From assembly GCA_965287045.1 (NCBI GenBank), contig OZ336885.1, positions 60,636,001-60,700,000 of the forward strand: a stretch of 64,000 nucleotides of DNA. Reading direction: 5' to 3'. The stretch's first letter is position 1; each line of letters starts with the position of its first letter. Origin of the DNA: Carcharhinus amblyrhynchos. Its lineage: Eukaryota. Positions 1 to 64,000 of the stretch are shown here, piece after piece. The position numbers and the translations under genes are program-made. Under the pieces are notes generated by a model that did not search any database, was not told the DNA's origin, and saw only the letters and a list, made by a program, of their open reading frames with translations.

Positions 1-34
1 TCAGCAGGAATTTCCGAAACGGAAATCATACTTG

Positions 35-258
35 ATCTCTGGAATTCTCTGCCCGTTGAAGTGGTGGAGGCTGCCTCGCTAAATATTTTTAAGACGCGGG
101 TTGATGGGTTTTTGATGAGAGAGGGGATTAAGGGTTATGGGGAGAGGGCGGGAATGTGGAACTGAGCCACGACAGATCAGCCATGATCTTATTGAATGGC
201 GGGGCAGGCTCGAAGGGCTAGTTGGCCTACTCCTGCTCCTATTTCTTATGTTCTTATT
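35..258 (+). mobile_element. Young CR1 LINE 3' end
   Basis: Nearly identical to the 3' ends of the 53351-54551 and 35330-35892 copies; ttcttatg tail. Confidence 0.9.
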
Positions 259-309
259 AAATCAACACAGAGCGATTCTCCGTGGTAAGCTCTGCTATAC
301 GTAATGAGC

Positions 310-1515
310 AGAGCTGACCAGGGAGAACCGGTCTATTGGTTTATTTAATCTTTTAGAAGGCCTTAGCCATGGTCCCACATAAAAGATTATTAGTGAAGTA
401 AAGGTGCACGGGAGAGCAGATGGTGGGTCGCGATGGATAAAAAGCCAGTTAGCAGACAGGAATCATAGAGTTGAAATAAATGTCTATTTCCCTGATTTGC
501 AGGCAGTAGCTAGTGTGCTACCACAGGAGTCAGTGCGAGGATCCTCACTATTAGCATTGTGTACTAATGAGTTTGAAGAGGAAAGTAAATACATTATATC
601 CAAATTTGCACTTCACACAATGTTGGATTGGAGAGTGAGCTGTGAGGAGGATGCAGAGATGCTTCAGCGTGATTTGAAAAGAATGGTTAAGTGAGCGTAT
701 GCTTGGTAGATGCATTAGATTGTGAATAAATGTAAGGTGATCTACTTTGATAGGAAAAATCAGAAGAAAGTTTATGATTTGGGTAGGAGTAAACTGAATG
801 TTGTGTACTCAGTGCTGTCCTCGTGCATCAGTTTCTGAAAGGAATCATGCAGGTGAAGTAGGCTGCAAATGAGTGAAGTGGTATGTTGGCCCCCACTGCG
901 ATATCAATTGAGTATAAGAAAGGGATATTTTAATGTAAATGTATAGGACGTTGGCGAGACCACACCTGTATATCGTGTACAATTACGGTGTTCTTACCTG
1001 AGGAAGGATGTTCCTGCTGCAGAGATGGTTCAGTGGTTTACCAGGCTGACCACTAGAATGGCAGGACTTTCATATGAGGACTTAAGTCTGTTAGGATTGT
1101 AGTTATTGGACTTTAGAGGAGAGAGAAGGGAATTCATAGAATCATATATAATTCTAAGAATTAGGCAGGGTCAATTCAGAAAAAAAAAACGTTCCCAGTG
1201 GTGAGGAAGTCCAGGACTAGTGGTTAAAGTGTGAAAATACAGGATAAACCTTTTAGGTGTCAGGTGGGGAGAATTAGTTTCACACAGAGAGCGGTGAATC
1301 TGTGGTATTCACTGCAACATGAGGTAGTTGGGACCTAAGTTTTGTATGATTTCAAAATTGAATATAGCTATAGTTTTTCGGGCTATGGTGGCGGGGGTGC
1401 GGGGTGGGGATAGTGGGTTCAGGGTATTGAATTCGACCATCAGCATGACCAAAGTGAAATGTGGAGCAGGCTCAAAGTGCCGGATAGTCCACTGCTGCTT
1501 CTATTTTCTCTGCAT
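310..1515 (+). mobile_element. Old CR1 LINE RT/3' fragment
   Basis: Degenerate VPQGSVLGP and SKFADDT motifs (VLPQESVRG, ISKFA) and CR1-type 3' UTR. Confidence 0.85.
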
Positions 1516-1525
1516 GTTTCAACAT

Positions 1526-2277
1526 TGTTATGTTCAGATCAGAAAATCCGAAGTGTTTAATGGAGCCTGCCTGGATCATAAGTTTTGCACCTTGAATTTG
1601 GCTAGGATAAGCATGATATGTTTCACCTCAGGTATGATTTAAATGACCCAGAAGGAAGATTTTATCAAACAACCTTTATTTAAGAATAGAGTTATCATGT
1701 ATAGTAAGAATATTGGCAAAAATCTTTATCAATTACAAACAAAACAAAACAATCCCTATAATGTTTAACCCTTAATAATTATATCTAAGATGCGGCAAAG
1801 GAAGAAATTTCCCATAGACACACGGAAACATTCAGAAGTTTAACACTATAAATACTAATGTTAATGTGATAATGGAATTGAATCCTTTGGTTTGAGAATT
1901 AAAACCCTGACTTCTCAGCGTATCATTTCGAGCAACCTTCTCGATACACACAGAACAGAGTGAAGTCAGAACGGTTTCCCAGAACATCAGAGAGTGAGAC
2001 TCTGGTCAAGCCAACAATATCAGATTCGCTTCTCCAGGAAGGCATGGAGTCTTGCTTTCAGCTAACCAGCAGAATTTCCAAAACCAGGGAGAAAGGGAGA
2101 TCTCTTTTAGCTTGATGTCCTTCCTGAAACTAAAGAAAAGCTCAAAATGAAAAAGGAAGAGCTCATGTCACCTGAACTGCGAGCCACTTTTCCTCCTGAC
2201 AATGCAGGGGCATAAACCGAATCCCAAAAAGTATCTCAGGCCATAAATGAAATAAGCAAAACATAATTGAAGTAACA
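1526..2277 (-). mobile_element. Candidate solo LTR
   Basis: TGTTA...TAACA termini, about 750 bp, AATAAA on minus strand near 1676; no TSD seen. Confidence 0.45.
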
Positions 2278-2687
2278 ATAAAATGACTTCTCTAGACAGC
2301 TCGGCAACAAATAGGAAACGAAACTGAAAAAGGTCTGTTTACAACTTCAGAGAACATAATTTGAAAGAAAACCTTTGAAAAGTACACGAATGTCATAATA
2401 TATATCGAATAAAGCCACATATTTCCACGGTTATCAGACAAACGAAATTCAACTGTAGTATACAAATTCAGAAAGGGAAACACATTTGAATATCAAACCA
2501 TTCTTCAGCATTTAGTGTTAATGTGAGGTGCCTACGAATTCGCACTGTTGGACACACAAACACATATGCTCCCTCTCACACACACATACAGATATGCACA
2601 CAACCATACCACACACTAAGAGCTAAATGCGGCCGAAACAGAATACATGGATTTCTGTGCACCACACCCAGGCATCAGTAAATACGG

Positions 2688-2812
2688 TGGGCAGAATTTC
2701 CCGATTGTGCTCGGCCCATAACCGAAAAGTCTTGCCAGAGGTCAACGGACTGTTGCATGGTCCGTCCCGGTCCGCTATGATCCTAGTGTGGGAGGGTTGG
2801 GAAAATTTCCAA
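2688..2812. mobile_element. Short MITE-like element
   Basis: Imperfect inverted ends gggcagaatttccc / gggaaaatttcc; similar layout at 25155-25278. Confidence 0.3.
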
Positions 2813-2986
2813 AGTTGAGTCAAGGATATAATCTTTATCTTCGAAGATCTCGCCATGAAACTCTTTCTAAAGGTCCTTCCAACAGAAGTGGCCTCAACAA
2901 CTGCCCATTGCGCATGATTTTATTCATATCTCTTGGCTCCATTTGATTCGGTTCCAAATATGCACTCAATCATAACTTCAGATTAC

Positions 2987-3220
2987 CGGCCGTGCTGAGG
3001 AGGAAACCACTACTCCCGGTGAATACGTTGCCACAAGTACCAGTAGAAATGCGATTGCCACATCCTACTGCCTCCACGGACGTGCACAGCTTCTCCAGAA
3101 GTTGAATCGGTGCCCAGCATTTCTCCCGAAGCCGCTTCAATTTCCAAGTCTTTTCTTGAGCCCTCTTCTCTAAATGTCTTCAAAGTACAACTTTTTATTT
3201 CATCTGGTTCTTTCATCTCC
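2987..3220 (-). pseudogene. Degenerate linker-type exon, 5' boundary uncertain
   Basis: DSTSGEAVHVR resembles DSTVESVHRR at 56116; a frameshift is needed to reach donor gccg|gtaatc. Confidence 0.35.
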
Positions 3221-3459
3221 GTTCCTCTCTTTATAATTTAATTGGCACCTCTCTTTCTCTTAGTCCTCATTCACGCACTATCCACAGGCAAAAGGTTCGC
3301 TCTTAAACCGCACTATGCCAAGTAGCACGGACCCAACAGACCATAGCCGAGAATCGCAAACATTCTGTTGCCTTCATGGGTACTCAGATCATCTCCGTCG
3401 CTTTCTCCATTTCCAAGGTTTCTTCGATTTCCACAGTTTCTTCTACTTCGATTACAAGA

Positions 3460-4000
3460 TTTCTAAGGTTAACTAACTGACAATAGCTTTCTGTCTGTCT
3501 CCGTTCTTGAACATGGATTTGTTATTCCGTTTGCCAATTTGCTTTATAAATTATGGAGTTTTAAAAATTAAAGCCTGTGCATCCAATACCTCAGGATTCT
3601 CTTCATAAGGAATCCTTGGAAAATTACCTTAATATCAGGGTTCTTCTTAGCCGAGTTGCCTTGGCAATCTTATTACGTATTCGATGGCGATAGCAGTTAT
3701 TTTGTTTTCTGGCTTATATTCTTCCCTCTGAATCTCGGCGATAGTTGTGATATTTTCACGGTCTTCAACTTTGAAGACAGCTAATAAAATGTCTGCCATA
3801 TGTTGATTTCTCCTTCGTGCATTAATCTCATCCTCTATGGTATCACTGCTTATTTTTACTACTCCAATTATTGTTTGATACAAATATGAAGTATTACTGA
3901 CTATTTTTATATTTCTTGCAAATGTGCTCTCACATTTACATTTATGCTTCGGTATTGTTAAATTTCATTAACATTTTGACGGGGAGAGAGGCATTTAAAG
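3460..4000 (-). mobile_element. Degenerate CR1 ORF2 fragment
   Basis: FKNGDRQKA (cf. FKKGGRQK..NYRPVSL) and MADILLAVFKVED (cf. MAEELNKYFASVFTEED). Confidence 0.7.
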
Positions 4001-4504
4001 GTAATACACTATGTTTCCTCTACTTGCACGATGAAGTATAGCGTGGCTGAGAATGTTTGACTAGTGAGATAAGGGGGAATTAATATTCCTGTTAAAATGT
4101 GGTATTGTATAAGATTTTTTTCCCGTTAAATAAGCGTCAATACATATAGGACACCGATTTTCAAACAACTGACAGTGCAAACAAAAAGAGTGGTGACGCT
4201 ATTGTTTTAGTTCTTTAATCAAAGGGCTATTCTGGTTCTGAAGCCATTGATATGAAATTAATAGTAGAATTTCAAATGGAAAGGAGAAACGAACCGGAAA
4301 ACATTTGTGAGGAGCAGAGGATATGCTTAATATAATTGCCGTCAGAATAAATAGTTTCACAATATTTGCAGAATATTCCGTTCCACCTTTATATCTGAAT
4401 GATGTTCAGTGAGGAAAATAACATGAAGCCGCTCTAGGTGAGATCTGAGCACCACAACATTAGCAAACAAAAAGAATGGTAGTCATATTTCGTAAAACTC
4501 TTAC

Positions 4505-4531
4505 CTTTATCTTTTCTGCCCAACTTTAGTT
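4505..4531 (-). CDS. 27-nt micro-exon, (E)LKLGRKDK
   Basis: ttattaaatacag|AACTAAAGTTGGGCAGAAAAGATAAAG|gtaaga; open only in phase 1. Confidence 0.7.
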
Positions 4532-5115
4532 CTGTATTTAATAAATGCGCCATATTCGCGTCATTACAGTTGCATAATTACACTGGTACTGATGATGACT
4601 CCGGAACAAACATGCGGTCTTTACATGCATATCAAATTACTGTATTCGTCTAGGCTGTGGTTAACTTCTGAGTTAAATCACACTTTTGTTGAAGTTTGTA
4701 TAACGCAGATCATGGGAGTGAGGCTCCATGAAGATTGCATAAGGTTGATAATACGACATAACACTGATACAGCCAAGCAATTTGAACTTTCTTGTTATTT
4801 GAAAACAGAGTATAACTCTATGTTAGCCACGTAAATTACAGAATGAATGCAATCATCATATAACAGAAAATGAGTCGGGTTCCATAGAATTTTCAGAAAA
4901 GAGAAAAAGCATCTATGTTCAATCCCTGATTAATGCAATTTTTAAAGATAGCGTGGGGGAAGTGGAAGCTATTATTAATTAGTAGAGTTGGAAATTCAAA
5001 TATATTTATTGATGGTGGTGCCGTTCTTGTTGTGCAATATGCTTTCGCTTGCCTTCTGCATGGAAAAAAAGACGGTCAATATATAGTGTGCAACAGAATG
5101 ATAGGAAAACGCAAG

Positions 5116-5116
<1 letters not shown>

Positions 5117-5190
<74 letters not shown>
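5117..5190 (+). repeat. (AC)37 microsatellite
   Basis: Perfect dinucleotide run. Confidence 0.98.
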
Positions 5191-5194
<4 letters not shown>

Positions 5195-5199
5195 ATACA

Positions 5200-5700
5200 G
5201 GTATTTGAAGGAAGGTGCCCTTCCAACCGTCATCTCTTCCATTACATATATGACGTTGGACTCAACTTCAAATTCTTCCCTGCTGCATAACTCAAAATGA
5301 TACCTATTTCAATCTTAAACGTATGCAATGGCCCAACCCTCAATGATTCCTGTGGTGGAGAAATCCGAAAACTAATGACCCTTCTAGAGAAAATAATTAT
5401 CTCCGAATCTCTGACTTAAGTGTGAGCATGCTAATTTTGCAACTTTGTTCTGTAGCTCTATTACTCCATCACCATCACATGGAGAAATACCGCGTCATGT
5501 CCTTTCCAGTTCTTATACGTTGCAATAGGATCAACTCTCATCGTTCAGAACTTCAATGTGCCCAGAAATAATCTGCTCAATCACCCCTCATAGGTTAACT
5601 TCTTTATGCTAGCAATCAGTCCATCGAATCTAGTCTGAACAGATTGTGCCGCTTCTTAAGCGTGGAGACCAATACTAAATCTGTCAAGTAGTTTACTTAA
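5200..5700 (-). mobile_element. Old CR1 3' fragment
   Basis: Degenerate similarity to the CR1 3' ends elsewhere in the window. Confidence 0.6.
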
Positions 5701-6246
5701 CGTGATTGGACATGGGTTCCAGGATATGGTTAAAAGAATCTAGTTTCATTTATATGGCGTTTTGGAAACACCACAGATAGATTATTGCATTGAGTTCGGT
5801 TTAAACTTTCAAAGAAGCATAATCTTGCTTCTATTGTGATACAGATAAATTTCAGGAGATTGATTTCGGATTTGAAAAAGCATCCAGTGAGAATAAGTGG
5901 GATGAATACGTTCTGGGTCCATTGCAACAGGCGTGAATATCTTTGTGCCCAGACTTGGTATACACTTTTATGAGAAATTATGATCTCCAACTCTAGCAAT
6001 GATGAACCTCAGAATGAGGCAAGTAAATTGAATTGTAGAAGATTTAATTTTGTTTCATGACGAACCAGGTCTCTGGCGCTGCATTTTCTGGTCAGTGATT
6101 CTAATAATACGTTCTTGTGTTCACTTTAAAGACCTCTATTCTATTCCGTTTAAATTGTGACTGTGGGTTCGGCAAGCAGGGACGAATGCCGAAGAAGGTG
6201 TTTGTTTCCTACAATTCCCGATTAGCATCATCGCTGTCTACCTTAC

Positions 6247-6293
6247 CTCGGACGCTTAGGATTGGTTTCCCTCGCTCAGCCCTTTCATCCTTT
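6247..6293 (-). CDS. 47-nt exon; open in phase 2 to 1 (KDERAERGKPILSVR) or a frameshifted 48-nt phase-1 exon
   Basis: ccacatatag acceptor, gag|gtaagg donor; DNA resembles tgaaaggcttgcgagaaa near 37500-37517. Confidence 0.4.
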
Positions 6294-6375
6294 CTATATG
6301 TGGTTAAAAATAAATACATTTTCATCATATGTCAAAACTTGGCCCTTACTTTAGTGGAGAAAATATATTTAATTC

Positions 6376-7560
6376 CATAAGGCCATAAGAAATTGAAACA
6401 ACAGTAGACCAGTTGGACTCTCGAGCCTGATCTACCTTTCTTTGAGATTACGGTTGAAAACATTCCTCACGGACACTTCCCTGTTCTTTTCCCGTAACTG
6501 TTGGCTCCCATCCTGATAAAACATCTATATATCTCAGCCTTAAACATATGCATAGATTGTACCCCTATAGCTCTCTGTAGCAAGGATATCCAAAGACTCA
6601 CCATCCTCAGAGAAGAAATTTATCCTCAGTGTTAAATTTGCACCCCTGTATTCAGAGTCTCTGCCTTCTGGTCCTAGATTCTTGATGAAGAGAAACAGCC
6701 TCTCAGCATTTACTCTGTCCAGCCCCTTAAGAATTTCATATATTTCAATCAGATAACTTCTAATTCCAGGGAGTAGAGTGCCAATTTATCTTTGCTCATA
6801 GAACAACGCCTCCATACCGGGGATTATCGTAGTGAACCTACTCTGAACTTTCTCTAATTAAATAACATATTTCCTTAAATAAGAGGACCAAAACTGCTCA
6901 CAGTGATCTCGATGTGATCTCACCAGTACCTTGTAAAGTTGTAGCAAGACTTGCAAAATCTGATACTTCAATCTCCCTTGAAGTAAGGACCAACATTCTA
7001 GTAGCATTTGATTACCTGCTGCAGCTGCCTGTTAGCTTTCTGTGTTTCATGCATAATTGTCCCAAAGTTGTGTTGCAGCTTCTGGCAATTTGTCTCCATT
7101 CATATAGTAATGTGTCTTTCGTTCTCTCTTCCAAACAGAGCAATTTTACATTTTGCAATATTTTACTCCATTTGTCAATACTTTGCCCATTTTGTCAACT
7201 TACCCAAATCTCTTTTCAAACTGCTTCTATCCCTCTGGTACTTGCCTTTTCACGTACTTTTGAGTAACCTGGAAATCTGGCTTCTGTACATGTGCTTCCT
7301 TCTTGCAATTTATTCACATATCTTTGTAAGCAGTTGCGGTACCAACACTTATTCGAATTGGCACACCACTCGCTACAGATAGCCATCGTAATATATGAGC
7401 CTTGATTTCCATTCGATGTTTCTTGCCCATTTGGAATTATCTATCTACGCCGGTACACTATCTTGAACACCACAGGCTCTTATCTGATGAATTCACCTTT
7501 GTGAGTTAACTTTGGAGCGCCTTTGGAATTCCAAATATGCATTTTCAACTTCTTTATGCC
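6376..7560 (-). mobile_element. CR1 LINE RT/3' fragment
   Basis: Tail ccataaggccataag, QFWS-like segment gaccaaaactgc, typical CR1 3' ORF2. Confidence 0.8.
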
Positions 7561-7792
7561 ATCTACTCATGTTGAAACTTCATCGAACAAAATGCCAATA
7601 CATGACCGTGTTCAGTCTTAACACATAGAGATAACGGGAGGGCGGAATGGTAGAAACAGCGAACAATACCACATATGTTGTTAATGGATGGCGCATAAAA
7701 GTTCGGGGAGAATGAATGTGTTTCAAAAGATTGCGGCAACGATCCACAAACACACTGAAATAATCAATATTTTGAGAGATTGTCGTTTACAC

Positions 7793-7832
7793 CTTAGGGT
7801 GTTCTCATGGTTTCTTGTGGAAGCCATTTTCT
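7793..7832 (-). CDS. Candidate 40-nt exon, phase 1 to 2, (E)KMASTRNHENTL
   Basis: ctcctgaaacag acceptor, weak donor gtgtaa; frame-compatible with 6247-6293. Confidence 0.3.
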
Positions 7833-8029
7833 CTGTTTCAGGAGATTCAATGCTCTTATAATTACGCCAACAGTTTTGACATTCCGTCTAGTTGGGGTCT
7901 TTAATGATCGTGTAATTTAGAAGATACCAAATTATTATGTCAAATCATATTTAGCTGGGCGGAGTCTATGAACTGCAGCCAACTGGACTACCTTCATTTT
8001 AAACGGAAGATTTATGTGATCGTATCCAA

Positions 8030-9010
8030 CAGTAATACTCAGAGTTGGCTGAGAAGGGGAAGTGACATTCACGTCACACACGTGCCAGGCATGAAATCAC
8101 CCGTTTCTTCCAGAGAGATTCCAAGCATATCCTTATGACATTCAATTAAACAAGTTTCGTTGGATCCGCTAATATTGCCGGCCACGCGGTTTTCATTGAC
8201 CAGCGTTGATCATGGATCAGCGATGGAAACACTGCGGCTATTCGAACAGGTTCGCGGTTGAGAAATCCAAGGCCGTTAAGTCAGCTCCTTGCTCCCCAAA
8301 GGCTGCGTGCAATCTTCAGAAAAATGCTAGAAAATTTCAATAGGTCTGGCAGCAACTGTGGAAAGGGAGTAGAGACAACATTTCGAGTCTAAATGGCCCT
8401 TGATGCTATCAGACATGCTGCGATTTTCCAGCATTTTTCGGTTTTTGTTTCAGATTCAAACATCAGTACTACTTTGCGTTTATCCGCGCATAATCTACAT
8501 TGTCAGGCGTCAGAAACTACACAATGCACTTGGCTGGATAAATTCAGTTTCAAAAACTGTAAATAACCCTTTCACCATTCAGGACAATTCAAAAGCCTGA
8601 TTGGCAAGGCAACGACCATAATAAATGTTGACTCCGACCCACACTGGCGCGCGGTGGATACAGTTTATACGATCTCCATGATACACTGCAGCAACTCGCC
8701 ATGTCTCCTTCGCCAGCACTTACCAATGCCGGCAAGTCTGCCAGGAGCACCCGATGTAGGTTAACAACAGCACATTTAGGTTACCTTAAAAAATCAGACC
8801 ATCTTGAATACTTTGGGAATACTTTGCCGTTGCTTTGCTCTCGCAGAGTCAAAATTCTGGAACTGCCTTCTACTAGCACTGCGAATGTAGATGGACCACA
8901 TCGATCTGAGCGGATCCAGGAGCGCACTGATGGCCACATTGTCAAGAACAATTAGGGAATTGCAATGAATGAATGACCTGCTAGTGAAGTGTACATTCAG
9001 TAAAAATTAA
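8030..9010 (+). mobile_element. Old CR1/L2-type LINE 3' fragment, interrupted
   Basis: gtgacattcacgtcacacacgtgccaggc and gtcaaaattctggaactgcc segments; related copy at 20400-20800 (-). Confidence 0.55.
8320..8480. mobile_element. Inverted (palindromic) Penelope-derived short element
   Basis: aaaaatgctagaaaat...attttccagcattttt arms; same family as 61885-62103 and 33820-33962. Confidence 0.6.
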
Positions 9011-9086
9011 ATAAAAACATCAATCATTGTTTAAAATGTATCCTTCATTTTAAGAACGGTGACACGAGCAGAATATTTTTAATCAC

Positions 9087-9122
9087 CTTTATCTGAGCAA
9101 ATTCCCTTCAGAGTTTCCAGTT
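9087..9122 (-). CDS. 36-nt micro-exon, (E)LETLKGICSDK
   Basis: ttccgtttgtttcag|AACTGGAAACTCTGAAGGGAATTTGCTCAGATAAAG|gtgatt. Confidence 0.75.
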
Positions 9123-10198
9123 CTGAAACAAACGGAAGCAGGTTGAAGTGTCAACTAAAAATGAAATACAGGGCAACTGCACGTTTCTGAAATAACACAG
9201 GGACATATAAGAGGAACAGGGACGTAAGTTAAGCATTCTGCCTGATAGCATAGCGGATTTGCGGCAGGGTTCCAAACATCCATTGTAGCCCACCCATTTA
9301 AAAAACTATGGTTGCAAAACATCTATAATATCAGTTTTAAAACAAATAGTTGATAATTCGTTAATTGTGTTTGTAAACTGGAACCAGAAACGTTTGCCAC
9401 CACTTTAATGCCTAAGTGTTTCCTAATGGCAGTCTTGCATGGTTGGCTCCACAATATTTAGCGTGGATTTCATGCATAAATTCTCCAACTAACTGGTTAT
9501 TTTTATTAACGACTTATCATACTAAAATCTTAGCGCAAATCATTGTTAACCTTCTCAATTGAAGTGGGTGCGTTCAATCCGGGGATCGTGTCCATATTAC
9601 GTTAATGGGTTCACAATGGGTCCATGTTGCGTTCTTTAACGTCTGGTCACAGAGTGAGAAAAAAAGACGATCCAATGTTAGGAATGAGAGGATAGTAGAA
9701 AGCTGAGAGTGGAAATAAACGAGCAGATATAATGGAACACACGAATTTGATTATGTTCTCAGATTCCACAGGCTGCATTGCAAATCTAACGGCAAGACCC
9801 CAGATGAAAGTTGGGTAATTTAAAAATCTGTTCAGAAAGTTAGATCTGGCATTAGCAGAAGTGATTGTAAAAAGTATTCTGCTCATGGGAAGGGAAGCTG
9901 CAAGTCTTAACAGTTTGTAATTATGAAACTATGCTCAGTTCCAACCATGATGCCTGCGATTCATCTGAAGTTATTTTTCATGTTGCTAAGTGGTAACAAA
10001 AATAAAACACGAGACACAAGTCGCAGGAAAGGAATAGAATAGACAATAAATGTCCACGTTTACAGCAACACTTAATCTCATATTAATTTTCTAATGGATT
10101 TCACACGTGGTTGTAAGTGACACTTATGAATAATATCTCCTGGGGATCAATGACCAAATAGCGTCCTTTGCCGCTGTACATAACTTTTTGACTCTTAC

Positions 10199-10370
10199 CC
10201 CACTCCTTGAAATCATGCTTTATTGATCACTCCATCATTTGATTTGCATTAGTCAGCAGTGACATGACTACCCTATTTGTTACTAGGCAGAATTCGTCTG
10301 GATGCCTAATCCCTTCAGTGAAATTCAGGGAAAAGGCAGGTAATATCAAGTTCATGAGTGTCCACACGGC
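10199..10370 (-). pseudogene. Degenerate linker-type exon (172 nt)
   Basis: cactttacag acceptor, gtaaga donor; internal stops; DNA similarity to exons at 63220, 22875 and 16471. Confidence 0.45.
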
Positions 10371-10779
10371 CTGTAAAGTGGGTTAAACAGATTTTGCACA
10401 ACAAAAGTACACAATGGTGTGTTTGGCATCCATGGTAGATTACATACCAGATTAAGACACACCATATTTAACTGCATCCAAATATGGTCCCATTTAAAGA
10501 TTATAAACCAAGAGCTGAATTGAAGAGATGAGCTTAAAGCATTTACAATAATCAGGGAAAGATTACTGGGAAAATCTTTGAACAAAAATCTAACGGTTTC
10601 CAGATTCTGCTCAACTCCTTGTTATATATGTTGGAGAGAGAGCTGTTGCAATGAGTAATACATTTGTACCGTTATTTCAACACACTATGAGATTGCAATA
10701 CAGCGAATGCACGTTCCATTGAAGGGAGGGAGGACACAGAAACCACAGATTCAGAAGATTGCAGCATGGCACCCAAAGA

Positions 10780-11990
10780 AAATCCCAAAGCAATCCCGAA
10801 GAGCCAACGTGGGTTTGTGAAAGGAAAATCATACTTGCTTAGTTTATTAGGTTTTGTTTATTAGGAAGTAACAAGCAACGTGTACCTGTTAGTTGTGGTT
10901 TATGTGAAGGTGCGGGAGGCATTTCATAAGGTGCAAGACAACATAGAAGCTCATGATTTCGGTGTAACACACCAGCATCTAAAGAACATTGATTAGCTAA
11001 TAGGAAACGGAGAGAAGGCATAAATGGGGCATTTTCTGTTTACTAATTTGCTAAAAATTTATTTGCACGAAAATGAATGCTGGGGCCTTAACTGTTTGTA
11101 ATCTATATCCAACTTGGATGGAAGGATAGAATGTTTCGCTGCTAGATGTGTTGAGGAAGTAACTTTAAAAGAGACCAAAATGAGTTTGCAAAGTGAAACA
11201 GCGAGGTAAGTGAATGGGTAATTTTTAAATGTTGTAATGATATCATGGGGAAAATCTGAATTTGTCCACGATGGCAGAGATAATAGAAAAACAGTAAGGG
11301 ATTTAATGGAGACAGATTGCAGAACTCTGTGTTACAGAGGAAGCTGAGTGTCCTAGCATTCTAATCAAAAGTCTCGAATATATGCAGTTAGAGCAAACGG
11401 ATAGTAAGTGAAATGAAATGTCAATGGGAGTGATAGAAAATCAGGGCTGTTTATGTTCTCATGTTCAGATGTTACCATGTTCTTACAATTAACGGCAGGT
11501 TCACGGGGTTGTGGAGAGACGGCATCCTAGCAATGTTGTGCAGCTTGTGTTTGCTAATTTACGGCAGGACGTAGTTGCATTTGACGCCACTCATTTGATA
11601 AATCCCTGGATCAGTGATTTATCTTATTGGGGAAGAAAGTTTAGGCTTGAGTTCGTATCATGAACGTTTGAAAACATAGAAACATGTCAGGTCCGGAGGG
11701 AAGAATGCTTCCCCCTTGTCGCAGAAACTGGAATGAGGGGTGGCAGTTTAATAATAATGGGTCACGGCGATGGGTGGGGGTTCAGTCTCTCACGGGTCCT
11801 GGATCTATAGAATTCTGTTCCTCAGAGAGCTTTGGAAGCAGGGTTACTGAACATATTCAATGAAGAAGCAGATAGGGTTTTCATTCAAAAAAAGTGAAAC
11901 TGGATAGTGTGTATACAGCAAAATGGAGTTGAAGCAAAAATCCAATCAGCCATCATCTTATCAAAATGGATAGCAAATTCAGCGGTTCAA
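10780..11990 (+). mobile_element. Old CR1 LINE RT/3' fragment
   Basis: Degenerate GFVKGKSCL region through 3' UTR aatcagccatcatcttat. Confidence 0.8.
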
Positions 11991-12370
11991 ATGTATAAAG
12001 ACGAAGCATATAATTATGATGATAATATTTAATTATCACAAACGTACTGAACAGACTGATACCATGGAGTTAGCAAATACAATTACATGAAAATAAAAGT
12101 TCTATGCCTGGCTCCATGATCCACGCGGCACTCTTATCAAAAATGCCGATTCTCTTAACATTACCTTATTTTAATTTTCATGTTCATTTAATTAAGTGTC
12201 ATCAACTCATCTGTACAATTTCAGGTAGCTTCGTTGCAATGTTTTACACATGTCAGTAACTCCTTAATTAAAAACAAACGTTTATCCTAAATTCGTTCTA
12301 AGATTTACAAAGATCTGTTTTGTATTTTTTTGCCAAAAAATGCACCCTACCTCAGGTAGAGACATCTTAC

Positions 12371-12460
12371 TGGTATCAATCCACCCACAACCTTCCGCAG
12401 CACAGTATACATCCATTAAACTATTGGAGATCCTTGCCTTGCAAGATTCAAATAGAACTG
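12371..12460 (-). CDS. Open 90-nt phase-1 linker-type exon, (A)VLFESCKARISNSLMDVYCAAEGCGWIDT
   Basis: ggttttag acceptor, a|gtaaga donor, symmetric phase 1; ISNSLMDV resembles ISNDLLAV. Confidence 0.5.
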
Positions 12461-13219
12461 CTAAAACCACCTGATTCGTTGTAATTTTTTCGTTTTGTTA
12501 CTAATCTTAATATGTAATATTATTTTCAAGGCCCTGCAGTGACCATATATACTTTTATTTGTATCAGTGAAAAGAACACATGCAAGCACAATAAGAGGTG
12601 ATCATTGCACGCACGTGGAAAAAAAAACTGTGCTAAAAATAAAGATGTATAATAACATAGCCACATTTACCATTCATGTGATTTCGCAGAGCGGCCTCTA
12701 ATTGAATTATAAAGAAAAATGCAATGACATCAAAAAGGCACAGGTATGAACAAAGTAAAACTCAGCATAGATGCCTTTACAATTTGTCAACATAATTTCA
12801 CATACGAAATACACAAACGGGTAACTGTAAATTCAATTGGTAGTTTCCAACGCATTATTAATATATATCAACTCCTAATGTCAGTGATAATAAGATTTCT
12901 GTGCTCCAAGAAATTCTTGTTTTTTTTACCCATCTCCACTTACCCTGTTTCAACCTCCACATCTAAAGGTCCCGAAAGAAAACAAAAAAAGATCCACCTC
13001 GACACTGCCAGTGGTCATTAAGCTGTTCCCAAGGAGCATAACATGTTTAAGAGATAGGATCAGGTGAATTCTGGTAAACAATTTAACCAGATAGCAATTG
13101 TTCTCAACTCAAATTTCACTTGTTTGATTACATAGAGTAAGTGCAACATTTCTTTTATTTGGCAGCAATATAGAGATCATGTTTTATTCTAGCTGTGGTT
13201 GCCCAACTATAGGACTAAC

Positions 13220-13255
13220 CCGCATCTTGCAAACTCGTCTTCAAAGCGTGGATAT
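13220..13255 (-). CDS. 36-nt micro-exon, (D)IHALKTSLQDA
   Basis: ttatttaattacag|ATATCCACGCTTTGAAGACGAGTTTGCAAGATGCGG|gttagt; close paralog of 20096-20131. Confidence 0.8.
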
Positions 13256-14098
13256 CTGTAATTAAATAACAAAAGTCTCAGAAGTATTTAGTGATCTATT
13301 ATTCCTCACTCTGTCTTACGCCTCCAGCTAGATATGGATAATTTGGAGTTCTGGGGCGGTGCCCTCGTCGACTTTGCACCTTGCCCAACTTTACATTTCT
13401 ATAGACTTAAAAGAGAAAAGAACGTGTTGAAAGAAGCATGTAAGCTTACGACACCAACTGAAATAATCACATGAATAAAAAAAAGGCCATTTGCAACAAG
13501 CAGATGATGGAGATGGCAGGGAGATGCTTATATTGATAAAGGAGTTTGGATGCTTAAAACGGTTATCAAGTGCTGCGAATGGAGAACTATTGCAAAGTAA
13601 TCCTCAGTGTACTAAAAATTCCTCTGACAACCTATTTGGTATTGTCAGTCGCACGCACAGTACAGCGTCTTCGCGTATACAGGAATTGGCTTATACTCGT
13701 ACACAGGGCGATATTATTTGCAGATAGAAATAAAGTATGCATTTTGCGGCTGTTTTCGCGGAACAAAATAATTGATAATCATTTGCTATTTCGTTCTTCA
13801 GGAGATAATTCTTTCACTAAATAGCATTAAATTGCCTAGTTTAAGTTTTCAAATAATTATTGATAATTAACTGTCAGCAACTATTGTTCCGAATTTCATA
13901 GCAATGTATGCAGCAACTCGTATCAGACTGTAAACCAATCAGCACTTCGTCTGGTACCGTGGGAAGTCATTGTTTCCCCTGGTATTCATGCGATTGTCCA
14001 GTTAATTGCAAGACACAAAGGTTCGACAAAATGTAATTTTTTTCTAAAATACACAGGAAGAAGATTAATATCTCAACACTAAAATCAACCCCCCACAA

Positions 14099-14422
14099 GG
14101 GACGGCACGGTGGCGCAATGGCTGTTACCGTTGCCTCATAATTCCTGGAACCTGGGGTTGATTCCCGAATAGTGTCATTGTCTGTTTGCACATTCTCCCC
14201 GTGTCTGCGTGGGTTTCCTCTTGGTGTTCCCATGGTCCAAAGATGTGCGTGTTAGGTTGAATGGCCATGCTAAATTGCCCCTTGATGTCCGAGGATGTGC
14301 AGGTTAGATGGACTAGCGGGGTAAATATGTAGGGTTGTGGGGATAAGGCTTGGGGTGGGATTTCTGTTGGTGCAGACTCAATGAGATGAATTACCTCCTT
14401 TTGCACTGCAGGGATTCTATGG
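14099..14422 (+). mobile_element. HE1-type tRNA-derived SINE
   Basis: ggcacggtggcgcaatgg head, B-box-like ggttgattcc, core tgcacattctccccgtgtctgcgtgggtttcc, tail gggattctat. Confidence 0.9.
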
Positions 14423-14589
14423 ACGCTATGAATTCTATCCATATGCAACACATCAACAATTTGGAATACATTCAAATATTCAGTTGAATTTCAGGATCAA
14501 ATATTCACGGGATCAAGTAAAATCAACTATGTTAGACTCAAATGTTTCCCTTACTGCATTCGATCATAGTTGGTACCACGGCTGGTAAA

Positions 14590-16290
14590 ACAAGCTGAAA
14601 AGTGTACGATTCTGGAACCAAAACAGGTAGCTTGGGAGAGAAAAACGGATACTACAAGTAAAACAGCTAGCTGTGCAACAGCTCAAGGTTGATACAGAAA
14701 AACAATTGAAGGAGTTAAAGTGGGCGTTTTGGCGATGGAAGAAAACTCACGAGAGAGTCAGAAATATGCTGTTCACCGTGACATGAAAATAAAATTAAGC
14801 AATCAGTCCACGGAAAGACCATGGGCAGAATGGGAGCCAGTTCTGCTTAAGAATCAACACCGTAACGGATGTTCCTAACATCTCGTTAAACGTGATGCTA
14901 TTGCTCATACAGTCCAGGGCTATTACGAGCACGCTGTGACCGTTTCCACGTATGATCTACGTGACGGTTATGGAAACAATCGTACTGATAAATCCAACAA
15001 CGGTGCTGGTCACAACGTTCGTGCAGTTATGGCCTTCGAATGTGATAAATATGTGCTCACGTCAGTATTCCGTGTGCACATGCTATCGATTTGGAAGTAA
15101 CAATATACCGTCCCTTGCGCACTTCCTGGAATATAATTTGTGTCCTATGTTCACGAAGAGAGATAAATCATGCCCTAAAACATATCTATTTCTTTTTGTC
15201 CGGTTCATACGGAATTTACTGATTGGATTCTTCTCAATAGTTTACTTCATGTGGCTGAGACAATTATTCCAGAAACACTGTCTCCCTTTATACTTTCCAG
15301 CTGATTATCCCCCAATGGTGCTTGGTGGTCATGGGAATGCAGGGAACATATCTGGAGAAAATATTAGGATCAGTTCATCCTTGCCAAAGCATGGGAAAAT
15401 GAATAGTTCATGAGATCCTGTGGATTTTGCTCCGAAGATTTGAAACTGACAACTTCGACATCTACAGCTGTCTCAAGAAAGGCTGTGTGATTGTATTCAC
15501 AATGCACCCGACGTTGACGACACCTCTCATCAAATATCAATTGCCCACTGGTGTATTGTGCACTGTCTAGATAGGAAACCTCTACCCTCACTCGCCTCCG
15601 TACCAAACTAAACTAGCCGTGGAACATCATACATGGCCTAGATATTACAAGTGATTGTAATGTTGTCAGCCCTGCATCTGGGATGCAAACTACTCTCAAT
15701 TTCTTCAATTTTGCCTTCAGTTGACTCGGCCTGTCGCTGAATACTGTCAAATACAAATGCATAGGTCAAACCCCACACAGTCAGCAAAATATTCAAACTC
15801 TCAGAGAAGTTTTCGAATGTTTTCTCCCCTCTGTGAGAAGAGCGCAAGTAAGCACAAACATTTTGGAGTTTGGTATAAAACTTCCCAAGAAATATTTGTC
15901 AGTCAAAGTGCTGTGACTGCTGGACTGTTGAACTCATTGCGCCGTGAGAGACGTTTCACCGCCCTGCTGCAGCAGTGCATGAGTTCCTAAAGTCTTCGTT
16001 AGGATATTCGTCAATATGTCGATCGCTGTCATGCAGGACCCATCCTTGAAGTGTACAGGGGGAAAACCATTCGGGAAACCCTAATATTGTTGCTTCCATC
16101 TAACCGTGCAGCCTCCTTGAATAGCTGGCCATTGCATATTGAATGGCGGAATGTCCGTGCAATTGATCTCTTTCTCTGCTCAGTGGGGGTTTGTTGGCTG
16201 CAAATGTGAAATCGTTTTCACCGTATTTTGTGGCAAAGCAGAGTTGAAACTCGATCCTTGAGCACATTAAACATAAATGTCTCAATATCG
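14590..16290 (+). mobile_element. Highly degenerate RTE-clade LINE ORF
   Basis: KKGCVI (cf. KQGCVL), ggaaacctc...ctccgtaccaaactaaa (cf. GNLFNLRRLRTKTK), DCNVVSPASGMQTTLNFF...LGLSLNTVK (cf. ADDCAL...FGLTINTKK); boundaries approximate. Confidence 0.65.
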
Positions 16291-16470
16291 AATCTAACAT
16301 GTTGTTCAATCCTTTGAGGATAACAATGGCGGTCACCAACATGCACTGATAAACAACCAGAAATGAGATCACGGACGAATCTCCGATGAATTGCTGGAGT
16401 AATCATGAGCAATAAAAATTCAACACCACGATAAAATTCAGGTTGCAGAAAATGATTGTCACATGCTTGC

Positions 16471-16704
16471 CCCACTCGCCGTCCTTTCCAGCATAAGGTC
16501 TGTGATGACCTCTCTGCACAGGGACGACCTTCAAACACACTGCTATTCTCACACTATTAGATAAATGAGCTGCGATCTGTAGGCTTAATTGCTTGGACTG
16601 AGTCTTCCTCATTTAGTGAGCTTGTTGTGCATCCCTTTGTGACCTTCTCTTGCGCCACCCCGTCCTTCTCGAGCATGTCGTTATGGCTTTGACACTGATT
16701 ACAG
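16471..16704 (-). pseudogene. Degenerate linker-type exon with tandem stops (TAA TAG at 16554-16559) and a GC donor
   Basis: SHNDMLEKDGV...CTTSSLNEEDSV aligns with ISNDLLAVSGV...YTTEILSSEDS(V) at 56116; end gagtggg|gcaagc matches gagtggg|gtaaga at 10199. Confidence 0.5.
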
Positions 16705-16974
16705 CTGCCCGTTGAGAAAAATCTGTCCTTCCCCGAAGCTTCATCTTACTGGAGGAATGAAGGCTGATGGTCGATTCCTATGGCATTTGCATTTACTACT
16801 CTACAGTGGCCCTTGCACCACGCTTATCCACCACACAAATTGCTAGCGTCGATCTGCTTCTTCGGCAGTAAGCACATTAGCACTGGGCACTACTTCCACT
16901 TTTACCACTGTATTTGCCAAAGCCTCACATGGGAATGTCCCCTGACAATGCTCACATCACTTATGTTTCTTTGA

Positions 16975-17605
16975 ATTAATTTGATTTGATTTATTATTGT
17001 CATCTGTATCAGTATGCAGTGAAAAGTATTGTTTCTTGCGCACTATATAGACAAAACATAGCGTTCATAGAGAAGAAAAGGAGAGATTGCAGAATGTAGA
17101 GTTATAGTTTTCGAGAAAGATCAACGTAGTGCGTGGTAGGTCCATTCAACAGTCTCAGGACAACAGGAAACAACCTGTTCTTGAGCCTTTTGATACCCGA
17201 CCTCAGATTTCTATATCTTTTTCCCGACGGGAGAAGGTGGAAGGGTACGTGGGATCCGGGATTATGCTGCCTCATTTTCTAAGGCTGCGGGAAATGTCGG
17301 CAAGATGAATGGATAGGAAGCTGGTTTCGGGGATGGATTGGGTTATAGTCATGACATCTTGTAGTTTATTGCGGTCTTGGGTAGAACAGGAGCCACACCA
17401 AGTTGTGATACAGCCAGAACAATGTATTCTATGCTATATCTGAAAAGGCTGGTGAGAGTGTCAGTTGACATGCCCAATTCCTTAGTCTTCTAAGCAAGTG
17501 GAAGCATTAGTGGGCATTCTTATGGGGCGTCTCGGCATGAGGGTGACCAGGATAGGTTGTTGATGATCTGGACATCTAAAAACTGAAGCTGTCGGCCAAT
17601 TCTAA
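16975..17605 (-). mobile_element. Rex1/Babar LINE 3' fragment
   Basis: (atttg)n tail; homologous to 57380-58800 and 51690-52195. Confidence 0.8.
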
Positions 17606-17609
17606 CTTA

Positions 17610-18185
17610 TGCTGCATTTTTGGGATATTACAGGAAGGATCTATTGTAATTATCTGCTTTGACATGTATCATAGGAAGGATGATACTGTATTGGGCTGCA
17701 GAGGAGCGTTTCCAGAATGCTACCTTAAACGGAGCATTCTTGTTCCGAAGGGAGGTTGCAAAATCATGGTTTATTTTCGTTGGAGCAGATAGGACAGGGG
17801 GTGCGTCATCATCGAACTATGCAAGGCTATGAGGAACATGATAGCGTGCGTATGGAGCAGTTTTCCTTTCTGCTGAACGTTGTCACGAGGGGACACAAGT
17901 TCAATGCAAGAGTCAGAAGGTCAAAGGAGGAGAGGACTGAGGAAAACCTTTTGATCGAATGGGTGGAGGCGGTTTATAATATGCTGTTTGTGAGGCCGGG
18001 TTTCTTCCCAATTTATAAGGTACCTGAAGAACTATTTGGCACGTCACAACATTCAAGGTTATGGCGAATCGCTGGTAATTGGTATCAGGTGAGTTGGCCA
18101 GATGGTTCTCGCCTGTCTATGCAGACCCGACTTGCCGAAGGGCCTCTAGTGCATTGTGAGCATTTGAAAATCTATGGTATCTCCT
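17610..18185 (+). mobile_element. Old CR1 3' fragment
   Basis: GLFSLEQ...TRGHKF motifs. Confidence 0.75.
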
Positions 18186-18439
18186 GTTTCTAATCTGGGC
18201 TGACTTCTGTCTTGCTCATAACCTTTCATCCCGTGAGTCTTGGAAACATAAATATTTGCTTGCCGATGTGCACAAATGGGAATATCTTGATGAACTTCAG
18301 AGCCACGTGCCTTTTAGGATATTGAGGCTGTCATGTGCATGTATGGCGACGTCTGCCAAGCCCGCCTTTCAGTTCACCACCAAGATTCATCCTTAAAAAG
18401 TAGGATTTGCATTCTAACATCCTCCAATATAATATTTTC

Positions 18440-18818
18440 CTACATTGTTGTTAGGTACAAATAGATAGAATGCAAGCAGGCTTTTTCCATTGAGGTTAGG
18501 GTAGAAAAGAAAAACCTAGAGGGCACGGGTTAAGGATCAAGGGCGAAACGTTTAACGGGATTATTGCGGGGTGTGTGTGGTGGGGGGGCGGGGTTCTTCA
18601 CACAGAGAGTGGTGGGAGAGTGTGGAATGAGCTGCCAGATGAAGTGGTGAATGCGGGCTCACTTTTAACATTGGGCAGGTACATGGATGAGACGGGTGTG
18701 GTGGAATATGGTCCAGGTGCAAGTCAGTGGCACTAGGCAGAAAAATGGTTCGGCACAGCCAAGAAGGGCCAAAAGGCCTGTTTCTGTGCTGCAATGTTCT
18801 GTGGTTCTATGGTTCTAA
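18440..18818 (+). mobile_element. CR1 3' end
   Basis: TRGH/FFTQRVV-like region and gttctatggttcta tail. Confidence 0.85.
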
Positions 18819-19149
18819 TGTTATTCCTGGCTCATTTCCAATTTCGTTGTAACGTTCACTCCATTGGTTCCTTTGCAGACACATTTGGAGGAGCAAAGTT
18901 AATATATTCAATGAAGACCTAAAGGGAGTGCATACAAGACAGCCCAGAACATTTAAAATTGATTTTCTAAAGGAATTTCCTGCAATTAATGTTATACACA
19001 AGGTTACAACCTTTGCCGAGCATATTTGCCTGAAATTTATTGAGACTCATTTATTCAAGACTAAAGACTGAAACTCAATTACACTCAGCCTGCTTTAAGT
19101 CAGGGAAATACGGCAGAAATACCCACTCCCAAAGGGATCCTGCAAGGTT

Positions 19150-19152
<3 letters not shown>

Positions 19153-19182
<30 letters not shown>
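19153..19182 (+). repeat. (AC)15 microsatellite
   Basis: Perfect run. Confidence 0.95.
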
Positions 19183-19185
<3 letters not shown>

Positions 19186-19467
19186 GGAATACAAAATTAT
19201 ACACGAATACATCAATATACTTATCAATAAATGTTTTTTCCAAAGATCTTACCTCCATCCATGCAGGACAGACAGATTAAGGATCATGATATTTAAGTGT
19301 GAAGTTGCCAACATGGCACATGCTTGTCCTAAAAATGTATTCACACGTTTATAAGATGTTGATGATTTGAAAAGTGTAACCAATTTTACAAACAACAGGA
19401 ACGATATTTTATCGTTCATTTTTTTCGAGTTTCAATACTTTCAAGTAGGTGTTTCTTGCATACTTAC

Positions 19468-19494
19468 CTTTCTCTTTCTGAGTTAGCTCTTTGT
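19468..19494 (-). CDS. 27-nt micro-exon, (D)KELTQKEK
   Basis: aacgttttag|ACAAAGAGCTAACTCAGAAAGAGAAAG|gtaagt. Confidence 0.8.
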
Positions 19495-20095
19495 CTAAAA
19501 CGTTGGAAGGTTTACATTGCCAATTAATGCCAGTGGGGACAAGAAGATAACTGAGGTATGCAAAAAGAATTTAGAAACACTTCGTTTTGGAAAAAAAAAC
19601 TACATTACTGGAGCCGTGTTAATAAAATTGGTCAAGGTAACATATAACCGAAATAAGAAACACGAGTGCAATCTCTAAGGAATGTTTCCTAACATTTAGC
19701 GATGGAGTCAAGTAGATGAAATCGCCTCCAAAACCAATTATAGCTACTGAATAAATCTTTCTGCATAAAATATGCCTTTCACCACCTTTTTTGCTTCCAT
19801 TCACTTAAAGGGATTTTTTTTAAAATTCACAGATGAACCAATCTCCATCACTTTTGCTACATTGCACTCGACATTTAGAATTGAAACAGACGTAAGAATG
19901 AAATAAGCAATGAGCCATGATGCTTACGTACTTGATCACCCATTGTAACTTCCTGAATATGATCGCCGAATGATGAATCAAACTAAGTAATTAATGAGGG
20001 CAAACGATCGCCGCTTCATTTTCACAGCCGATGGTGAATAATAAAAATACCCTATTTACATTTGGGTGCAGAATGACAAACTGATGTCTATTTAC

Positions 20096-20131
20096 CTACG
20101 TCTTGCAGACTCTTCTTTAAAGTCTCTATCT
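20096..20131 (-). CDS. 36-nt micro-exon, (E)IETLKKSLQDV
   Basis: aatttgttgcag|AGATAGAGACTTTAAAGAAGAGTCTGCAAGACGTAG|gtaaat. Confidence 0.8.
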
Positions 20132-20353
20132 CTGCAACAAATTTGTAAAACACTAAATGAGCTGACATGTTGCAAGCCTTGAATTGCATTTTGATGCGAG
20201 TTGACCTTTAACAATGGGCATTCATGCCACCCAAAATGGTAATCTGTAAAAAACATCGGGACACCCGACTTTAACTCACATTGTGATTCAGGGAAATTAT
20301 TTTCTCAAGTTCTCAGCATAAACAGCCTTATGTCTGCATGATATGAACTTTAC

Positions 20354-20374
20354 CTTTATTTGGCCATGTTATGT
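20354..20374 (-). CDS. 21-nt phase-1 micro-exon, xITWPNK
   Basis: ctgcag|ACATAACATGGCCAAATAAAG|gtaaag; weak pyrimidine tract. Confidence 0.35.
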
Positions 20375-21049
20375 CTGCAGCCCCAAGCTCGGGTGAGAGA
20401 CTGGTAAGGTTTACAAATTATATACAAAAAAAACCCAATTTGCCAAATAAGCGTAGCTCCCCCAACGCTGAGATAACTCCACGTTATTAGGAGAAAACAT
20501 CATTCGCTGAACACTTACTGCTTCACCTACGACATTGCTCCACTCCTGGCACACAGTGGTAGCAGTATGTGCCATCTGCAAGATGTACTGCAGTAGCAAC
20601 CCAAAAATCATTGGACAACATCTGTATCAACACAATGAACATGATCGCAGGGCTTGTCGAAATTGTGGAATTAACTTCGTTTTCCCTTTACAACCCCGCT
20701 CTTGTACATCACACGATTGCTTTTAGACACCAAACAAATGTAGATATCACATGGGGCCAAATGAATTATGTTTGCATTACCTGACGTAACCATGACAATT
20801 ATGAGCAATCGTGCACACCAATTAACCTTTTTTTATCACTTTCGCAAATATTATTTTTGTTGTGATTCAGTGACCTCGAATGAAACTACACGACACGGTT
20901 AGAAATTACACTAAGAGGATGTAATGTCTAGTTCGTTTAATATGTTCCAGTTGGAGTACACATTCATTTCTGGGCAGTGACGTAATTGTTAAATGGTTCT
21001 AAGTCAGTATGCCTTCAGGTTCGCAAGAGAGGTTTTATTTATAGTGATG

Positions 21050-21622
21050 TTCACAGGAGCCTGCCTTTCTTAAACGCCTAGGTGCTAGGGTGTACTGGAT
21101 GTCAGGGAGAGGTAGTATTTCCGGTGGGAGAACATGTAGCGCCCTTTTCAGGGCTGTTTGTCCATCCTTTGTCCCCACCTGGCACTCAGCTCTCACCTGT
21201 GGCTCCCTGTAGCTGTTTGCATGTGACAGCGGCCACACCCTGGGCAACGGCTTCGAGAAGCTGGCTAAACCAAGTGAGAGTAGCCGACGGGTCTCAACCC
21301 TCCGTGAGACAGGGAGATGCCTATCCCAGCATGTGAAGACAGACTCCAATGGATTGAGCGGACGGGACGAATGGAAGATCCAACGGTCAGGAAGGCGGTT
21401 CTGTGCAAGCATTGTGGAACGCAAAGAGCAGGACAAGGTACAGAAGATGTCCTGGTCATCCATTGCGTCTCGTGCGATCTCCAGCCATCTTGACTCTTGT
21501 CTTGCCAGTGGATCCAGATGGGATTTGGGAAGAGAGAGAGAGGCTGATGCTGCACAACTCTCCCTCACTTTAATCCAAATCAAATGCTAGTCTTAACACC
21601 ACCATCATCATCATCATCGTCG
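21050..21622 (+). mobile_element. Non-autonomous RTE-derived element with (CAT)n tail
   Basis: GC/CpG-rich 570-bp block ending caccatcatcatcatcatc; motifs ctctcacctgtggctcc, cagcggccacacc, ggctaaacca, agcatgtgaagac recalled from RTE 5'UTR-derived SINE-like elements. Confidence 0.6.
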
Positions 21623-21627
21623 TCCTG

Positions 21628-22490
21628 TTCAACTGAAGGATGTGGACAGATTAGGAGAGTGGGCAAATAAGTGGCAGATGGAATACAATGTGGAAAAGTG
21701 TGAGGTTATGCATTGTGGAAGGAGGAATCGAAGCGCAGGCTATTTTCTAAATGGGGAATTGCTAACGAAATCAGACGCACAAAGAGATTTGGGTGTCCTT
21801 ATTCAAGATTCCTTTTACCTTGACGTGCAAGTTCAGCCAACAGTTAGGAAGGCAAGTGCAATGGCCGCATTCATGATCGGAGGGTTCCGATAGAAGAGCA
21901 ATGATGTACTTCTAAAACTGTATAAGGCTCAGGTGAGAACCCATTTGGAGTACTGCGAGTTAGGCCCCACATGTTGGGAAGGATGTGATGGCCTTGGAAA
22001 GGATCCAGAGGAGGTTTACAAGAAGGATCCCTGGAATGAAGAGTTTGTCATATGAGGAACGGTTGAGGATTCTGGGTCTGTACTCGTTGGAATTTAGAAG
22101 GATGAGGGGGGATCTTATTGAAACTTACAGGATAATGCGAGGCCTGGATGGAGTGGACGTGGAGTGCATGCTTCCGCTGGTAGGGAGAAAAAAGGTCCTG
22201 ATGGCCTAACCTCAGACTAAAGGGACGATCCTTTAAACGAGAGATGATGAGAAATTTATTAAGCCAGAGAGTGGTGAATATGCGGAACTCTGCCGCAGAA
22301 GGCTGTGGAGGCCAGGTGATTAAATGTCTTTAAGACAGGGATAGATAGGTTCTTGATGAATAAGGGGATTGGGGTTATGCAGAAAAGGCAGTAGAATGAG
22401 GATGGGAAAAATATCAGCCATGATTGAATGGTGGAGCAGACTCGATGGGTCGAGGGGCCTAATTGTGCTGAATATCTTGTGGTCTTATAT
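21628..22490 (+). mobile_element. CR1 LINE 3' fragment
   Basis: DRLGEWANKWQMEYNVEKCEVMH; ALERIQRRFTRRIPG...GDLIETY. Confidence 0.93.
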
Positions 22491-22625
22491 CTGAAAGGTA
22501 TTGAGAAATCTTTCTGTGGTGTAAATGTTGCATGATACGGATGCATTCAACCACGCGTATAACATGAAATATGAAACCTCACTCTCCACATGAAATTTAA
22601 AGTGCTGCCAGGGTTGTGGATGGAA

Positions 22626-22730
22626 CCGTGTGGGTTGTGTATGTGTGTGTGCGTGTGTGTATGGTGGGGGGTGGGGGGCGGGGGGAGGGGGTGGGGGCGG
22701 TGGGGCTGTTTGACGGTGGTGGGGGGGGGA
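22626..22730 (+). repeat. GT/G-rich low-complexity tract, G-quadruplex prone
   Basis: Multiple runs of four or more G. Confidence 0.8.
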
Positions 22731-22874
22731 GTCAGCGAAGATAATGCTGCTGAATGTGAATGTCAGTTTTGATTCACTATTGTCAACATTGTCTTTTCTG
22801 AATTTTGCGCGGCGGGGTTCACCTTTACCACTTATCAAATCAAGTGCTGATCTTGGTCACATGTTGTTGCTTAC

Positions 22875-23014
22875 CGGCATCGAATGTTTTGGAATGTTGA
22901 ACTGAACTTGTCAATTCGCCATCATCAGTGAAATTTGCATTTACCAGTAGGGGAGTCTCCCCTAACCTTAATTAATGACCATTTGAGCATGCAATGCGTC
23001 CCAACTCCGCATTC
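22875..23014 (-). pseudogene. Degenerate linker-type exon (140 nt)
   Basis: ctgacag acceptor, gccg|gtaagc donor; 3' frame PLLVNANFTDDGELTSSVQHSKTFDA resembles SLLTNAN in 10199-10370; frame broken. Confidence 0.4.
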
Positions 23015-23874
23015 CTGTCAGTTGTTAGTGCAGACGTTTTGTTTTTACTACTCGCTTTTCGAATATGATAATTTTATGGATTTTTTTTACCATTCTCGTG
23101 ACTCGTCACAATTTAGAAACATACGCTCTATCAATCTTATTTTGCAAGCAAAACAGCTAATGAATTTACACTTAAAATTTTGTATTCCATATAAGGCATG
23201 GCCGGGCTACGCAAATCTCCTCTCGCTCAGTTCGTTTAATGCCTGGTAACATATTGTGACCTATGGTCCAATCTTCCAATGGGAAATAAATCACTTCTTG
23301 ATTGGGGGAAATGAAGCAACACACAGAGCTATCTACCTTCACATTTATATTCTAAACATTCAGAATAACCTTCCAGCGATTTCCAAATTTTCTTGGCACC
23401 CGAAGATAATGTGTGAGCGTATCACGATTTGGAACTCCTCCCATCTGTCATCATTATGCAATATGGATGACTGAGCATTGTCCTGCCTGGAAAGCTGACT
23501 CTCGCAGTTATGATTACTCACTTACTCCATTTTATCTATTTTATCATATTATTCATTTACCAAATTTTCCCTTTGCTGCATTAATACTTGTGTTATCAGC
23601 AAACGTAAACCTTTACTGTGCTTTTTGAACCGTTAATTGCTACTGAGCACAGCCGAAGTCGTAGAACCATTATACATTTCACTTTGTAATATGTTTTGTA
23701 CAAGGTATTAATCGTCTTACTTCTTCAAGGATTTGTCTTAGATTTGATGACTTTTGACTTTCTATATTCATCTCTTACATTCATCTTTATCAAAGGTATT
23801 TTGGCAGTCCTTTTCGGAAGCAGGCCTGTTGCATATTTCTCACCGTAAGCTAACTCTGGACATTCTATTTGTAC

Positions 23875-23899
23875 CTATTGTCCCCCTTAAGAGTTCAAA
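23875..23899 (-). CDS. 25-nt micro-exon, FELLRGTI
   Basis: cttgtgcag|TTTGAACTCTTAAGGGGGACAATAG|gtacaa; paralog of 40063-40086. Confidence 0.4.
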
Positions 23900-24580
23900 C
23901 TGCACAAGTACTTATTTATCGTACACTTAATGATTAAGTCTTTTTATCTTTCAAAAGAGATGCTAGATTGGCCGAAGTTTTCTAAAATAACATAAATTTA
24001 TATTCAATTCTCTGCTCAAAAATTGCCGAATATGAAAAATATACATGATTATGATAAACGCATTTGAAATAATAAATAGGAACAGCTTGGATGTAGGCAA
24101 TTGCCCCAATTTTAAAGTGTTAATTTCCTCTAATATAGTTACTCTCAGTTAAGATAGTGTAAGTATTATGCAGTAATTGATTCCTCGTTAAGCTTAAAGG
24201 AATGTCCGAAATCATCGTTGTCTCCATAAGTGACACACAATTAATTTTCAACCGCAAAGCTGGTTTATTCGTATTGTTATTTTATTTTAGAATATTGTCC
24301 GGAGTCGGTTCAGTGTTCAAGTTATTATATTTTTATCTATTAAAGTTGCAGGAACGTAAGTGACAATCTTTACATTTCCGGCAGTTTTCTAAACTCATCC
24401 TGCCTTTCTGCCGTTACTTAATCGTCCTCCTATATATGATTGTTTCACGGTTATGCACTGCATTTTTCTGAATGCCCTTCATTTACAAAGTAATGTTTTT
24501 GCTTAACCAGTTTTTACAATATTTCAAAGGGCAGTCAAACAAAACACAAAACCGATTTCGAAATGATTTATTTCACTCAC

Positions 24581-24607
24581 CCTTCAGTTTCTGATTGAAC
24601 GTCACTT
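24581..24607 (-). CDS. 27-nt micro-exon, (E)VTFNQKLK
   Basis: ttctttgaacag|AAGTGACGTTCAATCAGAAACTGAAGG|gtgagt. Confidence 0.7.
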
Positions 24608-26213
24608 CTGTTCAAAGAATATTTAAACGATGATTGCACATTTATTCAAAATGAATGAACAGTTGTGCCTCTGAATTTATCCACTGTTATCATAGGTTGA
24701 ATGCAAATATTTGCAGCAGTTACCTATTGGTGACGGAATTCATCCATTGAAGGCGTTCGGGCAAATTGATATTAATGCTTGAAAGAAATATCTGGGACCA
24801 TCAGATTTCTAAATCGTTATGAACAATTGAAATAATGAAGTCATTATGAAGTACGAAAATCTCTTCTTAAGTGCAGCAGGCTGATTGCTTCGTTTCGGGA
24901 AGATACAAGTTGGACATTGTTGAGAGGGATTGCGGAGTAGATTGACATACGTAGCAATGAGTATGACAGTGTAGCTTGATCCGCAAGAAAGCGATAAATG
25001 GTTGCATGATAATTTCATTACACTGATGCAAGAAGACAAAGATTTAGCAACATCAGTGCGTGGCATCAGATGCGATTGAATATTCTGCAAAGCTATTAGG
25101 TATGTCCCATTGGAATAAATGACTTGCATGTCTCAGGCCAAACTCCAATACTTTGGCTGGAATTGTACCGTCACCGCCGTCTGATTCCGTGGACGGGCCG
25201 GGCTTGGAGAACAGCATTCTCCATTGGCCTCGAGCGGTATCGTACGGAACTTGGACATACGTGCCGTTAAAATTCTGCTTTTTGTACTATTTCAAAAAAA
25301 GCAAACACGTTTAAATTTGGGAGATCCGGCCTCCTTCCGCGCTTTGTTTTTCTGGTCCTGTGATTCCGTTAAAGCAATTATTTACTTCTCTTCACCAGAT
25401 GTTCATACATTATTTCGGTATACCCGAGTTTAGAATATTTATGTTCAAACCTCAAATTCAAATCGGAAGTTACCACAATGCAAATGTCAAAATCTACCTT
25501 GTGCAGTAGAGCGAAAATTGTGCGAAAGCCACTTTATCTTATGCGTGCTATCAGGTCTAGCGTTGAAGGGAGATACGAGTTAATTGCAGCTGTGGATGGA
25601 GGGTAATTTGCCCAGGTCGGGTCCTGGCGATGTTGGGTGCGTTGCCTGTTATTTATAGGGTAGTCGGGGCGTAGAGTTTTCGGAAGAAGGTGTTTTAAAA
25701 GGTAGTGAGATGCTGTTATGGCATTGGGGTAATTTTTGGGATCAGGAGTTCTCTGCGTATGTTGTTTGTCCTGCATGTAATAGGGCGGGTAGTCCGGGTG
25801 CCTGATTGCGTGTTAGTTGGCGGTATTGTTGACAACGCATTCTGTGGATTGGCGTATTCTGGGGCTTAATATTTGGAGATGGTATTGGTTCAGTGGTCGC
25901 TTCGAAATAATTACTCATAAGGGGTTTTAATACTTCCGAATTTGCCTGCTGTGGCTAAAGTAAATTTGTGAAGTTGCAATTTGATATTAAAAAGTGTAAA
26001 GAATTGGAACATGCTGGAGGGGAGACACGAAAAACATTGCATGGTCCCTTTAAAAACTAGTGTTTGTTTCAGAGCTTGGAGGCTTAAAATGCAAAGCATA
26101 CAGAATTCAAGCTGAAACATTTGCATCAAAAGTCAAGCAATAACAAGACAATTTGTCTTGTTTTTTTTTAATCGCCCAATCAGTTTGAAGCAGGCACAAA
26201 GCTACCACGAACC

Positions 26214-26819
26214 TGTAATATTCGAATGTGATAATGTTGAGAAAATCATGCCAATCCTACTGTAGGGAAATTGATATGTCAACACAGGTATAAAATAAAA
26301 TGTAAGGGGGCGGGGGGAACAAGACATAGCAACTTCCACGTCTCAAGTCCGGAGAGGGAGACAGCAGCTGTCCACTCTGCCAGCTTCAGATATCTCTGAA
26401 GACAGTACGCCATCTAACCAGTGAAATGTACCAAATCAGAAAGAACGTAGACACAGTGAAATCAACTATGGTACTCCAGGAAGTTCCGAAAAACACAAAT
26501 CTTGGTTGTATATATTTTTTTCAGAGTGACTAATTTCTATTACTGTATTTTTTATATTAATGAATGGGCATTGCATTTATTTGAACATAATTATGTTTGA
26601 ATCTTATTCGATATGTTCTTTGTTTAGTTAAAGTTCCCTTAAAGAAGTTAAATGTTCATTTTAAAGTGAGTGTCAGGTATTTCTATTCGTTAACCAATAA
26701 AAAATATTGAAGGACAGTTCACTTTTCCATACACTTTTAAAAGATTATGAGATGACCAGTTCCTCTTTGGAGGATTCAGCATTATGCCTCAAACAGAGAT
26801 CAACCTCTGCATTGTAACA
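26214..26819 (+). mobile_element. Candidate solo LTR
   Basis: TGTAA...GTAACA termini, TATAAAA near 26288, AATAAA near 26696; no TSD seen. Confidence 0.45.
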
Positions 26820-27823
26820 CTTCCTAACTCTGTTGCTAAGTGATTGGATCGAAGTCGCCAATTTAGATCACATTATCCATAACTTTCTGTGCAAAATTAT
26901 TAGCAACCAAAGTTTGAACCTTCAAGGATATTCCTGCGCAATGCCTGAGATAATGTTTCTGGTGATGCTTAGCGCCTCTTTTAAGGTGCAGCCAGATGTA
27001 ACCTGTGGAGAACAGAACTTCAAAACCAATATTCGTCCAGCTGGGCAGTAGAATGTTTAATGAAGATTCAGTATGTCCTTTCCTTTCTCGACTAGTTAAT
27101 TTTGACCAGCATTTCATACCATTATCTGCCGTTGTGATTCTTTGGACTTTGCTATGAATGGAGATTTGATTGAGCGCTAAATTCTCCTGTCTTGCTCACA
27201 TCGGAGAATTCGTAGTTTGTACAGTCCAATAATCAGTTTGTGTTTCCAGCAGCTTGCCCCGCCGTTGTCAACCATATAGGCATTGCAATTATCCGATGAG
27301 TCCTCGCGTGCAGCCGCGTGCGAAATGTAATGCAGATATAGATATGTGGTTTGTATTAATTTACTGGCCTCTCATCGTTGTACGTATAAACATTGCAGAT
27401 GTAACATACATTTTCATTTACCTAGTTTTCTTCCATTCCTCAAGCCCATTCATGCTCGCGTGACAGATTTCCACTTGGAGCACACACATTTCAAACTTTG
27501 TTCCGTCACTTTCTTTTGTAATTTATTGTTGGTATCTGAGAGTCTCTGACAAAGCCAGAATTAGTTTATAATCTATAAATATGTTCAGAAACTGGCAACA
27601 AGAAGTTCTGAATAATTTGCAGTTAATTATGATGCTGTTCCTGATGAGTATGTCTGCAATGGTTTTACAATCAAAAGTCCACATTTGTAATGCACAAAAT
27701 GCATGCCTAACGACATCGTTTTCGAAGGAATAAACAGTGAAGCAAGCTGAAGACGTGCCATTAAGGCACTGCAGCCTGAAATATTTTGGTGATGGTGACA
27801 TTAATGGTAAGATTAGTGATCAC

Positions 27824-27897
27824 CGTAACGCTGTTGATTTCGAGAGGATGATTTCGATGAGTTAAATGCAGGTTGCAGACAAGCCCCCCTTCTACGG
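27824..27897 (-). CDS. Candidate exon following the 28036 micro-exon, (A)VEGGLVCNLHLTHRNHPLEINSVT
   Basis: Very strong acceptor tgtttttattttggtttcgttcag; open in phase 1; donor gtgatc uncertain. Confidence 0.35.
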
Positions 27898-28035
27898 CTG
27901 AACGAAACCAAAATAAAAACAATATCAAGAAGACAGGAAAAACGTGAATATGTTGCAGCGAGTGGAGGTGGGAGTGGGGAGGAGAGTGGGTGTGGGAGTT
28001 GCAAACGCGAACAAGGATCCACAGTGTTTACTAAC

Positions 28036-28071
28036 CTAAAGCTAGGCTGTCCGTCCTCAGTTTCTCTAACT
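28036..28071 (-). CDS. 36-nt micro-exon, (E)LEKLRTDSLAL
   Basis: acttatttcacag|AGTTAGAGAAACTGAGGACGGACAGCCTAGCTTTAG|gttagt. Confidence 0.75.
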
Positions 28072-28899
28072 CTGTGAAATAAGTAGAAAAAAAAACTCGA
28101 TTACGAAAATTTACCACTTGTGTATACCTTTCGTCGTATTAATGGCTGGATCGTGATCTAACAAGTGACAAGTGTACCAGCAGCACCAGTGTAAAGAAAA
28201 AAGTCCGTTGTATCACACACAGTCATAACTATTGAACTTTCGATACATTTTCAAGGGGTGAAATGAATCTCAGACAGCACATTATGTTTTTTTTTATGGA
28301 CAGCGCCGATTTTTCAGTCCGATTGGACATTGGAATATAGTACGCAGCCGCCATACACGTTCTCCATGACCTTTTTTTTTAAGAATGCATGCATTAAATG
28401 TAAAGTCATTTTTCAATATGTGTGTATATGCGCGCCTATATCTCTTAAAACCTTAAATCTGCGTCCATTTGTCAATGCATTACCGGCTAATGGGAAGAAA
28501 CAATTTTGCACTGTCTATACTGTGTTTCAGTATGTTCAGGCATTCATTACCATTATTCCAAATTGTTTTCCGTTAAATTCTCGTGAAAAGAAAATCGGAC
28601 GGGATCCAAACAGGCAATTCGTTGGCGATCACATATATCAACCGATTTCAAAACTCCACACTGTTGCAAAAGGCAAGCTACAAAACTGTATATCTGGGAG
28701 AGAAAATTCACACACACACGGGAGTCCGAGATTACTTCCAATACTTGACAAGAGACTTCTACCATCTCGAGAGTTCACAAAAACTCGGATTCTACTCTTT
28801 CAAACAGAGAAGATTAAAAATTAAGTTGACCGAAATGATATAGTATTTCTTGCAAGAGAAAGGCGACATTTAGGCAATTGAGTCAATGTCGGCTCTCCA

Positions 28900-29710
28900 C
28901 AGATGAATCGGGTCAGTGCTTTTGACCTTCTCAAAGGCCAGCAGTGTTCGTTCCTGTAAGGGCTGATCATTTCATTCACAAGTCGCCCATCACCAGCTGA
29001 TCACTCCTCTTCTACCACCCCCATTACCACTCATTGATTAAGGAAGGCTGAAATGTCCTCGAATCTCCCTGCGTTACGCGCCGAACTGTTAGGTCGGCTT
29101 CTGCTTGCCCACATGATATCATTCAGTCGGAAACACTTTCTCTGTTCTATTTCATCAACATCCGTCAAAATCTCCTGTATTTCTGCGGGATCTTCTGTCA
29201 TTACTCTTTACTGCAAACAGATGCAATCCCGTCTTTTATAACCTAACTCTGAACCAAAGCGCTCCAGCCTTGGAACCTCTCTGATATTCTTTTGCACACT
29301 CTCGAGGACGTTCACATACTTCCACAATGTGGTGCTCGATACTGGACACAATGCTCCAATTGGGGCCTGGCCAGATTTCTCGAATGGTGCACCATAAATT
29401 CCTTTATTTAATGCGTAATGCCCCTGATCATAACGTTGCTACTTACTGTCAAATTAGTCTGCCATCTTCACAGATCGATGTCCCTGCTCGCTTGTTTCTG
29501 TCTGCTCTTGCATGCTCAATGCTACTCTGCTATTAAAGTTATGTTGCTTTCTATATCCCTTCTATCAAAATGCATCACAGATCAAATGCACTTTTCTATA
29601 CGACTATATTTCTGGTGCTTGACGACCCGTCTGTTAGTTTATATACTATATGAGAGACGAATTGAACAATTCTCACTGCTTTCCCTCCTCCAAATTTGGT
29701 AGCATTCGAA
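28900..29710 (-). mobile_element. Old CR1 3' fragment
   Basis: tactggacacaatgctccaattggggcct (cf. RPQLEYCVQFW on minus strand). Confidence 0.65.
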
Positions 29711-30744
29711 TAAAGCTTCAGAATGAACATTTGCCACGATTCGCTGTTTTCAGTCATGCCGTTTTGTTTTAATGTCGATTTGGATAAACCGTTCTTACCC
29801 AGGATTCTCAGTTTCTTCTTATACAGACTTGTGTGTCATTTTTCAAAATCGATGTCTATTCAAATCGAGACGGAACTTCATGGACTGGGCGTGGAAGCTG
29901 CTTTCCGCATCAACATGGCCAGAAGAATACAATCGAATTCGCAATGTTTCTTGGTGGGATATTCATATTTTTATCTTTGTTGTGTACAGGGAACATTTTG
30001 TTTGAAAGTATGTCAACATATTTCAGATATCACTTTACTAAAGGGAGTTTTGTATAATATATAAAGGATTTTTCCAAGGGAAAGGGGATAAAACAGTGAG
30101 AGTGCAACCCACATTTTTTGAGAAACTGATAGGGTTTTTTTTCATGACCCACATCCCAATCTGCCGGGTCAAGATGCTTTTCCTATTCCTATACGCACCA
30201 GGCCCTGCCGTCGAATGGATAGTAGAACAGAGCACGAGGACAGGGTTAGTCCCTGCGGCCCACCAAACCTGTGCCCGCAAGTGACGGCTCTCTGAACTAA
30301 GTAGATTTTGCCTCCATATGATTCCTACTATTCCCTCTTATTCATGTACTGGAAAAAAATGCTTCTTAAACATTGCATTTGTATCTGTTTGTACCATCTC
30401 CTCTGACATTGCGTTGTATGTACTTAACAAACTCTGCGCAAAAGGGAAAATCTCTCACAACTCCTTTAATCTTTCCTCCTTTTACCTTAATCGCACGTCC
30501 CGTAGAAATTAACATTCCCACCCTGGGAAGTTCCAAAGTTCTTATCTTAATTGAAATGCTCTTTGCTATCGATCAGGAGCGCAGTCCTGGATTTAACTAT
30601 CGACAAAAAAAGAAACGGATGCACGTGCAACAATTGCACATTTTGATCATTTATTTCCATTGCTGCCTTCCTGCTCTGAAACAATCAATCACTCTCGCTC
30701 TCCATTGGAAATTTAAACATGAAAAATGTACAAGAAACACATAC

Positions 30745-30771
30745 CTCTCATTTTCTCAAGACTTATTTCGT
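30745..30771 (-). CDS. 27-nt micro-exon, (D)EISLEKMR
   Basis: aatttaaacag|ACGAAATAAGTCTTGAGAAAATGAGAG|gtatgt. Confidence 0.65.
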
Positions 30772-31123
30772 CTGTTTAAATTATACAAACGTGAATATTT
30801 TTAAACAGCACAGATTGTGGCACTTTAATTATCACACTGCTGCGGGCGCAAGTTGCAGATCGTCAGAAAATAATATCAATAACAAAGACCGCATAAATTG
30901 ATGGTCGAGAAGGCAAGAACTAACATAAATCTTATTTTATAAATTGGCATTAACCTCCTCGTAACAGTCAATGGATTCGTTGTTTTAAATGCAGACGCAG
31001 GTGTCATGTACCAAAAAGAGGTAGCCAATCGGCTTATCACAGTATTCAGAAAACAGCACAGCATCTCAATCAGCTGGTTTAAGTGTGCAGTTTCAATTGC
31101 AGCTGTATATCGGCGCAGGCTAC

Positions 31124-31435
31124 CAGGAACATCAAAGTCAGAGGGTACTCCCAATGATTCGTAGTCTGAAACTAAATCCGATGCTAAATCCGATTGAAGA
31201 CATCTCCGAGAATACAACACTCCTTTCGCAGTATCGGACTGGAAAAGTCAACCTGCCTTATTGCCCGAAGTCGCCAGAGCGTGATTCGAAACCATAGATT
31301 TCTGGATCAGATTTGACCTTGTTGCTTGCGGTTAAAAGTCATGGTAAATTTCATTTTCAAATAAGGAGATCGATGCATGTTAACCGCGACCTCTGTGGAC
31401 GGGTGATCACATTCAACTCTGATCTGAGACATTGT
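31124..31435 (-). pseudogene. Degenerate linker-type exon, 5' boundary uncertain
   Basis: VSNHALATSGNK resembles ISNDLLAVSGVK of 56116-56310; internal stop and frameshift; phase-1 donor cctg|gtagcc. Confidence 0.35.
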
Positions 31436-32680
31436 TAGCCCGGCACACCATAATAACCAGCAAATAATACTTCTCAAATTAAGCGGTACAAGTGTCTGTT
31501 TGTCTTTGCGCTTTAAGGTTCTTCTATAAAATTGCATTCGTAGACGTCGACAAAATGGCGGAAGTTACTTCATGGGAGCGTAAGGAAGGGATCTGGATTT
31601 GAAATTCCAGAGTGAACACTGTGAATATCTGGATTATGTCGTGAGTACAATATTCTTAACCCATCCATCTGTTCAAACATGTATGTTTCACTGTCCTCCT
31701 TTGAAAAAAAAACTTTCCAACAATATATCAATCTTTAAGTAAGTTTTCCTTAGTTTTGACAACGACGTAATGTTTTTGATAGGGTCTAAAAGAGGAGAGC
31801 AAAAAGGCAGTAGAAGGAAAACAACAATATATACAAACAAACAGTAAGTATGCTGGACTGAAAGAAATTACAATTCTGTTCTCACCAGCCTTTATCTTTT
31901 GTTCTGTTAATTTGTAAAACAAGGACGTATGTTCAATGCGGACACGGCGTTGAATTCGCTGCCTATGCGCAAGTAAGTGCCTCGCAAATAACTTTAAAAA
32001 TCGCTGAGGGCCACGAAAGAAAGATTTGATCCGGTTGTTCTACCAATCGCCGAGTCTGATCGGATCTTGTGGCTTAACGTGAGGGTGGATGAATGGCCGC
32101 TCTTTTTTAAGTGTGGTCACTAATAAAGGAATGCAAACAATCGCAATAATAACAGGCAACATAATATAGGGGAAGCATTAACGTTAGATTCCTCGAGGTT
32201 TCATTATAGATTTCAACGATAAAGGGATGAATGATTGAGACATGGAGGTGGGGTTAAATACATTGTCACATGTTTCAAAATGTATTTTATTTAGCTAATA
32301 TGTGATCTTTCTCACTGTATTGGGAACATGAAGGAAAAACAAATTGAGTGTCGCCTTCTTTTCCGACAAAAACACAATGCCACAATGGCATAATGTGCAG
32401 TAGTCATTCCAAACGCAACAGCAATTGATGGGATGTGGGGCTCGCTGGTTGACAAGCATTTTTTGTCCATCCTGACAAACCCTTGAGAAATTGGTGCTGG
32501 GATGCCTTCGCGAAGTGCAATCCCTAAGATGTAGGCGCACACAGATTGCTGCAATGAAGGAAGTTGCAGGATATTGACCCAGGAGCAATGAAGGAACGGC
32601 CGATATGTTTCCAAGTCTGCGTGGTGGGTGATTGAACGGCAAGGTATGATTTCCAATAGTGTACAGATCCAGCAACTCAC

Positions 32681-32716
32681 CTAACTTATTAATTTTCTTC
32701 TGCAAAGCTTCCAGCT
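32681..32716 (-). CDS. 36-nt micro-exon, (E)LEALQKKINKL
   Basis: ggtttgttttcag|AGCTGGAAGCTTTGCAGAAGAAAATTAATAAGTTAG|gtgagt. Confidence 0.8.
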   Translation of the reverse strand, partial: SWKLCRRKLIS

Positions 32717-33028
32717 CTGAAAACAAACCATGGGTGACATCACATTGAAATACAAGAAAAAAAGCATAATCGGACAAAGTAAGGAAATTCAAGTAAGCAA
32801 TCCATGCATATTGAAAAGCGAACTTCCGGATAACATGATGACAGCGCCAAGTTGATTTGTGACCTAAACGAACTGGTCATACTGGGGCTATTACACTACT
32901 GGTCAACGTTTAACCAATAGTTAAATAATAGCACGTGATGAAATATCCTCACAGCAGTCTCATCAGAAAAAGAAGATGCAAGAGCAAAAATATAAATGAG
33001 GGAAGGCCGTGGGGGTATGTATATATAA

Positions 33029-33030
<2 letters not shown>

Positions 33031-33062
<32 letters not shown>
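33031..33062 (+). repeat. (AC)16 microsatellite
   Basis: Perfect run. Confidence 0.95.
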
Positions 33063-33067
<5 letters not shown>

Positions 33068-33068
<1 letters not shown>

Positions 33069-33385
33069 AGGGGCTATTTAGTCCTTTGAATCTGCACAGA
33101 CCCTTCAATACAGCTCTACTCAGATTTTATCCAAAGCTAAATCCCCTAATCTACAATTTTCGGACGCTGAAAGGCAGTTTAGCATGGCTAATCCAACCAG
33201 TTCGTATACCTTTGGCCTATAGAAAACACGAGCATCCGGAGGAAAGTTACAGTGAGAACGGAAGCATCAGGAGGAGACTCAGGGCAACAACATTCAAAAT
33301 CCATACAGTTGCTGAAGGCAGAATTGAACGCGGGTCCCTGGCGCCCTGAAGCAACAATGCCAACACTGTTCGACCGTGCTGTCTT
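33068..33385 (-). mobile_element. HE1-type SINE, diverged
   Basis: Reverse complement of SINE head (ccgtgctgtc) and core (ttagcatggctaatcc). Confidence 0.75.
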
Positions 33386-33559
33386 GTACCACCAGCGGAA
33401 GAATCGAAAACAAAGGTGTGCGGGTGTAATTTAGTTACCAAATCAGCAATGCAGACATGTGAATAAAAAAACTTCCACGCAGTGAAGGGTTGAATAGGTC
33501 AAATGTCTTCCAAAAATGTCGCGGTGAAGTTTGGTTCACTCGATTTACTCAAATGGTAA

Positions 33560-33962
33560 TCGGATTACTTTACATTTGATCCCATTCTCCATTTTATCAC
33601 CCTCCTTCTTTCCATCCTACGTCCCTTCTTCAGGTTAAGTACCACACTACGTAGACAGTCCTTTATCAGGCTGCAACTTTGTTTTGCCATTAACCCACTC
33701 TGATCCCTTAATGGAAACTTTCAACACCTTATCAGCATTCTACATGCTCATTTATATTCACTTTGTGCAATTCCAACACCCCTCCCTAACCACATTGTAT
33801 AAAGCTCGGCTGACTCTTTCTTCTCAGCTGTGACGAAGGGTCATCTCTAGACTCAGAAGCTTGGCTCTACTCTCTCTCCACAGATGCTGGCAGACCTGCT
33901 GAGATTTTCCACCATTTTGCTGTTTTTCTCTCATATTCCAGCATCCGTAGTATTTTGCTTTT
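33560..33962 (+). mobile_element. Penelope-derived terminal fragment
   Basis: tgacgaagggtcatctctagactc...ctctccacagatgctggcagacctgctgag. Confidence 0.65.
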
Positions 33963-35329
33963 ATCTGTGACAATTGGCTTTATATCTGAAAAGGAAGGCG
34001 GTTTCGTCCAATGTGAGTAGAAATTGGAGTGGTTTGAAATGATTGTCTCATTCAGAAAACCAGCACTGTGACAATGGGATCGAATGACCTCCTGTTTCAA
34101 TAATAAAATCAATAATCCTCGCGATTGTTTATCGTAAGCAAATAAGAGGGTAACAAATACAAAAACAAACAAACAAAAAAAGAACAACGGAATAAAGCGT
34201 AACAACCAACTTTTCGTTACAGATCCATCATTCAAGACGGCCAAGAGTCATCTTTAGGCGTAATTCGGCATAATCGCGAATTTACTTAAATAGTTTAAGC
34301 ACATAGAAATCTGTCGTTCTTTCACAGTCAGATAGTACAAAATCCTGTTGTGTGGAGAATTCCAAAGGGGCAATAACTCACCAGGCGAATAACGTTGTCC
34401 ATGTTCCAGCATTCAATAGCTAGAACCTTAGTGTAAGACTATGACGCCAGTTACAGACTGCCTAGAGAAAGGGGACAACCTTGTAGCATGTATCCAAACA
34501 ACTCCAATGCGGGCAAGAAAAAAAATTATTGCGGGAACCTCCTGTTATTGTAAGCTATTAAAATAGAGATGTTCCAGCTGGAATGAACAATGTGAACATT
34601 ATAATAAAACATGCATATTGAATGCTGCTTCAGGGAGACTCGGCTATGATTCTTTTTCCCTTTCTTTGACAGTCTCTTGAAGTCGAGAATGACTTTCCAC
34701 AATGAAAATGAATTCTCAGGTGAAGGAAGAGTCAAGCACGAAGCCTATCATCTCGATCGCAGAAGAGCCGATAGTCGGAGGAAAAGGTACATGGGATTCC
34801 CGCAGGCGCGCATGTCATTTAGGCGCTTTAGGCAATGAAACATAAAGTACTCGGTTTCTTTCTCATTGCTTTCCCTTCGACATAGATGGTCTTGGAACTC
34901 GAATTCACAGGTGTCTGTTGTGATGTTGCACTATTTCTAGGGGAGCTGAATGTGTCCTTGAAGTTTTTCTGCTACCTTTTAGCTCATTTACCCTCCGAAA
35001 TCTCTGAGACAGGTACCAACTGTGATAGTTCTGTGTGAAGCATGCAGACGATTTGTCATGTCAAGCAGAGCTGATTGAGCATTGTCAATACCGCAGTGCT
35101 GGGGATGCTGGACTGAGTGAGAAACCGGAATAAGTGCGCCTATTCTGTAAATAGATATTCCTGACCATGGGGAGAATGCGCTGGTACTGCTTCTCCAGGG
35201 GTTTGAGTGCCTTCTGTGCTTTGCAGATATACCTGAGTCCTACAGAAAGGCATGCACCACTACTGCTCTGTCGATCAGGAGCCATCTGCTGGGTCTGAGG
35301 CCCTGATCTTCAACGTTCTTCACCCTCGT

Positions 35330-35892
35330 AACATAAGAACATAAGAACATAAGAAATAGGAGCAGGAGTAGGCCATCCAGCCCTTCGAGCCTGCCCCGCC
35401 ATTCAATAAGATCATGGCTGATCTGTCGTGTCTCAGTTCCACATCCCCGCCCTCTCCCCATAACCCTTAATCCCCTCGCTTATCAAAAACCTATCAACCC
35501 GCGTCTTAAAAATATTTAGCGAGGCAGCCTCCACCACCTCAACGGGCAGAGAATTCCAGAGATTCACCACCCTTTGAGTGAAGAAGTTCCTCCTCAACTC
35601 CGTTCTAAACCGCCCCCCCCCCCTTTATCTTGAGGCTGTGCCCCCTAGTCCTACTGTCCTTTCTGAGCGGGAAGAGCCTCTCCACCTCTATCCTATCCAT
35701 CCCATTCATCATCTTATACGTCTCAATGAGATCTCCCCTCATTCTTCTAAACTCTAACGAGTACAAGCCTAGTTTATTCAGCCTCTCCTCATAGCTCAAC
35801 CCCCTCAACTCCGGTATCAGCCGAGTAAACCTCCTCTGCACTCCCTCCAAGGCCAAAATATCCATGCGTAAGTACGGCGACCAAAACAGCAG
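35330..35892 (-). mobile_element. Young 5'-truncated CR1 LINE
   Basis: DILALEGVQRRFTRLIPELRG... almost identical to 53351-54551; (ttcttatg)n tail; frameshift at poly-C near 35613. Confidence 0.95.
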
Positions 35893-35911
35893 ATGGAATT
35901 GCTTCCATACG

Positions 35912-36205
35912 GCGGTTCAATTCCGTCCTAGGTGACTGACTGTCTGGAGTTTGCACTTTCCCTCCATGCCTGCATGGATATCCTCCGGGTGCCCTGAGTT
36001 CTGCCCAAAGTCCAAAGATGTGCAGGTTAGGTCCAGCAGTCATACTAAATTCGCTCCTCGTGTCCAAGGTGCACAGATTAGAGTGATTGGTATGGTACAT
36101 ACTTGGGTAATTGGTATAAGGCGGGATTGGACCTTGGTTGGATGTTCTGTTGGAGAGACAATGTGGACTCGATGGGATACATCTTCCTTCTGCATTGAAG
36201 GGGCT
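35912..36205 (+). mobile_element. HE1-type SINE lacking its head
   Basis: ggttcaattcc...ggagtttgcac...tccaaagatgtgcaggttagg. Confidence 0.8.
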
Positions 36206-36229
36206 CAATAATTTATTGACACCTCGTTA

Positions 36230-38510
36230 ATTTCCTCTGGCGGTCCCAATGAATGGAAGATGGTCCATATTATCCAAAACCCTTTTGACGACGAGAGTTT
36301 AAGCAGTAGTATATTCAAACAACGTTCATTTATGTGGTCGAAATTCTGACCACGTAGGTTTACAAGAGAAAAAGGCAATGCAATTTGCTAATTGGCTTCA
36401 AGGCAGACAGAACGGGGCAGGGATTAGCTGTTCAGAGGGCCACATGGGGAAGAGGTACTCCACTATGTTTAGTGCTTGAAATACGGGTGTTGACACTTTT
36501 CAATAACTGCTTGGAGTTTGCAAATGAAAAGACTATATGTAAATGCATGGATAGTCAATCTGTGTAATGTGGCAAACAATTCCTGGGGGATGGTAAATAA
36601 ACTCGCAGATTTGGCAGAGCAAGATTACTGAAGTTCAGCATTGATAAATATGATGCAGCAAATTTTGTTAGGAAAATATTAAAAGTCTCTTCAGAGGAAC
36701 ATTCATGCATTTCCAGAGTGACCAAATCTGGATCCAGTTGTTTAATTCTGGGCTAATTCTGTGCAGAAAATTTCACCATACATTTCTAGCTTTGGCATTC
36801 AATTCCTCTGTGCAGCCAAATCGCCAACATGATTTGCTGACTGCTCTGACAATAATAGCTGCCACTTCAAAGATCTCTGAATATATATCATCAACTTAGT
36901 CTCTGTAAGCACAGATTTTAGGACTTTTCCGTTCATGTATATTGCCCTTTCAATCAAGTCTGTCAAATTGATTGATTTGAAGTTCTATGCCATGTTTCAG
37001 CCGTCAGTTCTGCCAACTGATCATGTCATGTAGATTGGTATTTTCGGGACACTGATGCAGCTTTTTAAATCTGTATCCCAATATGGAAATCATACACTCA
37101 ATCACGATCAAACATAAACTGTCAACCATACGAATAGATACGTGAATATATATGTATGTATATATGTATACATATATACAATCCTCATACGTGAACAAGC
37201 TAACCATTCATTATGGTTCCTTGCATTCTGTCTTTAAGTGCTAGTTTTTCGTTTTAAGCTGACATTGACCTTCCAAATTCATGATCCTTAATTTTCTTAC
37301 GCCGCATTTTTAAATCATTTTGCTGAATGCTTTTCTTAAAATCGTATAAGTTCAACTTCTGTCCATTTACATTTTCTACGACTTCATCCAATGATCCCCT
37401 TTGATTCGCGGGAAACAACTCATTTTTACAAACGTGTTCCCGTTCTCCTCAATTAATTCTAAAAGTTACATACCGTGTTGTTTCTTCCACCAGATTTTTT
37501 TTCTCGCAAGCCTTTCACTCGGAGTGTGGTGATACATGATATTTGTGAAATATGTTCATTACTTAGACTTTGGTGCACAGGACACAATTTCAAGTTTCGG
37601 ATAATGAGAATCAGGGCAGCATTGCGAACTATGAGGGAAACGCTCAGATTTTTTTTTGAACTGAAATTGTCATTTTGGTGTATTGGTAAATGAGGTTCAG
37701 TGCAACAAAGTGTGAAACGACTCAATGTGATGGGAAGAACACAGCGAAGAGATATAACATGCAGGGTAAATTGCTAATGGAACAGAGGGACTTTTTGCAT
37801 ATGTGCACGATTCGATAATGGTCTCCTCCAACTCCTATTTTCTATGTTTCTATATTTCTATCTCCCTCGCCAATTATTGATTCTGGATTTGTTTTTCAAA
37901 ACTTACGATCGTGCAGGGATCTATCCAAATTCTCCCTACAATAATTCATCTCCGAAGGAAGTTCCTCGTTAATAGATTTTCCGACGCATATTTGCCTCTG
38001 CTTTACTCTTATGTGGTCCACTTGTAGCCCTCTGAACAGAGTGCTCTTATAGTTTTAAATTTCTTCTTTAGTTTTATCGTTGTTATTCTCTGTCATGCAT
38101 TAAAGGCTTATGATACGATGATAGCAATTAACCAAACATTTACACGCACTAACTCAGTCCATATGCCCTGCTTTATCGCTCAACACAGGTCCAGCAATGT
38201 CACGTTTCTGGCTGGACTCAGAAGACACAAGTTGAGAAAGTTCTTTACAGCATAATTTAAATTTTCCTCCACGACGGCGTTCCAAGAAATTGTTACGGTA
38301 CCGAAATTCCATTAATATTTACATTTAATTTGCATGTGATTTCTGAAATTCTCCTATGGATATTTTATGCTATCTTTCACCATGCGTCAGGTGCAACCAC
38401 ATTTTACTTTTGCTGCTGTGCCCTGAACAAAACAATTATATGTCTGCCCTTCATGGAAGGTTGGTTTATTCCAGCGTAACAACTTCTTCTCAAATCAATA
38501 CTCTCACCTC
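36230..38510. mobile_element. Mosaic of old CR1 fragments in both orientations
   Basis: Degenerate RT motifs 36400-36690 (+), 36700-37440 (-), 37600-37860 (+), endonuclease-region fragment 38100-38510 (-). Confidence 0.55.
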
Positions 38511-39399
38511 TGGAAAGTTATAATAAATACTGGAATTGTGCCCGGAGAACCGAAAATTGCATGAAAAGCTTATATAGTAAAGTTGTTGCATAGTTGTTTT
38601 AAGCGACGCTCATATGGCTTGATGGCCATGTCATTTGGAATTTCTACAGGTTCCTGTTTTAGAATCATTTTCTGTTCTGTAATGACAACAGGTCCTGCAA
38701 TATATTATTGCAATTAGATTGAATCTTCATGTGCAATTCACCTCATTTTTTTTTGTTTGTTTTAAAACTACACAGTGTATGTTTGCGCTTTACAGAAACA
38801 TAAAATATGAACTTTAGCTGCTGATTGATTAGGGAAAATAGATTTCATACAAAAAGACAAAAAAACCCTCTGGTGCGGAGTCTAAAAGTATGCTTGAAAA
38901 TTCAAAGCCTGCCAAATACCTAAAACTTTACTGTCCCACACGCTGACAACCATATTTGGCGACAAATTACTTACTAATGCTTTAACCCACTTTCAAATGA
39001 ACTTCTTGGTTGGGTATTAGCATTTTTCTGGAGGAGCACAAGGAGTAATGATGCATTGATCAGATGCTGTCTGCACCGCTTCGGTCAAGCCGATAGAATT
39101 TAACATAATAAAAGGCTTGCAATCTGTTTTCCGTTTCTAAACATCCATTTCAGCTGGCATTGTTAATTCCTGCCTAACGAACAGCACACCTATCCAATCT
39201 GTTATTAGGTAGGCTGCAATGCTCCTTGACCTATACGTTTCTGAATCCTGAATCTTGGACCCAAGTGCACATAACAGTCTCTCTCTATCGCCATTAGTTA
39301 GTAAATTGTATAGAAAAAAAAGTAGGCAATCAATTGATGGATTTTCGAGAAGACATTCGGCTTTACCAAGTAACCCTATCGATGCAGTGTAGCCTTTAC

Positions 39400-39582
39400 A
39401 GAAATCATAGCAACCCTACAGTGCAGAAAGCGGCAATTTGGCCCATCCAATCTGCACCGACCACAATCCTACCCAGGCCCTATCTCAATATCCCTACATA
39501 TTTTACGTGCTAATCCACTCATCTCAGTACACGAAGGGACAAATTTAGCATGGCCAATCAACCTAGCCCGCACATCTTGGCC
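39400..39582 (-). mobile_element. HE1-type SINE 3' half
   Basis: aatttagcatggccaatcaacctagcccgcacatctt. Confidence 0.8.
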
Positions 39583-40062
39583 TTCTTTCTCTATTATAAG
39601 GGACATCTGGCATTCAACCACATTGATCTTCAATGCTTAAACATAACGAGTTTATTGACAACCTTTTGTACTCTCTGTCATTGCAAATTTATTTATCAAT
39701 CAAGGCTGTTCATAGGAATTGCAAAACACTTCAAGTATTTATAAAGTGTTCTGCTGAAACAACTGGATTACTCACAGGGAGGTACAGCGATGGCGAGCGA
39801 CTAACCTGCTATTTTAAAAATAGATTGCACTACTGACAATAATGCTGAGGCGGACGCTGTGGAATATTTCCGTTTCGAGAGTTTTTTTTTTCTAGCGTGT
39901 AATAATTTCACTCTGGAACTATACTGCAAGTTTCAAGGGCATACTGCGCATTGAAGTAACGGCTATCTTCAAGATGTCGGCTCCTTCACTACTGAATCAA
40001 GCATTTATCTAAATGGCATTGCTATTATTCCAAGCACAGCGATGAGTCTTGAATGGAAATAC

Positions 40063-40086
40063 CTATTGTCCCCTCTAACTGGAATC
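40063..40086 (-). CDS. 24-nt micro-exon, (G)FQLEGTI
   Basis: ttgtttcag|GATTCCAGTTAGAGGGGACAATAG|gtattt; paralog of 23875-23899. Confidence 0.45.
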
Positions 40087-40603
40087 CTGAAACAATTACC
40101 CGTGAGGACATTTGGAACAATGTCAACTTCCTCGCTTACAGGTTGTTGCATCAACTTTCCATTTTGCTTCTCTCTCAACATTGTGCAGCAGGAATTGCAA
40201 ACAAGAGAGCAGTTGTTGGCCGCAAAATTCACGCCACACAAAATGTTATCGTAGCTTGGAATTTATTCGAGGAGGGCGTCCTAACCTCATGATGTTGGCA
40301 AAATTAGTTGAGATACCAAGAAAACTTAAAGGCTGAACTTCCATGTGGGCATTTTCGAATGTGTACCAAACCGGTCGCTATGTCTGTTATATACATCTCA
40401 ATTGACGGCACGATATGTAAGTATCGAGTATTCATGTCGATGGCTAAAATTCCAAATGGGATGTTAGCCACTTTTTATGTCTTTGTCCTGCAGGACAGAA
40501 ATAGGATAGACCTACTGTTCAGCAGTTATATTGTTTTACTGAACAATTCAGGATTTTTACAAAGATCACAATAATTTTGCTCGGTAAACTATTTTAACCT
40601 TAC

Positions 40604-40630
40604 TCAGTAATATGATATTCTAATATTAGT
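40604..40630 (-). CDS. 27-nt micro-exon open only in phase 2, (Q)LILEYHIT
   Basis: cattcttttag|ACTAATATTAGAATATCATATTACTGA|gtaagg; frame matches the 16-nt exon upstream. Confidence 0.45.
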   Translation of the reverse strand, partial: TNIRISYY

Positions 40631-40743
40631 CTAAAAGAATGATGGTAATGATGAGAATCATAGCAATTATTATTACAATCGTAATAATGCCAACAGTCTA
40701 ACGGGTTATTAAAACAGTAACTAACGGTCTTGGACTAACTTAC

Positions 40744-40759
40744 TGGATAGAGAGAAGAT
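40744..40759 (-). CDS. 16-nt micro-exon, phase 1 to 2, (D)LLSI
   Basis: aatctttcag|ATCTTCTCTCTATCCA|gtaagt. Confidence 0.45.
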
Positions 40760-40865
40760 CTGAAAGATTGGTTTGCCCATTCCTCTCAATCTTTTCCGTT
40801 AATGGGACTTCACACACATTCTTCCAAACGGTTGAGGAGTATTGGAATTAGCTATTGTCATTTAC

Positions 40866-40892
40866 CTGATTCTTTTTCCTCTATGTCTTCCT
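40866..40892 (-). CDS. 27-nt micro-exon, (E)EDIEEKES
   Basis: ctttccgttgtttcgcag|AGGAAGACATAGAGGAAAAAGAATCAG|gtaaat. Confidence 0.75.
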
Positions 40893-41439
40893 CTGCGAAA
40901 CAACGGAAAGAGAACTCTTGAGCCCCATGTGCTGTGCTGGTCCCTCTCTCATCGATTTCGTTATAACAGAAAAATAGATGCCAGTTTTCACTTTTTCGAC
41001 AGACCACATCGTTTTTATTGCCATTCAACACTGCTTATTTTTTTTCTCTCCCCCATGACTAGTAAGCTGCCGCCAGGGGGTGGGGGAGGCGCTGATGATT
41101 ATGTAACTGCAGGCCGACATCCCCATCATTAAAACTTTCAATTTGAATACATGTTTTTACAAATAATCTGTACCCAGCCTCATCGACTTAGCTTGAATAC
41201 GCATGAAAACACATTAATCCTTTGTGAATGACACAATATAAACAGATTCGTTTCCATCAGAAATCACCGGTGGCCAGTCTCGTTAAGAGGAAATATTAAG
41301 TTATATTTCATTTACCAGCGTTTATTGCCCATCACTAGTTACCCCTTAGAATGTAGTGGTGAGATGCCTTCACGAACCGCTGCGGACACTGAGGTATAGG
41401 TGCACACATAGTGGAATTAGGGACGGAGTCCATTTCACA

Positions 41440-41935
41440 TGAAAGTGCATGTCAGATGCTGCACAAATTGGATAGGTGTAAGGGAAAAAGAGCATCGCCA
41501 AACATTATTTAAATGGTGATACATTGGGAACTGTTGATATACAAAAGAACATGGGTCCCCCTGCACACCAGTCGAAAGGAAGCAGGCAGATACAGTAAGC
41601 AGTTAGGAAGACAAATGGATTATTAGGCTTCATTGGAAGTTTCTTGGTATACAGGAGGAAGGCAATCTCGCTGCAGTTTTACAGGGCCCTGAAGTACCGT
41701 GTGCAGTTTTTGTCTCCTTATCTAAGAAGTTATAAACTTGAATTCCACGCAGTGCAGATCAACTTCACAGCTACTGAAAGAGGCCATACACTTATGTCTT
41801 ACGGTCAGTCATTTTGTGGAGTTCAGATCACTGGATGTTTTTTAAAAAATGAATTGATAGACTTGTGGACAGGAAATATTGTAGGGGCGAGAACTTCTTA
41901 TGATTTAGATAGAGATAGAAAATCAGCCATGATAA
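41440..41935 (+). mobile_element. Old CR1 3' fragment
   Basis: LQFYRAL..YRVQFLSPYLR motif. Confidence 0.7.
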
Positions 41936-42125
41936 ATGTTCCAGCATTCGCAGTAATTTGATTTTATCATAATGAATGGTCCATCAGGCTCCTTCGGCCA
42001 AATGCTGTTATTTTTTAAATGCTTCTTTATTCTCGTCCTTCGTTCATTTTCACATCCCAATCTTAAGAAGATTATTATCAACTGGTGGCAGCACTGTACA
42101 TTCAGAGAACACTTAAAATTCTCAC

Positions 42126-42149
42126 ACTCATCTTTTACTCTTCTTAAAA
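42126..42149 (-). CDS. 24-nt phase-1 micro-exon, (V)LRRVKDE
   Basis: catcag|TTTTAAGAAGAGTAAAAGATGAGT|gtgaga; weak pyrimidine tract. Confidence 0.4.
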
Positions 42150-42889
42150 CTGATGTGTTTCGGTTAGGTACGAAATATAAATTGTATGTTTTAATATATC
42201 TCGGTTGTTTTTTTAGCCAAATTGTATTTGTAATGTTCATGGGAAATATCACTGGGACGTGATACTCTGACAGGAAAACTGCACTGCCCATGCATGCGTT
42301 TGTTGGTTACTGACATATGACTGTAATCTCAGTTTCTCTGTGTCCAATTGACATTGGGGCACCGTTTGTTATGATTAGAAATTCATTGAGCTGCATAACG
42401 TTTGTTTTGATCTTTCTCTAATATTAAAGCTTATCTCCCCTGTTAGAACTACCCAATTAGTTGTTTAGTTTGCCTTAAACATCTGCATTATACCAGCTAT
42501 ACGCCTTCCTTTCACAAGTCAATAAGAAATGACACAATGCAATGATTCTACAATATTAAAATTTGCTATATGTTTCATACATAATTTGCTAATGAAGCTT
42601 GCTGAATTCCGAGAAACATTTTATAATGAGACATTGTTTAGAATGAGTACATTCTCCAGGCTTTGAACAACAATAATGCCATCAAAATAGCTAAAGAGCG
42701 ATATTGAGCCAGAACAACATTCTCGTAATTGTACCCACGGTCATCCTATCATTTTTACTAGTAACAATGCACGTTGTCCATATTATAGCCCTCCTAATAG
42801 TCACAGTCTATGTGTATATTTCTTCACTTAAACTAGAAATCAGTCTTCTTATTTCCACATCACTACACTTTCCTTCATCTGCCATTTAC

Positions 42890-42924
42890 CCTCTAATGAA
42901 GTCCCCCATTTTACTCATCCATGT
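42890..42924 (-). pseudogene. 35-nt micro-exon; restoring one T gives 36-nt (D)MDELKWGTSLE
   Basis: gttttttacag|ACATGGATGAGTAAAATGGGGGACTTCATTAGAGG|gtaaat. Confidence 0.5.
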
Positions 42925-43748
42925 CTGTAAAAAACTTGTATGCTGCCTTCAACCTTAGAATTTCAATACCCATGAAATACGGACAGCATTTTCTGTATTC
43001 CACAGTAACCAGTACATGCAACTTTTTATTTCTTAATCCTTTATAGCCTCAGTCGGGAACGCGGGCTCTCTGTCCTTACTGATCCGCATTATATCTCACG
43101 CATTGCAAAATATTTCTGGCGCAAGTAGTGGCTCCTTTTTCAAACTGATCTATCGCAGTGGTTATGGTCGGCATAGGATTGCTCTCCCTCGTCTTCTCGA
43201 ACCGTAACAACATGACTTGCACTTCATTTCACTACGGTGCAATTACATCCGTTTGCCGAATATGCACCACACCTTTGGCCCAATCAGATCTTTATGGTAG
43301 CAAGTTCGGTGCCTCATGTCCTACCCGTTCCCTGAACGCCATCCATGGTCTGAGTGCAATTCTTTCATCACTGTACATGAACTTTGTTTTGTATTTATAA
43401 CGGGGTTGGATGGTAATTCTATCCTTTCAGTGGATTCCGATAGATTCAAACAAATTCAATAACACAACAATCGTGTATTCTTTGCAAATAATCTTTCCAG
43501 GACTATATACTGCACATAACGTCCATCCTACTTTTCTTCACCTTAACCCATCAGTCGCGCTGTCCATCTATCTCACATTAATAATGACCTCAGCTGAAAT
43601 CTTACTAAAGCACTTTTACTAGAAGTTCACATTTACCGATTTTTTTTGCCGCAGCATACATTTCAATTCAACCAACAAATCGGTAATATACAAAATGTTG
43701 GAGAAAGTGTCCCGACAGCGTCATGATTATTGCGATTGTTATACTTAC

Positions 43749-43775
43749 TGCAGTTTTGCAAAAGAATTTTGAATT
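43749..43775 (-). CDS. 27-nt micro-exon, (E)FKILLQNC if phase 1
   Basis: cctcttttttag|AATTCAAAATTCTTTTGCAAAACTGCA|gtaagt; open in all frames; start resembles 62143-62169. Confidence 0.65.
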
Positions 43776-45580
43776 CTAAAAAAGAGGTAATACTGGCACT
43801 TACAGTATTGAATTAGATAATAACATCTATTCTCTTTACATTGTTATCCAGATAAACGTCCCACTGTTGAAATGCACAGATGATACAAAAAAACATTAAT
43901 TGGCAGGTTGAAGAAAATGGGTTCCTGAAACACACACCAAAAATAATTTGTTACAAGTGTGTTTTCAGTTCAATTATTAAATAGTACAGAATTACATTTT
44001 TCTTTTGAAATCATTCATGTTTAATATCATCCGATCATTTGTTGTATCTCCGAAATGGAAGAAGATTTGTCAAATAAAATAAAACAAATTTAACTTGTTA
44101 TGAGAATTTTCATGACAGTAGTGGAAACACTTTTCACACAACCCAGTCTTTGAATCAAGACATGCTTGTAAAATCAGAAAAGGAACAGTTAACTGTGGGA
44201 AACAAGTTGGAATTAGAGATTGGACATTTTTATCATGGATTGTGTAAAATGAGGAATGAATCTGGAAAAATCACACACACACTTATAAATAGTTGAACTG
44301 ACTGATTTGCTCGATCCTTTCATAGAGAGGGCTTTTAATTAACCCCATTGCAGTAAGTTTGGAGTTAAGTGTTGGATGGGCCAATTAAATATGTCAGGTT
44401 TTCTTCTCCAGATCATATTAGTGAACCAAAAATGGCTCACCGTAAACAACAAATTTAACATCACCGTTTATGTTTGAATTCAAAACTAAAGATCTCCAAA
44501 GTAGGATTCAAATGTGTATCCCCAGCGAATTATCTTTGGATCGTTTGTCCACTGCCAATACCACTGTTCCACCGTACCAGCACAATGAAGAAGAAATCCA
44601 GTTAGTTGATCATAACCGTAACATCTAACAAAAAGGAATATTCAGCTAGACCCATCCACTTAACTTTAATCATTCCCCAGTGAATATCTATCCTTAATGT
44701 ATCAAGTATCGTCTTCCGAATGTCACTGTTTAAACTGCTTTAAAATGGACTGTTTCCAGCAGTTATCCACATTTTAAATCTCCCTTCAGCATCAGCTAGT
44801 ACAAAACATTCGGATTTTGTGGGTGCTAAACTTCCAGCCTAACATTTCTGGACAGAAATACAAACATATATGTATTCCAACGGCCATGCAACACAGCATG
44901 GCCGTTGGAATAGCAGAATTTTAGTTAAATAATCTTATATTCTGTTCTTTTCCGGACTCCAATCTCTAGAGAATTGAAAGAGACAGATAACTACTTGTTC
45001 CTCGAGGTCCCAAGCAGCAACTGAACTTGGTTGTCTGTGTGAGCCTGGCCACACCCAGTGACACGACTCGTCCTGTCAATTAATGTATCACACCCCACTC
45101 TTATGAACCCCAGGATCGCACACTCAAATAACCAGATTGCATTAACGCAGGTTAAAAAGAAGACACCAGATGTTAGGATGAAATATGTTTCTCTAGCATA
45201 ACATGAGGTCTACTGATAGTCAAACTGGCATTTAAGAAATAGAAATGGCTTCTAAAAATCCTGCATATGAATAATGACACAAATAGAGGCAGGAATACGG
45301 CAACCTGTTGAGAAATATCTCCCGATTATTATAATGAACATTAGGACAATGGAGGCACATTGAGATTTTCTCCATGTAGTTTCTGTTTAGCGGGTTACAA
45401 ACAAGTCATCCATTTTAATAGTTGGTTGGCCTTTTCGTGCATATTTTTTAAAGCCTCAGGGCGATAATTCCCCACATATCGATCGAATCTTTTGGGAGCA
45501 TTATTGAAGGGCGATCAACGGTCTTTCATGGACAGTGTCAACAAAATAAGGGTCATTTTATTTTGTTGGGATATTCTTAC

Positions 45581-45607
45581 CTTTCTCCTTCTGCTTTTGG
45601 TTTTGTT
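45581..45607 (-). CDS. 27-nt micro-exon, (E)QNQKQKEK
   Basis: tttatctttctcatag|AACAAAACCAAAAGCAGAAGGAGAAAG|gtaaga. Confidence 0.75.
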
Positions 45608-46054
45608 CTATGAGAAAGATAAATAATGCAAAAGTTTCACAAATAAGTCGTTCTTGGCTCATTAGGTTTCCGTTAAACCACTGTTTTGAATCAATTTAGA
45701 ATGTGCAATTGTCTCTTATTTTATCATTCCTCTTGCTTCATAACACAAGCCCAGTGATGCTTGTATCACTTCTTGCAGTCTCCTAGCAGCTTCCAGTGAT
45801 AGATTTTGGAAGATGATATGCCTATGAGGGAATACAGGCTGGGATTGGTTAGTAATGCAAGGTGGATAGTAACATTATTGACCACCCTCGTTGTTTATTT
45901 GGAGAGACGAATTGAAACATTAGGCCAGCAGCCCACGCGATAACCCTCTCTTATGCGCCAGAAGCTGAGTTCGATTTCTGATTCAACGTCTAAAGCATAT
46001 CAATGTTTTTGCTGTACTCTTTTCAGGCCGTTTTCTTCTGCGAACATTGAAATG

Positions 46055-47430
46055 GCATGCCATGCAGATGCCGATGTTGGACTAAGGTGGACAATATGAG
46101 TGGTCACACAGCACAAGGTTACAGACTAATGTGCTCATTTGAAATCACAAGCTTTCAGGGCACTGCTCCTTCGTTAGGTGAAGTGAAGCGAGATGCACAG
46201 ACACAGATTACATTGGTGGAGTAGCGACAGAGTATCAAAGGATAAGTACAGACAGTGCAGACAGGCTGAATAACAAGGCTTCACAAGTAATCACGAGCGC
46301 TAATCGACAAATGCAAACAGTTGTGTAATCAGTATATGCAATGTTTCAACAGCTGAATAATAAGTGCAGGAATGACCTAAGAACTTATAAATTAAGACCG
46401 GGAGAAAATTATAAACAATCAAAGAATGAGATGTTGTGAAACGCAATGCAACATAAATTAGATGGAGTGATCGTCACCCATAACCAACGTGTGCATGGTG
46501 TTAAAACAGGACAGTCAGTGAGATTCTTCCCCCATCAAACAAAATGGTGGGGTTGCATTTAGCCGAGATCGGAACTTAAGATTACGGTTAAGGCCGCCTT
46601 AAAGAATGTGGAACTTGTCCATTTGTTTCTGCTCGGTGATCCTGTATTGTTAAGCGCCTCGAGGACTGCCTAGCAGAAGCCTTATCCCAAGATCGGAGAC
46701 TGAATGTCCTTGACCACTGAAGTGTTCTCCAACTGGGAGGGAGTACACCTGCTTGGCGGTTGCTGCGTGGTTTTCTTTCACCCATCGCTATAGTATCTAG
46801 ACGATTTCGCTGATATACCACGCCCTGTGGCATCCTTTCCTGAAGCATACATGGTAGACTACATTGGCCGAGTGACATGAGTAGGTGGTGTTTCCTCGTG
46901 TGATGGTTATATTTGATCGATGATCTGGGATGTCCTGCAGTGGTTACCGTAGCAGGACTGTGTGGCGTCACAATCGCTGTTCTTCTGAAGGCTGCAAACG
47001 GTGGGTTGTTTGAGTTGGTTGTTTGAAGGTGAGTAACGAAGATACAGGGATTCACTTGGCAAAGGTTTGTCTAATTGACGTCATGTTGAAGACTGCAAAA
47101 AAGACAGGTGCAGCTTCTCTGCTCTGGAGAAGGGCTAAACAATGATGAGGAAACTGCCGTTCTTGTCCTGCATCTGTCTCCTGAGAAAGGTGTTATAGTA
47201 TTTCGTAGAGGCACTTTGGAACATTCGCTGGATGGTTTGTAAATCGTATCCCGCTCCTATGCGGACGTTCTTCAGGTCTGAAGATGTCCATCGCGTTTCT
47301 CTTTGTTCGAGCAGGTCCACTGTATATGCAGGGCTTGTCTGTAGGCGGTGGCACATTTAACATTCTTGTGGTGGAAGCTGGAGAAGTGGGTAACTGTGAC
47401 TTATCCGTGGGTTGACTGCTGAAAAGGGAG
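46055..47430 (-). mobile_element. Degenerate Penelope-like element (RT end, GIY-YIG endonuclease, terminal repeat)
   Basis: Frame reads WYISE...SLPVGEHFSGQGHSVSDL...EQK...GGLNR with stops, typical of PLE GIY-YIG C-termini. Confidence 0.8.
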
Positions 47431-47825
47431 TCACTGCTGTAATGTTTGGAAATAACAGAAAAATGATCATTTTTGCAAGGCGGAAATAGTTCTCATCTCT
47501 GAGGAATCACAACAACAACATCAAAGAGGAGTACCTCGCCCCATAATCTGTAAAACATTTATGTGAAATAGTCTATCCTGCTCATCAGAAACTACTGGTT
47601 TCTAAATACAAAATAAATCCCTGACACTTAGTCTAAAATCATTTATCTATTTATCTAACTAAGAGAAAGCAGATTCACCGAACTATTAACAGACTCAACA
47701 GAACAAGTTCTAATGGCATGCTGTTCCAGTTAATACAATTCGCACTCATTAACAAAAAATAAATAATTTAACTACTCTCTAAATTGCGTTTTCTGGAGTA
47801 TTTTGGGCCTTCTCTGTGGATTCTT

Positions 47826-48130
47826 CTTTCTTCTTTTGTACCATTACTGTCTAGATGGGGCTTTGAGTTAAGCGCTGTCAGCTATGACATGGTAGTTGCT
47901 CTCTCATTTTGTCTCACTGCTCCCTTCTTTTATACCTGTGATGCCATATCAATATTTCCCACAAAAGAATTGGTCCTCGGTTGTCAAAACCATTAGGTTT
48001 AAATTTAATATTTTCTTGGTATCTAACTGCCTAATTCAAATTGATCGTCTAAACAAAAAAGAAATCAAAAAGCTGAAAGCTTCTTGCCTTGGTAACACTG
48101 CTGTTTATTCTTTTGAAAAAGAAAATTTCA
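47826..48130 (+). repeat. About 305-bp direct repeat, copy 1
   Basis: Highly similar to 48930-49233. Confidence 0.95.
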
Positions 48131-48929
48131 TTTTGGGCAGCCTGTGCGCTTGAATTTTTAAACTCTAACCCCAGAGAATCACTTTAACAGAACAATGCAA
48201 TGCTTTCTCCTCTTAGCATTTTACAATTTTACAAACATCAAGTTCTAGCATTCTAATTTTCAATCTACAATTTCTCTACTCAGCTTCACAAAACCGTATG
48301 TTCAACAAGTTGTTGCGGACTAGATGGACAAAGTGCCCCCTTCAGCACTGTCGGAATTCTAACATCCTATGCTCCTAGAAACAATTGTGTTGGTGCTGAG
48401 TCACTGTCACAAACTCTCAGTTATATTTAGCTCAAACCTTTAGCAGAATAGTTACCCAAAGGGTGGTAAATGTTTCATAATGTCTTCGATACTGTGTTGC
48501 TGAGGCTGGAAATTCCTATTGATATTAGTCAGAAATTCAGCAAATTTAAATGAAGGCTATTAAATGGAATTAATATGATTTAGGGCTAACAAGGTAAGGC
48601 TAGCACCTGTAATGTTGGCTATGAAAGTAATTGAAAGATGTAAAGAACACTTCACACTTGGGAAGAAAATGTACCACCACGGTTGGTTTGGCCGCATATG
48701 TGGAGCCATGCCAAAGCAATGTGGTTCAGTCTTAACTATTCCTTTTGAGATACTAAGATCTTTCAAAGCTGTTAAGTTAACCAATAATGCATTATATGAC
48801 TTGAAAGGATAATTAAGATCGGTGTAGGCACTAGGTTCGTAGATGCAAATAGGACACCGACTTGTATACCATGGAAAGGTTTCTTTACTAAAACGTAGCC
48901 AATTGCACAAAATTGAGAGAACTGTCCTA

Positions 48930-49233
48930 CTTTCTTCTTTGGTACCATTACTGTCTAGATGGGTCTTTGAGTTAAGCGCTGTCAGCTATGACGGTGGAAG
49001 TTGCTCTCTCATTTTGTCTCACTGCCCCTTTCTTTTATGCCTGTGATGCCATATCAATATTTCCCACAAAAGGATTGGTCCTAGGTTGTCAAAACCATTG
49101 GTTTAAACTTAATATGTTCTTGGCATCTAACTGCCTAATTCAAATTGATTATCTAAACAAAAAAAATCAGAAAGGCTGAAAGCCCCTTGCCTTGGTAACA
49201 CTGCTGTTTAGTCTTTTGAAAAAGAAAGTTTCA
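48930..49233 (+). repeat. About 305-bp direct repeat, copy 2
   Basis: Highly similar to 47826-48130. Confidence 0.95.
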
Positions 49234-50079
49234 ACCAAAACTCCTAAAACCCATTAAGAGGTAGGAACGTAGTGTTCTGCAGGCTAGGTAATGAAGGAAC
49301 GGCAGAGCATCGACTGATATAACTGCTACTGATGGCCACTTAACGGTCTACCTTCATTGCTGCATCCACATGCCAATATGTTTAAAGCCAAGTTGAAATA
49401 AATATTCAAAATACAAAATATCTCTGAGTGGAGACTTCACTGTGCATCAATTATCGTTCACGGCCGAACGATCACTGTGCTGATCGAGTCGTGAAGAGCA
49501 AAAGAATGGGTTGCAGCAGATGGTGAGAGTACCAACTCGAGGCTGAAGCCTACTACATATTGTTCATTAAAAATACATTTCTGAGGCAAATATTTGCACG
49601 GTACAACGGTAACAAGTTTCAGTTTTAGTGCTTAAGGAGCAAAGGCCACTCTTCATTCTGAAGACAGCATCTGCCCTGTTTGTGACATTACCAGCAGATT
49701 ATGGAGCTCGATTCTGAACAGGCACAATCGTTTCGAACGGCCCATCCCTGAGATGCCTCGAGCCAACTGTGTTTATACACAAGGTGTAACCTCATAGCTC
49801 CTGTATGTCCCACAGGCTGTCGTCAGATTTAATCCGTTCATTAATACTTCTACATGTGTACTAGATAGAACAACAAGAATGGTATTCAGCATACCACCAC
49901 CGGCTTGTTTACCTTGTGAAGTCACAACACATAACGCTATGCATGGCAAGGATCAGAATCGAAACAACTTTTTATGAACAGGTGTGATTAGACTCCCAAT
50001 TCTTACTATATTCAGTCATGTGATAGGCAAATTAGGAATTTACTGTAGGAGAAGGAGGCTCCAGAAACATTTCCATTCT

Positions 50080-51650
50080 CAATGATAGCATCATCCACAG
50101 TCTATGCGCAAAATGTTGGGGTTAATGTCAGGAGTTGCAGGGCCCATGCAGCGCACAGCAGGATTATTGTTGAAGCGGATATGGATCGATGAGAAGCATG
50201 TCAAGACTGAAAATAGCCCTAGTAGAAACACAACAGTGGAGGTTATGAGCAGAGTGAAGCAGAGAAGGATCACGGTGAAGCAAAGCTGGATTTTTGATAT
50301 TCAATTCTGGAGCACTGAAAAGCAGAAGCACAAAGAAAATCAGACTATAACATTCACAGAAAAGACCTGTGCTGATTGGCTGATGGGCATTGCGGATCGA
50401 TCTCTCTATCTACAACATTTTGGGATAATTTAAGGTGTGGGGGAATCAGTAAAAATATTTTTTAAGACAATACGATTTAAAGTCATTACTCTTAAGCAAC
50501 ATCAATAGAACTGGGGTAGTGTGCGAGTGTTTTTTTTGCAGCGTGTTTGGTGTTGTTAGCGAAAGAACAGTGGTAAGATTTGGGCGCTTGGCAGTGATCC
50601 ATGCAGCGAACCAGGTGACAAATTTATGTCGTGTTAAAAGAATGTGAATCAAAGAAGCAAAGTGCTAGGCATTAAATGTTTCTCTTATGTAGGTTTTCAG
50701 GAAAGATGGCAAGTAACAAAAGTGGGAGCCGACAGTATTGATTAAAGGGAACGTAGTAGTGATGCTGAGAGAAGAGAGGAAGTGCCCTGCGCATTTAAAT
50801 GAGCGGATGTTGGTTAAGGGTAAGGACGAAGAATGTGGAGAGGATGGGCAAAATGTGCTCATTCTAGTTCCAGTGCCAGCAAATAGTGAAGAAAATGTGG
50901 AGGAACAAGTTACCAAGGAAAGTATTAAGAATTGCAAGGCATATAGAATAGTTTCAATTCTAACAGTATGTTTTTAGCCATGTGGGAAAGAAATCATGTC
51001 TGGGTGTCGTTCTTGAGAATGGAATAGGACCGCGTGGTTTAATAGTCGGGAGGGACACATACAGCAGGATATCAATCCATATTTCATGAGTTGTAGCTTC
51101 ACAATTCAAATGTTCAGAACAAATATCCTGATGAAGCATAACTTATTGGAGATTGTGAATAGAATGGATCTGCTCAGATGAATTGACAACAGAGATTGAG
51201 AAGACGAGCTAACAGTTAAAAAGATGATTGTATTTAAGGAGAGATACTTCGATCACTTTCAAGGTATATCCCCACGAATTGCCAAGACGGAATATATACA
51301 TTCAGAGTGCATTAAATGTCGAATGAAGCAATGACGACTCCGAAAACGTGTTTATGTAATCGATGAGGAGAAAAGAGACTTGACAACACAGCCACATATA
51401 GAAGTTTCGGAGCACATTAGGAGATTGCAGGAGGAATCGATTTTATTTTCTCTTTTTTTGGGGCTTAGTGCCAGGAGACTAAAAGTTTTGCAAACATGAT
51501 GACATCCTTCCAACAGTACGTCGAAATATGCTGCTATCAGACTAGCAAAGTTTACCAGAATGGTGGCGAAGCTTTTGAAGAAGATATATACGGATCAAGA
51601 TAATAGTCAGTTTGACAAAGGGGGAAGGGAAAGTCACATCAGGAAGCTGA
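50080..51650 (+). mobile_element. Old CR1 fragment (ORF1 end and endonuclease region)
   Basis: Purine-rich degenerate CR1-like sequence, e.g. gtttttcagga-like VFRKDG and EQMAKFTEW-like segments; boundaries approximate. Confidence 0.5.
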
Positions 51651-52195
51651 GGAAATTCAGCATGTTTGCTCTAAGTTTCATCATATTTTTTATCAAATGC
51701 AACATTGAAAGCATGTTTTCAGGATGTATCGCAACTTAGTATGGCTGCTGCTCTCACCAAGACCGCAATAAACCACAAAGGGTTATGAACGCATCCCACT
51801 CCATCACGCAAAACTGCACGCCATCCATTGACTCCGTATACACCTCCCGCTGCCTTGGAAAAGCTTCCAGCATAATTATTGAACCCGCATCCCAGATGCA
51901 ATCTCTTCTACACTTTTTGTGTCAGGAAAGTAGTTACAAAAGTCTGAGATCACGTAGCAACCGGCTCAAGAATAATTTCTTCCCTGATGCTTTTGAATTG
52001 ACCTACATCAAATTCAGTTATTTTTTCTCTACGGACTAGCTATGAATGTAACAATACGCTCTGCATCCTCTCCTCCCCTTCTCTCCTATGTACGGTATGA
52101 ACCATATGCTTTGTAAGTTTAACGCACACGGAACAGTACCCTTCACTGCATACCGATAGTTGTGACAATAATAAATCAAATTAAAGCAAATCAAG
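51650..52195 (+). mobile_element. Rex1/Babar LINE 3' end
   Basis: PSIDSVYTSRCLGKASSII...NRLKNNFFP; caaat tail. Confidence 0.85.
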
Positions 52196-52744
52196 TGAAG
52201 GCAAATCAAACAAATTCAATAAAATTGCGAGAGTTTTTTTATGAAGTGTAAGAAAATGTCAAAACATAAAATACTGTTGCAGTGCTCTGAGTGCTCTTTC
52301 AAAGGCATTTCCTAAAGCAACTCACCAACATCTGATAGCAATGGAATGAAAGGGAACATCCAATCGTGGATATGAAGTTGGCGGAGTAATAGAATGCACA
52401 GCACTGTGATGAATGGATAGGACTGGAGGAATATTTATAATGGAACTCCTGGAGCTTTATCTTAGTGAAAACAATATATTAGCAATGTATTATAATGTCT
52501 CCAATGTGCGGACAGTCAGAAGGGAAGGTTTGGACAGGCTCGGCTTGAATCTTCTTCAGCTTGGAATAATAAGAGTAGACTTGATTGACAGATGCAAGGT
52601 TCTGAGGGGTTTTAATGGAATCGGTTTAGAATGGATGGTTCGTTCGCCCTGTGGGAGAATCTGGAACTAGGGTCTACTGTTTACAGTTGAGTACCTGCCA
52701 TTTAAGACCAAGGTAAGCATATGTTTACAGGTGGTCATAAGTCA

Positions 52745-53056
52745 TATAATCATGGAATCCCTACCTTGCAGAAGGCTGCCTTTGACTTATCGAGTCTTCA
52801 CCAACAGCTATTCCACCTAGGCCCTATACCCATCACCGCACGTATCTATCCCTCTAATCCCTCTAAACTATCCAATCCCAGACAGTAAAGGGCAACTTAT
52901 CATGGCCATTCAACCTAACCCGCGCCTCTTTGGAGTGTGTAAGGAAACTGGAGCACCCGAAGGAAACACACACAGACAGAAACCCAAACGGGGATTCAAA
53001 CCCAGGTCACTGGAGCTGTGAGGCAGCTGTGCTAAACATTGCGCCGCAGTGCCGCT
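52745..53056 (-). mobile_element. HE1-type SINE
   Basis: Reverse complement head ctgtgaggcagctgtgctaa...gtgccgc. Confidence 0.85.
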
Positions 53057-53159
53057 CAAATTCCTTGTATCTCTCCATTATTCAAAAGTGGTGGGAGCAA
53101 ATGTTTTGAATATCTCTAATGTAGCAGCACAATTGATAGGCAACATGATGAGATGTTTA

Positions 53160-53357
53160 TCATAGCAATCGTAGAAACTCTACGGTGCAGAAAGAGACCA
53201 TTTGGCCTATCTAGTCTGCACCGACCACCATCGCACCTAGGCCCCACCCCCATAGCCCGACATATTTACCCATTAATCCCTCTAACTTACGCATCTCAGG
53301 ACTCGAAGGGGCAATTTTTAGCATGGGCAATCAACCTAACCTGCACATCTTTGGACT
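53160..53357 (-). mobile_element. HE1-type SINE 3' half, split by CR1 insertion
   Basis: ...caacctaacctgcacatctttggact continues as gactgtgggaggaaaccgg at 54552. Confidence 0.85.
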
Positions 53358-54551
53358 TTCAGAAGGCGTTTGACAAGGTACCTCACAAGAGGTTATTGCA
53401 GAAGGTCAGGGGACATGGAGTTGGGGGTAGGGTGTTAGCGTGGATAGAGGATTGGTTGTCAAATAGGAGGCAGAGAGTGGGGGTCAATGGGTGCTATTCG
53501 GATTGGCGGTTGGTGACTAGTGGGGTGCCCCAGGGGTCGGTGCTGGGGCCTCAGCTATTTACCATTTATATAGATGATCTGGAGGAGGGAACCGAGTGCA
53601 GGGTGTCGAAATTTGCTGATGACACCAAGATTGGGGGAAAGGCAAATTGTGCGGAGGGTGTGGAGAGTCTGCAGAAGGATCTAGATAGGCTGGGCGAATG
53701 GGCCAGGAAATGGCAAATGGAATTTAATGTTGGCAAGTGTGAGGTGGTCCACTTTGGTAGGAAGAATGGTAGGAAGGACTATTACTTACGTGGCGAAAAA
53801 CTGCAGCAGGCGACGGTGCAGAGGGACCTCGGGGTCCTTGTGCATGAGTCGCAAAAACCCAGCTTGCAGGTGCAGCAGGTGGTCAGGAAGGCGAATGGGA
53901 TGCTGGCCTTCATAGCGAGGGGGATTGAATATAAAAGTAGGGAGGTCTTGCTGCAGCTGTATAGGGCATTGGTGAGGCCGCAGCTGGAGTACTGTGTGCA
54001 GTTTTGGGCGCCGCACCTGCGCAAGGATATTTTGGCCCTGGAGGGAGTGCAGAGGAGGTTTACTAGGCTGATACCGGAGTTGAGGGGGTTGAGCTATGAG
54101 GAGAGGCTGAATAAACTAGGCTTGTACTCGTTAGAGTTTAGAAGAATGAGGGGAGATCTCATTGAGGCGTATAAGATGATGAATGGGATGGATAGGATAG
54201 AGGTGGAGAGACTCTTCCCGCTCAAAAAAGACAGTAGGACTAGGGGGCACAGCCTCAAGATAAAGGGGAGGCGGTTTAGAACGGAGTTGAGGAGGAACTT
54301 CTTCACTCAAAGGGTGGTGAATCTCTGGAATTCTCTGCCCGTTGAAGTGGTGGAGGCTGCCTCGCTATATAATTTTAAGAAGCGGGTTGATGGGTTCTTG
54401 ATAAGAGAGGGGATTAAGGGTTATGGGGAGAGGGCGGGAAAGTGGAACTGAGCCACAACAGATCAGCCATGATCTTATTGAATGGCGGGGCAGGCTCGAA
54501 GGGCTAGATGGCCTACTCCTGCTCCTATTTCTTATGTTCTTATGTTCTTAT
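53351..54551 (+). mobile_element. Young 5'-truncated CR1 LINE with uninterrupted partial RT ORF
   Basis: LDFQKAFDKVPH, SGVPQGSVLGP, SKFADDTK motifs, stop at 54451, 3' UTR and (ttcttatg)n tail. Confidence 0.97.
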
Positions 54552-54693
54552 GACTGTGGGAGGAAACCGGAGCGAACCCATGCAGGTAGGCGGAGAATGT
54601 GCAAATTCCATACAGACAGTCACCCAAGCGGGGAAACGAACCCAGGTCCCCGGAGCTGTGAAGCAGCAGGGCTAAGCACTGTGCTACCATGCC
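54552..54693 (-). mobile_element. HE1-type SINE 5' half
   Basis: gtgggaggaaaccggagc...gctaagcactgtgctaccatgcc. Confidence 0.85.
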
Positions 54694-54749
54694 ATCAATG
54701 CAACAGAAGTTGCGATCTGACCAGTAATGACATTATTGCAAGAGAAACA

Positions 54750-55065
54750 GGAGTGGTACTTTGGCAGAGAGGTTAGCACTGTTGCCTCACAGTGCAGCGG
54801 ACCCGGATTTGATTCCCGTTTTGGGTAACTGTCTGCCTGGAGTTTGCACATTCTCCCCGTATCTTCGTAAGTTTCCTCCGGGTGCTCTGTTTCCTCTCAT
54901 AGTCCAAAGATTTGTGGGTTAGTGGACTGGCCATGCTAAATTGTCCCTTTACTTAAAGGGACTATCTAGGGTAAACACATGGGATTATGTGGATATGGTG
55001 GGATTGTGGTCAGTGCAGACTCGATGGACCAAATGGCCTTCTTCTGCACTGTAGGATTCTATAAT
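54750..55065 (+). mobile_element. HE1-type SINE
   Basis: ggttagcactgttgcctcacag head, tail ctgcactgtaggattctat. Confidence 0.9.
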
Positions 55066-55129
55066 TCAATGAAGGGCGGGGAGGGGGGGAGGCGGTAGTG
55101 AGTGCAAAAAACTTACTCCTACTCTTTAT

Positions 55130-55760
55130 TTCTGTGTACTTTAGTACGTATATTATGGATGTTAATCTTGGTGCAGCATTTGGGAGCATGATTGGTGTTG
55201 GGGCAGGAGTGGGTGGTGTATATGCACATAAGTTACTAGAAGTGGAAGGATAATGCAGTCATGAAGGCTTTGTTGCAAAGTGGCTTATTGAATTGAGACA
55301 ATGGAGTACAGAGCAAAATATTTATGTTCAACCTGACAAAACACACATTTGTCTGTGATTTTTTCCCAAAATTTTGTGCACCAGACAGTATGAAAGATTT
55401 GGAGGCCGTGAAAAATTATGGAGAGAAGTGTTCATGAGGCATGAGGATCTTGACTGAATGGGTGAGCCGAAATTGAATTCATAATTACAAATTATGAAGA
55501 ACCTGTATAAGAGTTATAGGGAAGTCAGTCGTTAGCAGAACAATCGACAAGTGGAGAGCACAGATTTAAGCTATTTGTCAAAATAAGTTATTGCGATGTG
55601 AATAAAAAATAGTTAAGCAGAACATCATTAGCACCTGGAATGCCCTAACTGAGGCTATCGTGGAGGCAAACTTAATCAACATACTCAAAAAAAAAATGGA
55701 TACCTGCCTAAGAATGCAAGAGCTTAGTTGAATTGTTCCTTCATAGGAGCGAAATAAGCA
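55130..55760 (+). mobile_element. Old CR1 3' fragment
   Basis: Degenerate similarity (ctggaatgccctaactgagg) to CR1 3' ORF2. Confidence 0.55.
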
Positions 55761-56007
55761 TTCGGGACTCATCGCCTGGTTTTCTTTTGTAGGAAGATAG
55801 TTTTGAGCCAAACTCAGACATAAAGTGTGTTGCGAAATACTGGAGTTGTGAAGTTCAAATAACATCCAAATATTCAGCACTCTACAGGACAATGCCGCAA
55901 CCTGGCTTTGCCCCTTTTACAGAAACTCGATTGTGGTTCCTTCCAAATGCGGCTCACCAGTTCTGGAGCCGAATTCAATTCAACTGATGCTTGGCAGCGA
56001 CTATAAC

Positions 56008-56043
56008 AGGCTTACTCGAGAACTAATCTCAAATTTCCGACCT
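56008..56043 (-). pseudogene. 36-nt micro-exon with an in-frame stop, (E)VGNLRLVLE*A
   Basis: gtcatag|AGGTCGGAAATTTGAGATTAGTTCTCGAGTAAGCCT|gttata; resembles EVVRLKELLEES. Confidence 0.45.
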
Positions 56044-56115
56044 CTATGACCGAGCTGTGATAATAGCCGATTTGTTTGGTACACAAGCACCTCAACTTTT
56101 CGTCCCAAGCCTTAC

Positions 56116-56310
56116 ACTATCCTCACTTGAAAGTATCTCCGTTGTATATTCGTCAGAGTTGCGTTTAACTCCTGAAACTGCCAGTAAATCATTGCTGATT
56201 ATGTGCCTTCGATGCACAGATTCCACTGTTGAATCACACGATGCATCAAAAATATCACAACGGCAATCGGCCATGACATTGGTCACAGACAATTTCAGCG
56301 ACCCCCTAAG
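56116..56310 (-). CDS. Open 195-nt linker-type exon (LRGSLK...DSTVESVHRR...ISNDLLAVSGV...TTEILSSEDS)
   Basis: gtttcaccag acceptor, gtaagg donor, 65 open codons; motifs shared with exons at 16471, 12371, 31124 and 2987. Confidence 0.55.
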
Positions 56311-56670
56311 CTGGTGAAACACTGATAATATTATGCTAAACATCCAAGTTCTTAGTGTGGTCTGCAGATGACCGGATAAATATTGACCTTGGTAGAATTT
56401 TCCTTCATTTGTTTTAACTATATCCTTTGCATATTTTTTCGTATATGGGCGGAAGTCGACATGCATAGGGTTCCTGAGTCATTTGATTTTTGTTTGTTTC
56501 CTGTCTAGTGTCAGGATCATAAGAGTATCCCGATTATTGGCTGGCATTCACACACTTTTGACGCAAACTAATTGGAGCTCTAGAGTGTTATCTGTTGCAG
56601 ACGTTACTCGCTATTAAAATTTTGAGCTCATTGACAACATTGGAAGTAGTTACTTGTTGAACATAATTAC

Positions 56671-56706
56671 CTGATTCTTCCAACAATTCCTTCAGCCTTA
56701 CCACCT
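56671..56706 (-). CDS. 36-nt micro-exon, (E)VVRLKELLEES
   Basis: ctatttattttcag|AGGTGGTAAGGCTGAAGGAATTGTTGGAAGAATCAG|gtaatt. Confidence 0.75.
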
Positions 56707-57379
56707 CTGAAAATAAATAGTATGTTAATTCACGACTTGTTTTCATTTCAGATTCTTTGCTGTGCACTTGGGAGCTCAGATTATTTTTATCCGATCAATT
56801 TAAATCACGATATAGTCATTCTGACATTTCTACCGAGAAGGCTAAATAGTCGTGTTCAATTTCTGTCCAGCTGTGCTGGTTATTGGATTATCTGGGCAGG
56901 TTACGTTAAAGTTTAAGACTGAACTTCATTGGGTAGATTTACCACATTGCAGGCGGCACACTTACGAAGTACAATGAGTAGATATTAGAAGTTGGTTTGT
57001 ACCCCCTAAACACAAGAATAATGATCGTACATTCGATTAGCCGATTTGAAGGTACCCAGGGGAACAGCTGGGGAGATGAATCTCCCATGTGTTTAATATG
57101 CAAATGCTATTGAACATAATTAGAGCCACAATGTTCAGATACTTTTAAGTTATTCATGGATTGTGAAAATCCTTTGATAAGCAAACAAATTTGGGGCATC
57201 CGTAATTGCTATTTGTACTCAATAGATAGTGATGAGCCGCCTGCCAATACTACTGAACTCCACGCAACTCAGGAACACAACTAATTTTGCCAGACAGGGG
57301 GCCCTAGAATTTTGACCCAGTGAGTAGTAGGCACTTCCGGTCAGAACAGTGCGTGAGTTGGAGAGGAATTGGCAGGTGA

Positions 57380-58800
57380 GTTGATTTGATTAGATTTGAT
57401 TTATTATTGTCACAGGTATTAGTAATACAGTGAAAATTATTGTTTCTTGCGTGCTATACAGGAAAAACGTAGCATTCATGGAGAAGGAAATGAGAAAATG
57501 CAGTTTGCTGTCTACAGTAATTGTTAGGGTGTAGGTAAAGGTCAACTTAATGTACGTCCATCCAAAAGTCTGATGGCAGCAGAAAATAAACTGTTCTTGA
57601 GTCCCTTGTTACGTGACCTCAGACATGTCTATGTTTCTCGCAATGGAAGGACGTGGAAGAAAGTATGCCCAAAGTGTGTGGGGTCCTTAATTATGCTGGC
57701 TGCTTTTCTGAGGTTGCAGCAAGTGTAGACATTGTCAGTGGATGGAAGGCTGCGTTGCATAACGGATTGGGTTGTATTCACGACCTTTTGTAGCTTCTTG
57801 CAGTCTTGGGTAGAGGAGAAGCCATACCAAGCTGTGATAGAACCAGAAAGAAAGCTTTCCATGGTGCATTTGTAAAAGTTGGTAAGTGGCGTAGCTGATG
57901 TGCCAAATTTCCTTAGCCTTTTGAGAAGGTAGAGGTGTTGGTGGGCGTTCTTAATTACAGTGTCGCCACTGGGGGGAACAGGACACTTAAAAACATGAAG
58001 CTCTCTATCATTTCAAATAATGGGGAGGCATGGTAGCACAGTGGTTAGCACTCTGCCTCACAGCACTAGGGACACAGATTCAATTCTTGCCTCGGTTCAC
58101 TGCCAGTTTGGAGTTTGTACATTTTCCTATGCCTGCGTGGGTGTCCTCCGGGTGCTCTGGTTTACTCCCAGAGTCCAAAGATATGTTGGTTAGGTTCGTT
58201 GCTCATGATGAATTGACTCTAGTATCAGGGATATGAGTGGGGTAAATATATGGGTTATGGGAATAATGCTTGAGTTGGATTGTGGCCGGTGCAATTTCGA
58301 TGGGGCGAATGATCATCTTCTGCACTTTAAGGGTTCTATAGATTTTATGGATTCCTACTTCATCCCCATTGATGCAGACTGGGGCATGTTCTCCACTACG
58401 CATCCTGAAGTTGATGACAATCTCTTTCCTTTTGTTGACATTGAGGCAGATATCTTTTTCATCGCAACAGTTCACTGGATTATCTATCTCATCCCTGTAC
58501 TCTGTTTGTCATTCTTTGAGATCCGACCCACTGTGGTGATGTCATCAGCAAACTTGAAAATCGAGTTGGACGGGAATTTGGCCACAGAGTCACACAAGTA
58601 TAGCAGGGACTGAGCACACCGCCTTGTGGGGCACAGGAGTTGAGGATGATCATGGAGGAGGTGTTGTTGCCTATCCTTACTGATTGTGGCCTGTGGATTA
58701 GGAAGTTCAGGATCCAGTCACGGTGGGAGATGCTGAGGCCATGGAGCTTGGAGATGAGTTTCGTAGTAATGATGTCATTGAAGGCAGAGCTGTAGTCACC
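57380..58800 (-). mobile_element. Rex1/Babar LINE, 5'-truncated, interrupted by a SINE
   Basis: DYSSAFN, APQGGVLSP, ESFLSGSITAWYG...KKLQKVV motifs; (atttg)n tail. Confidence 0.9.
58022..58350 (+). mobile_element. HE1-type SINE nested in Rex1 LINE
   Basis: ggcatggtagcacagtggttagcactctgcctcacagc head. Confidence 0.9.
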
Positions 58801-59880
58801 AGCTGTAGGTGCTGGTGCAGTAGGAGGCTCTTGCTCTTGCGTACCCACGTGAAATATTTCATGGATTTCAGAATCGCTGGCAAAGGAGGCTTAGCAAGTT
58901 AAAACAGTCAATCTAACATATGATCATGCAATAGACTTTGTGCATCCATACCGGTTTAAGTAAATTATAAGCCGGTGGATTGGGTGCAACTCATGCCGGC
59001 TGCATTGGCCTGAATGTCATCATGGTACATGGATAGGACACGACGGCGATAGGGCCTGGGTAGGATTGTTTTAATGCAAAGTAGATGGGTCGAATAGTCT
59101 TCTTCTACACTGTAGGGACGCTTTGGTTTTATGATTCTTTCTTTCGAGACTCCAAGCACACATTATACAGAGTTACACATTTCTTATCAGTAGTTCCCAG
59201 GCTTTGGCTGTTGCTTGGCGCATAAATACTTTTGACCAACAGTGTAGTTTTCTTGAAATGTTGCTAACAACTGTGTGAATGCAAATGTGTGACTTCGAGC
59301 AAAACATAATGAGTCTTCAGGGCAAGTTTGTTTACTTTAAAATCCGTGGACGTGAAATAGAAATGAAAATAAATGGGAGTGAAAATGGGGCACAGATGCA
59401 ATTTGTGATAATCAAAAAGAAAGTACGTGCAAAAAGATGTATCCTTATGCGAAGTGAATATAACTTACAAAAGGATTGCATATATTTGGGATTGTGACAG
59501 TAACCCCGAATGATTATGTTGGTATGGTATAAGTATTATTTTATTCTTTCCATGCATGTCTCTGCTCCTCCACATTTCTCTCCGTGTCTAAGACAGCCAT
59601 TAGTACCAGTCTATTGTCAAGGCTTCAAATTATCTCCGAGTCTTTTCCCTGTCAATGTAGTGTTTCTGGGCGATTCTTTGAAGTGCGTTGGATGCCATAC
59701 TACGCAACTGTGTTAAAGGTTTGTTTGTTGTTTCAGAAGGAAAGTTTAACTGTATTTTAACAGCATTATTTAGAATTCAATGTTGTCTTTGCTTAGTTAT
59801 GCCCAAGCAGATTTTACATTTATTTACACTGCAGAAAGTTGGTGAAGACGTAAATTGATCACGATGTATTTTGTCTTTAC

Positions 59881-59907
59881 CATTTTCCGTTTCCTCCAGC
59901 TCGGATG
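59881..59907 (-). CDS. 27-nt micro-exon, (A)SELEETEN
   Basis: tgtttcgtccacag|CATCCGAGCTGGAGGAAACGGAAAATG|gtaaag. Confidence 0.7.
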
Positions 59908-60576
59908 CTGTGGACGAAACACACGTTTAGGTGATTTTCAGTAACATTGAGAAAAGCAAAAGAAAAATACTGAGGCATTGCACAATGTTTTTTTGAAATT
60001 TGACCAGAAGAGCAGTTGAGATGCATGGAAAGCTCCTGTGAATTACATGAAAAATTAAAATGAAAAATGAATTTAAAGGAAATGGAAGAAACACACACCT
60101 AACATTTACATCCGAGGCTGTGTCTGCTGTTCAATTAGTAAGTCAGTTGTGACTCCGTTGAACAGACACGTCTAGGTTATCTCGGCAGTTTGCCACTTCT
60201 GGAGGCAATGCTGCCCTTTCGAAGTGCGTTGTTTCTTATGAATTTTTTTAATGAAGACTTGCATCTGTCCCTCGGATAGACGTTAAAATTATCGCATGAC
60301 GCCTGATAGAAGGGCATCATTTACGTTATTCATGATGCGATTTATATATTTAGACATCGATTAAAATCTATATAAAAAATCCTACTCTAGCTATCATGTT
60401 ACAATTGATACTTGACTGAAACTGGTCTTTGTAATTGATTACATTATAATGCCATTTCTCTAGGTTGCGCATTTCTTGAGGATTTGAAGAAAACCTGAGC
60501 TCTTTAGTTTTATATTAATTCGTATCCATCTTATAAATATAAATAATCTGATTGAAAAAATGTACAGAAAACTTAC

Positions 60577-60821
60577 AGCGCATTTTTGTTTGAAAGCCGA
60601 CATTTACGGAGGGCCGCTCAGGATCTCATGACGTCTCGAGCTCGCCACGGTAGCATATTTTGCGCAGCCGCTGCTGTGGTCGGAGAGCAAATGCTCCCAT
60701 CACAATTGCTCAAACACCAGCCATTCAATACCAAGTTTATTACCAAATATTATCAGGTGAGGAATCAATATTGGTGCATGGTACAGATGAATTTTCTCCT
60801 GGTTAAATTCCGAGAATGATG
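60577..60821 (-). pseudogene. Degenerate linker-type exon (245 nt)
   Basis: ctctcattag acceptor and gtaagt donor; stops in all frames; fragments GENSSV, DSSPDNI and EILS shared with other linker exons. Confidence 0.45.
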
Positions 60822-61402
60822 CTAATGAGAGGCAGTGACAGGCACTGCGTAAAACATGTGGTGGATAAAGTGCCGCAATTGTCAGACTACGACAACCGTC
60901 ATTTCTTGTAAGTTGAACAGACTTCGAATCAGAAAGTTTCAGCACTGTCCCTTACGGTTAGCGCTTGTTGTTTGGATCATCTAATTCTGCGTAGTTTAGC
61001 TTTCCGCTGATACATTGTAAAAAGTTCGACATTTCTGACAGAATTATTATTTTTTCCTCTGCCAAAGCCCCATTAAACTAGGACACAAGCTAACCGCTTT
61101 ATGAATAAAAAACAACCTCCCACAAATCTCAGCGCTTTATAACTTTATTGAGGGATATCTGCTGCCGGTGATACTCGGCAGTCACATGATCTTTGCATTT
61201 CAAAAATAGTTTTGCGATCCTTTCCGATCAGTTGACAAGGTCGTCGTGGTTCAAGTTTAAAGTTTCATTGAGACATAGCGAGCAGAATCATTCATTTTGC
61301 TTCTCTAATTCACTGGACTGAAATGTTGAATTGCCATTTAATATTTGGATTTGTAATTTAACACAATTCTTACTGAGTGAATGTAAGTTGAATTTCTTTT
61401 AC

Positions 61403-61429
61403 CTTTTTCTTCCACGGTCAAGACATTAT
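61403..61429 (-). pseudogene. Dead 27-nt micro-exon, xNVLTVEEK, acceptor AA instead of AG
   Basis: cccactcaa|ATAATGTCTTGACCGTGGAAGAAAAAG|gtaaaa; clear paralog of 63560-63586. Confidence 0.6.
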
Positions 61430-61884
61430 TTGAGTGGGATTCGATTTCTCGCAGTGTCCCATTTACAGGAGGTAATGTTACCCATTGACATGGAGGATAT
61501 GTTGGATTGGCCTCTCCAGAACGAGCACGGGAATGACGTTTTATTTTGATTGATGTCATTAGGAAAACAATTCGTCCAAGTACAATGAGACTAATAGTGA
61601 CTGCATCACAATAAATACCAGAAACACTGGTATTTGTATTTGGTATTTATTTCTGGTTTTACTAGAAATACCAGAAATACCAAATTGCAGCTCGCTCTTC
61701 CCAAACCAAAACCTCCACTGAATTATTGAAACGAGCAGTACTGACGCATTCCAAGTGGCATTAACAAATGTCGGTCTCTACTAAGTTACCAAAAAGTTAA
61801 ACGAGATAGCATCATATTGACGAACATGCAGTATCAAGTAACGTCTTATTGACGAACAAAGTAAAGCATAGCAATCATATAATA

Positions 61885-62103
61885 AAAGCAAATTACAGCT
61901 AGAATCTGAAACCAAACGAGAAAATGATGGAAAATCTCAGCAGACCTGGCACCAACTGTAAGGAGAGAAAATAGCTGAAGTTTGAGTCAGATGACAGTTC
62001 GTCAAAGCTGAAGGGATATCTGGACTCGAAACGTCAGCTCTTTTCTCTCCTTACAGATGCTGTCAGGCCTGCTCAGACTTTCCCGCATTTTTTTTCTTTT
62101 GGT
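61885..62103. mobile_element. Palindromic Penelope-derived short element
   Basis: ctgtaaggagagaaaatagctga versus tcagctcttttctctccttacag: arms are reverse complements centred near 62007. Confidence 0.8.
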
Positions 62104-62142
62104 TAAAGCAAGGATACAATAAACTGATACTTTATTACTTAC

Positions 62143-62169
62143 AGCCTTGTTCAGCACATCTCTTGAGTT
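62143..62169 (-). CDS. 27-nt micro-exon, (E)LKRCAEQG
   Basis: attattttag|AACTCAAGAGATGTGCTGAACAAGGCT|gtaagt. Confidence 0.7.
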
Positions 62170-62958
62170 CTAAAATAATTGTGTTCAATCAATAGTTAAG
62201 AATATTTATCTTATACTCTACTGAACGTGAGTTTGCGTGTACACCATTTATTAAATTGGACGAATGCTGACAGCTCACCCTGGTCATATTCCCATCACCG
62301 GGACGTCAAACTAAATTCAGAATTCGCAGTTCAAGACGGACTCTTTAATTTGTTCAATACCTTGTTATGGAGGTCTAGATTTATACATAATCGACACTAT
62401 AGATGGTCTACTTATCCGTCCGTCTGTCTACCCATCCAGCCATTCACCCATCGACCTAACTTTATCAGGGGGTTTTGTCTATTGTTTTATGATTCTCTAT
62501 ATGTCCTAATGGGAAATTTAGCTATCTGTTTGTCTGTGTAAATTTGGCCCTGTGTATTCTCTTATTAGAATATGTATATGCAAATGTACCTTTGTATAAG
62601 CACAAATCTGTTTAAAGCATTTACTTATTTGTGCTTCCGCATATATGAACATGCGAATTAGGATCACCAGCAGTTCACCCTGCTGCTAGAGGCTGTCGCG
62701 ACACTTAGGTTATTTCTAATCTGACTTTAACCTTCAAAAACACCAACTAATTATTCACCTTGCCTTAAAAATCTTCAAGTCCTCTAATTTAATTGTCTTT
62801 CTTCGAAGGAAGGAGACCGAAAGGTTAACTTCCATGCCGGAGAAAACAGCATCCCCTTGTCTGTGCCTTAAACGTTCGACCATTATGTTCACTGTTTTTA
62901 ATATCACACGGCATTCTCGCTTCTGCAGCTTTGATTATTTTATCTTATGCTGATATAC

Positions 62959-62993
62959 CTGCTTTCAGTTTTCTGTAGTATACCTTAAAATGT
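62959..62993 (-). pseudogene. 35-nt micro-exon, possibly a 36-nt unit with a 1-nt deletion
   Basis: actgcag|ACATTTTAAGGTATACTACAGAAAACTGAAAGCAG|gtatat; stop when read in phase 1. Confidence 0.35.
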
Positions 62994-63219
62994 CTGCAGT
63001 TGCATCTTTGCTTGTCTATTCCTTAAAATGTTTGATAAGTCACTGTAGCTACTCGTACGTTCTTGTCCTCAGCTGTGTCCTCTTTCAGAATTAAAATTCT
63101 AAACTTTGATGTGCAATGCCTTACTTCAAACTATTTGAAATTCAATCATATTGTGATCTGCATAACCCACTCTTGCATAGTTTCAACTGTTCCTTGGTTG
63201 GCTCTTGGATAGAATTTAC

Positions 63220-63340
63220 TATCAAATTATTCAGAGAGCACGCTACGAAATATTTTGTGAATGATGTTGCAAAATCATCCGAGTTGCTCAATATTTCAGG
63301 GACAGCACAGGGAATTCAACTGATGGTACAACATATACAA
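63220..63340 (-). pseudogene. Degenerate linker-type exon
   Basis: Strong acceptor tttatttttgtctttcgcag; stops in all frames; later frame gives PEILSNSDD (cf. EILSSEDS at 56116); DNA resembles the 10199-10370 exon. Confidence 0.4.
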
Positions 63341-63559
63341 CTGCGAAAGACAAAAATAAATTAAGCTTGCACAGATAAAACGATTGTAAGTATGTTCAGC
63401 AACAATTGTTCAGAAGCAAACTTAAAGAAAGCCAATAATAAAGAAATTATTACATGGATCATAAAACATGACATAACAGAAACAGAGAGAGCGTATCATT
63501 AATAGAACTACAACACTAGATACAGAGTAACAATCGCTGGTATGCCGTGCCACTCCTAC

Positions 63560-63586
63560 CTTTTTCTTTTTGAGACAAGGCATTAT
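63560..63586 (-). CDS. 27-nt micro-exon, (N/D)NALSQKEK
   Basis: cctttcctcctcggccag|ATAATGCCTTGTCTCAAAAAGAAAAAG|gtagga. Confidence 0.75.
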
Positions 63587-63808
63587 CTGGCCGAGGAGGA
63601 AAGGTCAACAGCAATTATTGTAGCAATTGAATGATTGATTTTTGGTCAAATTCGAAGGTTTTATTCAGTTGATCAACAGTAGTATAAATAAGTAATTGTG
63701 TTAAAATTTCTATGACAAGGAATTGCGCACAACTACTGCAGAGTATTTTGCACTGAATTGATGTCAATTATAGTTTGCATTTTCACATGGTATTCTCTGG
63801 GTGCTCAC

Positions 63809-63844
63809 TCTTTTCAGTAAGTGCGTCTTTCAAGGCAGAGCATT
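63809..63844 (-). CDS. 36-nt micro-exon, (E)CSALKDALTEK
   Basis: ttttctttcattacag|AATGCTCTGCCTTGAAAGACGCACTTACTGAAAAGA|gtgagc. Confidence 0.75.
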
Positions 63845-64000
63845 CTGTAATGAAAGAAAATAGAATCCTTCGTAAATTTTTAAATTGTTGGTAAAATTAC
63901 AACAGATCCCAAAATTGTGGGTGGATCCAAAAGAATTAAACCCAAGACTTGCATCAATGGGCAAACCTGTGAATCACAAGAAGGCACCGGGGTGTGATTT

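Follow-up and report, generated by a model that had tools for sequence, protein, structure and literature searches.

A predicted long coiled-coil gene built of 27- and 36-nt micro-exons and ending in a B30.2 exon in Carcharhinus amblyrhynchos

The window, by which we mean the whole stretch of 64,000 nucleotides of Carcharhinus amblyrhynchos DNA that was analysed, is the middle part of a predicted gene of around 590 kb (586 kb), which we call gene A. The initial annotation had claimed an array of symmetric micro-exons spanning the window; this array is real and extends far past both window edges: its upper limit is position 398,835 in window numbering (G000:C16:61034835), and its lower limit lies 183,850 bases before the first position of the window. 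It consists of around 120-140 exons in phase 1, 27 or 36 nt long and nearly alternating, and the largest intron of the gene is 25.7 kb. Sequence statistics and the RefSeq models of other species lead us to infer that these segments are exons spliced together in one gene. Furthermore, when the flanks were searched for terminal domains, an intact B30.2 exon was found at the 3' end, 187 kb downstream of the window (Table 1).

Table 1. Gene A and its exons. Plain positions are those of the window.
Feature	Position	Strand	Basis or remark
Gene A body, contains whole window	1..64000	-	Both gene ends outside window
36-nt phase-1 micro-exon, 12 residues, hydrophobic at positions 2, 5, 9	63809..63844	-	Splice ends, paralogue-trained model, generic-plus-composition rule
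27-nt phase-1 micro-exon, Lys-type (L at 4, K at 7)	63560..63586	-	Both rules
27-nt candidate micro-exon, weakest in set	62143..62169	-	Acceptor -2.3; in neither rule's list
27-nt phase-1 micro-exon	59881..59907	-	Both rules
36-nt phase-1 micro-exon	56671..56706	-	Both rules
27-nt phase-1 micro-exon, Lys-type	45581..45607	-	Both rules
27-nt phase-1 micro-exon, Cys-ending class	43749..43775	-	Generic-plus-composition rule
27-nt phase-1 micro-exon	40866..40892	-	Both rules
36-nt phase-1 micro-exon	32681..32716	-	Both rules
18-nt phase-1 candidate, absent from initial annotation	31886..31903	-	Generic scan, both rules
27-nt phase-1 micro-exon	30745..30771	-	Generic-plus-composition rule
36-nt phase-1 micro-exon	28036..28071	-	Both rules
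27-nt phase-1 micro-exon	24581..24607	-	Both rules
36-nt phase-1 micro-exon	20096..20131	-	Both rules
27-nt phase-1 micro-exon, Lys-type	19468..19494	-	Both rules
36-nt phase-1 micro-exon	13220..13255	-	Both rules
27-nt candidate (weak), absent from initial annotation	12671..12697	-	Generic scan, generic-plus-composition rule
36-nt phase-1 micro-exon	9087..9122	-	Both rules
27-nt phase-1 micro-exon, Lys-type	4505..4531	-	Both rules
5'-most confident 36-nt exon of gene A, in-frame ATG inside	G000:C16:61034800-61034835	-	
Terminal B30.2/SPRY exon of gene A, intact, 174 codons	G000:C16:60448814-60449335	-	SPRY E 2.6e-15

All 17 segments of the initial annotation were verified on the minus strand, with AG/GT flanks and a phase-1 frame without stops, and the motif that it gave for the 36-mers was present in 7 of 7 once the junction codon was completed with G. 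In a generic scan of AG..GT segments (lengths 12-60, thresholds 0/1) the excess of 27 and 36 nt was confined to the minus strand of the window: there we found 10 segments of 27 nt and 7 of 36 nt, with 0-4 at all other lengths, against 1 and 0 respectively on the plus strand. These ten 27-mers are not exactly the ten annotated initially, among which 62143, 19468 and 4505 score weakly as generic acceptors. A splice model trained on a neighbouring paralogue alone recovered 7/7 of the 36-mers and 7/10 of the 27-mers (total score at least 5). The three that it misses are 43749, 30745 and 62143. The first two satisfy the generic-plus-composition rule, and the 43749 type has four further copies in gene A with the same A/GT donor; 62143, which fails both rules, is the least secure exon and was kept only because of its place in a 36-27-27-27 pattern, which is found again at 56671-40866. 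Two additional exons are likely, those at 31886 (18 nt) and at 12671 (27 nt, weak), the latter occupying the expected slot between two 36-mers. Two other candidates were discarded: a 21-nt AG..GT match at 54017-54037 is repeat-derived and sits within a LINE ORF, and 14555-14581 fails the generic-plus-composition rule.

The same strand bias was observed over the whole span of gene A when the model trained solely on the neighbouring paralogue was applied. By splice score alone, the minus strand gave 60 27-mers and 49 36-mers (109 in total) and the plus strand 6 and 2 (8 in total). Among the 109, stops occurred in 2 in the phase-1 frame, compared with 66 and 52 in the other frames. At two thresholds the candidates numbered 121 on the minus against 0 on the plus strand, and 133 against 6, and the union set showed no stop at any of its 142 junctions.

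Regarding the terminal exon, its B30.2 domain was modelled by AlphaFold with pLDDT 90 and matched the B30.2 of TRIM7 and BTN3A1 in Foldseek with a TM of about 0.75, so the C-terminal PRY-SPRY fold typical of TRIM proteins is present; an ESM Atlas search returned generic SPRY clusters only. Small in-phase heptad exons precede this one-exon B30.2, as in butyrophilins. Orthologous B30.2 domains were found in two sharks and a ray (71, 63 and 52%; clade support 99). In a quick, midpoint-rooted tree, whose rows were picked with the profile of the family itself, a branch with SH-aLRT 100 separated 18 family rows from 47 Ig-, RING- and other B30.2 rows, and the family was not nested among butyrophilin B30.2 domains. 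The B30.2 domains of the paralogues make up one clade, separate from butyrophilins and TRIMs.

The exon lengths fit a coiled coil. A 36 + 27 nt pair encodes 12 + 9 = 21 residues, exactly three heptads, and among 42 such units positions 2, 9 and 16 were L/I/V/M/F in 93, 86 and 81% (position 5 in 79%). The genomic order of the exons had a power of 44.3 at a period of 3.5 residues, compared with 20.4 +/- 4.0 in exon-order shuffles, and 0 of 200 shuffles reached it. Adjacent 36-36 pairs were seen 6 times where 19.9 were expected (minimum 11 in 5000 shuffles), and 73 of 101 exon neighbours alternate (shuffle mean 50.6, maximum 66). A single exon, of 9 or 12 residues, keeps the reading frame and loses the heptad register. 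The idea that the Cys-ending 27-mers are 36-mers minus three codons, a built-in stutter, was borne out in part only: in the strict catalogue, 13 27-mers have a 36-mer-like pattern, 10 of them following a Lys-type exon and only 3 preceding one.

For residues 10-80 of the ray orthologue, structure prediction gave a parallel homodimer in register, scoring 0.53 where the best control had 0.12; at least 98% of contacts were shared between runs, and pLDDT was at least 85. This mark is reached by 21/30 solved pairs and 0/23 single chains, in eukaryotes by 17/29 pairs and 0/30 single chains, and in animals by 7/16. The score may nevertheless reflect likeness to solved coiled coils, because only 1/7 animal pairs without an older solved relative reach the mark. 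Single-sequence AlphaFold of the ray protein gave a mean pLDDT of 42.8, with helices at 16-73. The proposal of a coiled-coil gene hidden from an ORF view is supported, in a cartilaginous fish and with kinship to butyrophilin/BG tails.

We consider it probable that the exons of gene A are spliced constitutively, or nearly so, into a cytoplasmic, parallel, two-stranded coiled-coil rod whose length arose by block duplication and which carries two C-terminal B30.2 heads. The rod would comprise about 1,250-1,450 residues and, at the coiled-coil rise of 0.15 nm per residue, would measure around 200 nm, acting as a spacer and dimeriser. The two PRY-SPRY domains are likely target-binding heads; held in register by the rod, they would bind a putative protein target avidly, and the rod would keep that target tethered some way off, possibly on the cytoskeleton, as is reported for the chicken BG 'zipper protein' tail. 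Rod length is likely fixed in the genome by tandem duplication of register-keeping exon blocks, and three 27-mers in a row may add stutters or hinges.

Growth by exon amplification, as initially put forward, holds for neighbouring paralogue gene B, where 20 exon pairs have alignable intron flanks (69-95%) and are block duplications, but in gene A none with alignable flanks was found; amplification there is extrapolated from gene B. In the duplicated gene B exons non-synonymous changes are nearly as frequent as synonymous ones, at 0.156 against 0.207 for old pairs and 0.051 against 0.045 for young ones (59 changes overall), which suggests that the rod sequence is weakly constrained.

The second mode that had been put forward, free combinatorial splicing, is not supported as the main principle. 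Gene A might be a diversity generator like the schistosome MEGs, in which skipping yields many rod variants and variation is the purpose: every exon is symmetric in phase 1, 159 of the 171 possible skip junctions among the 19 window exons are free of stops, and isoforms of relatives vary by internal blocks of 9, 6 and 7 aa. We regard this as unlikely, since genomic order holds the heptad register better than all 200 shuffles, as well as keeping the alternation; block duplication therefore accounts better for the length of the rod. Furthermore, the RefSeq isoforms differ by just one or two blocks: in 10 isoform comparisons the internal differences were four 9-aa blocks, of which one occurred twice, a 6-aa block and a 7-aa block. 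Because of these mostly 9-aa differences, some single-exon skipping probably occurs. The register is not always kept in isoforms lacking single 9-aa blocks, and in the rod proposed here occasional skipping would merely trim or kink it.

The 5' end bears on whether the protein is membrane-anchored. No Ig domain was found among 91 minus-strand frames of at least 65 aa in the 49-kb gap upstream of gene A, where the sole Pfam match was the SPRY of gene B. Searches by tblastn with 165 proteins, 17 of them with an Ig motif, gave no Ig match, although IgV and IgC were recovered in a control locus by this type of search, and PF22705 had 0/35 matches on contig C16. RING/B-box gave no Pfam match in the gap, no match to 48 RING-motif proteins, and was absent in 7/7 relatives scanned. 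Of three open candidates in the gap that could be spliced, one is TM-like; it lengthens the first micro-exon on its 5' side and may be intron read-through. A six-frame comparison of the 5' regions of gene A and genes B/C had repeat matches among the matches listed. In the B/C gap a Pfam scan of 127 of 256 frames (at least 80 aa, five long ones omitted as presumed LINE) gave one reverse-transcriptase match and nothing else.

A butyrophilin/BG-like protein with a short hydrophobic N-terminal anchor instead of Ig domains, its B30.2 heads reaching around 200 nm into the cytosol, would fit some of these data. Only 1 of 250 catalogued exons, the 5'-most of gene A, has a Met-initiated in-frame upstream stretch with a 19-residue hydropathy of at least 2.0 (2.35, against 2.67 in a true butyrophilin TM control); the models of two relatives start hydrophobic (1.59 and 1.48), and BTN3A1 is the best PDB sequence match of the family profile. 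However, this is a post hoc observation, and the stretch, rich in T and G, includes an Arg and crosses the exon's own strong acceptor. Genes B, C and the C9 gene have no such stretch at any of their three 5'-most candidates tested, 5 of 7 relatives' models are hydrophilic at the start, and no Ig exon was found. We therefore judge an anchor improbable.

It is less probable still that genes A and B form a single 1.75-Mb transcription unit, in which the B30.2 of gene B is an alternative last exon whose skipping would continue the rod through the exons of gene A to the other head. Strand and phase are the same throughout, only 49 kb separate the B30.2 exon of gene B from the first exon of gene A, and neither a distinct N-terminal domain nor a clear promoter was found there (the promoter signal of a CpG scan was not above the gene-body rate). 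Against this, the gap is about twice the largest intron of gene A, the ATG within the first exon has a good context, and paralogues lying head-to-head and tail-to-tail nearby show that the genes are separable. Finally, that the array is a decaying, unexpressed relic or a set of chance splice-like motifs is very hard to believe: the weak amino-acid constraint in duplicated rod exons would agree with it, but in-frame stops are nearly lacking, the exon excess is strand-specific and the B30.2 exon is intact with orthologues in three species.

Gene A is not alone. Six paralogues occupy around 6 Mb of this contig and two more lie elsewhere. Sharks and rays have orthologues, and a chimaera has relatives; the genes of the family span 0.6-1.1 Mb. 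Gene B has well over 140 micro-exons, with a run of about 13 of 21 nt, three such being present in a sample of another paralogue. These at least eight genes likely form an undescribed cartilaginous-fish family. The closest proteins are chondrichthyan, and the label of an unidentified gene stands insofar as a literature search found no description of the family; nevertheless, relatives are represented in RefSeq by models that are mostly short and carry borrowed names. XP_069797409 ('zinc-binding protein A33-like'), XP_038672306 ('TRIM39-like'), XP_042192744 ('nuclear-pore anchor-like'), XP_042191566 ('TRIM58'), GCB75680 and GCC29430 fall in the B30.2 clade. The RefSeq/GenBank models share with gene A a coiled-coil-like N-terminus and isoforms differing by 9-aa blocks; they differ in their automatic names, taken from other families, and in length, most having 172-460 aa. 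Only the chimaera model (1697 aa) nears the predicted length of gene A, and no database protein spans its full rod, the ray model having 289 aa. A search for long relatives by shared words passed 0 of 355 candidates, which is weak evidence. By eye, the N-terminus of the ray model shows the same 9/12-residue pattern, and the micro-exons of the C9 paralogue resemble, in order, peptides of its catshark RefSeq orthologue; individual matches of terminal gene A exons to the ray model are weak (best BLOSUM scores 6-21).

Among known systems, the shark's own classical butyrophilin is alike in that a pair of 27-nt phase-1 exons separates its TM from a B30.2 encoded by one exon, and the B30.2 fold of butyrophilins matches too. 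Gene A differs in that no IgV/IgC exon and no secure TM exon were found, and in having 120-140 small exons in 36/27-nt pairs rather than a few, and a B30.2 in a separate clade. TRIM-B30.2 proteins (TRIM7, TRIM21, TRIM39, finTRIMs) likewise present C-terminal PRY-SPRY heads on a coiled-coil dimer, which is antiparallel; the rod of gene A is predicted to be parallel, is about ten times longer and micro-exon-encoded, and RING/B-box was not found. Schistosome MEGs are short secreted proteins diversified by skipping. Gene A resembles them in that small symmetric exons make up the bulk of its coding sequence (about 1,250-1,440 of 1,450-1,600 predicted residues); in gene A the heptad register constrains exon order, and no homology is expected. 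Chicken BG has IgV and TM, a long coiled-coil tail from a variable number of tiny in-phase, alternatively spliced exons (13-36 of 21 or 24 nt) and a last 3'UTR exon without B30.2, and the tail of the zipper protein regulates actin-myosin in the brush border (PMC4046983). Many tiny in-phase exons, including the 21-nt exons of paralogue B, are shared; gene A stands apart in its three-heptad unit split 12 + 9, in having around four times as many exons and a B30.2 end, and in that no Ig was found.

The family likely derived from the cytoplasmic half, heptad exons plus B30.2, of a butyrophilin/TRIM-type ancestor. More tentatively, and with considerable doubt, it may be an old, overlooked cartilaginous-fish family of megabase-scale genes, taking up about 6 Mb of one chromosome here, whose 21-, 27- and 36-nt exons, hundreds in number, encode tethers of at least 200 nm, each with its own conserved B30.2 head. 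Rod length and hinges would be tuned ruler-like by duplicating and splicing register-keeping blocks; some members may have a membrane anchor, or may belong to a common transcription unit in which B30.2 exons serve as alternative last exons. The one-to-one shark/ray orthologues suggest a stable function for each head.

The finding exposes a blind spot of annotation: megabases resembling repeat-filled intron hide very large genes, which gene finders detect through the last exon alone and name after unrelated proteins. The butyrophilin/BG principle of building heptads exon by exon is here carried to an extreme, with 120-140 micro-exons in one gene. The family therefore offers a test bed for vertebrate splicing of long micro-exon runs across kilobase introns, and for the evolution of coiled-coil length by exon-block duplication under register constraint, and its origin is relevant to the early evolution of butyrophilins and TRIMs in jawed vertebrates.

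The window occupies positions 60636001-60700000 of contig C16 in a genome of 2.92 Gb. We examined 1.26 Mb of sequence around the window and micro-exons of the same type go on both upstream and downstream of it. On the downstream side the array ends, 187 kb from the window, with an intact exon of 174 codons that encodes a SPRY domain (Pfam, E 2.6e-15), so that the search of the flanks for terminal domains proposed in the initial annotation does give a B30.2 (PRY-SPRY) head. Above its upstream limit there is a gap of 49 kb and then a second related B30.2 exon, which has a separate micro-exon array above it (Table). Since the array is bounded by its own B30.2 exon below and by the gap above, the window is the middle of one gene of 586 kb, gene A. 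The observation is real, and it is bigger and better defined than had been described.

Regarding the window itself, all 17 micro-exons listed initially were recovered with their coordinates, minus strand, AG and GT borders and open phase-1 frame, although the one at 62143 is weak. A generic splice scan (AG..GT segments of 12-60 nt, weighted by vertebrate frequencies) gave ten 27-mers and seven 36-mers on the minus strand, where every other length gives 0-4, versus one 27-mer and zero 36-mers on the plus strand. Two candidate exons can be added. The longest ORF of the window (443 aa) is presumably a LINE-like reverse-transcriptase frame; it is intronic, bears no relation to the micro-exons, and many copies resembling it are found throughout the region.

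The acceptor, donor and peptide models were trained on gene B only, the related gene upstream, and then applied to gene A. Using the splice signals alone, without a frame filter, the minus strand of the gene A span yielded 60 27-mers and 49 36-mers, versus 6 and 2 for the plus strand, while the remaining lengths of 20-45 nt gave 1-15; thus the suspected strand-specific excess of these two lengths does exist. Of these 109 segments only 2 contain a stop in the phase-1 frame, versus 66 and 52 in the two other frames. A generic-plus-composition rule gave 121 vs 0 and 133 vs 6 candidates at two thresholds. The union of the rules comprises 143 exons (about 1,440 residues), a few of them probably false; its 142 junctions are free of stops and its introns have a median length of 2.9 kb. 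A stricter catalogue holds 125 exons and one junction stop.

A 36-nt plus a 27-nt exon encode 21 residues, that is, three heptads. In 42 such units L, I, V, M or F occupies positions 2, 9 and 16 in 93, 86 and 81% of cases and position 5 in 79%, Ala is frequent at position 12, and Lys is found at position 19 in 25. The hydrophobic power at period 3.5 was 44.3 in the genomic order versus 20.4 +/- 4.0 when exon order was shuffled (none of 200 shuffles attained 44.3) and 11.2 when residues were shuffled. Moreover, neighbouring 36-36 pairs were observed 6 times where 19.9 were expected. Therefore, the exon order is constrained, and combinatorial splicing, which the initial annotation had considered, is not borne out as the main principle: the genomic order keeps the period better than 200 of 200 shuffles, and skipping a single exon preserves the frame but displaces the register. 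Nevertheless, internal differences between the RefSeq isoforms of relatives comprise four blocks of 9 aa besides blocks of 6 aa and 7 aa, which fits the skipping of single exons of 27, 18 and 21 nt provided that the models are RNA-based. RefSeq models of this kind usually rest on RNA.

The other suggestion, exon amplification, stands for gene B, whereas in gene A we found no exon pairs with alignable intron flanks. Gene B spans about 1.1 Mb (one stretch of it was sampled, not contiguous), and 615 contiguous kb gave 116 exons vs 3 controls. It contains 20 exon pairs with alignable intron flanks (69-95%), due to block duplications, among them a tandem block of 27 kb in which about 11 exons were copied with a flank identity of 87-95%. 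This duplication also copies an exon pair about 60 nt apart. In the duplicated pairs the exons are more similar than the flanks (85 vs 75% and 95 vs 91%), and non-synonymous and synonymous changes occur at about equal frequency, counted on few sites. About 13 exons of 21 nt, each a single heptad, lie near the 5' end of gene B and three more in one sample of another paralogue; these runs resemble those of chicken BG. An intron of gene B harbours, in antisense, what we take to be a retrovirus-like element, its pol-, integrase- and env-like frames being named from motifs.

Gene B (minus strand) and gene C, a plus-strand paralogue, are arranged head to head. Their starts are separated by about 35-65 kb in which no domain exon was found; a common promoter is possible. 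In total there are at least six related B30.2 exons on OZ336885.1 (C16; 60.45-66.44 Mb) and at least two on a second contig, C9, a lower bound as scoring covered 150 of about 340 candidates. Six of them align to that of gene A with 34-40% identity. Among 15 samples of 10 kb from 63.05-66.43 Mb, 12 had clear micro-exons, always on the strand that the nearest B30.2 exon would predict; of the others, one had a weak candidate and two had none. The C9 region also holds many classical PRY-SPRY and butyrophilin IgC matches, and classical PRY-SPRY exons are greatly expanded on contigs C9, C41, C46, C53 and C73 (all 150 candidates scored, of 373, exceeded the Pfam cut-off).

Features of the micro-exon/B30.2 loci (bare five-digit positions are in window numbering)
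Feature	Location	Strand
Added candidate exon, 18 nt	31886	
Added candidate exon, 27 nt	12671	
LINE-like frame	53120-54451	+
Gene A terminal exon	C16:60448814-60449335	-
Upstream limit of gene A array	C16:61034835	-
Second related B30.2 exon	C16:61084230	
Gene B tandem block	C16:about 61,131,800-61,184,700	-
Gene B sampled stretch	C16:61.7-62.0 Mb	-
Retrovirus-like element	C16:61940001-61950000	+
21-nt exon run, gene B	C16:62055955-62100040	-
Starts of genes B and C	C16:62,153,000-62,218,000	-/+
21-nt exons, other paralogue	C16:65000091-65004057	-
Second family group	C9:103.95-106.49 Mb	-
B30.2 exons of second group	C9:103955186; C9:106383658	-
Exons without assigned B30.2 head	C9:105.81 Mb; C9:106.28 Mb	-

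At the 5' end, the Ig domain for which the initial annotation proposed to look was not found. In the 49-kb gap none of 90 frames of at least 65 aa matched a Pfam family (the 91st is the SPRY exon of gene B), tblastn with 165 proteins, of which 17 carry an Ig and 48 a RING motif, gave LINE fragments only, and none of the 35 genome matches to the butyrophilin IgC family is on C16. As a control, a classical butyrophilin on C53 showed its IgV (348 nt), IgC (282) and TM (120) exons, and two 27-nt phase-1 exons precede its B30.2. The first 36-nt exon of gene A contains an in-frame ATG and, alone among 250 exons, is preceded by an in-frame extension that starts with Met and is strongly hydrophobic; this extension may be either intron read-through or a membrane anchor.

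Orthologues of the gene A head occur in Scyliorhinus torazame (71%), Chiloscyllium punctatum (63%) and Narcine bancroftii (52%), and a quick tree built on 65 rows groups them with it (support 99; midpoint root, isoform duplicates and one fragment excluded). The tree separates 18 family rows from 47 rows of butyrophilin, TRIM and other B30.2 domains with an SH-aLRT of 100, a split favoured by picking the rows with the family's own profile. When 1.84 billion proteins were searched with a profile, the top ranks by single-domain score went to sequences of catshark, skate, ray, basking shark and chimaera and to two Logan clusters. The relatives bear names borrowed from other families, and most of them have 172-460 aa (a chimaera one, 'nuclear-pore anchor-like', has 1697 aa), and none of seven scanned had Ig, RING or B-box domains. 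Full-text searches found no paper on the family, which supplements of shark genome papers or subscription journals could mention. Passages of PMC4046983 describe BG tails made of 13-36 exons, each 21 or 24 nt long, and butyrophilins with a few heptads plus B30.2; according to passages of PMC12841164, butyrophilins are present across jawed vertebrates, and those of squamates retain IgV, IgC, TM and B30.2 while heptad number varies. By defining domains, the gene A family is outside the butyrophilin, BG and TRIM families, and its design is a new variant of their coiled-coil-plus-B30.2 plan.

The ray orthologue has the same rod pattern, and its residues 10-80 are predicted to form an in-register parallel homodimer (score 0.53 vs 0.12 for the best control; contacts agreeing in at least 98% between runs, pLDDT at least 85). 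The mark applied was attained by 21/30 solved pairs and by none of 23 single chains, in eukaryotes by 17/29 and 0/30, in animals by 7/16 pairs, and by 1/7 pairs with no older solved relative; because of these rates the pass may reflect resemblance to solved coiled coils. The head is likewise predicted to have a B30.2 fold: the AlphaFold model (48-row alignment, pLDDT 90) matched in Foldseek the B30.2 of TRIM7, TRIM15, BTN3A1 and TRIM21 (TM 0.73-0.81, 24-32% identity), and BTN3A1 was the best of the PDB sequences for the family profile (E 1.5e-32). The B30.2 domains of the family have in common a Trp-Asn motif and, after it, a longer loop and an Arg-x-x-Gly motif; these are partly missing in the classical butyrophilin and are a candidate family-specific binding surface.

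The exon array, the heptad code, the terminal B30.2 exon, the upstream gap free of Ig and RING, and the family with its orthology are established at the level of genomic sequence, and we regard the architecture as very probably correct. Micro-exons and B30.2 exon would be spliced to one mRNA with a coding length of about 4.5 kb, whose product would present two B30.2 heads on a rod of about 200 nm, with rod length set through block duplication. The cellular role is the most speculative part of this mechanism. The nearest functional precedent is the BG zipper protein, whose heptad-exon tail regulates actin-myosin in passages of PMC4046983; by this analogy a cytoskeletal role is conceivable, if rather unlikely. 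We consider it probable that the gene A product is a soluble parallel tether. Because orthology was kept from shark to ray and the rod is loosely constrained, we favour a spacer or tether whose head has a conserved target over a fast-changing pathogen sensor.

Follow-up and report, generated by a model that had tools for sequence, protein, structure and literature searches.

A 36+27-nt exon pair as one repeat of a long microexon array that probably encodes a coiled-coil rod with a terminal B30.2 domain in Carcharhinus amblyrhynchos

The microexon array of gene A

The window, a stretch of 64,000 nt of contig OZ336885.1 (C16; 60,636,001-60,700,000) in the 2.9-Gb genome of C. amblyrhynchos, is the inner part of a minus-strand gene that we call gene A; its coordinates were extended past both ends for outlying features, negative values being on the downstream side of the gene. 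The array of gene A runs from 61,034,835 down to 60,463,382 of C16 (571 kb, ∼120 predicted microexons, 3,681 coding nt), which places its end near -172.6 kb. Irregular short exons of 24 or 27 nt follow on the same strand down to 60,452,150, and a terminal B30.2/PRY-SPRY exon (60,449,331-60,448,811, minus strand; PF00622, E 2.6e-15) is found at -186.7 kb, 187 kb beyond the window. Because a second B30.2 exon at 448 kb (extended coordinates) closes the upstream gene B, the span of gene A is ∼586 kb. The array comprises 105 confident exons (49 of 36 nt and 56 of 27 nt), or 120 when weaker ones are added, and 17 of gene A's exons lie in the window.

These exons are all on the minus strand and are either of a long type (L, 36 nt) or of a short type (S, 27 nt), with one exception. 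In the order of transcription they begin with an L exon at 63809..63844 and an S exon at 63560..63586, followed by S (59881..59907), L (56671..56706), S (45581..45607), a shortened long-type exon of 27 nt that ends in Cys and forms a predicted stutter (class C, 43749..43775; leave-one-out score 25.8), S (40866..40892), L (32681..32716), S (30745..30771), L (28036..28071) and S (24581..24607). The last of them is directly upstream of the pair under study, formed by an L exon at 20096..20131 (heptad positions g-a-b-c-d-e-f-g-a-b-c-d) and an S exon at 19468..19494 (e-f-g-a-b-c-d-e-f). An L exon at 13220..13255 is directly downstream, and the window closes with a weakly scoring, divergent S exon (12671..12697), L (9087..9122) and S (4505..4531). 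A candidate of the long type with 27 nt, flanked by S exons on both sides (62143..62169, minus strand), is doubtful; it scored below the plus-strand null and was excluded from the final counts.

The phase-1 translation of the pair is as given in the initial annotation, and both members are predicted exons with AG/GT ends: on the minus strand the 36-nt exon (20131-20096) is preceded by cag and followed by gtaaat, and the 27-nt exon (19494-19468) by tag and gtaagt, respectively. A second pair (63844-63809 and 63586-63560) also reads as had been written, including the Asn from a split codon. The splice scores of the first pair are mid-range, at the 38th and 47th percentile among 241 array exons. 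It had been considered that a 25-nt exon (19928..19952, minus strand) might be placed between the two members, which was not upheld: its splice score is in the lowest range of the array exons (2nd percentile), its inclusion inside the spliced pair would cause a frameshift and a stop after 17 residues, and the G of its donor (19927) is altered in each of the four sequencing runs of relatives that were used out of five (two samples, two related organisms). These four runs are contiguous across the intron of the pair and contain no joints, so they behave as DNA and are uninformative on splicing. In one relative, organism B, both changes in the 36-nt exon alter a residue, among the differences listed.

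The array exon calls rest on profiles trained on the array itself, and a scan of 1.26 Mb of contiguous sequence with these profiles gave 212 minus-strand matches with a score >15 vs 3 on the plus strand; only one plus-strand match was obtained in the scan for the confident exon set of gene A. A generic splice scan in which coding was ignored (-180 to +963 kb) peaked at two lengths on the minus strand, 27 nt with 57 candidates and 36 nt with 59, each other length between 15 and 60 nt giving 1-11, and the plus strand 3 of 27 nt and 5 of 36 nt. Phase 1 is open in 54 of these 57 and 57 of these 59 splice-only candidates, which carry hydrophobic residues at positions 2, 5, 9, 12, and 16. Exons of the same class, taken with their flanks, are only ∼48% identical, yet length, phase, frame, and core residues are kept. 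A stretch of 54 kb in gene A (255-309 kb) contains no typical exon; owing to this gap and to 14 irregular junctions among 119, gene A may be two genes or the model may miss exons. No further terminal domain was seen in the gap at 255-303 kb, among the matches listed. A cluster of strong 24-nt Gly/Pro-rich exon candidates with a CpG-rich patch is found at 303,500-309,600 and is followed by 48 kb without typical exons; the rod may have a hinge region here, or one gene may end within what we call gene A.

Some other features were observed in and around the window. An intronic tandem duplication with a period of ∼1.1 kb and pieces 87-95% identical is located at 47,823-49,233, and a high-copy repeat, presumably a LINE fragment judging by its resemblance, at 21,089-22,514 (as many as 54 overlapping matches within 1.06 Mb). 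An exon at -287,937 on the minus strand, with an ATG, a hydrophobic stretch and a strong donor, probably belongs to the next gene downstream; we take it to resemble the first helix of a G-protein-coupled receptor.

Heptad register and its breaks

The 12 residues of an L exon and the 9 of an S exon form a 21-residue unit of three heptads, with a at positions 2, 9, and 16 and d at positions 5, 12, and 19, the last one being mostly Lys (76 of 115 units). Hydrophobic residues are found at positions 2, 5, 9, 12, and 16 in 83, 78, 91, 48, and 89% of cases, and 32 of 34 Cys are at core positions. Acidic g1 (85%) is combined with basic e6 (63%), and basic g15 (43%) with acidic e20 (51%), the acidic first residues being partly imposed by the G/A splice context. 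The array shows a hydrophobic a/d core, complementary g/e charges, and a continuous register, like parallel coiled coils.

By length alone, L and S exons alternate at 83 of the 104 junctions of gene A (mean 52 and maximum 72 in 20,000 shuffles). After adding weaker exons the figure is 105 of 119, which is inflated since gaps between like neighbors were filled, and the alternation is still broken at 14 junctions of the 120-exon model. When spliced in silico, these 120 exons encode 1,227 residues with no stop, with a 3.5-residue amplitude of 0.130 vs 0.077 ± 0.006 in 500 shuffles of exon order, and the rod would be ∼180 nm long if helical throughout. The initial annotation had described a three-heptad 36+27 unit in continuous register from two pairs, and in this spliced model the description holds over ∼120 exons. 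It had also taken the repeat unit to be a two-exon cassette of 63 nt. The 36+27 combination is in fact the basic unit, but the array is better described as an alternation of long-type and short-type exons in which the long type has either 36 or 27 nt, and as a duplicating unit the cassette was not borne out, the clearest recent duplication being a 27-kb block of about a dozen exons (see below). The lengths of introns between L and S and between S and L (p 0.05 in gene A and 0.23 in gene B) give little support to such a cassette. N-glycosylation sequons (8 observed, 8.5 expected) are uninformative.

Long-type exons of 27 nt account for 12 of the 61 in gene A. They make up a third class (C) with the long-type pattern E-L-x-x-L-R-x-K-C, together with a Pro-containing variant, and gave leave-one-out scores of 26-47, with one weak plus-strand match. 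By the rules of coiled coils, two consecutive blocks of nine residues add up to 18 = 11+7, that is a stutter, which is a tolerated discontinuity. The 9-residue long-type exons would in this way build changes of register into the rod, together with a few Pro-containing hinge exons. As the initial annotation had pointed out, skipping a single member would keep the frame but change the heptad phase; the shift would amount to +2 or +5 residues (mod 7). The proposal derived from it, that splicing places kinks in the rod, was not supported as it was put: many apparent 27-27 junctions conceal a shortened long-type exon, so that changes of register sit in the genome itself as predicted stutters or Pro-containing hinges. 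The genomic evidence favors a kept register with built-in breaks over kinks made by splicing. A reading of the 27-27 junctions as nonads with a beta-layer was dropped for many of them once the hidden 27-nt long-type exons had been found; in the trimers described in the cited part of PMC4786415, two-residue insertions turned the helix into a beta-layer.

A gene cluster and its relatives in cartilaginous fishes

Six such genes (A-F) fill 6 Mb of C16. Gene B is located at 61.08-62.19 Mb on the minus strand and gene C at 62.22-63.07 Mb on the plus strand, gene D starts at 63.15 Mb, gene E extends from 63.74 to at least 64.80 Mb, and gene F from 65.81 Mb or before to 66.44 Mb. Genes B and C are head to head within ∼25 kb and perhaps have a common promoter region. 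Beyond gene A there are five B30.2 exons of the same type on C16, that of gene B included, and a seventh one on contig C9, all seven being devoid of stops; four further gene ends of C16 show parts of a common layout of 36-, 21-, and 27-nt exons followed by B30.2. The exon classes of gene A recurred in a survey of 37 samples of 10 kb of C16 and three of C9, plus two contiguous blocks. Matches on the expected strand were present in 27 of the C16 samples, matches on the other strand only in one and none in nine, and two of the three C9 samples contained matches to family exons.

A recent tandem duplication of 27 kb in gene B (493,000-548,000, extended coordinates) includes about a dozen exons and shows 91% identity. 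In nine of its exon pairs 12 nt out of 279 are different (4.3%) vs 9% over the whole block; nine of these 12 differences change an amino acid and three are silent. Constraint at the protein level looks weak, amino-acid change being near neutral in these small samples. From the sequence, the genes may have grown by duplication of multi-exon blocks such as that of gene B. We also observed ∼140 conventional B30.2 exons clustered on C9 (96-112 Mb), C41, C46, C53, and C73, and butyrophilin-type IgV exons on C53, C46, and C9. The C9 member of the family sits within the conventional B30.2 cluster of that contig, which is a possible origin of the family.

A profile search of 1.84 billion proteins, together with look-ups, revealed relatives in Callorhinchus, Leucoraja, Narcine, Scyliorhinus, and Cetorhinus, among which annotation offered a single long model and no more than a small number of short ones. 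NCBI names several of them as TRIM proteins (TRIM21, TRIM7, A33-like), and the names "TRIM39-like" and "nuclear-pore anchor-like" also occur. In a B30.2 tree with a midpoint root, whose rows were chosen by the family profile and are therefore biased towards the family, 14 family rows (the seven genomic ones and relatives) are on one side of a 100/100 branch and 25 butyrophilin, TRIM, and other rows on the other. The family clade spans chimaera, skate, ray, and shark and is apart from chimaera, bony-fish, and ape butyrophilins and from TRIMs. The skate protein XP_055510696 parses into L, S, and C units with a score of 24.6 vs -20 ± 4 for shuffled sequences, and residues 280-900 of Callorhinchus XP_042192744 (1,697 aa), a model that holds runs of L-L-L units, with 62.5 vs -109 ± 12; an unrelated coiled coil of gar is also slightly above its shuffles in this test. 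The predicted structure of the skate protein shows long helices and a B30.2 fold (mean pLDDT 75.6), its top Foldseek match being the B30.2 of TRIM7, and SPRY (PF00622) is the only Pfam domain in the catshark relative.

An atlas entry of 1,579 aa with SPRY (score 0.84, 137 members) is no more than a lead. Two gar proteins combine a repetitive heptad stalk with a conventional B30.2 and are outside the cartilaginous-fish clade; judging by their sequences, gar seems to have acquired a rod with B30.2 independently. We found no published description of a microexon B30.2 rod family in the main texts of openly accessible papers, and these genes apparently constitute an undescribed family of cartilaginous fishes.

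Nature of the protein and alternative readings

All these data make it likely that the pair belongs, as a single repeat, to an array of ∼120 microexons that are spliced mostly together to produce a coiled-coil rod with a terminal B30.2. The ∼120 phase-1 exons, whose co-inclusion we infer, would give a rod of ∼1,230 residues followed by the B30.2 domain. The rod is predicted to be a parallel homo-oligomer of ∼180 nm with a binding head at its end, and the g/e charge pairs and core Cys suggest that it would assemble in register.

Enterophilins are rodent proteins that have a long leucine-zipper heptad run and a B30.2 and are not known to have RING or Ig. They are like the shark genes in these respects and differ in their rod, which is far shorter. 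Enterophilin-1 has been linked with SNX1 in the part of PMC13749957 that we cite. The tail of chicken BG proteins is encoded by 21-nt exons of one heptad each, 13-37 per gene, according to the cited parts of PMC4046983 and PMC5938342. It has in common with the shark genes a long coiled coil in many in-register microexons, a varying exon number, and a gene cluster. However, the chicken BG genes have IgV and transmembrane exons and, as far as these parts go, no B30.2, whereas the shark genes have a B30.2 and no Ig was found; moreover, the shark genes use 36+27 nt (three heptads in two exons), ∼120 or more exons, and 0.6-1.1 Mb. The generic splice scan gave two candidates of the BG-type 21 nt vs the 57 and 59 of 27 and 36 nt. 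BTN3A1 and BTN2A1 also have heptads and then a terminal B30.2 but, in the part of PMC12841164 referred to, only a few heptads, preceded by IgV-IgC-TM. TRIM proteins with PRY-SPRY share a coiled coil and a C-terminal B30.2 fold, but the shark rod is many times longer and is coded by microexons. Neither RING nor B-box was matched in 1.26 Mb including gene A or at the 5' ends of genes B, C, and D, and it must be noted that, for this and for the Ig searches, the first exon of gene A lies outside the exons identified. In summary, the design of the shark gene is like the chicken BG tail and its end like a butyrophilin, and it is a member of neither, nor of TRIM.

Where the rod-plus-B30.2 protein acts is the least certain part. 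At the 5' end of gene B there is a candidate first coding exon (C16:62,193,785-62,193,929, with the exon at 62,193,845, minus strand), with 20 codons and one base; Met-Lys-Thr is followed by a hydrophobic run, the phase-1 donor is strong, and the exon hints at secretion of the gene product. In a scan of both strands of 1.26 Mb for signal peptides, only one of the 40 candidates was outside array exons and had a donor score of at least 10, so the probability that the gene B exon is a chance match is low but not nil. No convincing signal-peptide exon was found for genes A, C, and D, and the first exon of gene A was not found in 399-448 kb by long ORFs, splice scan, or signal-peptide scans. A candidate at 434077 has a start context like that of the gene B exon, but its donor is weak; 0.2% of random 300-nt windows equal the best local alignment near it, which is not significant over 48 kb. 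The core Cys fit an oxidizing compartment, without proving it. We lean, with the balance close to even, towards a secreted or membrane-anchored fibrous protein rather than a cytoplasmic scaffold.

That regulated skipping of single 27- or 36-nt exons acts as a splicing switchboard, giving cell- or tissue-specific kinks or partners, we consider unlikely. Every array exon is frame-neutral, a tandem NAGNAG acceptor occurs in 27 of 241 exons, and splicing varies chicken BG tails according to the part of PMC5938342 cited. Furthermore, NCBI-predicted isoforms differ by single blocks in catshark (9 aa), Narcine (6 and 9 aa), and Callorhinchus (9 and 7 aa), and exon skipping may occur somewhere in the family, these isoforms of three relatives including none that concerns the present pair. 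However, the blocks skipped are mostly irregular and linker-like and come from short paralogue models, the isoforms being only predicted. The genomic alternation, on the other hand, suggests selection for register, and skipping a 36-nt exon equals a two-residue insertion, which is among the most straining for a coiled coil in the cited part of PMC4786415.

We also regard as very unlikely a membrane receptor of the butyrophilin or BG kind, with the rod as its cytoplasmic tail and with Ig and transmembrane exons that escaped detection. The closest solved B30.2 to the family profile is indeed that of BTN3A1 (E 4.8e-32; 1.1e-25 for TRIM21), and heptad microexons, a Trp-containing 27-nt exon and then the B30.2 exon resemble the ends of butyrophilin genes in their general exon layout. 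The Callorhinchus model begins with a hydrophobic segment followed by basic residues; in this model and in that of skate, a hydrophobic start may come from reading through into an intron, an artefact that was shown in the signal-peptide scan. Against this receptor, no Ig exon was matched by three butyrophilin proteins, either in 1.26 Mb including gene A or at the 5' ends of genes B, C, and D, the 32 butyrophilin-type IgV matches of the genome are all on contigs other than C16, the catshark relative has SPRY alone among Pfam domains, and the family B30.2s branch apart from butyrophilins. A genome-wide V-set search, whose best 150 matches are all on other contigs, is uninformative for C16. No transmembrane segment was found for gene A, and the 20-codon hydrophobic exon of gene B is more like a signal peptide. 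The least probable of these alternatives is a decaying or largely unexpressed array, in which exons multiplied in blocks are drifting and only part of the gene is used. The near-neutral ratio of changing to silent differences, a stop in one weakly scoring 36-nt candidate of gene B and in one of gene C, and the missing first exon of gene A would agree with it, but same-class exons keep length, phase, frame, and core residues in spite of their divergence, the duplicated exons differ less than the block containing them, and the family, with its stop-free B30.2 exons, spans chimaeras and elasmobranchs.

Returning to the rod with a terminal B30.2, it is possible, as a tentative extension, that these genes encode giant secreted fiber proteins of cartilaginous fishes, of 1,300 to >2,000 residues, lockable by disulfides and capped by B30.2. 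They would be written in a two-letter 12+9 code over hundreds of exons and 6 Mb, with length variants that hard-wire stutters and hinges and skipping that tunes rod length or bends. Annotation can hardly see genes of 0.6-1.1 Mb that consist almost entirely of exons of 27-36 nt (0.6% coding). The exon code is a natural experiment on how coiled-coil register constrains exon duplication and also on the splicing of >100 consecutive microexons, and very large rod proteins, if present throughout the sharks, rays, and chimaeras, would be a new finding in biology.
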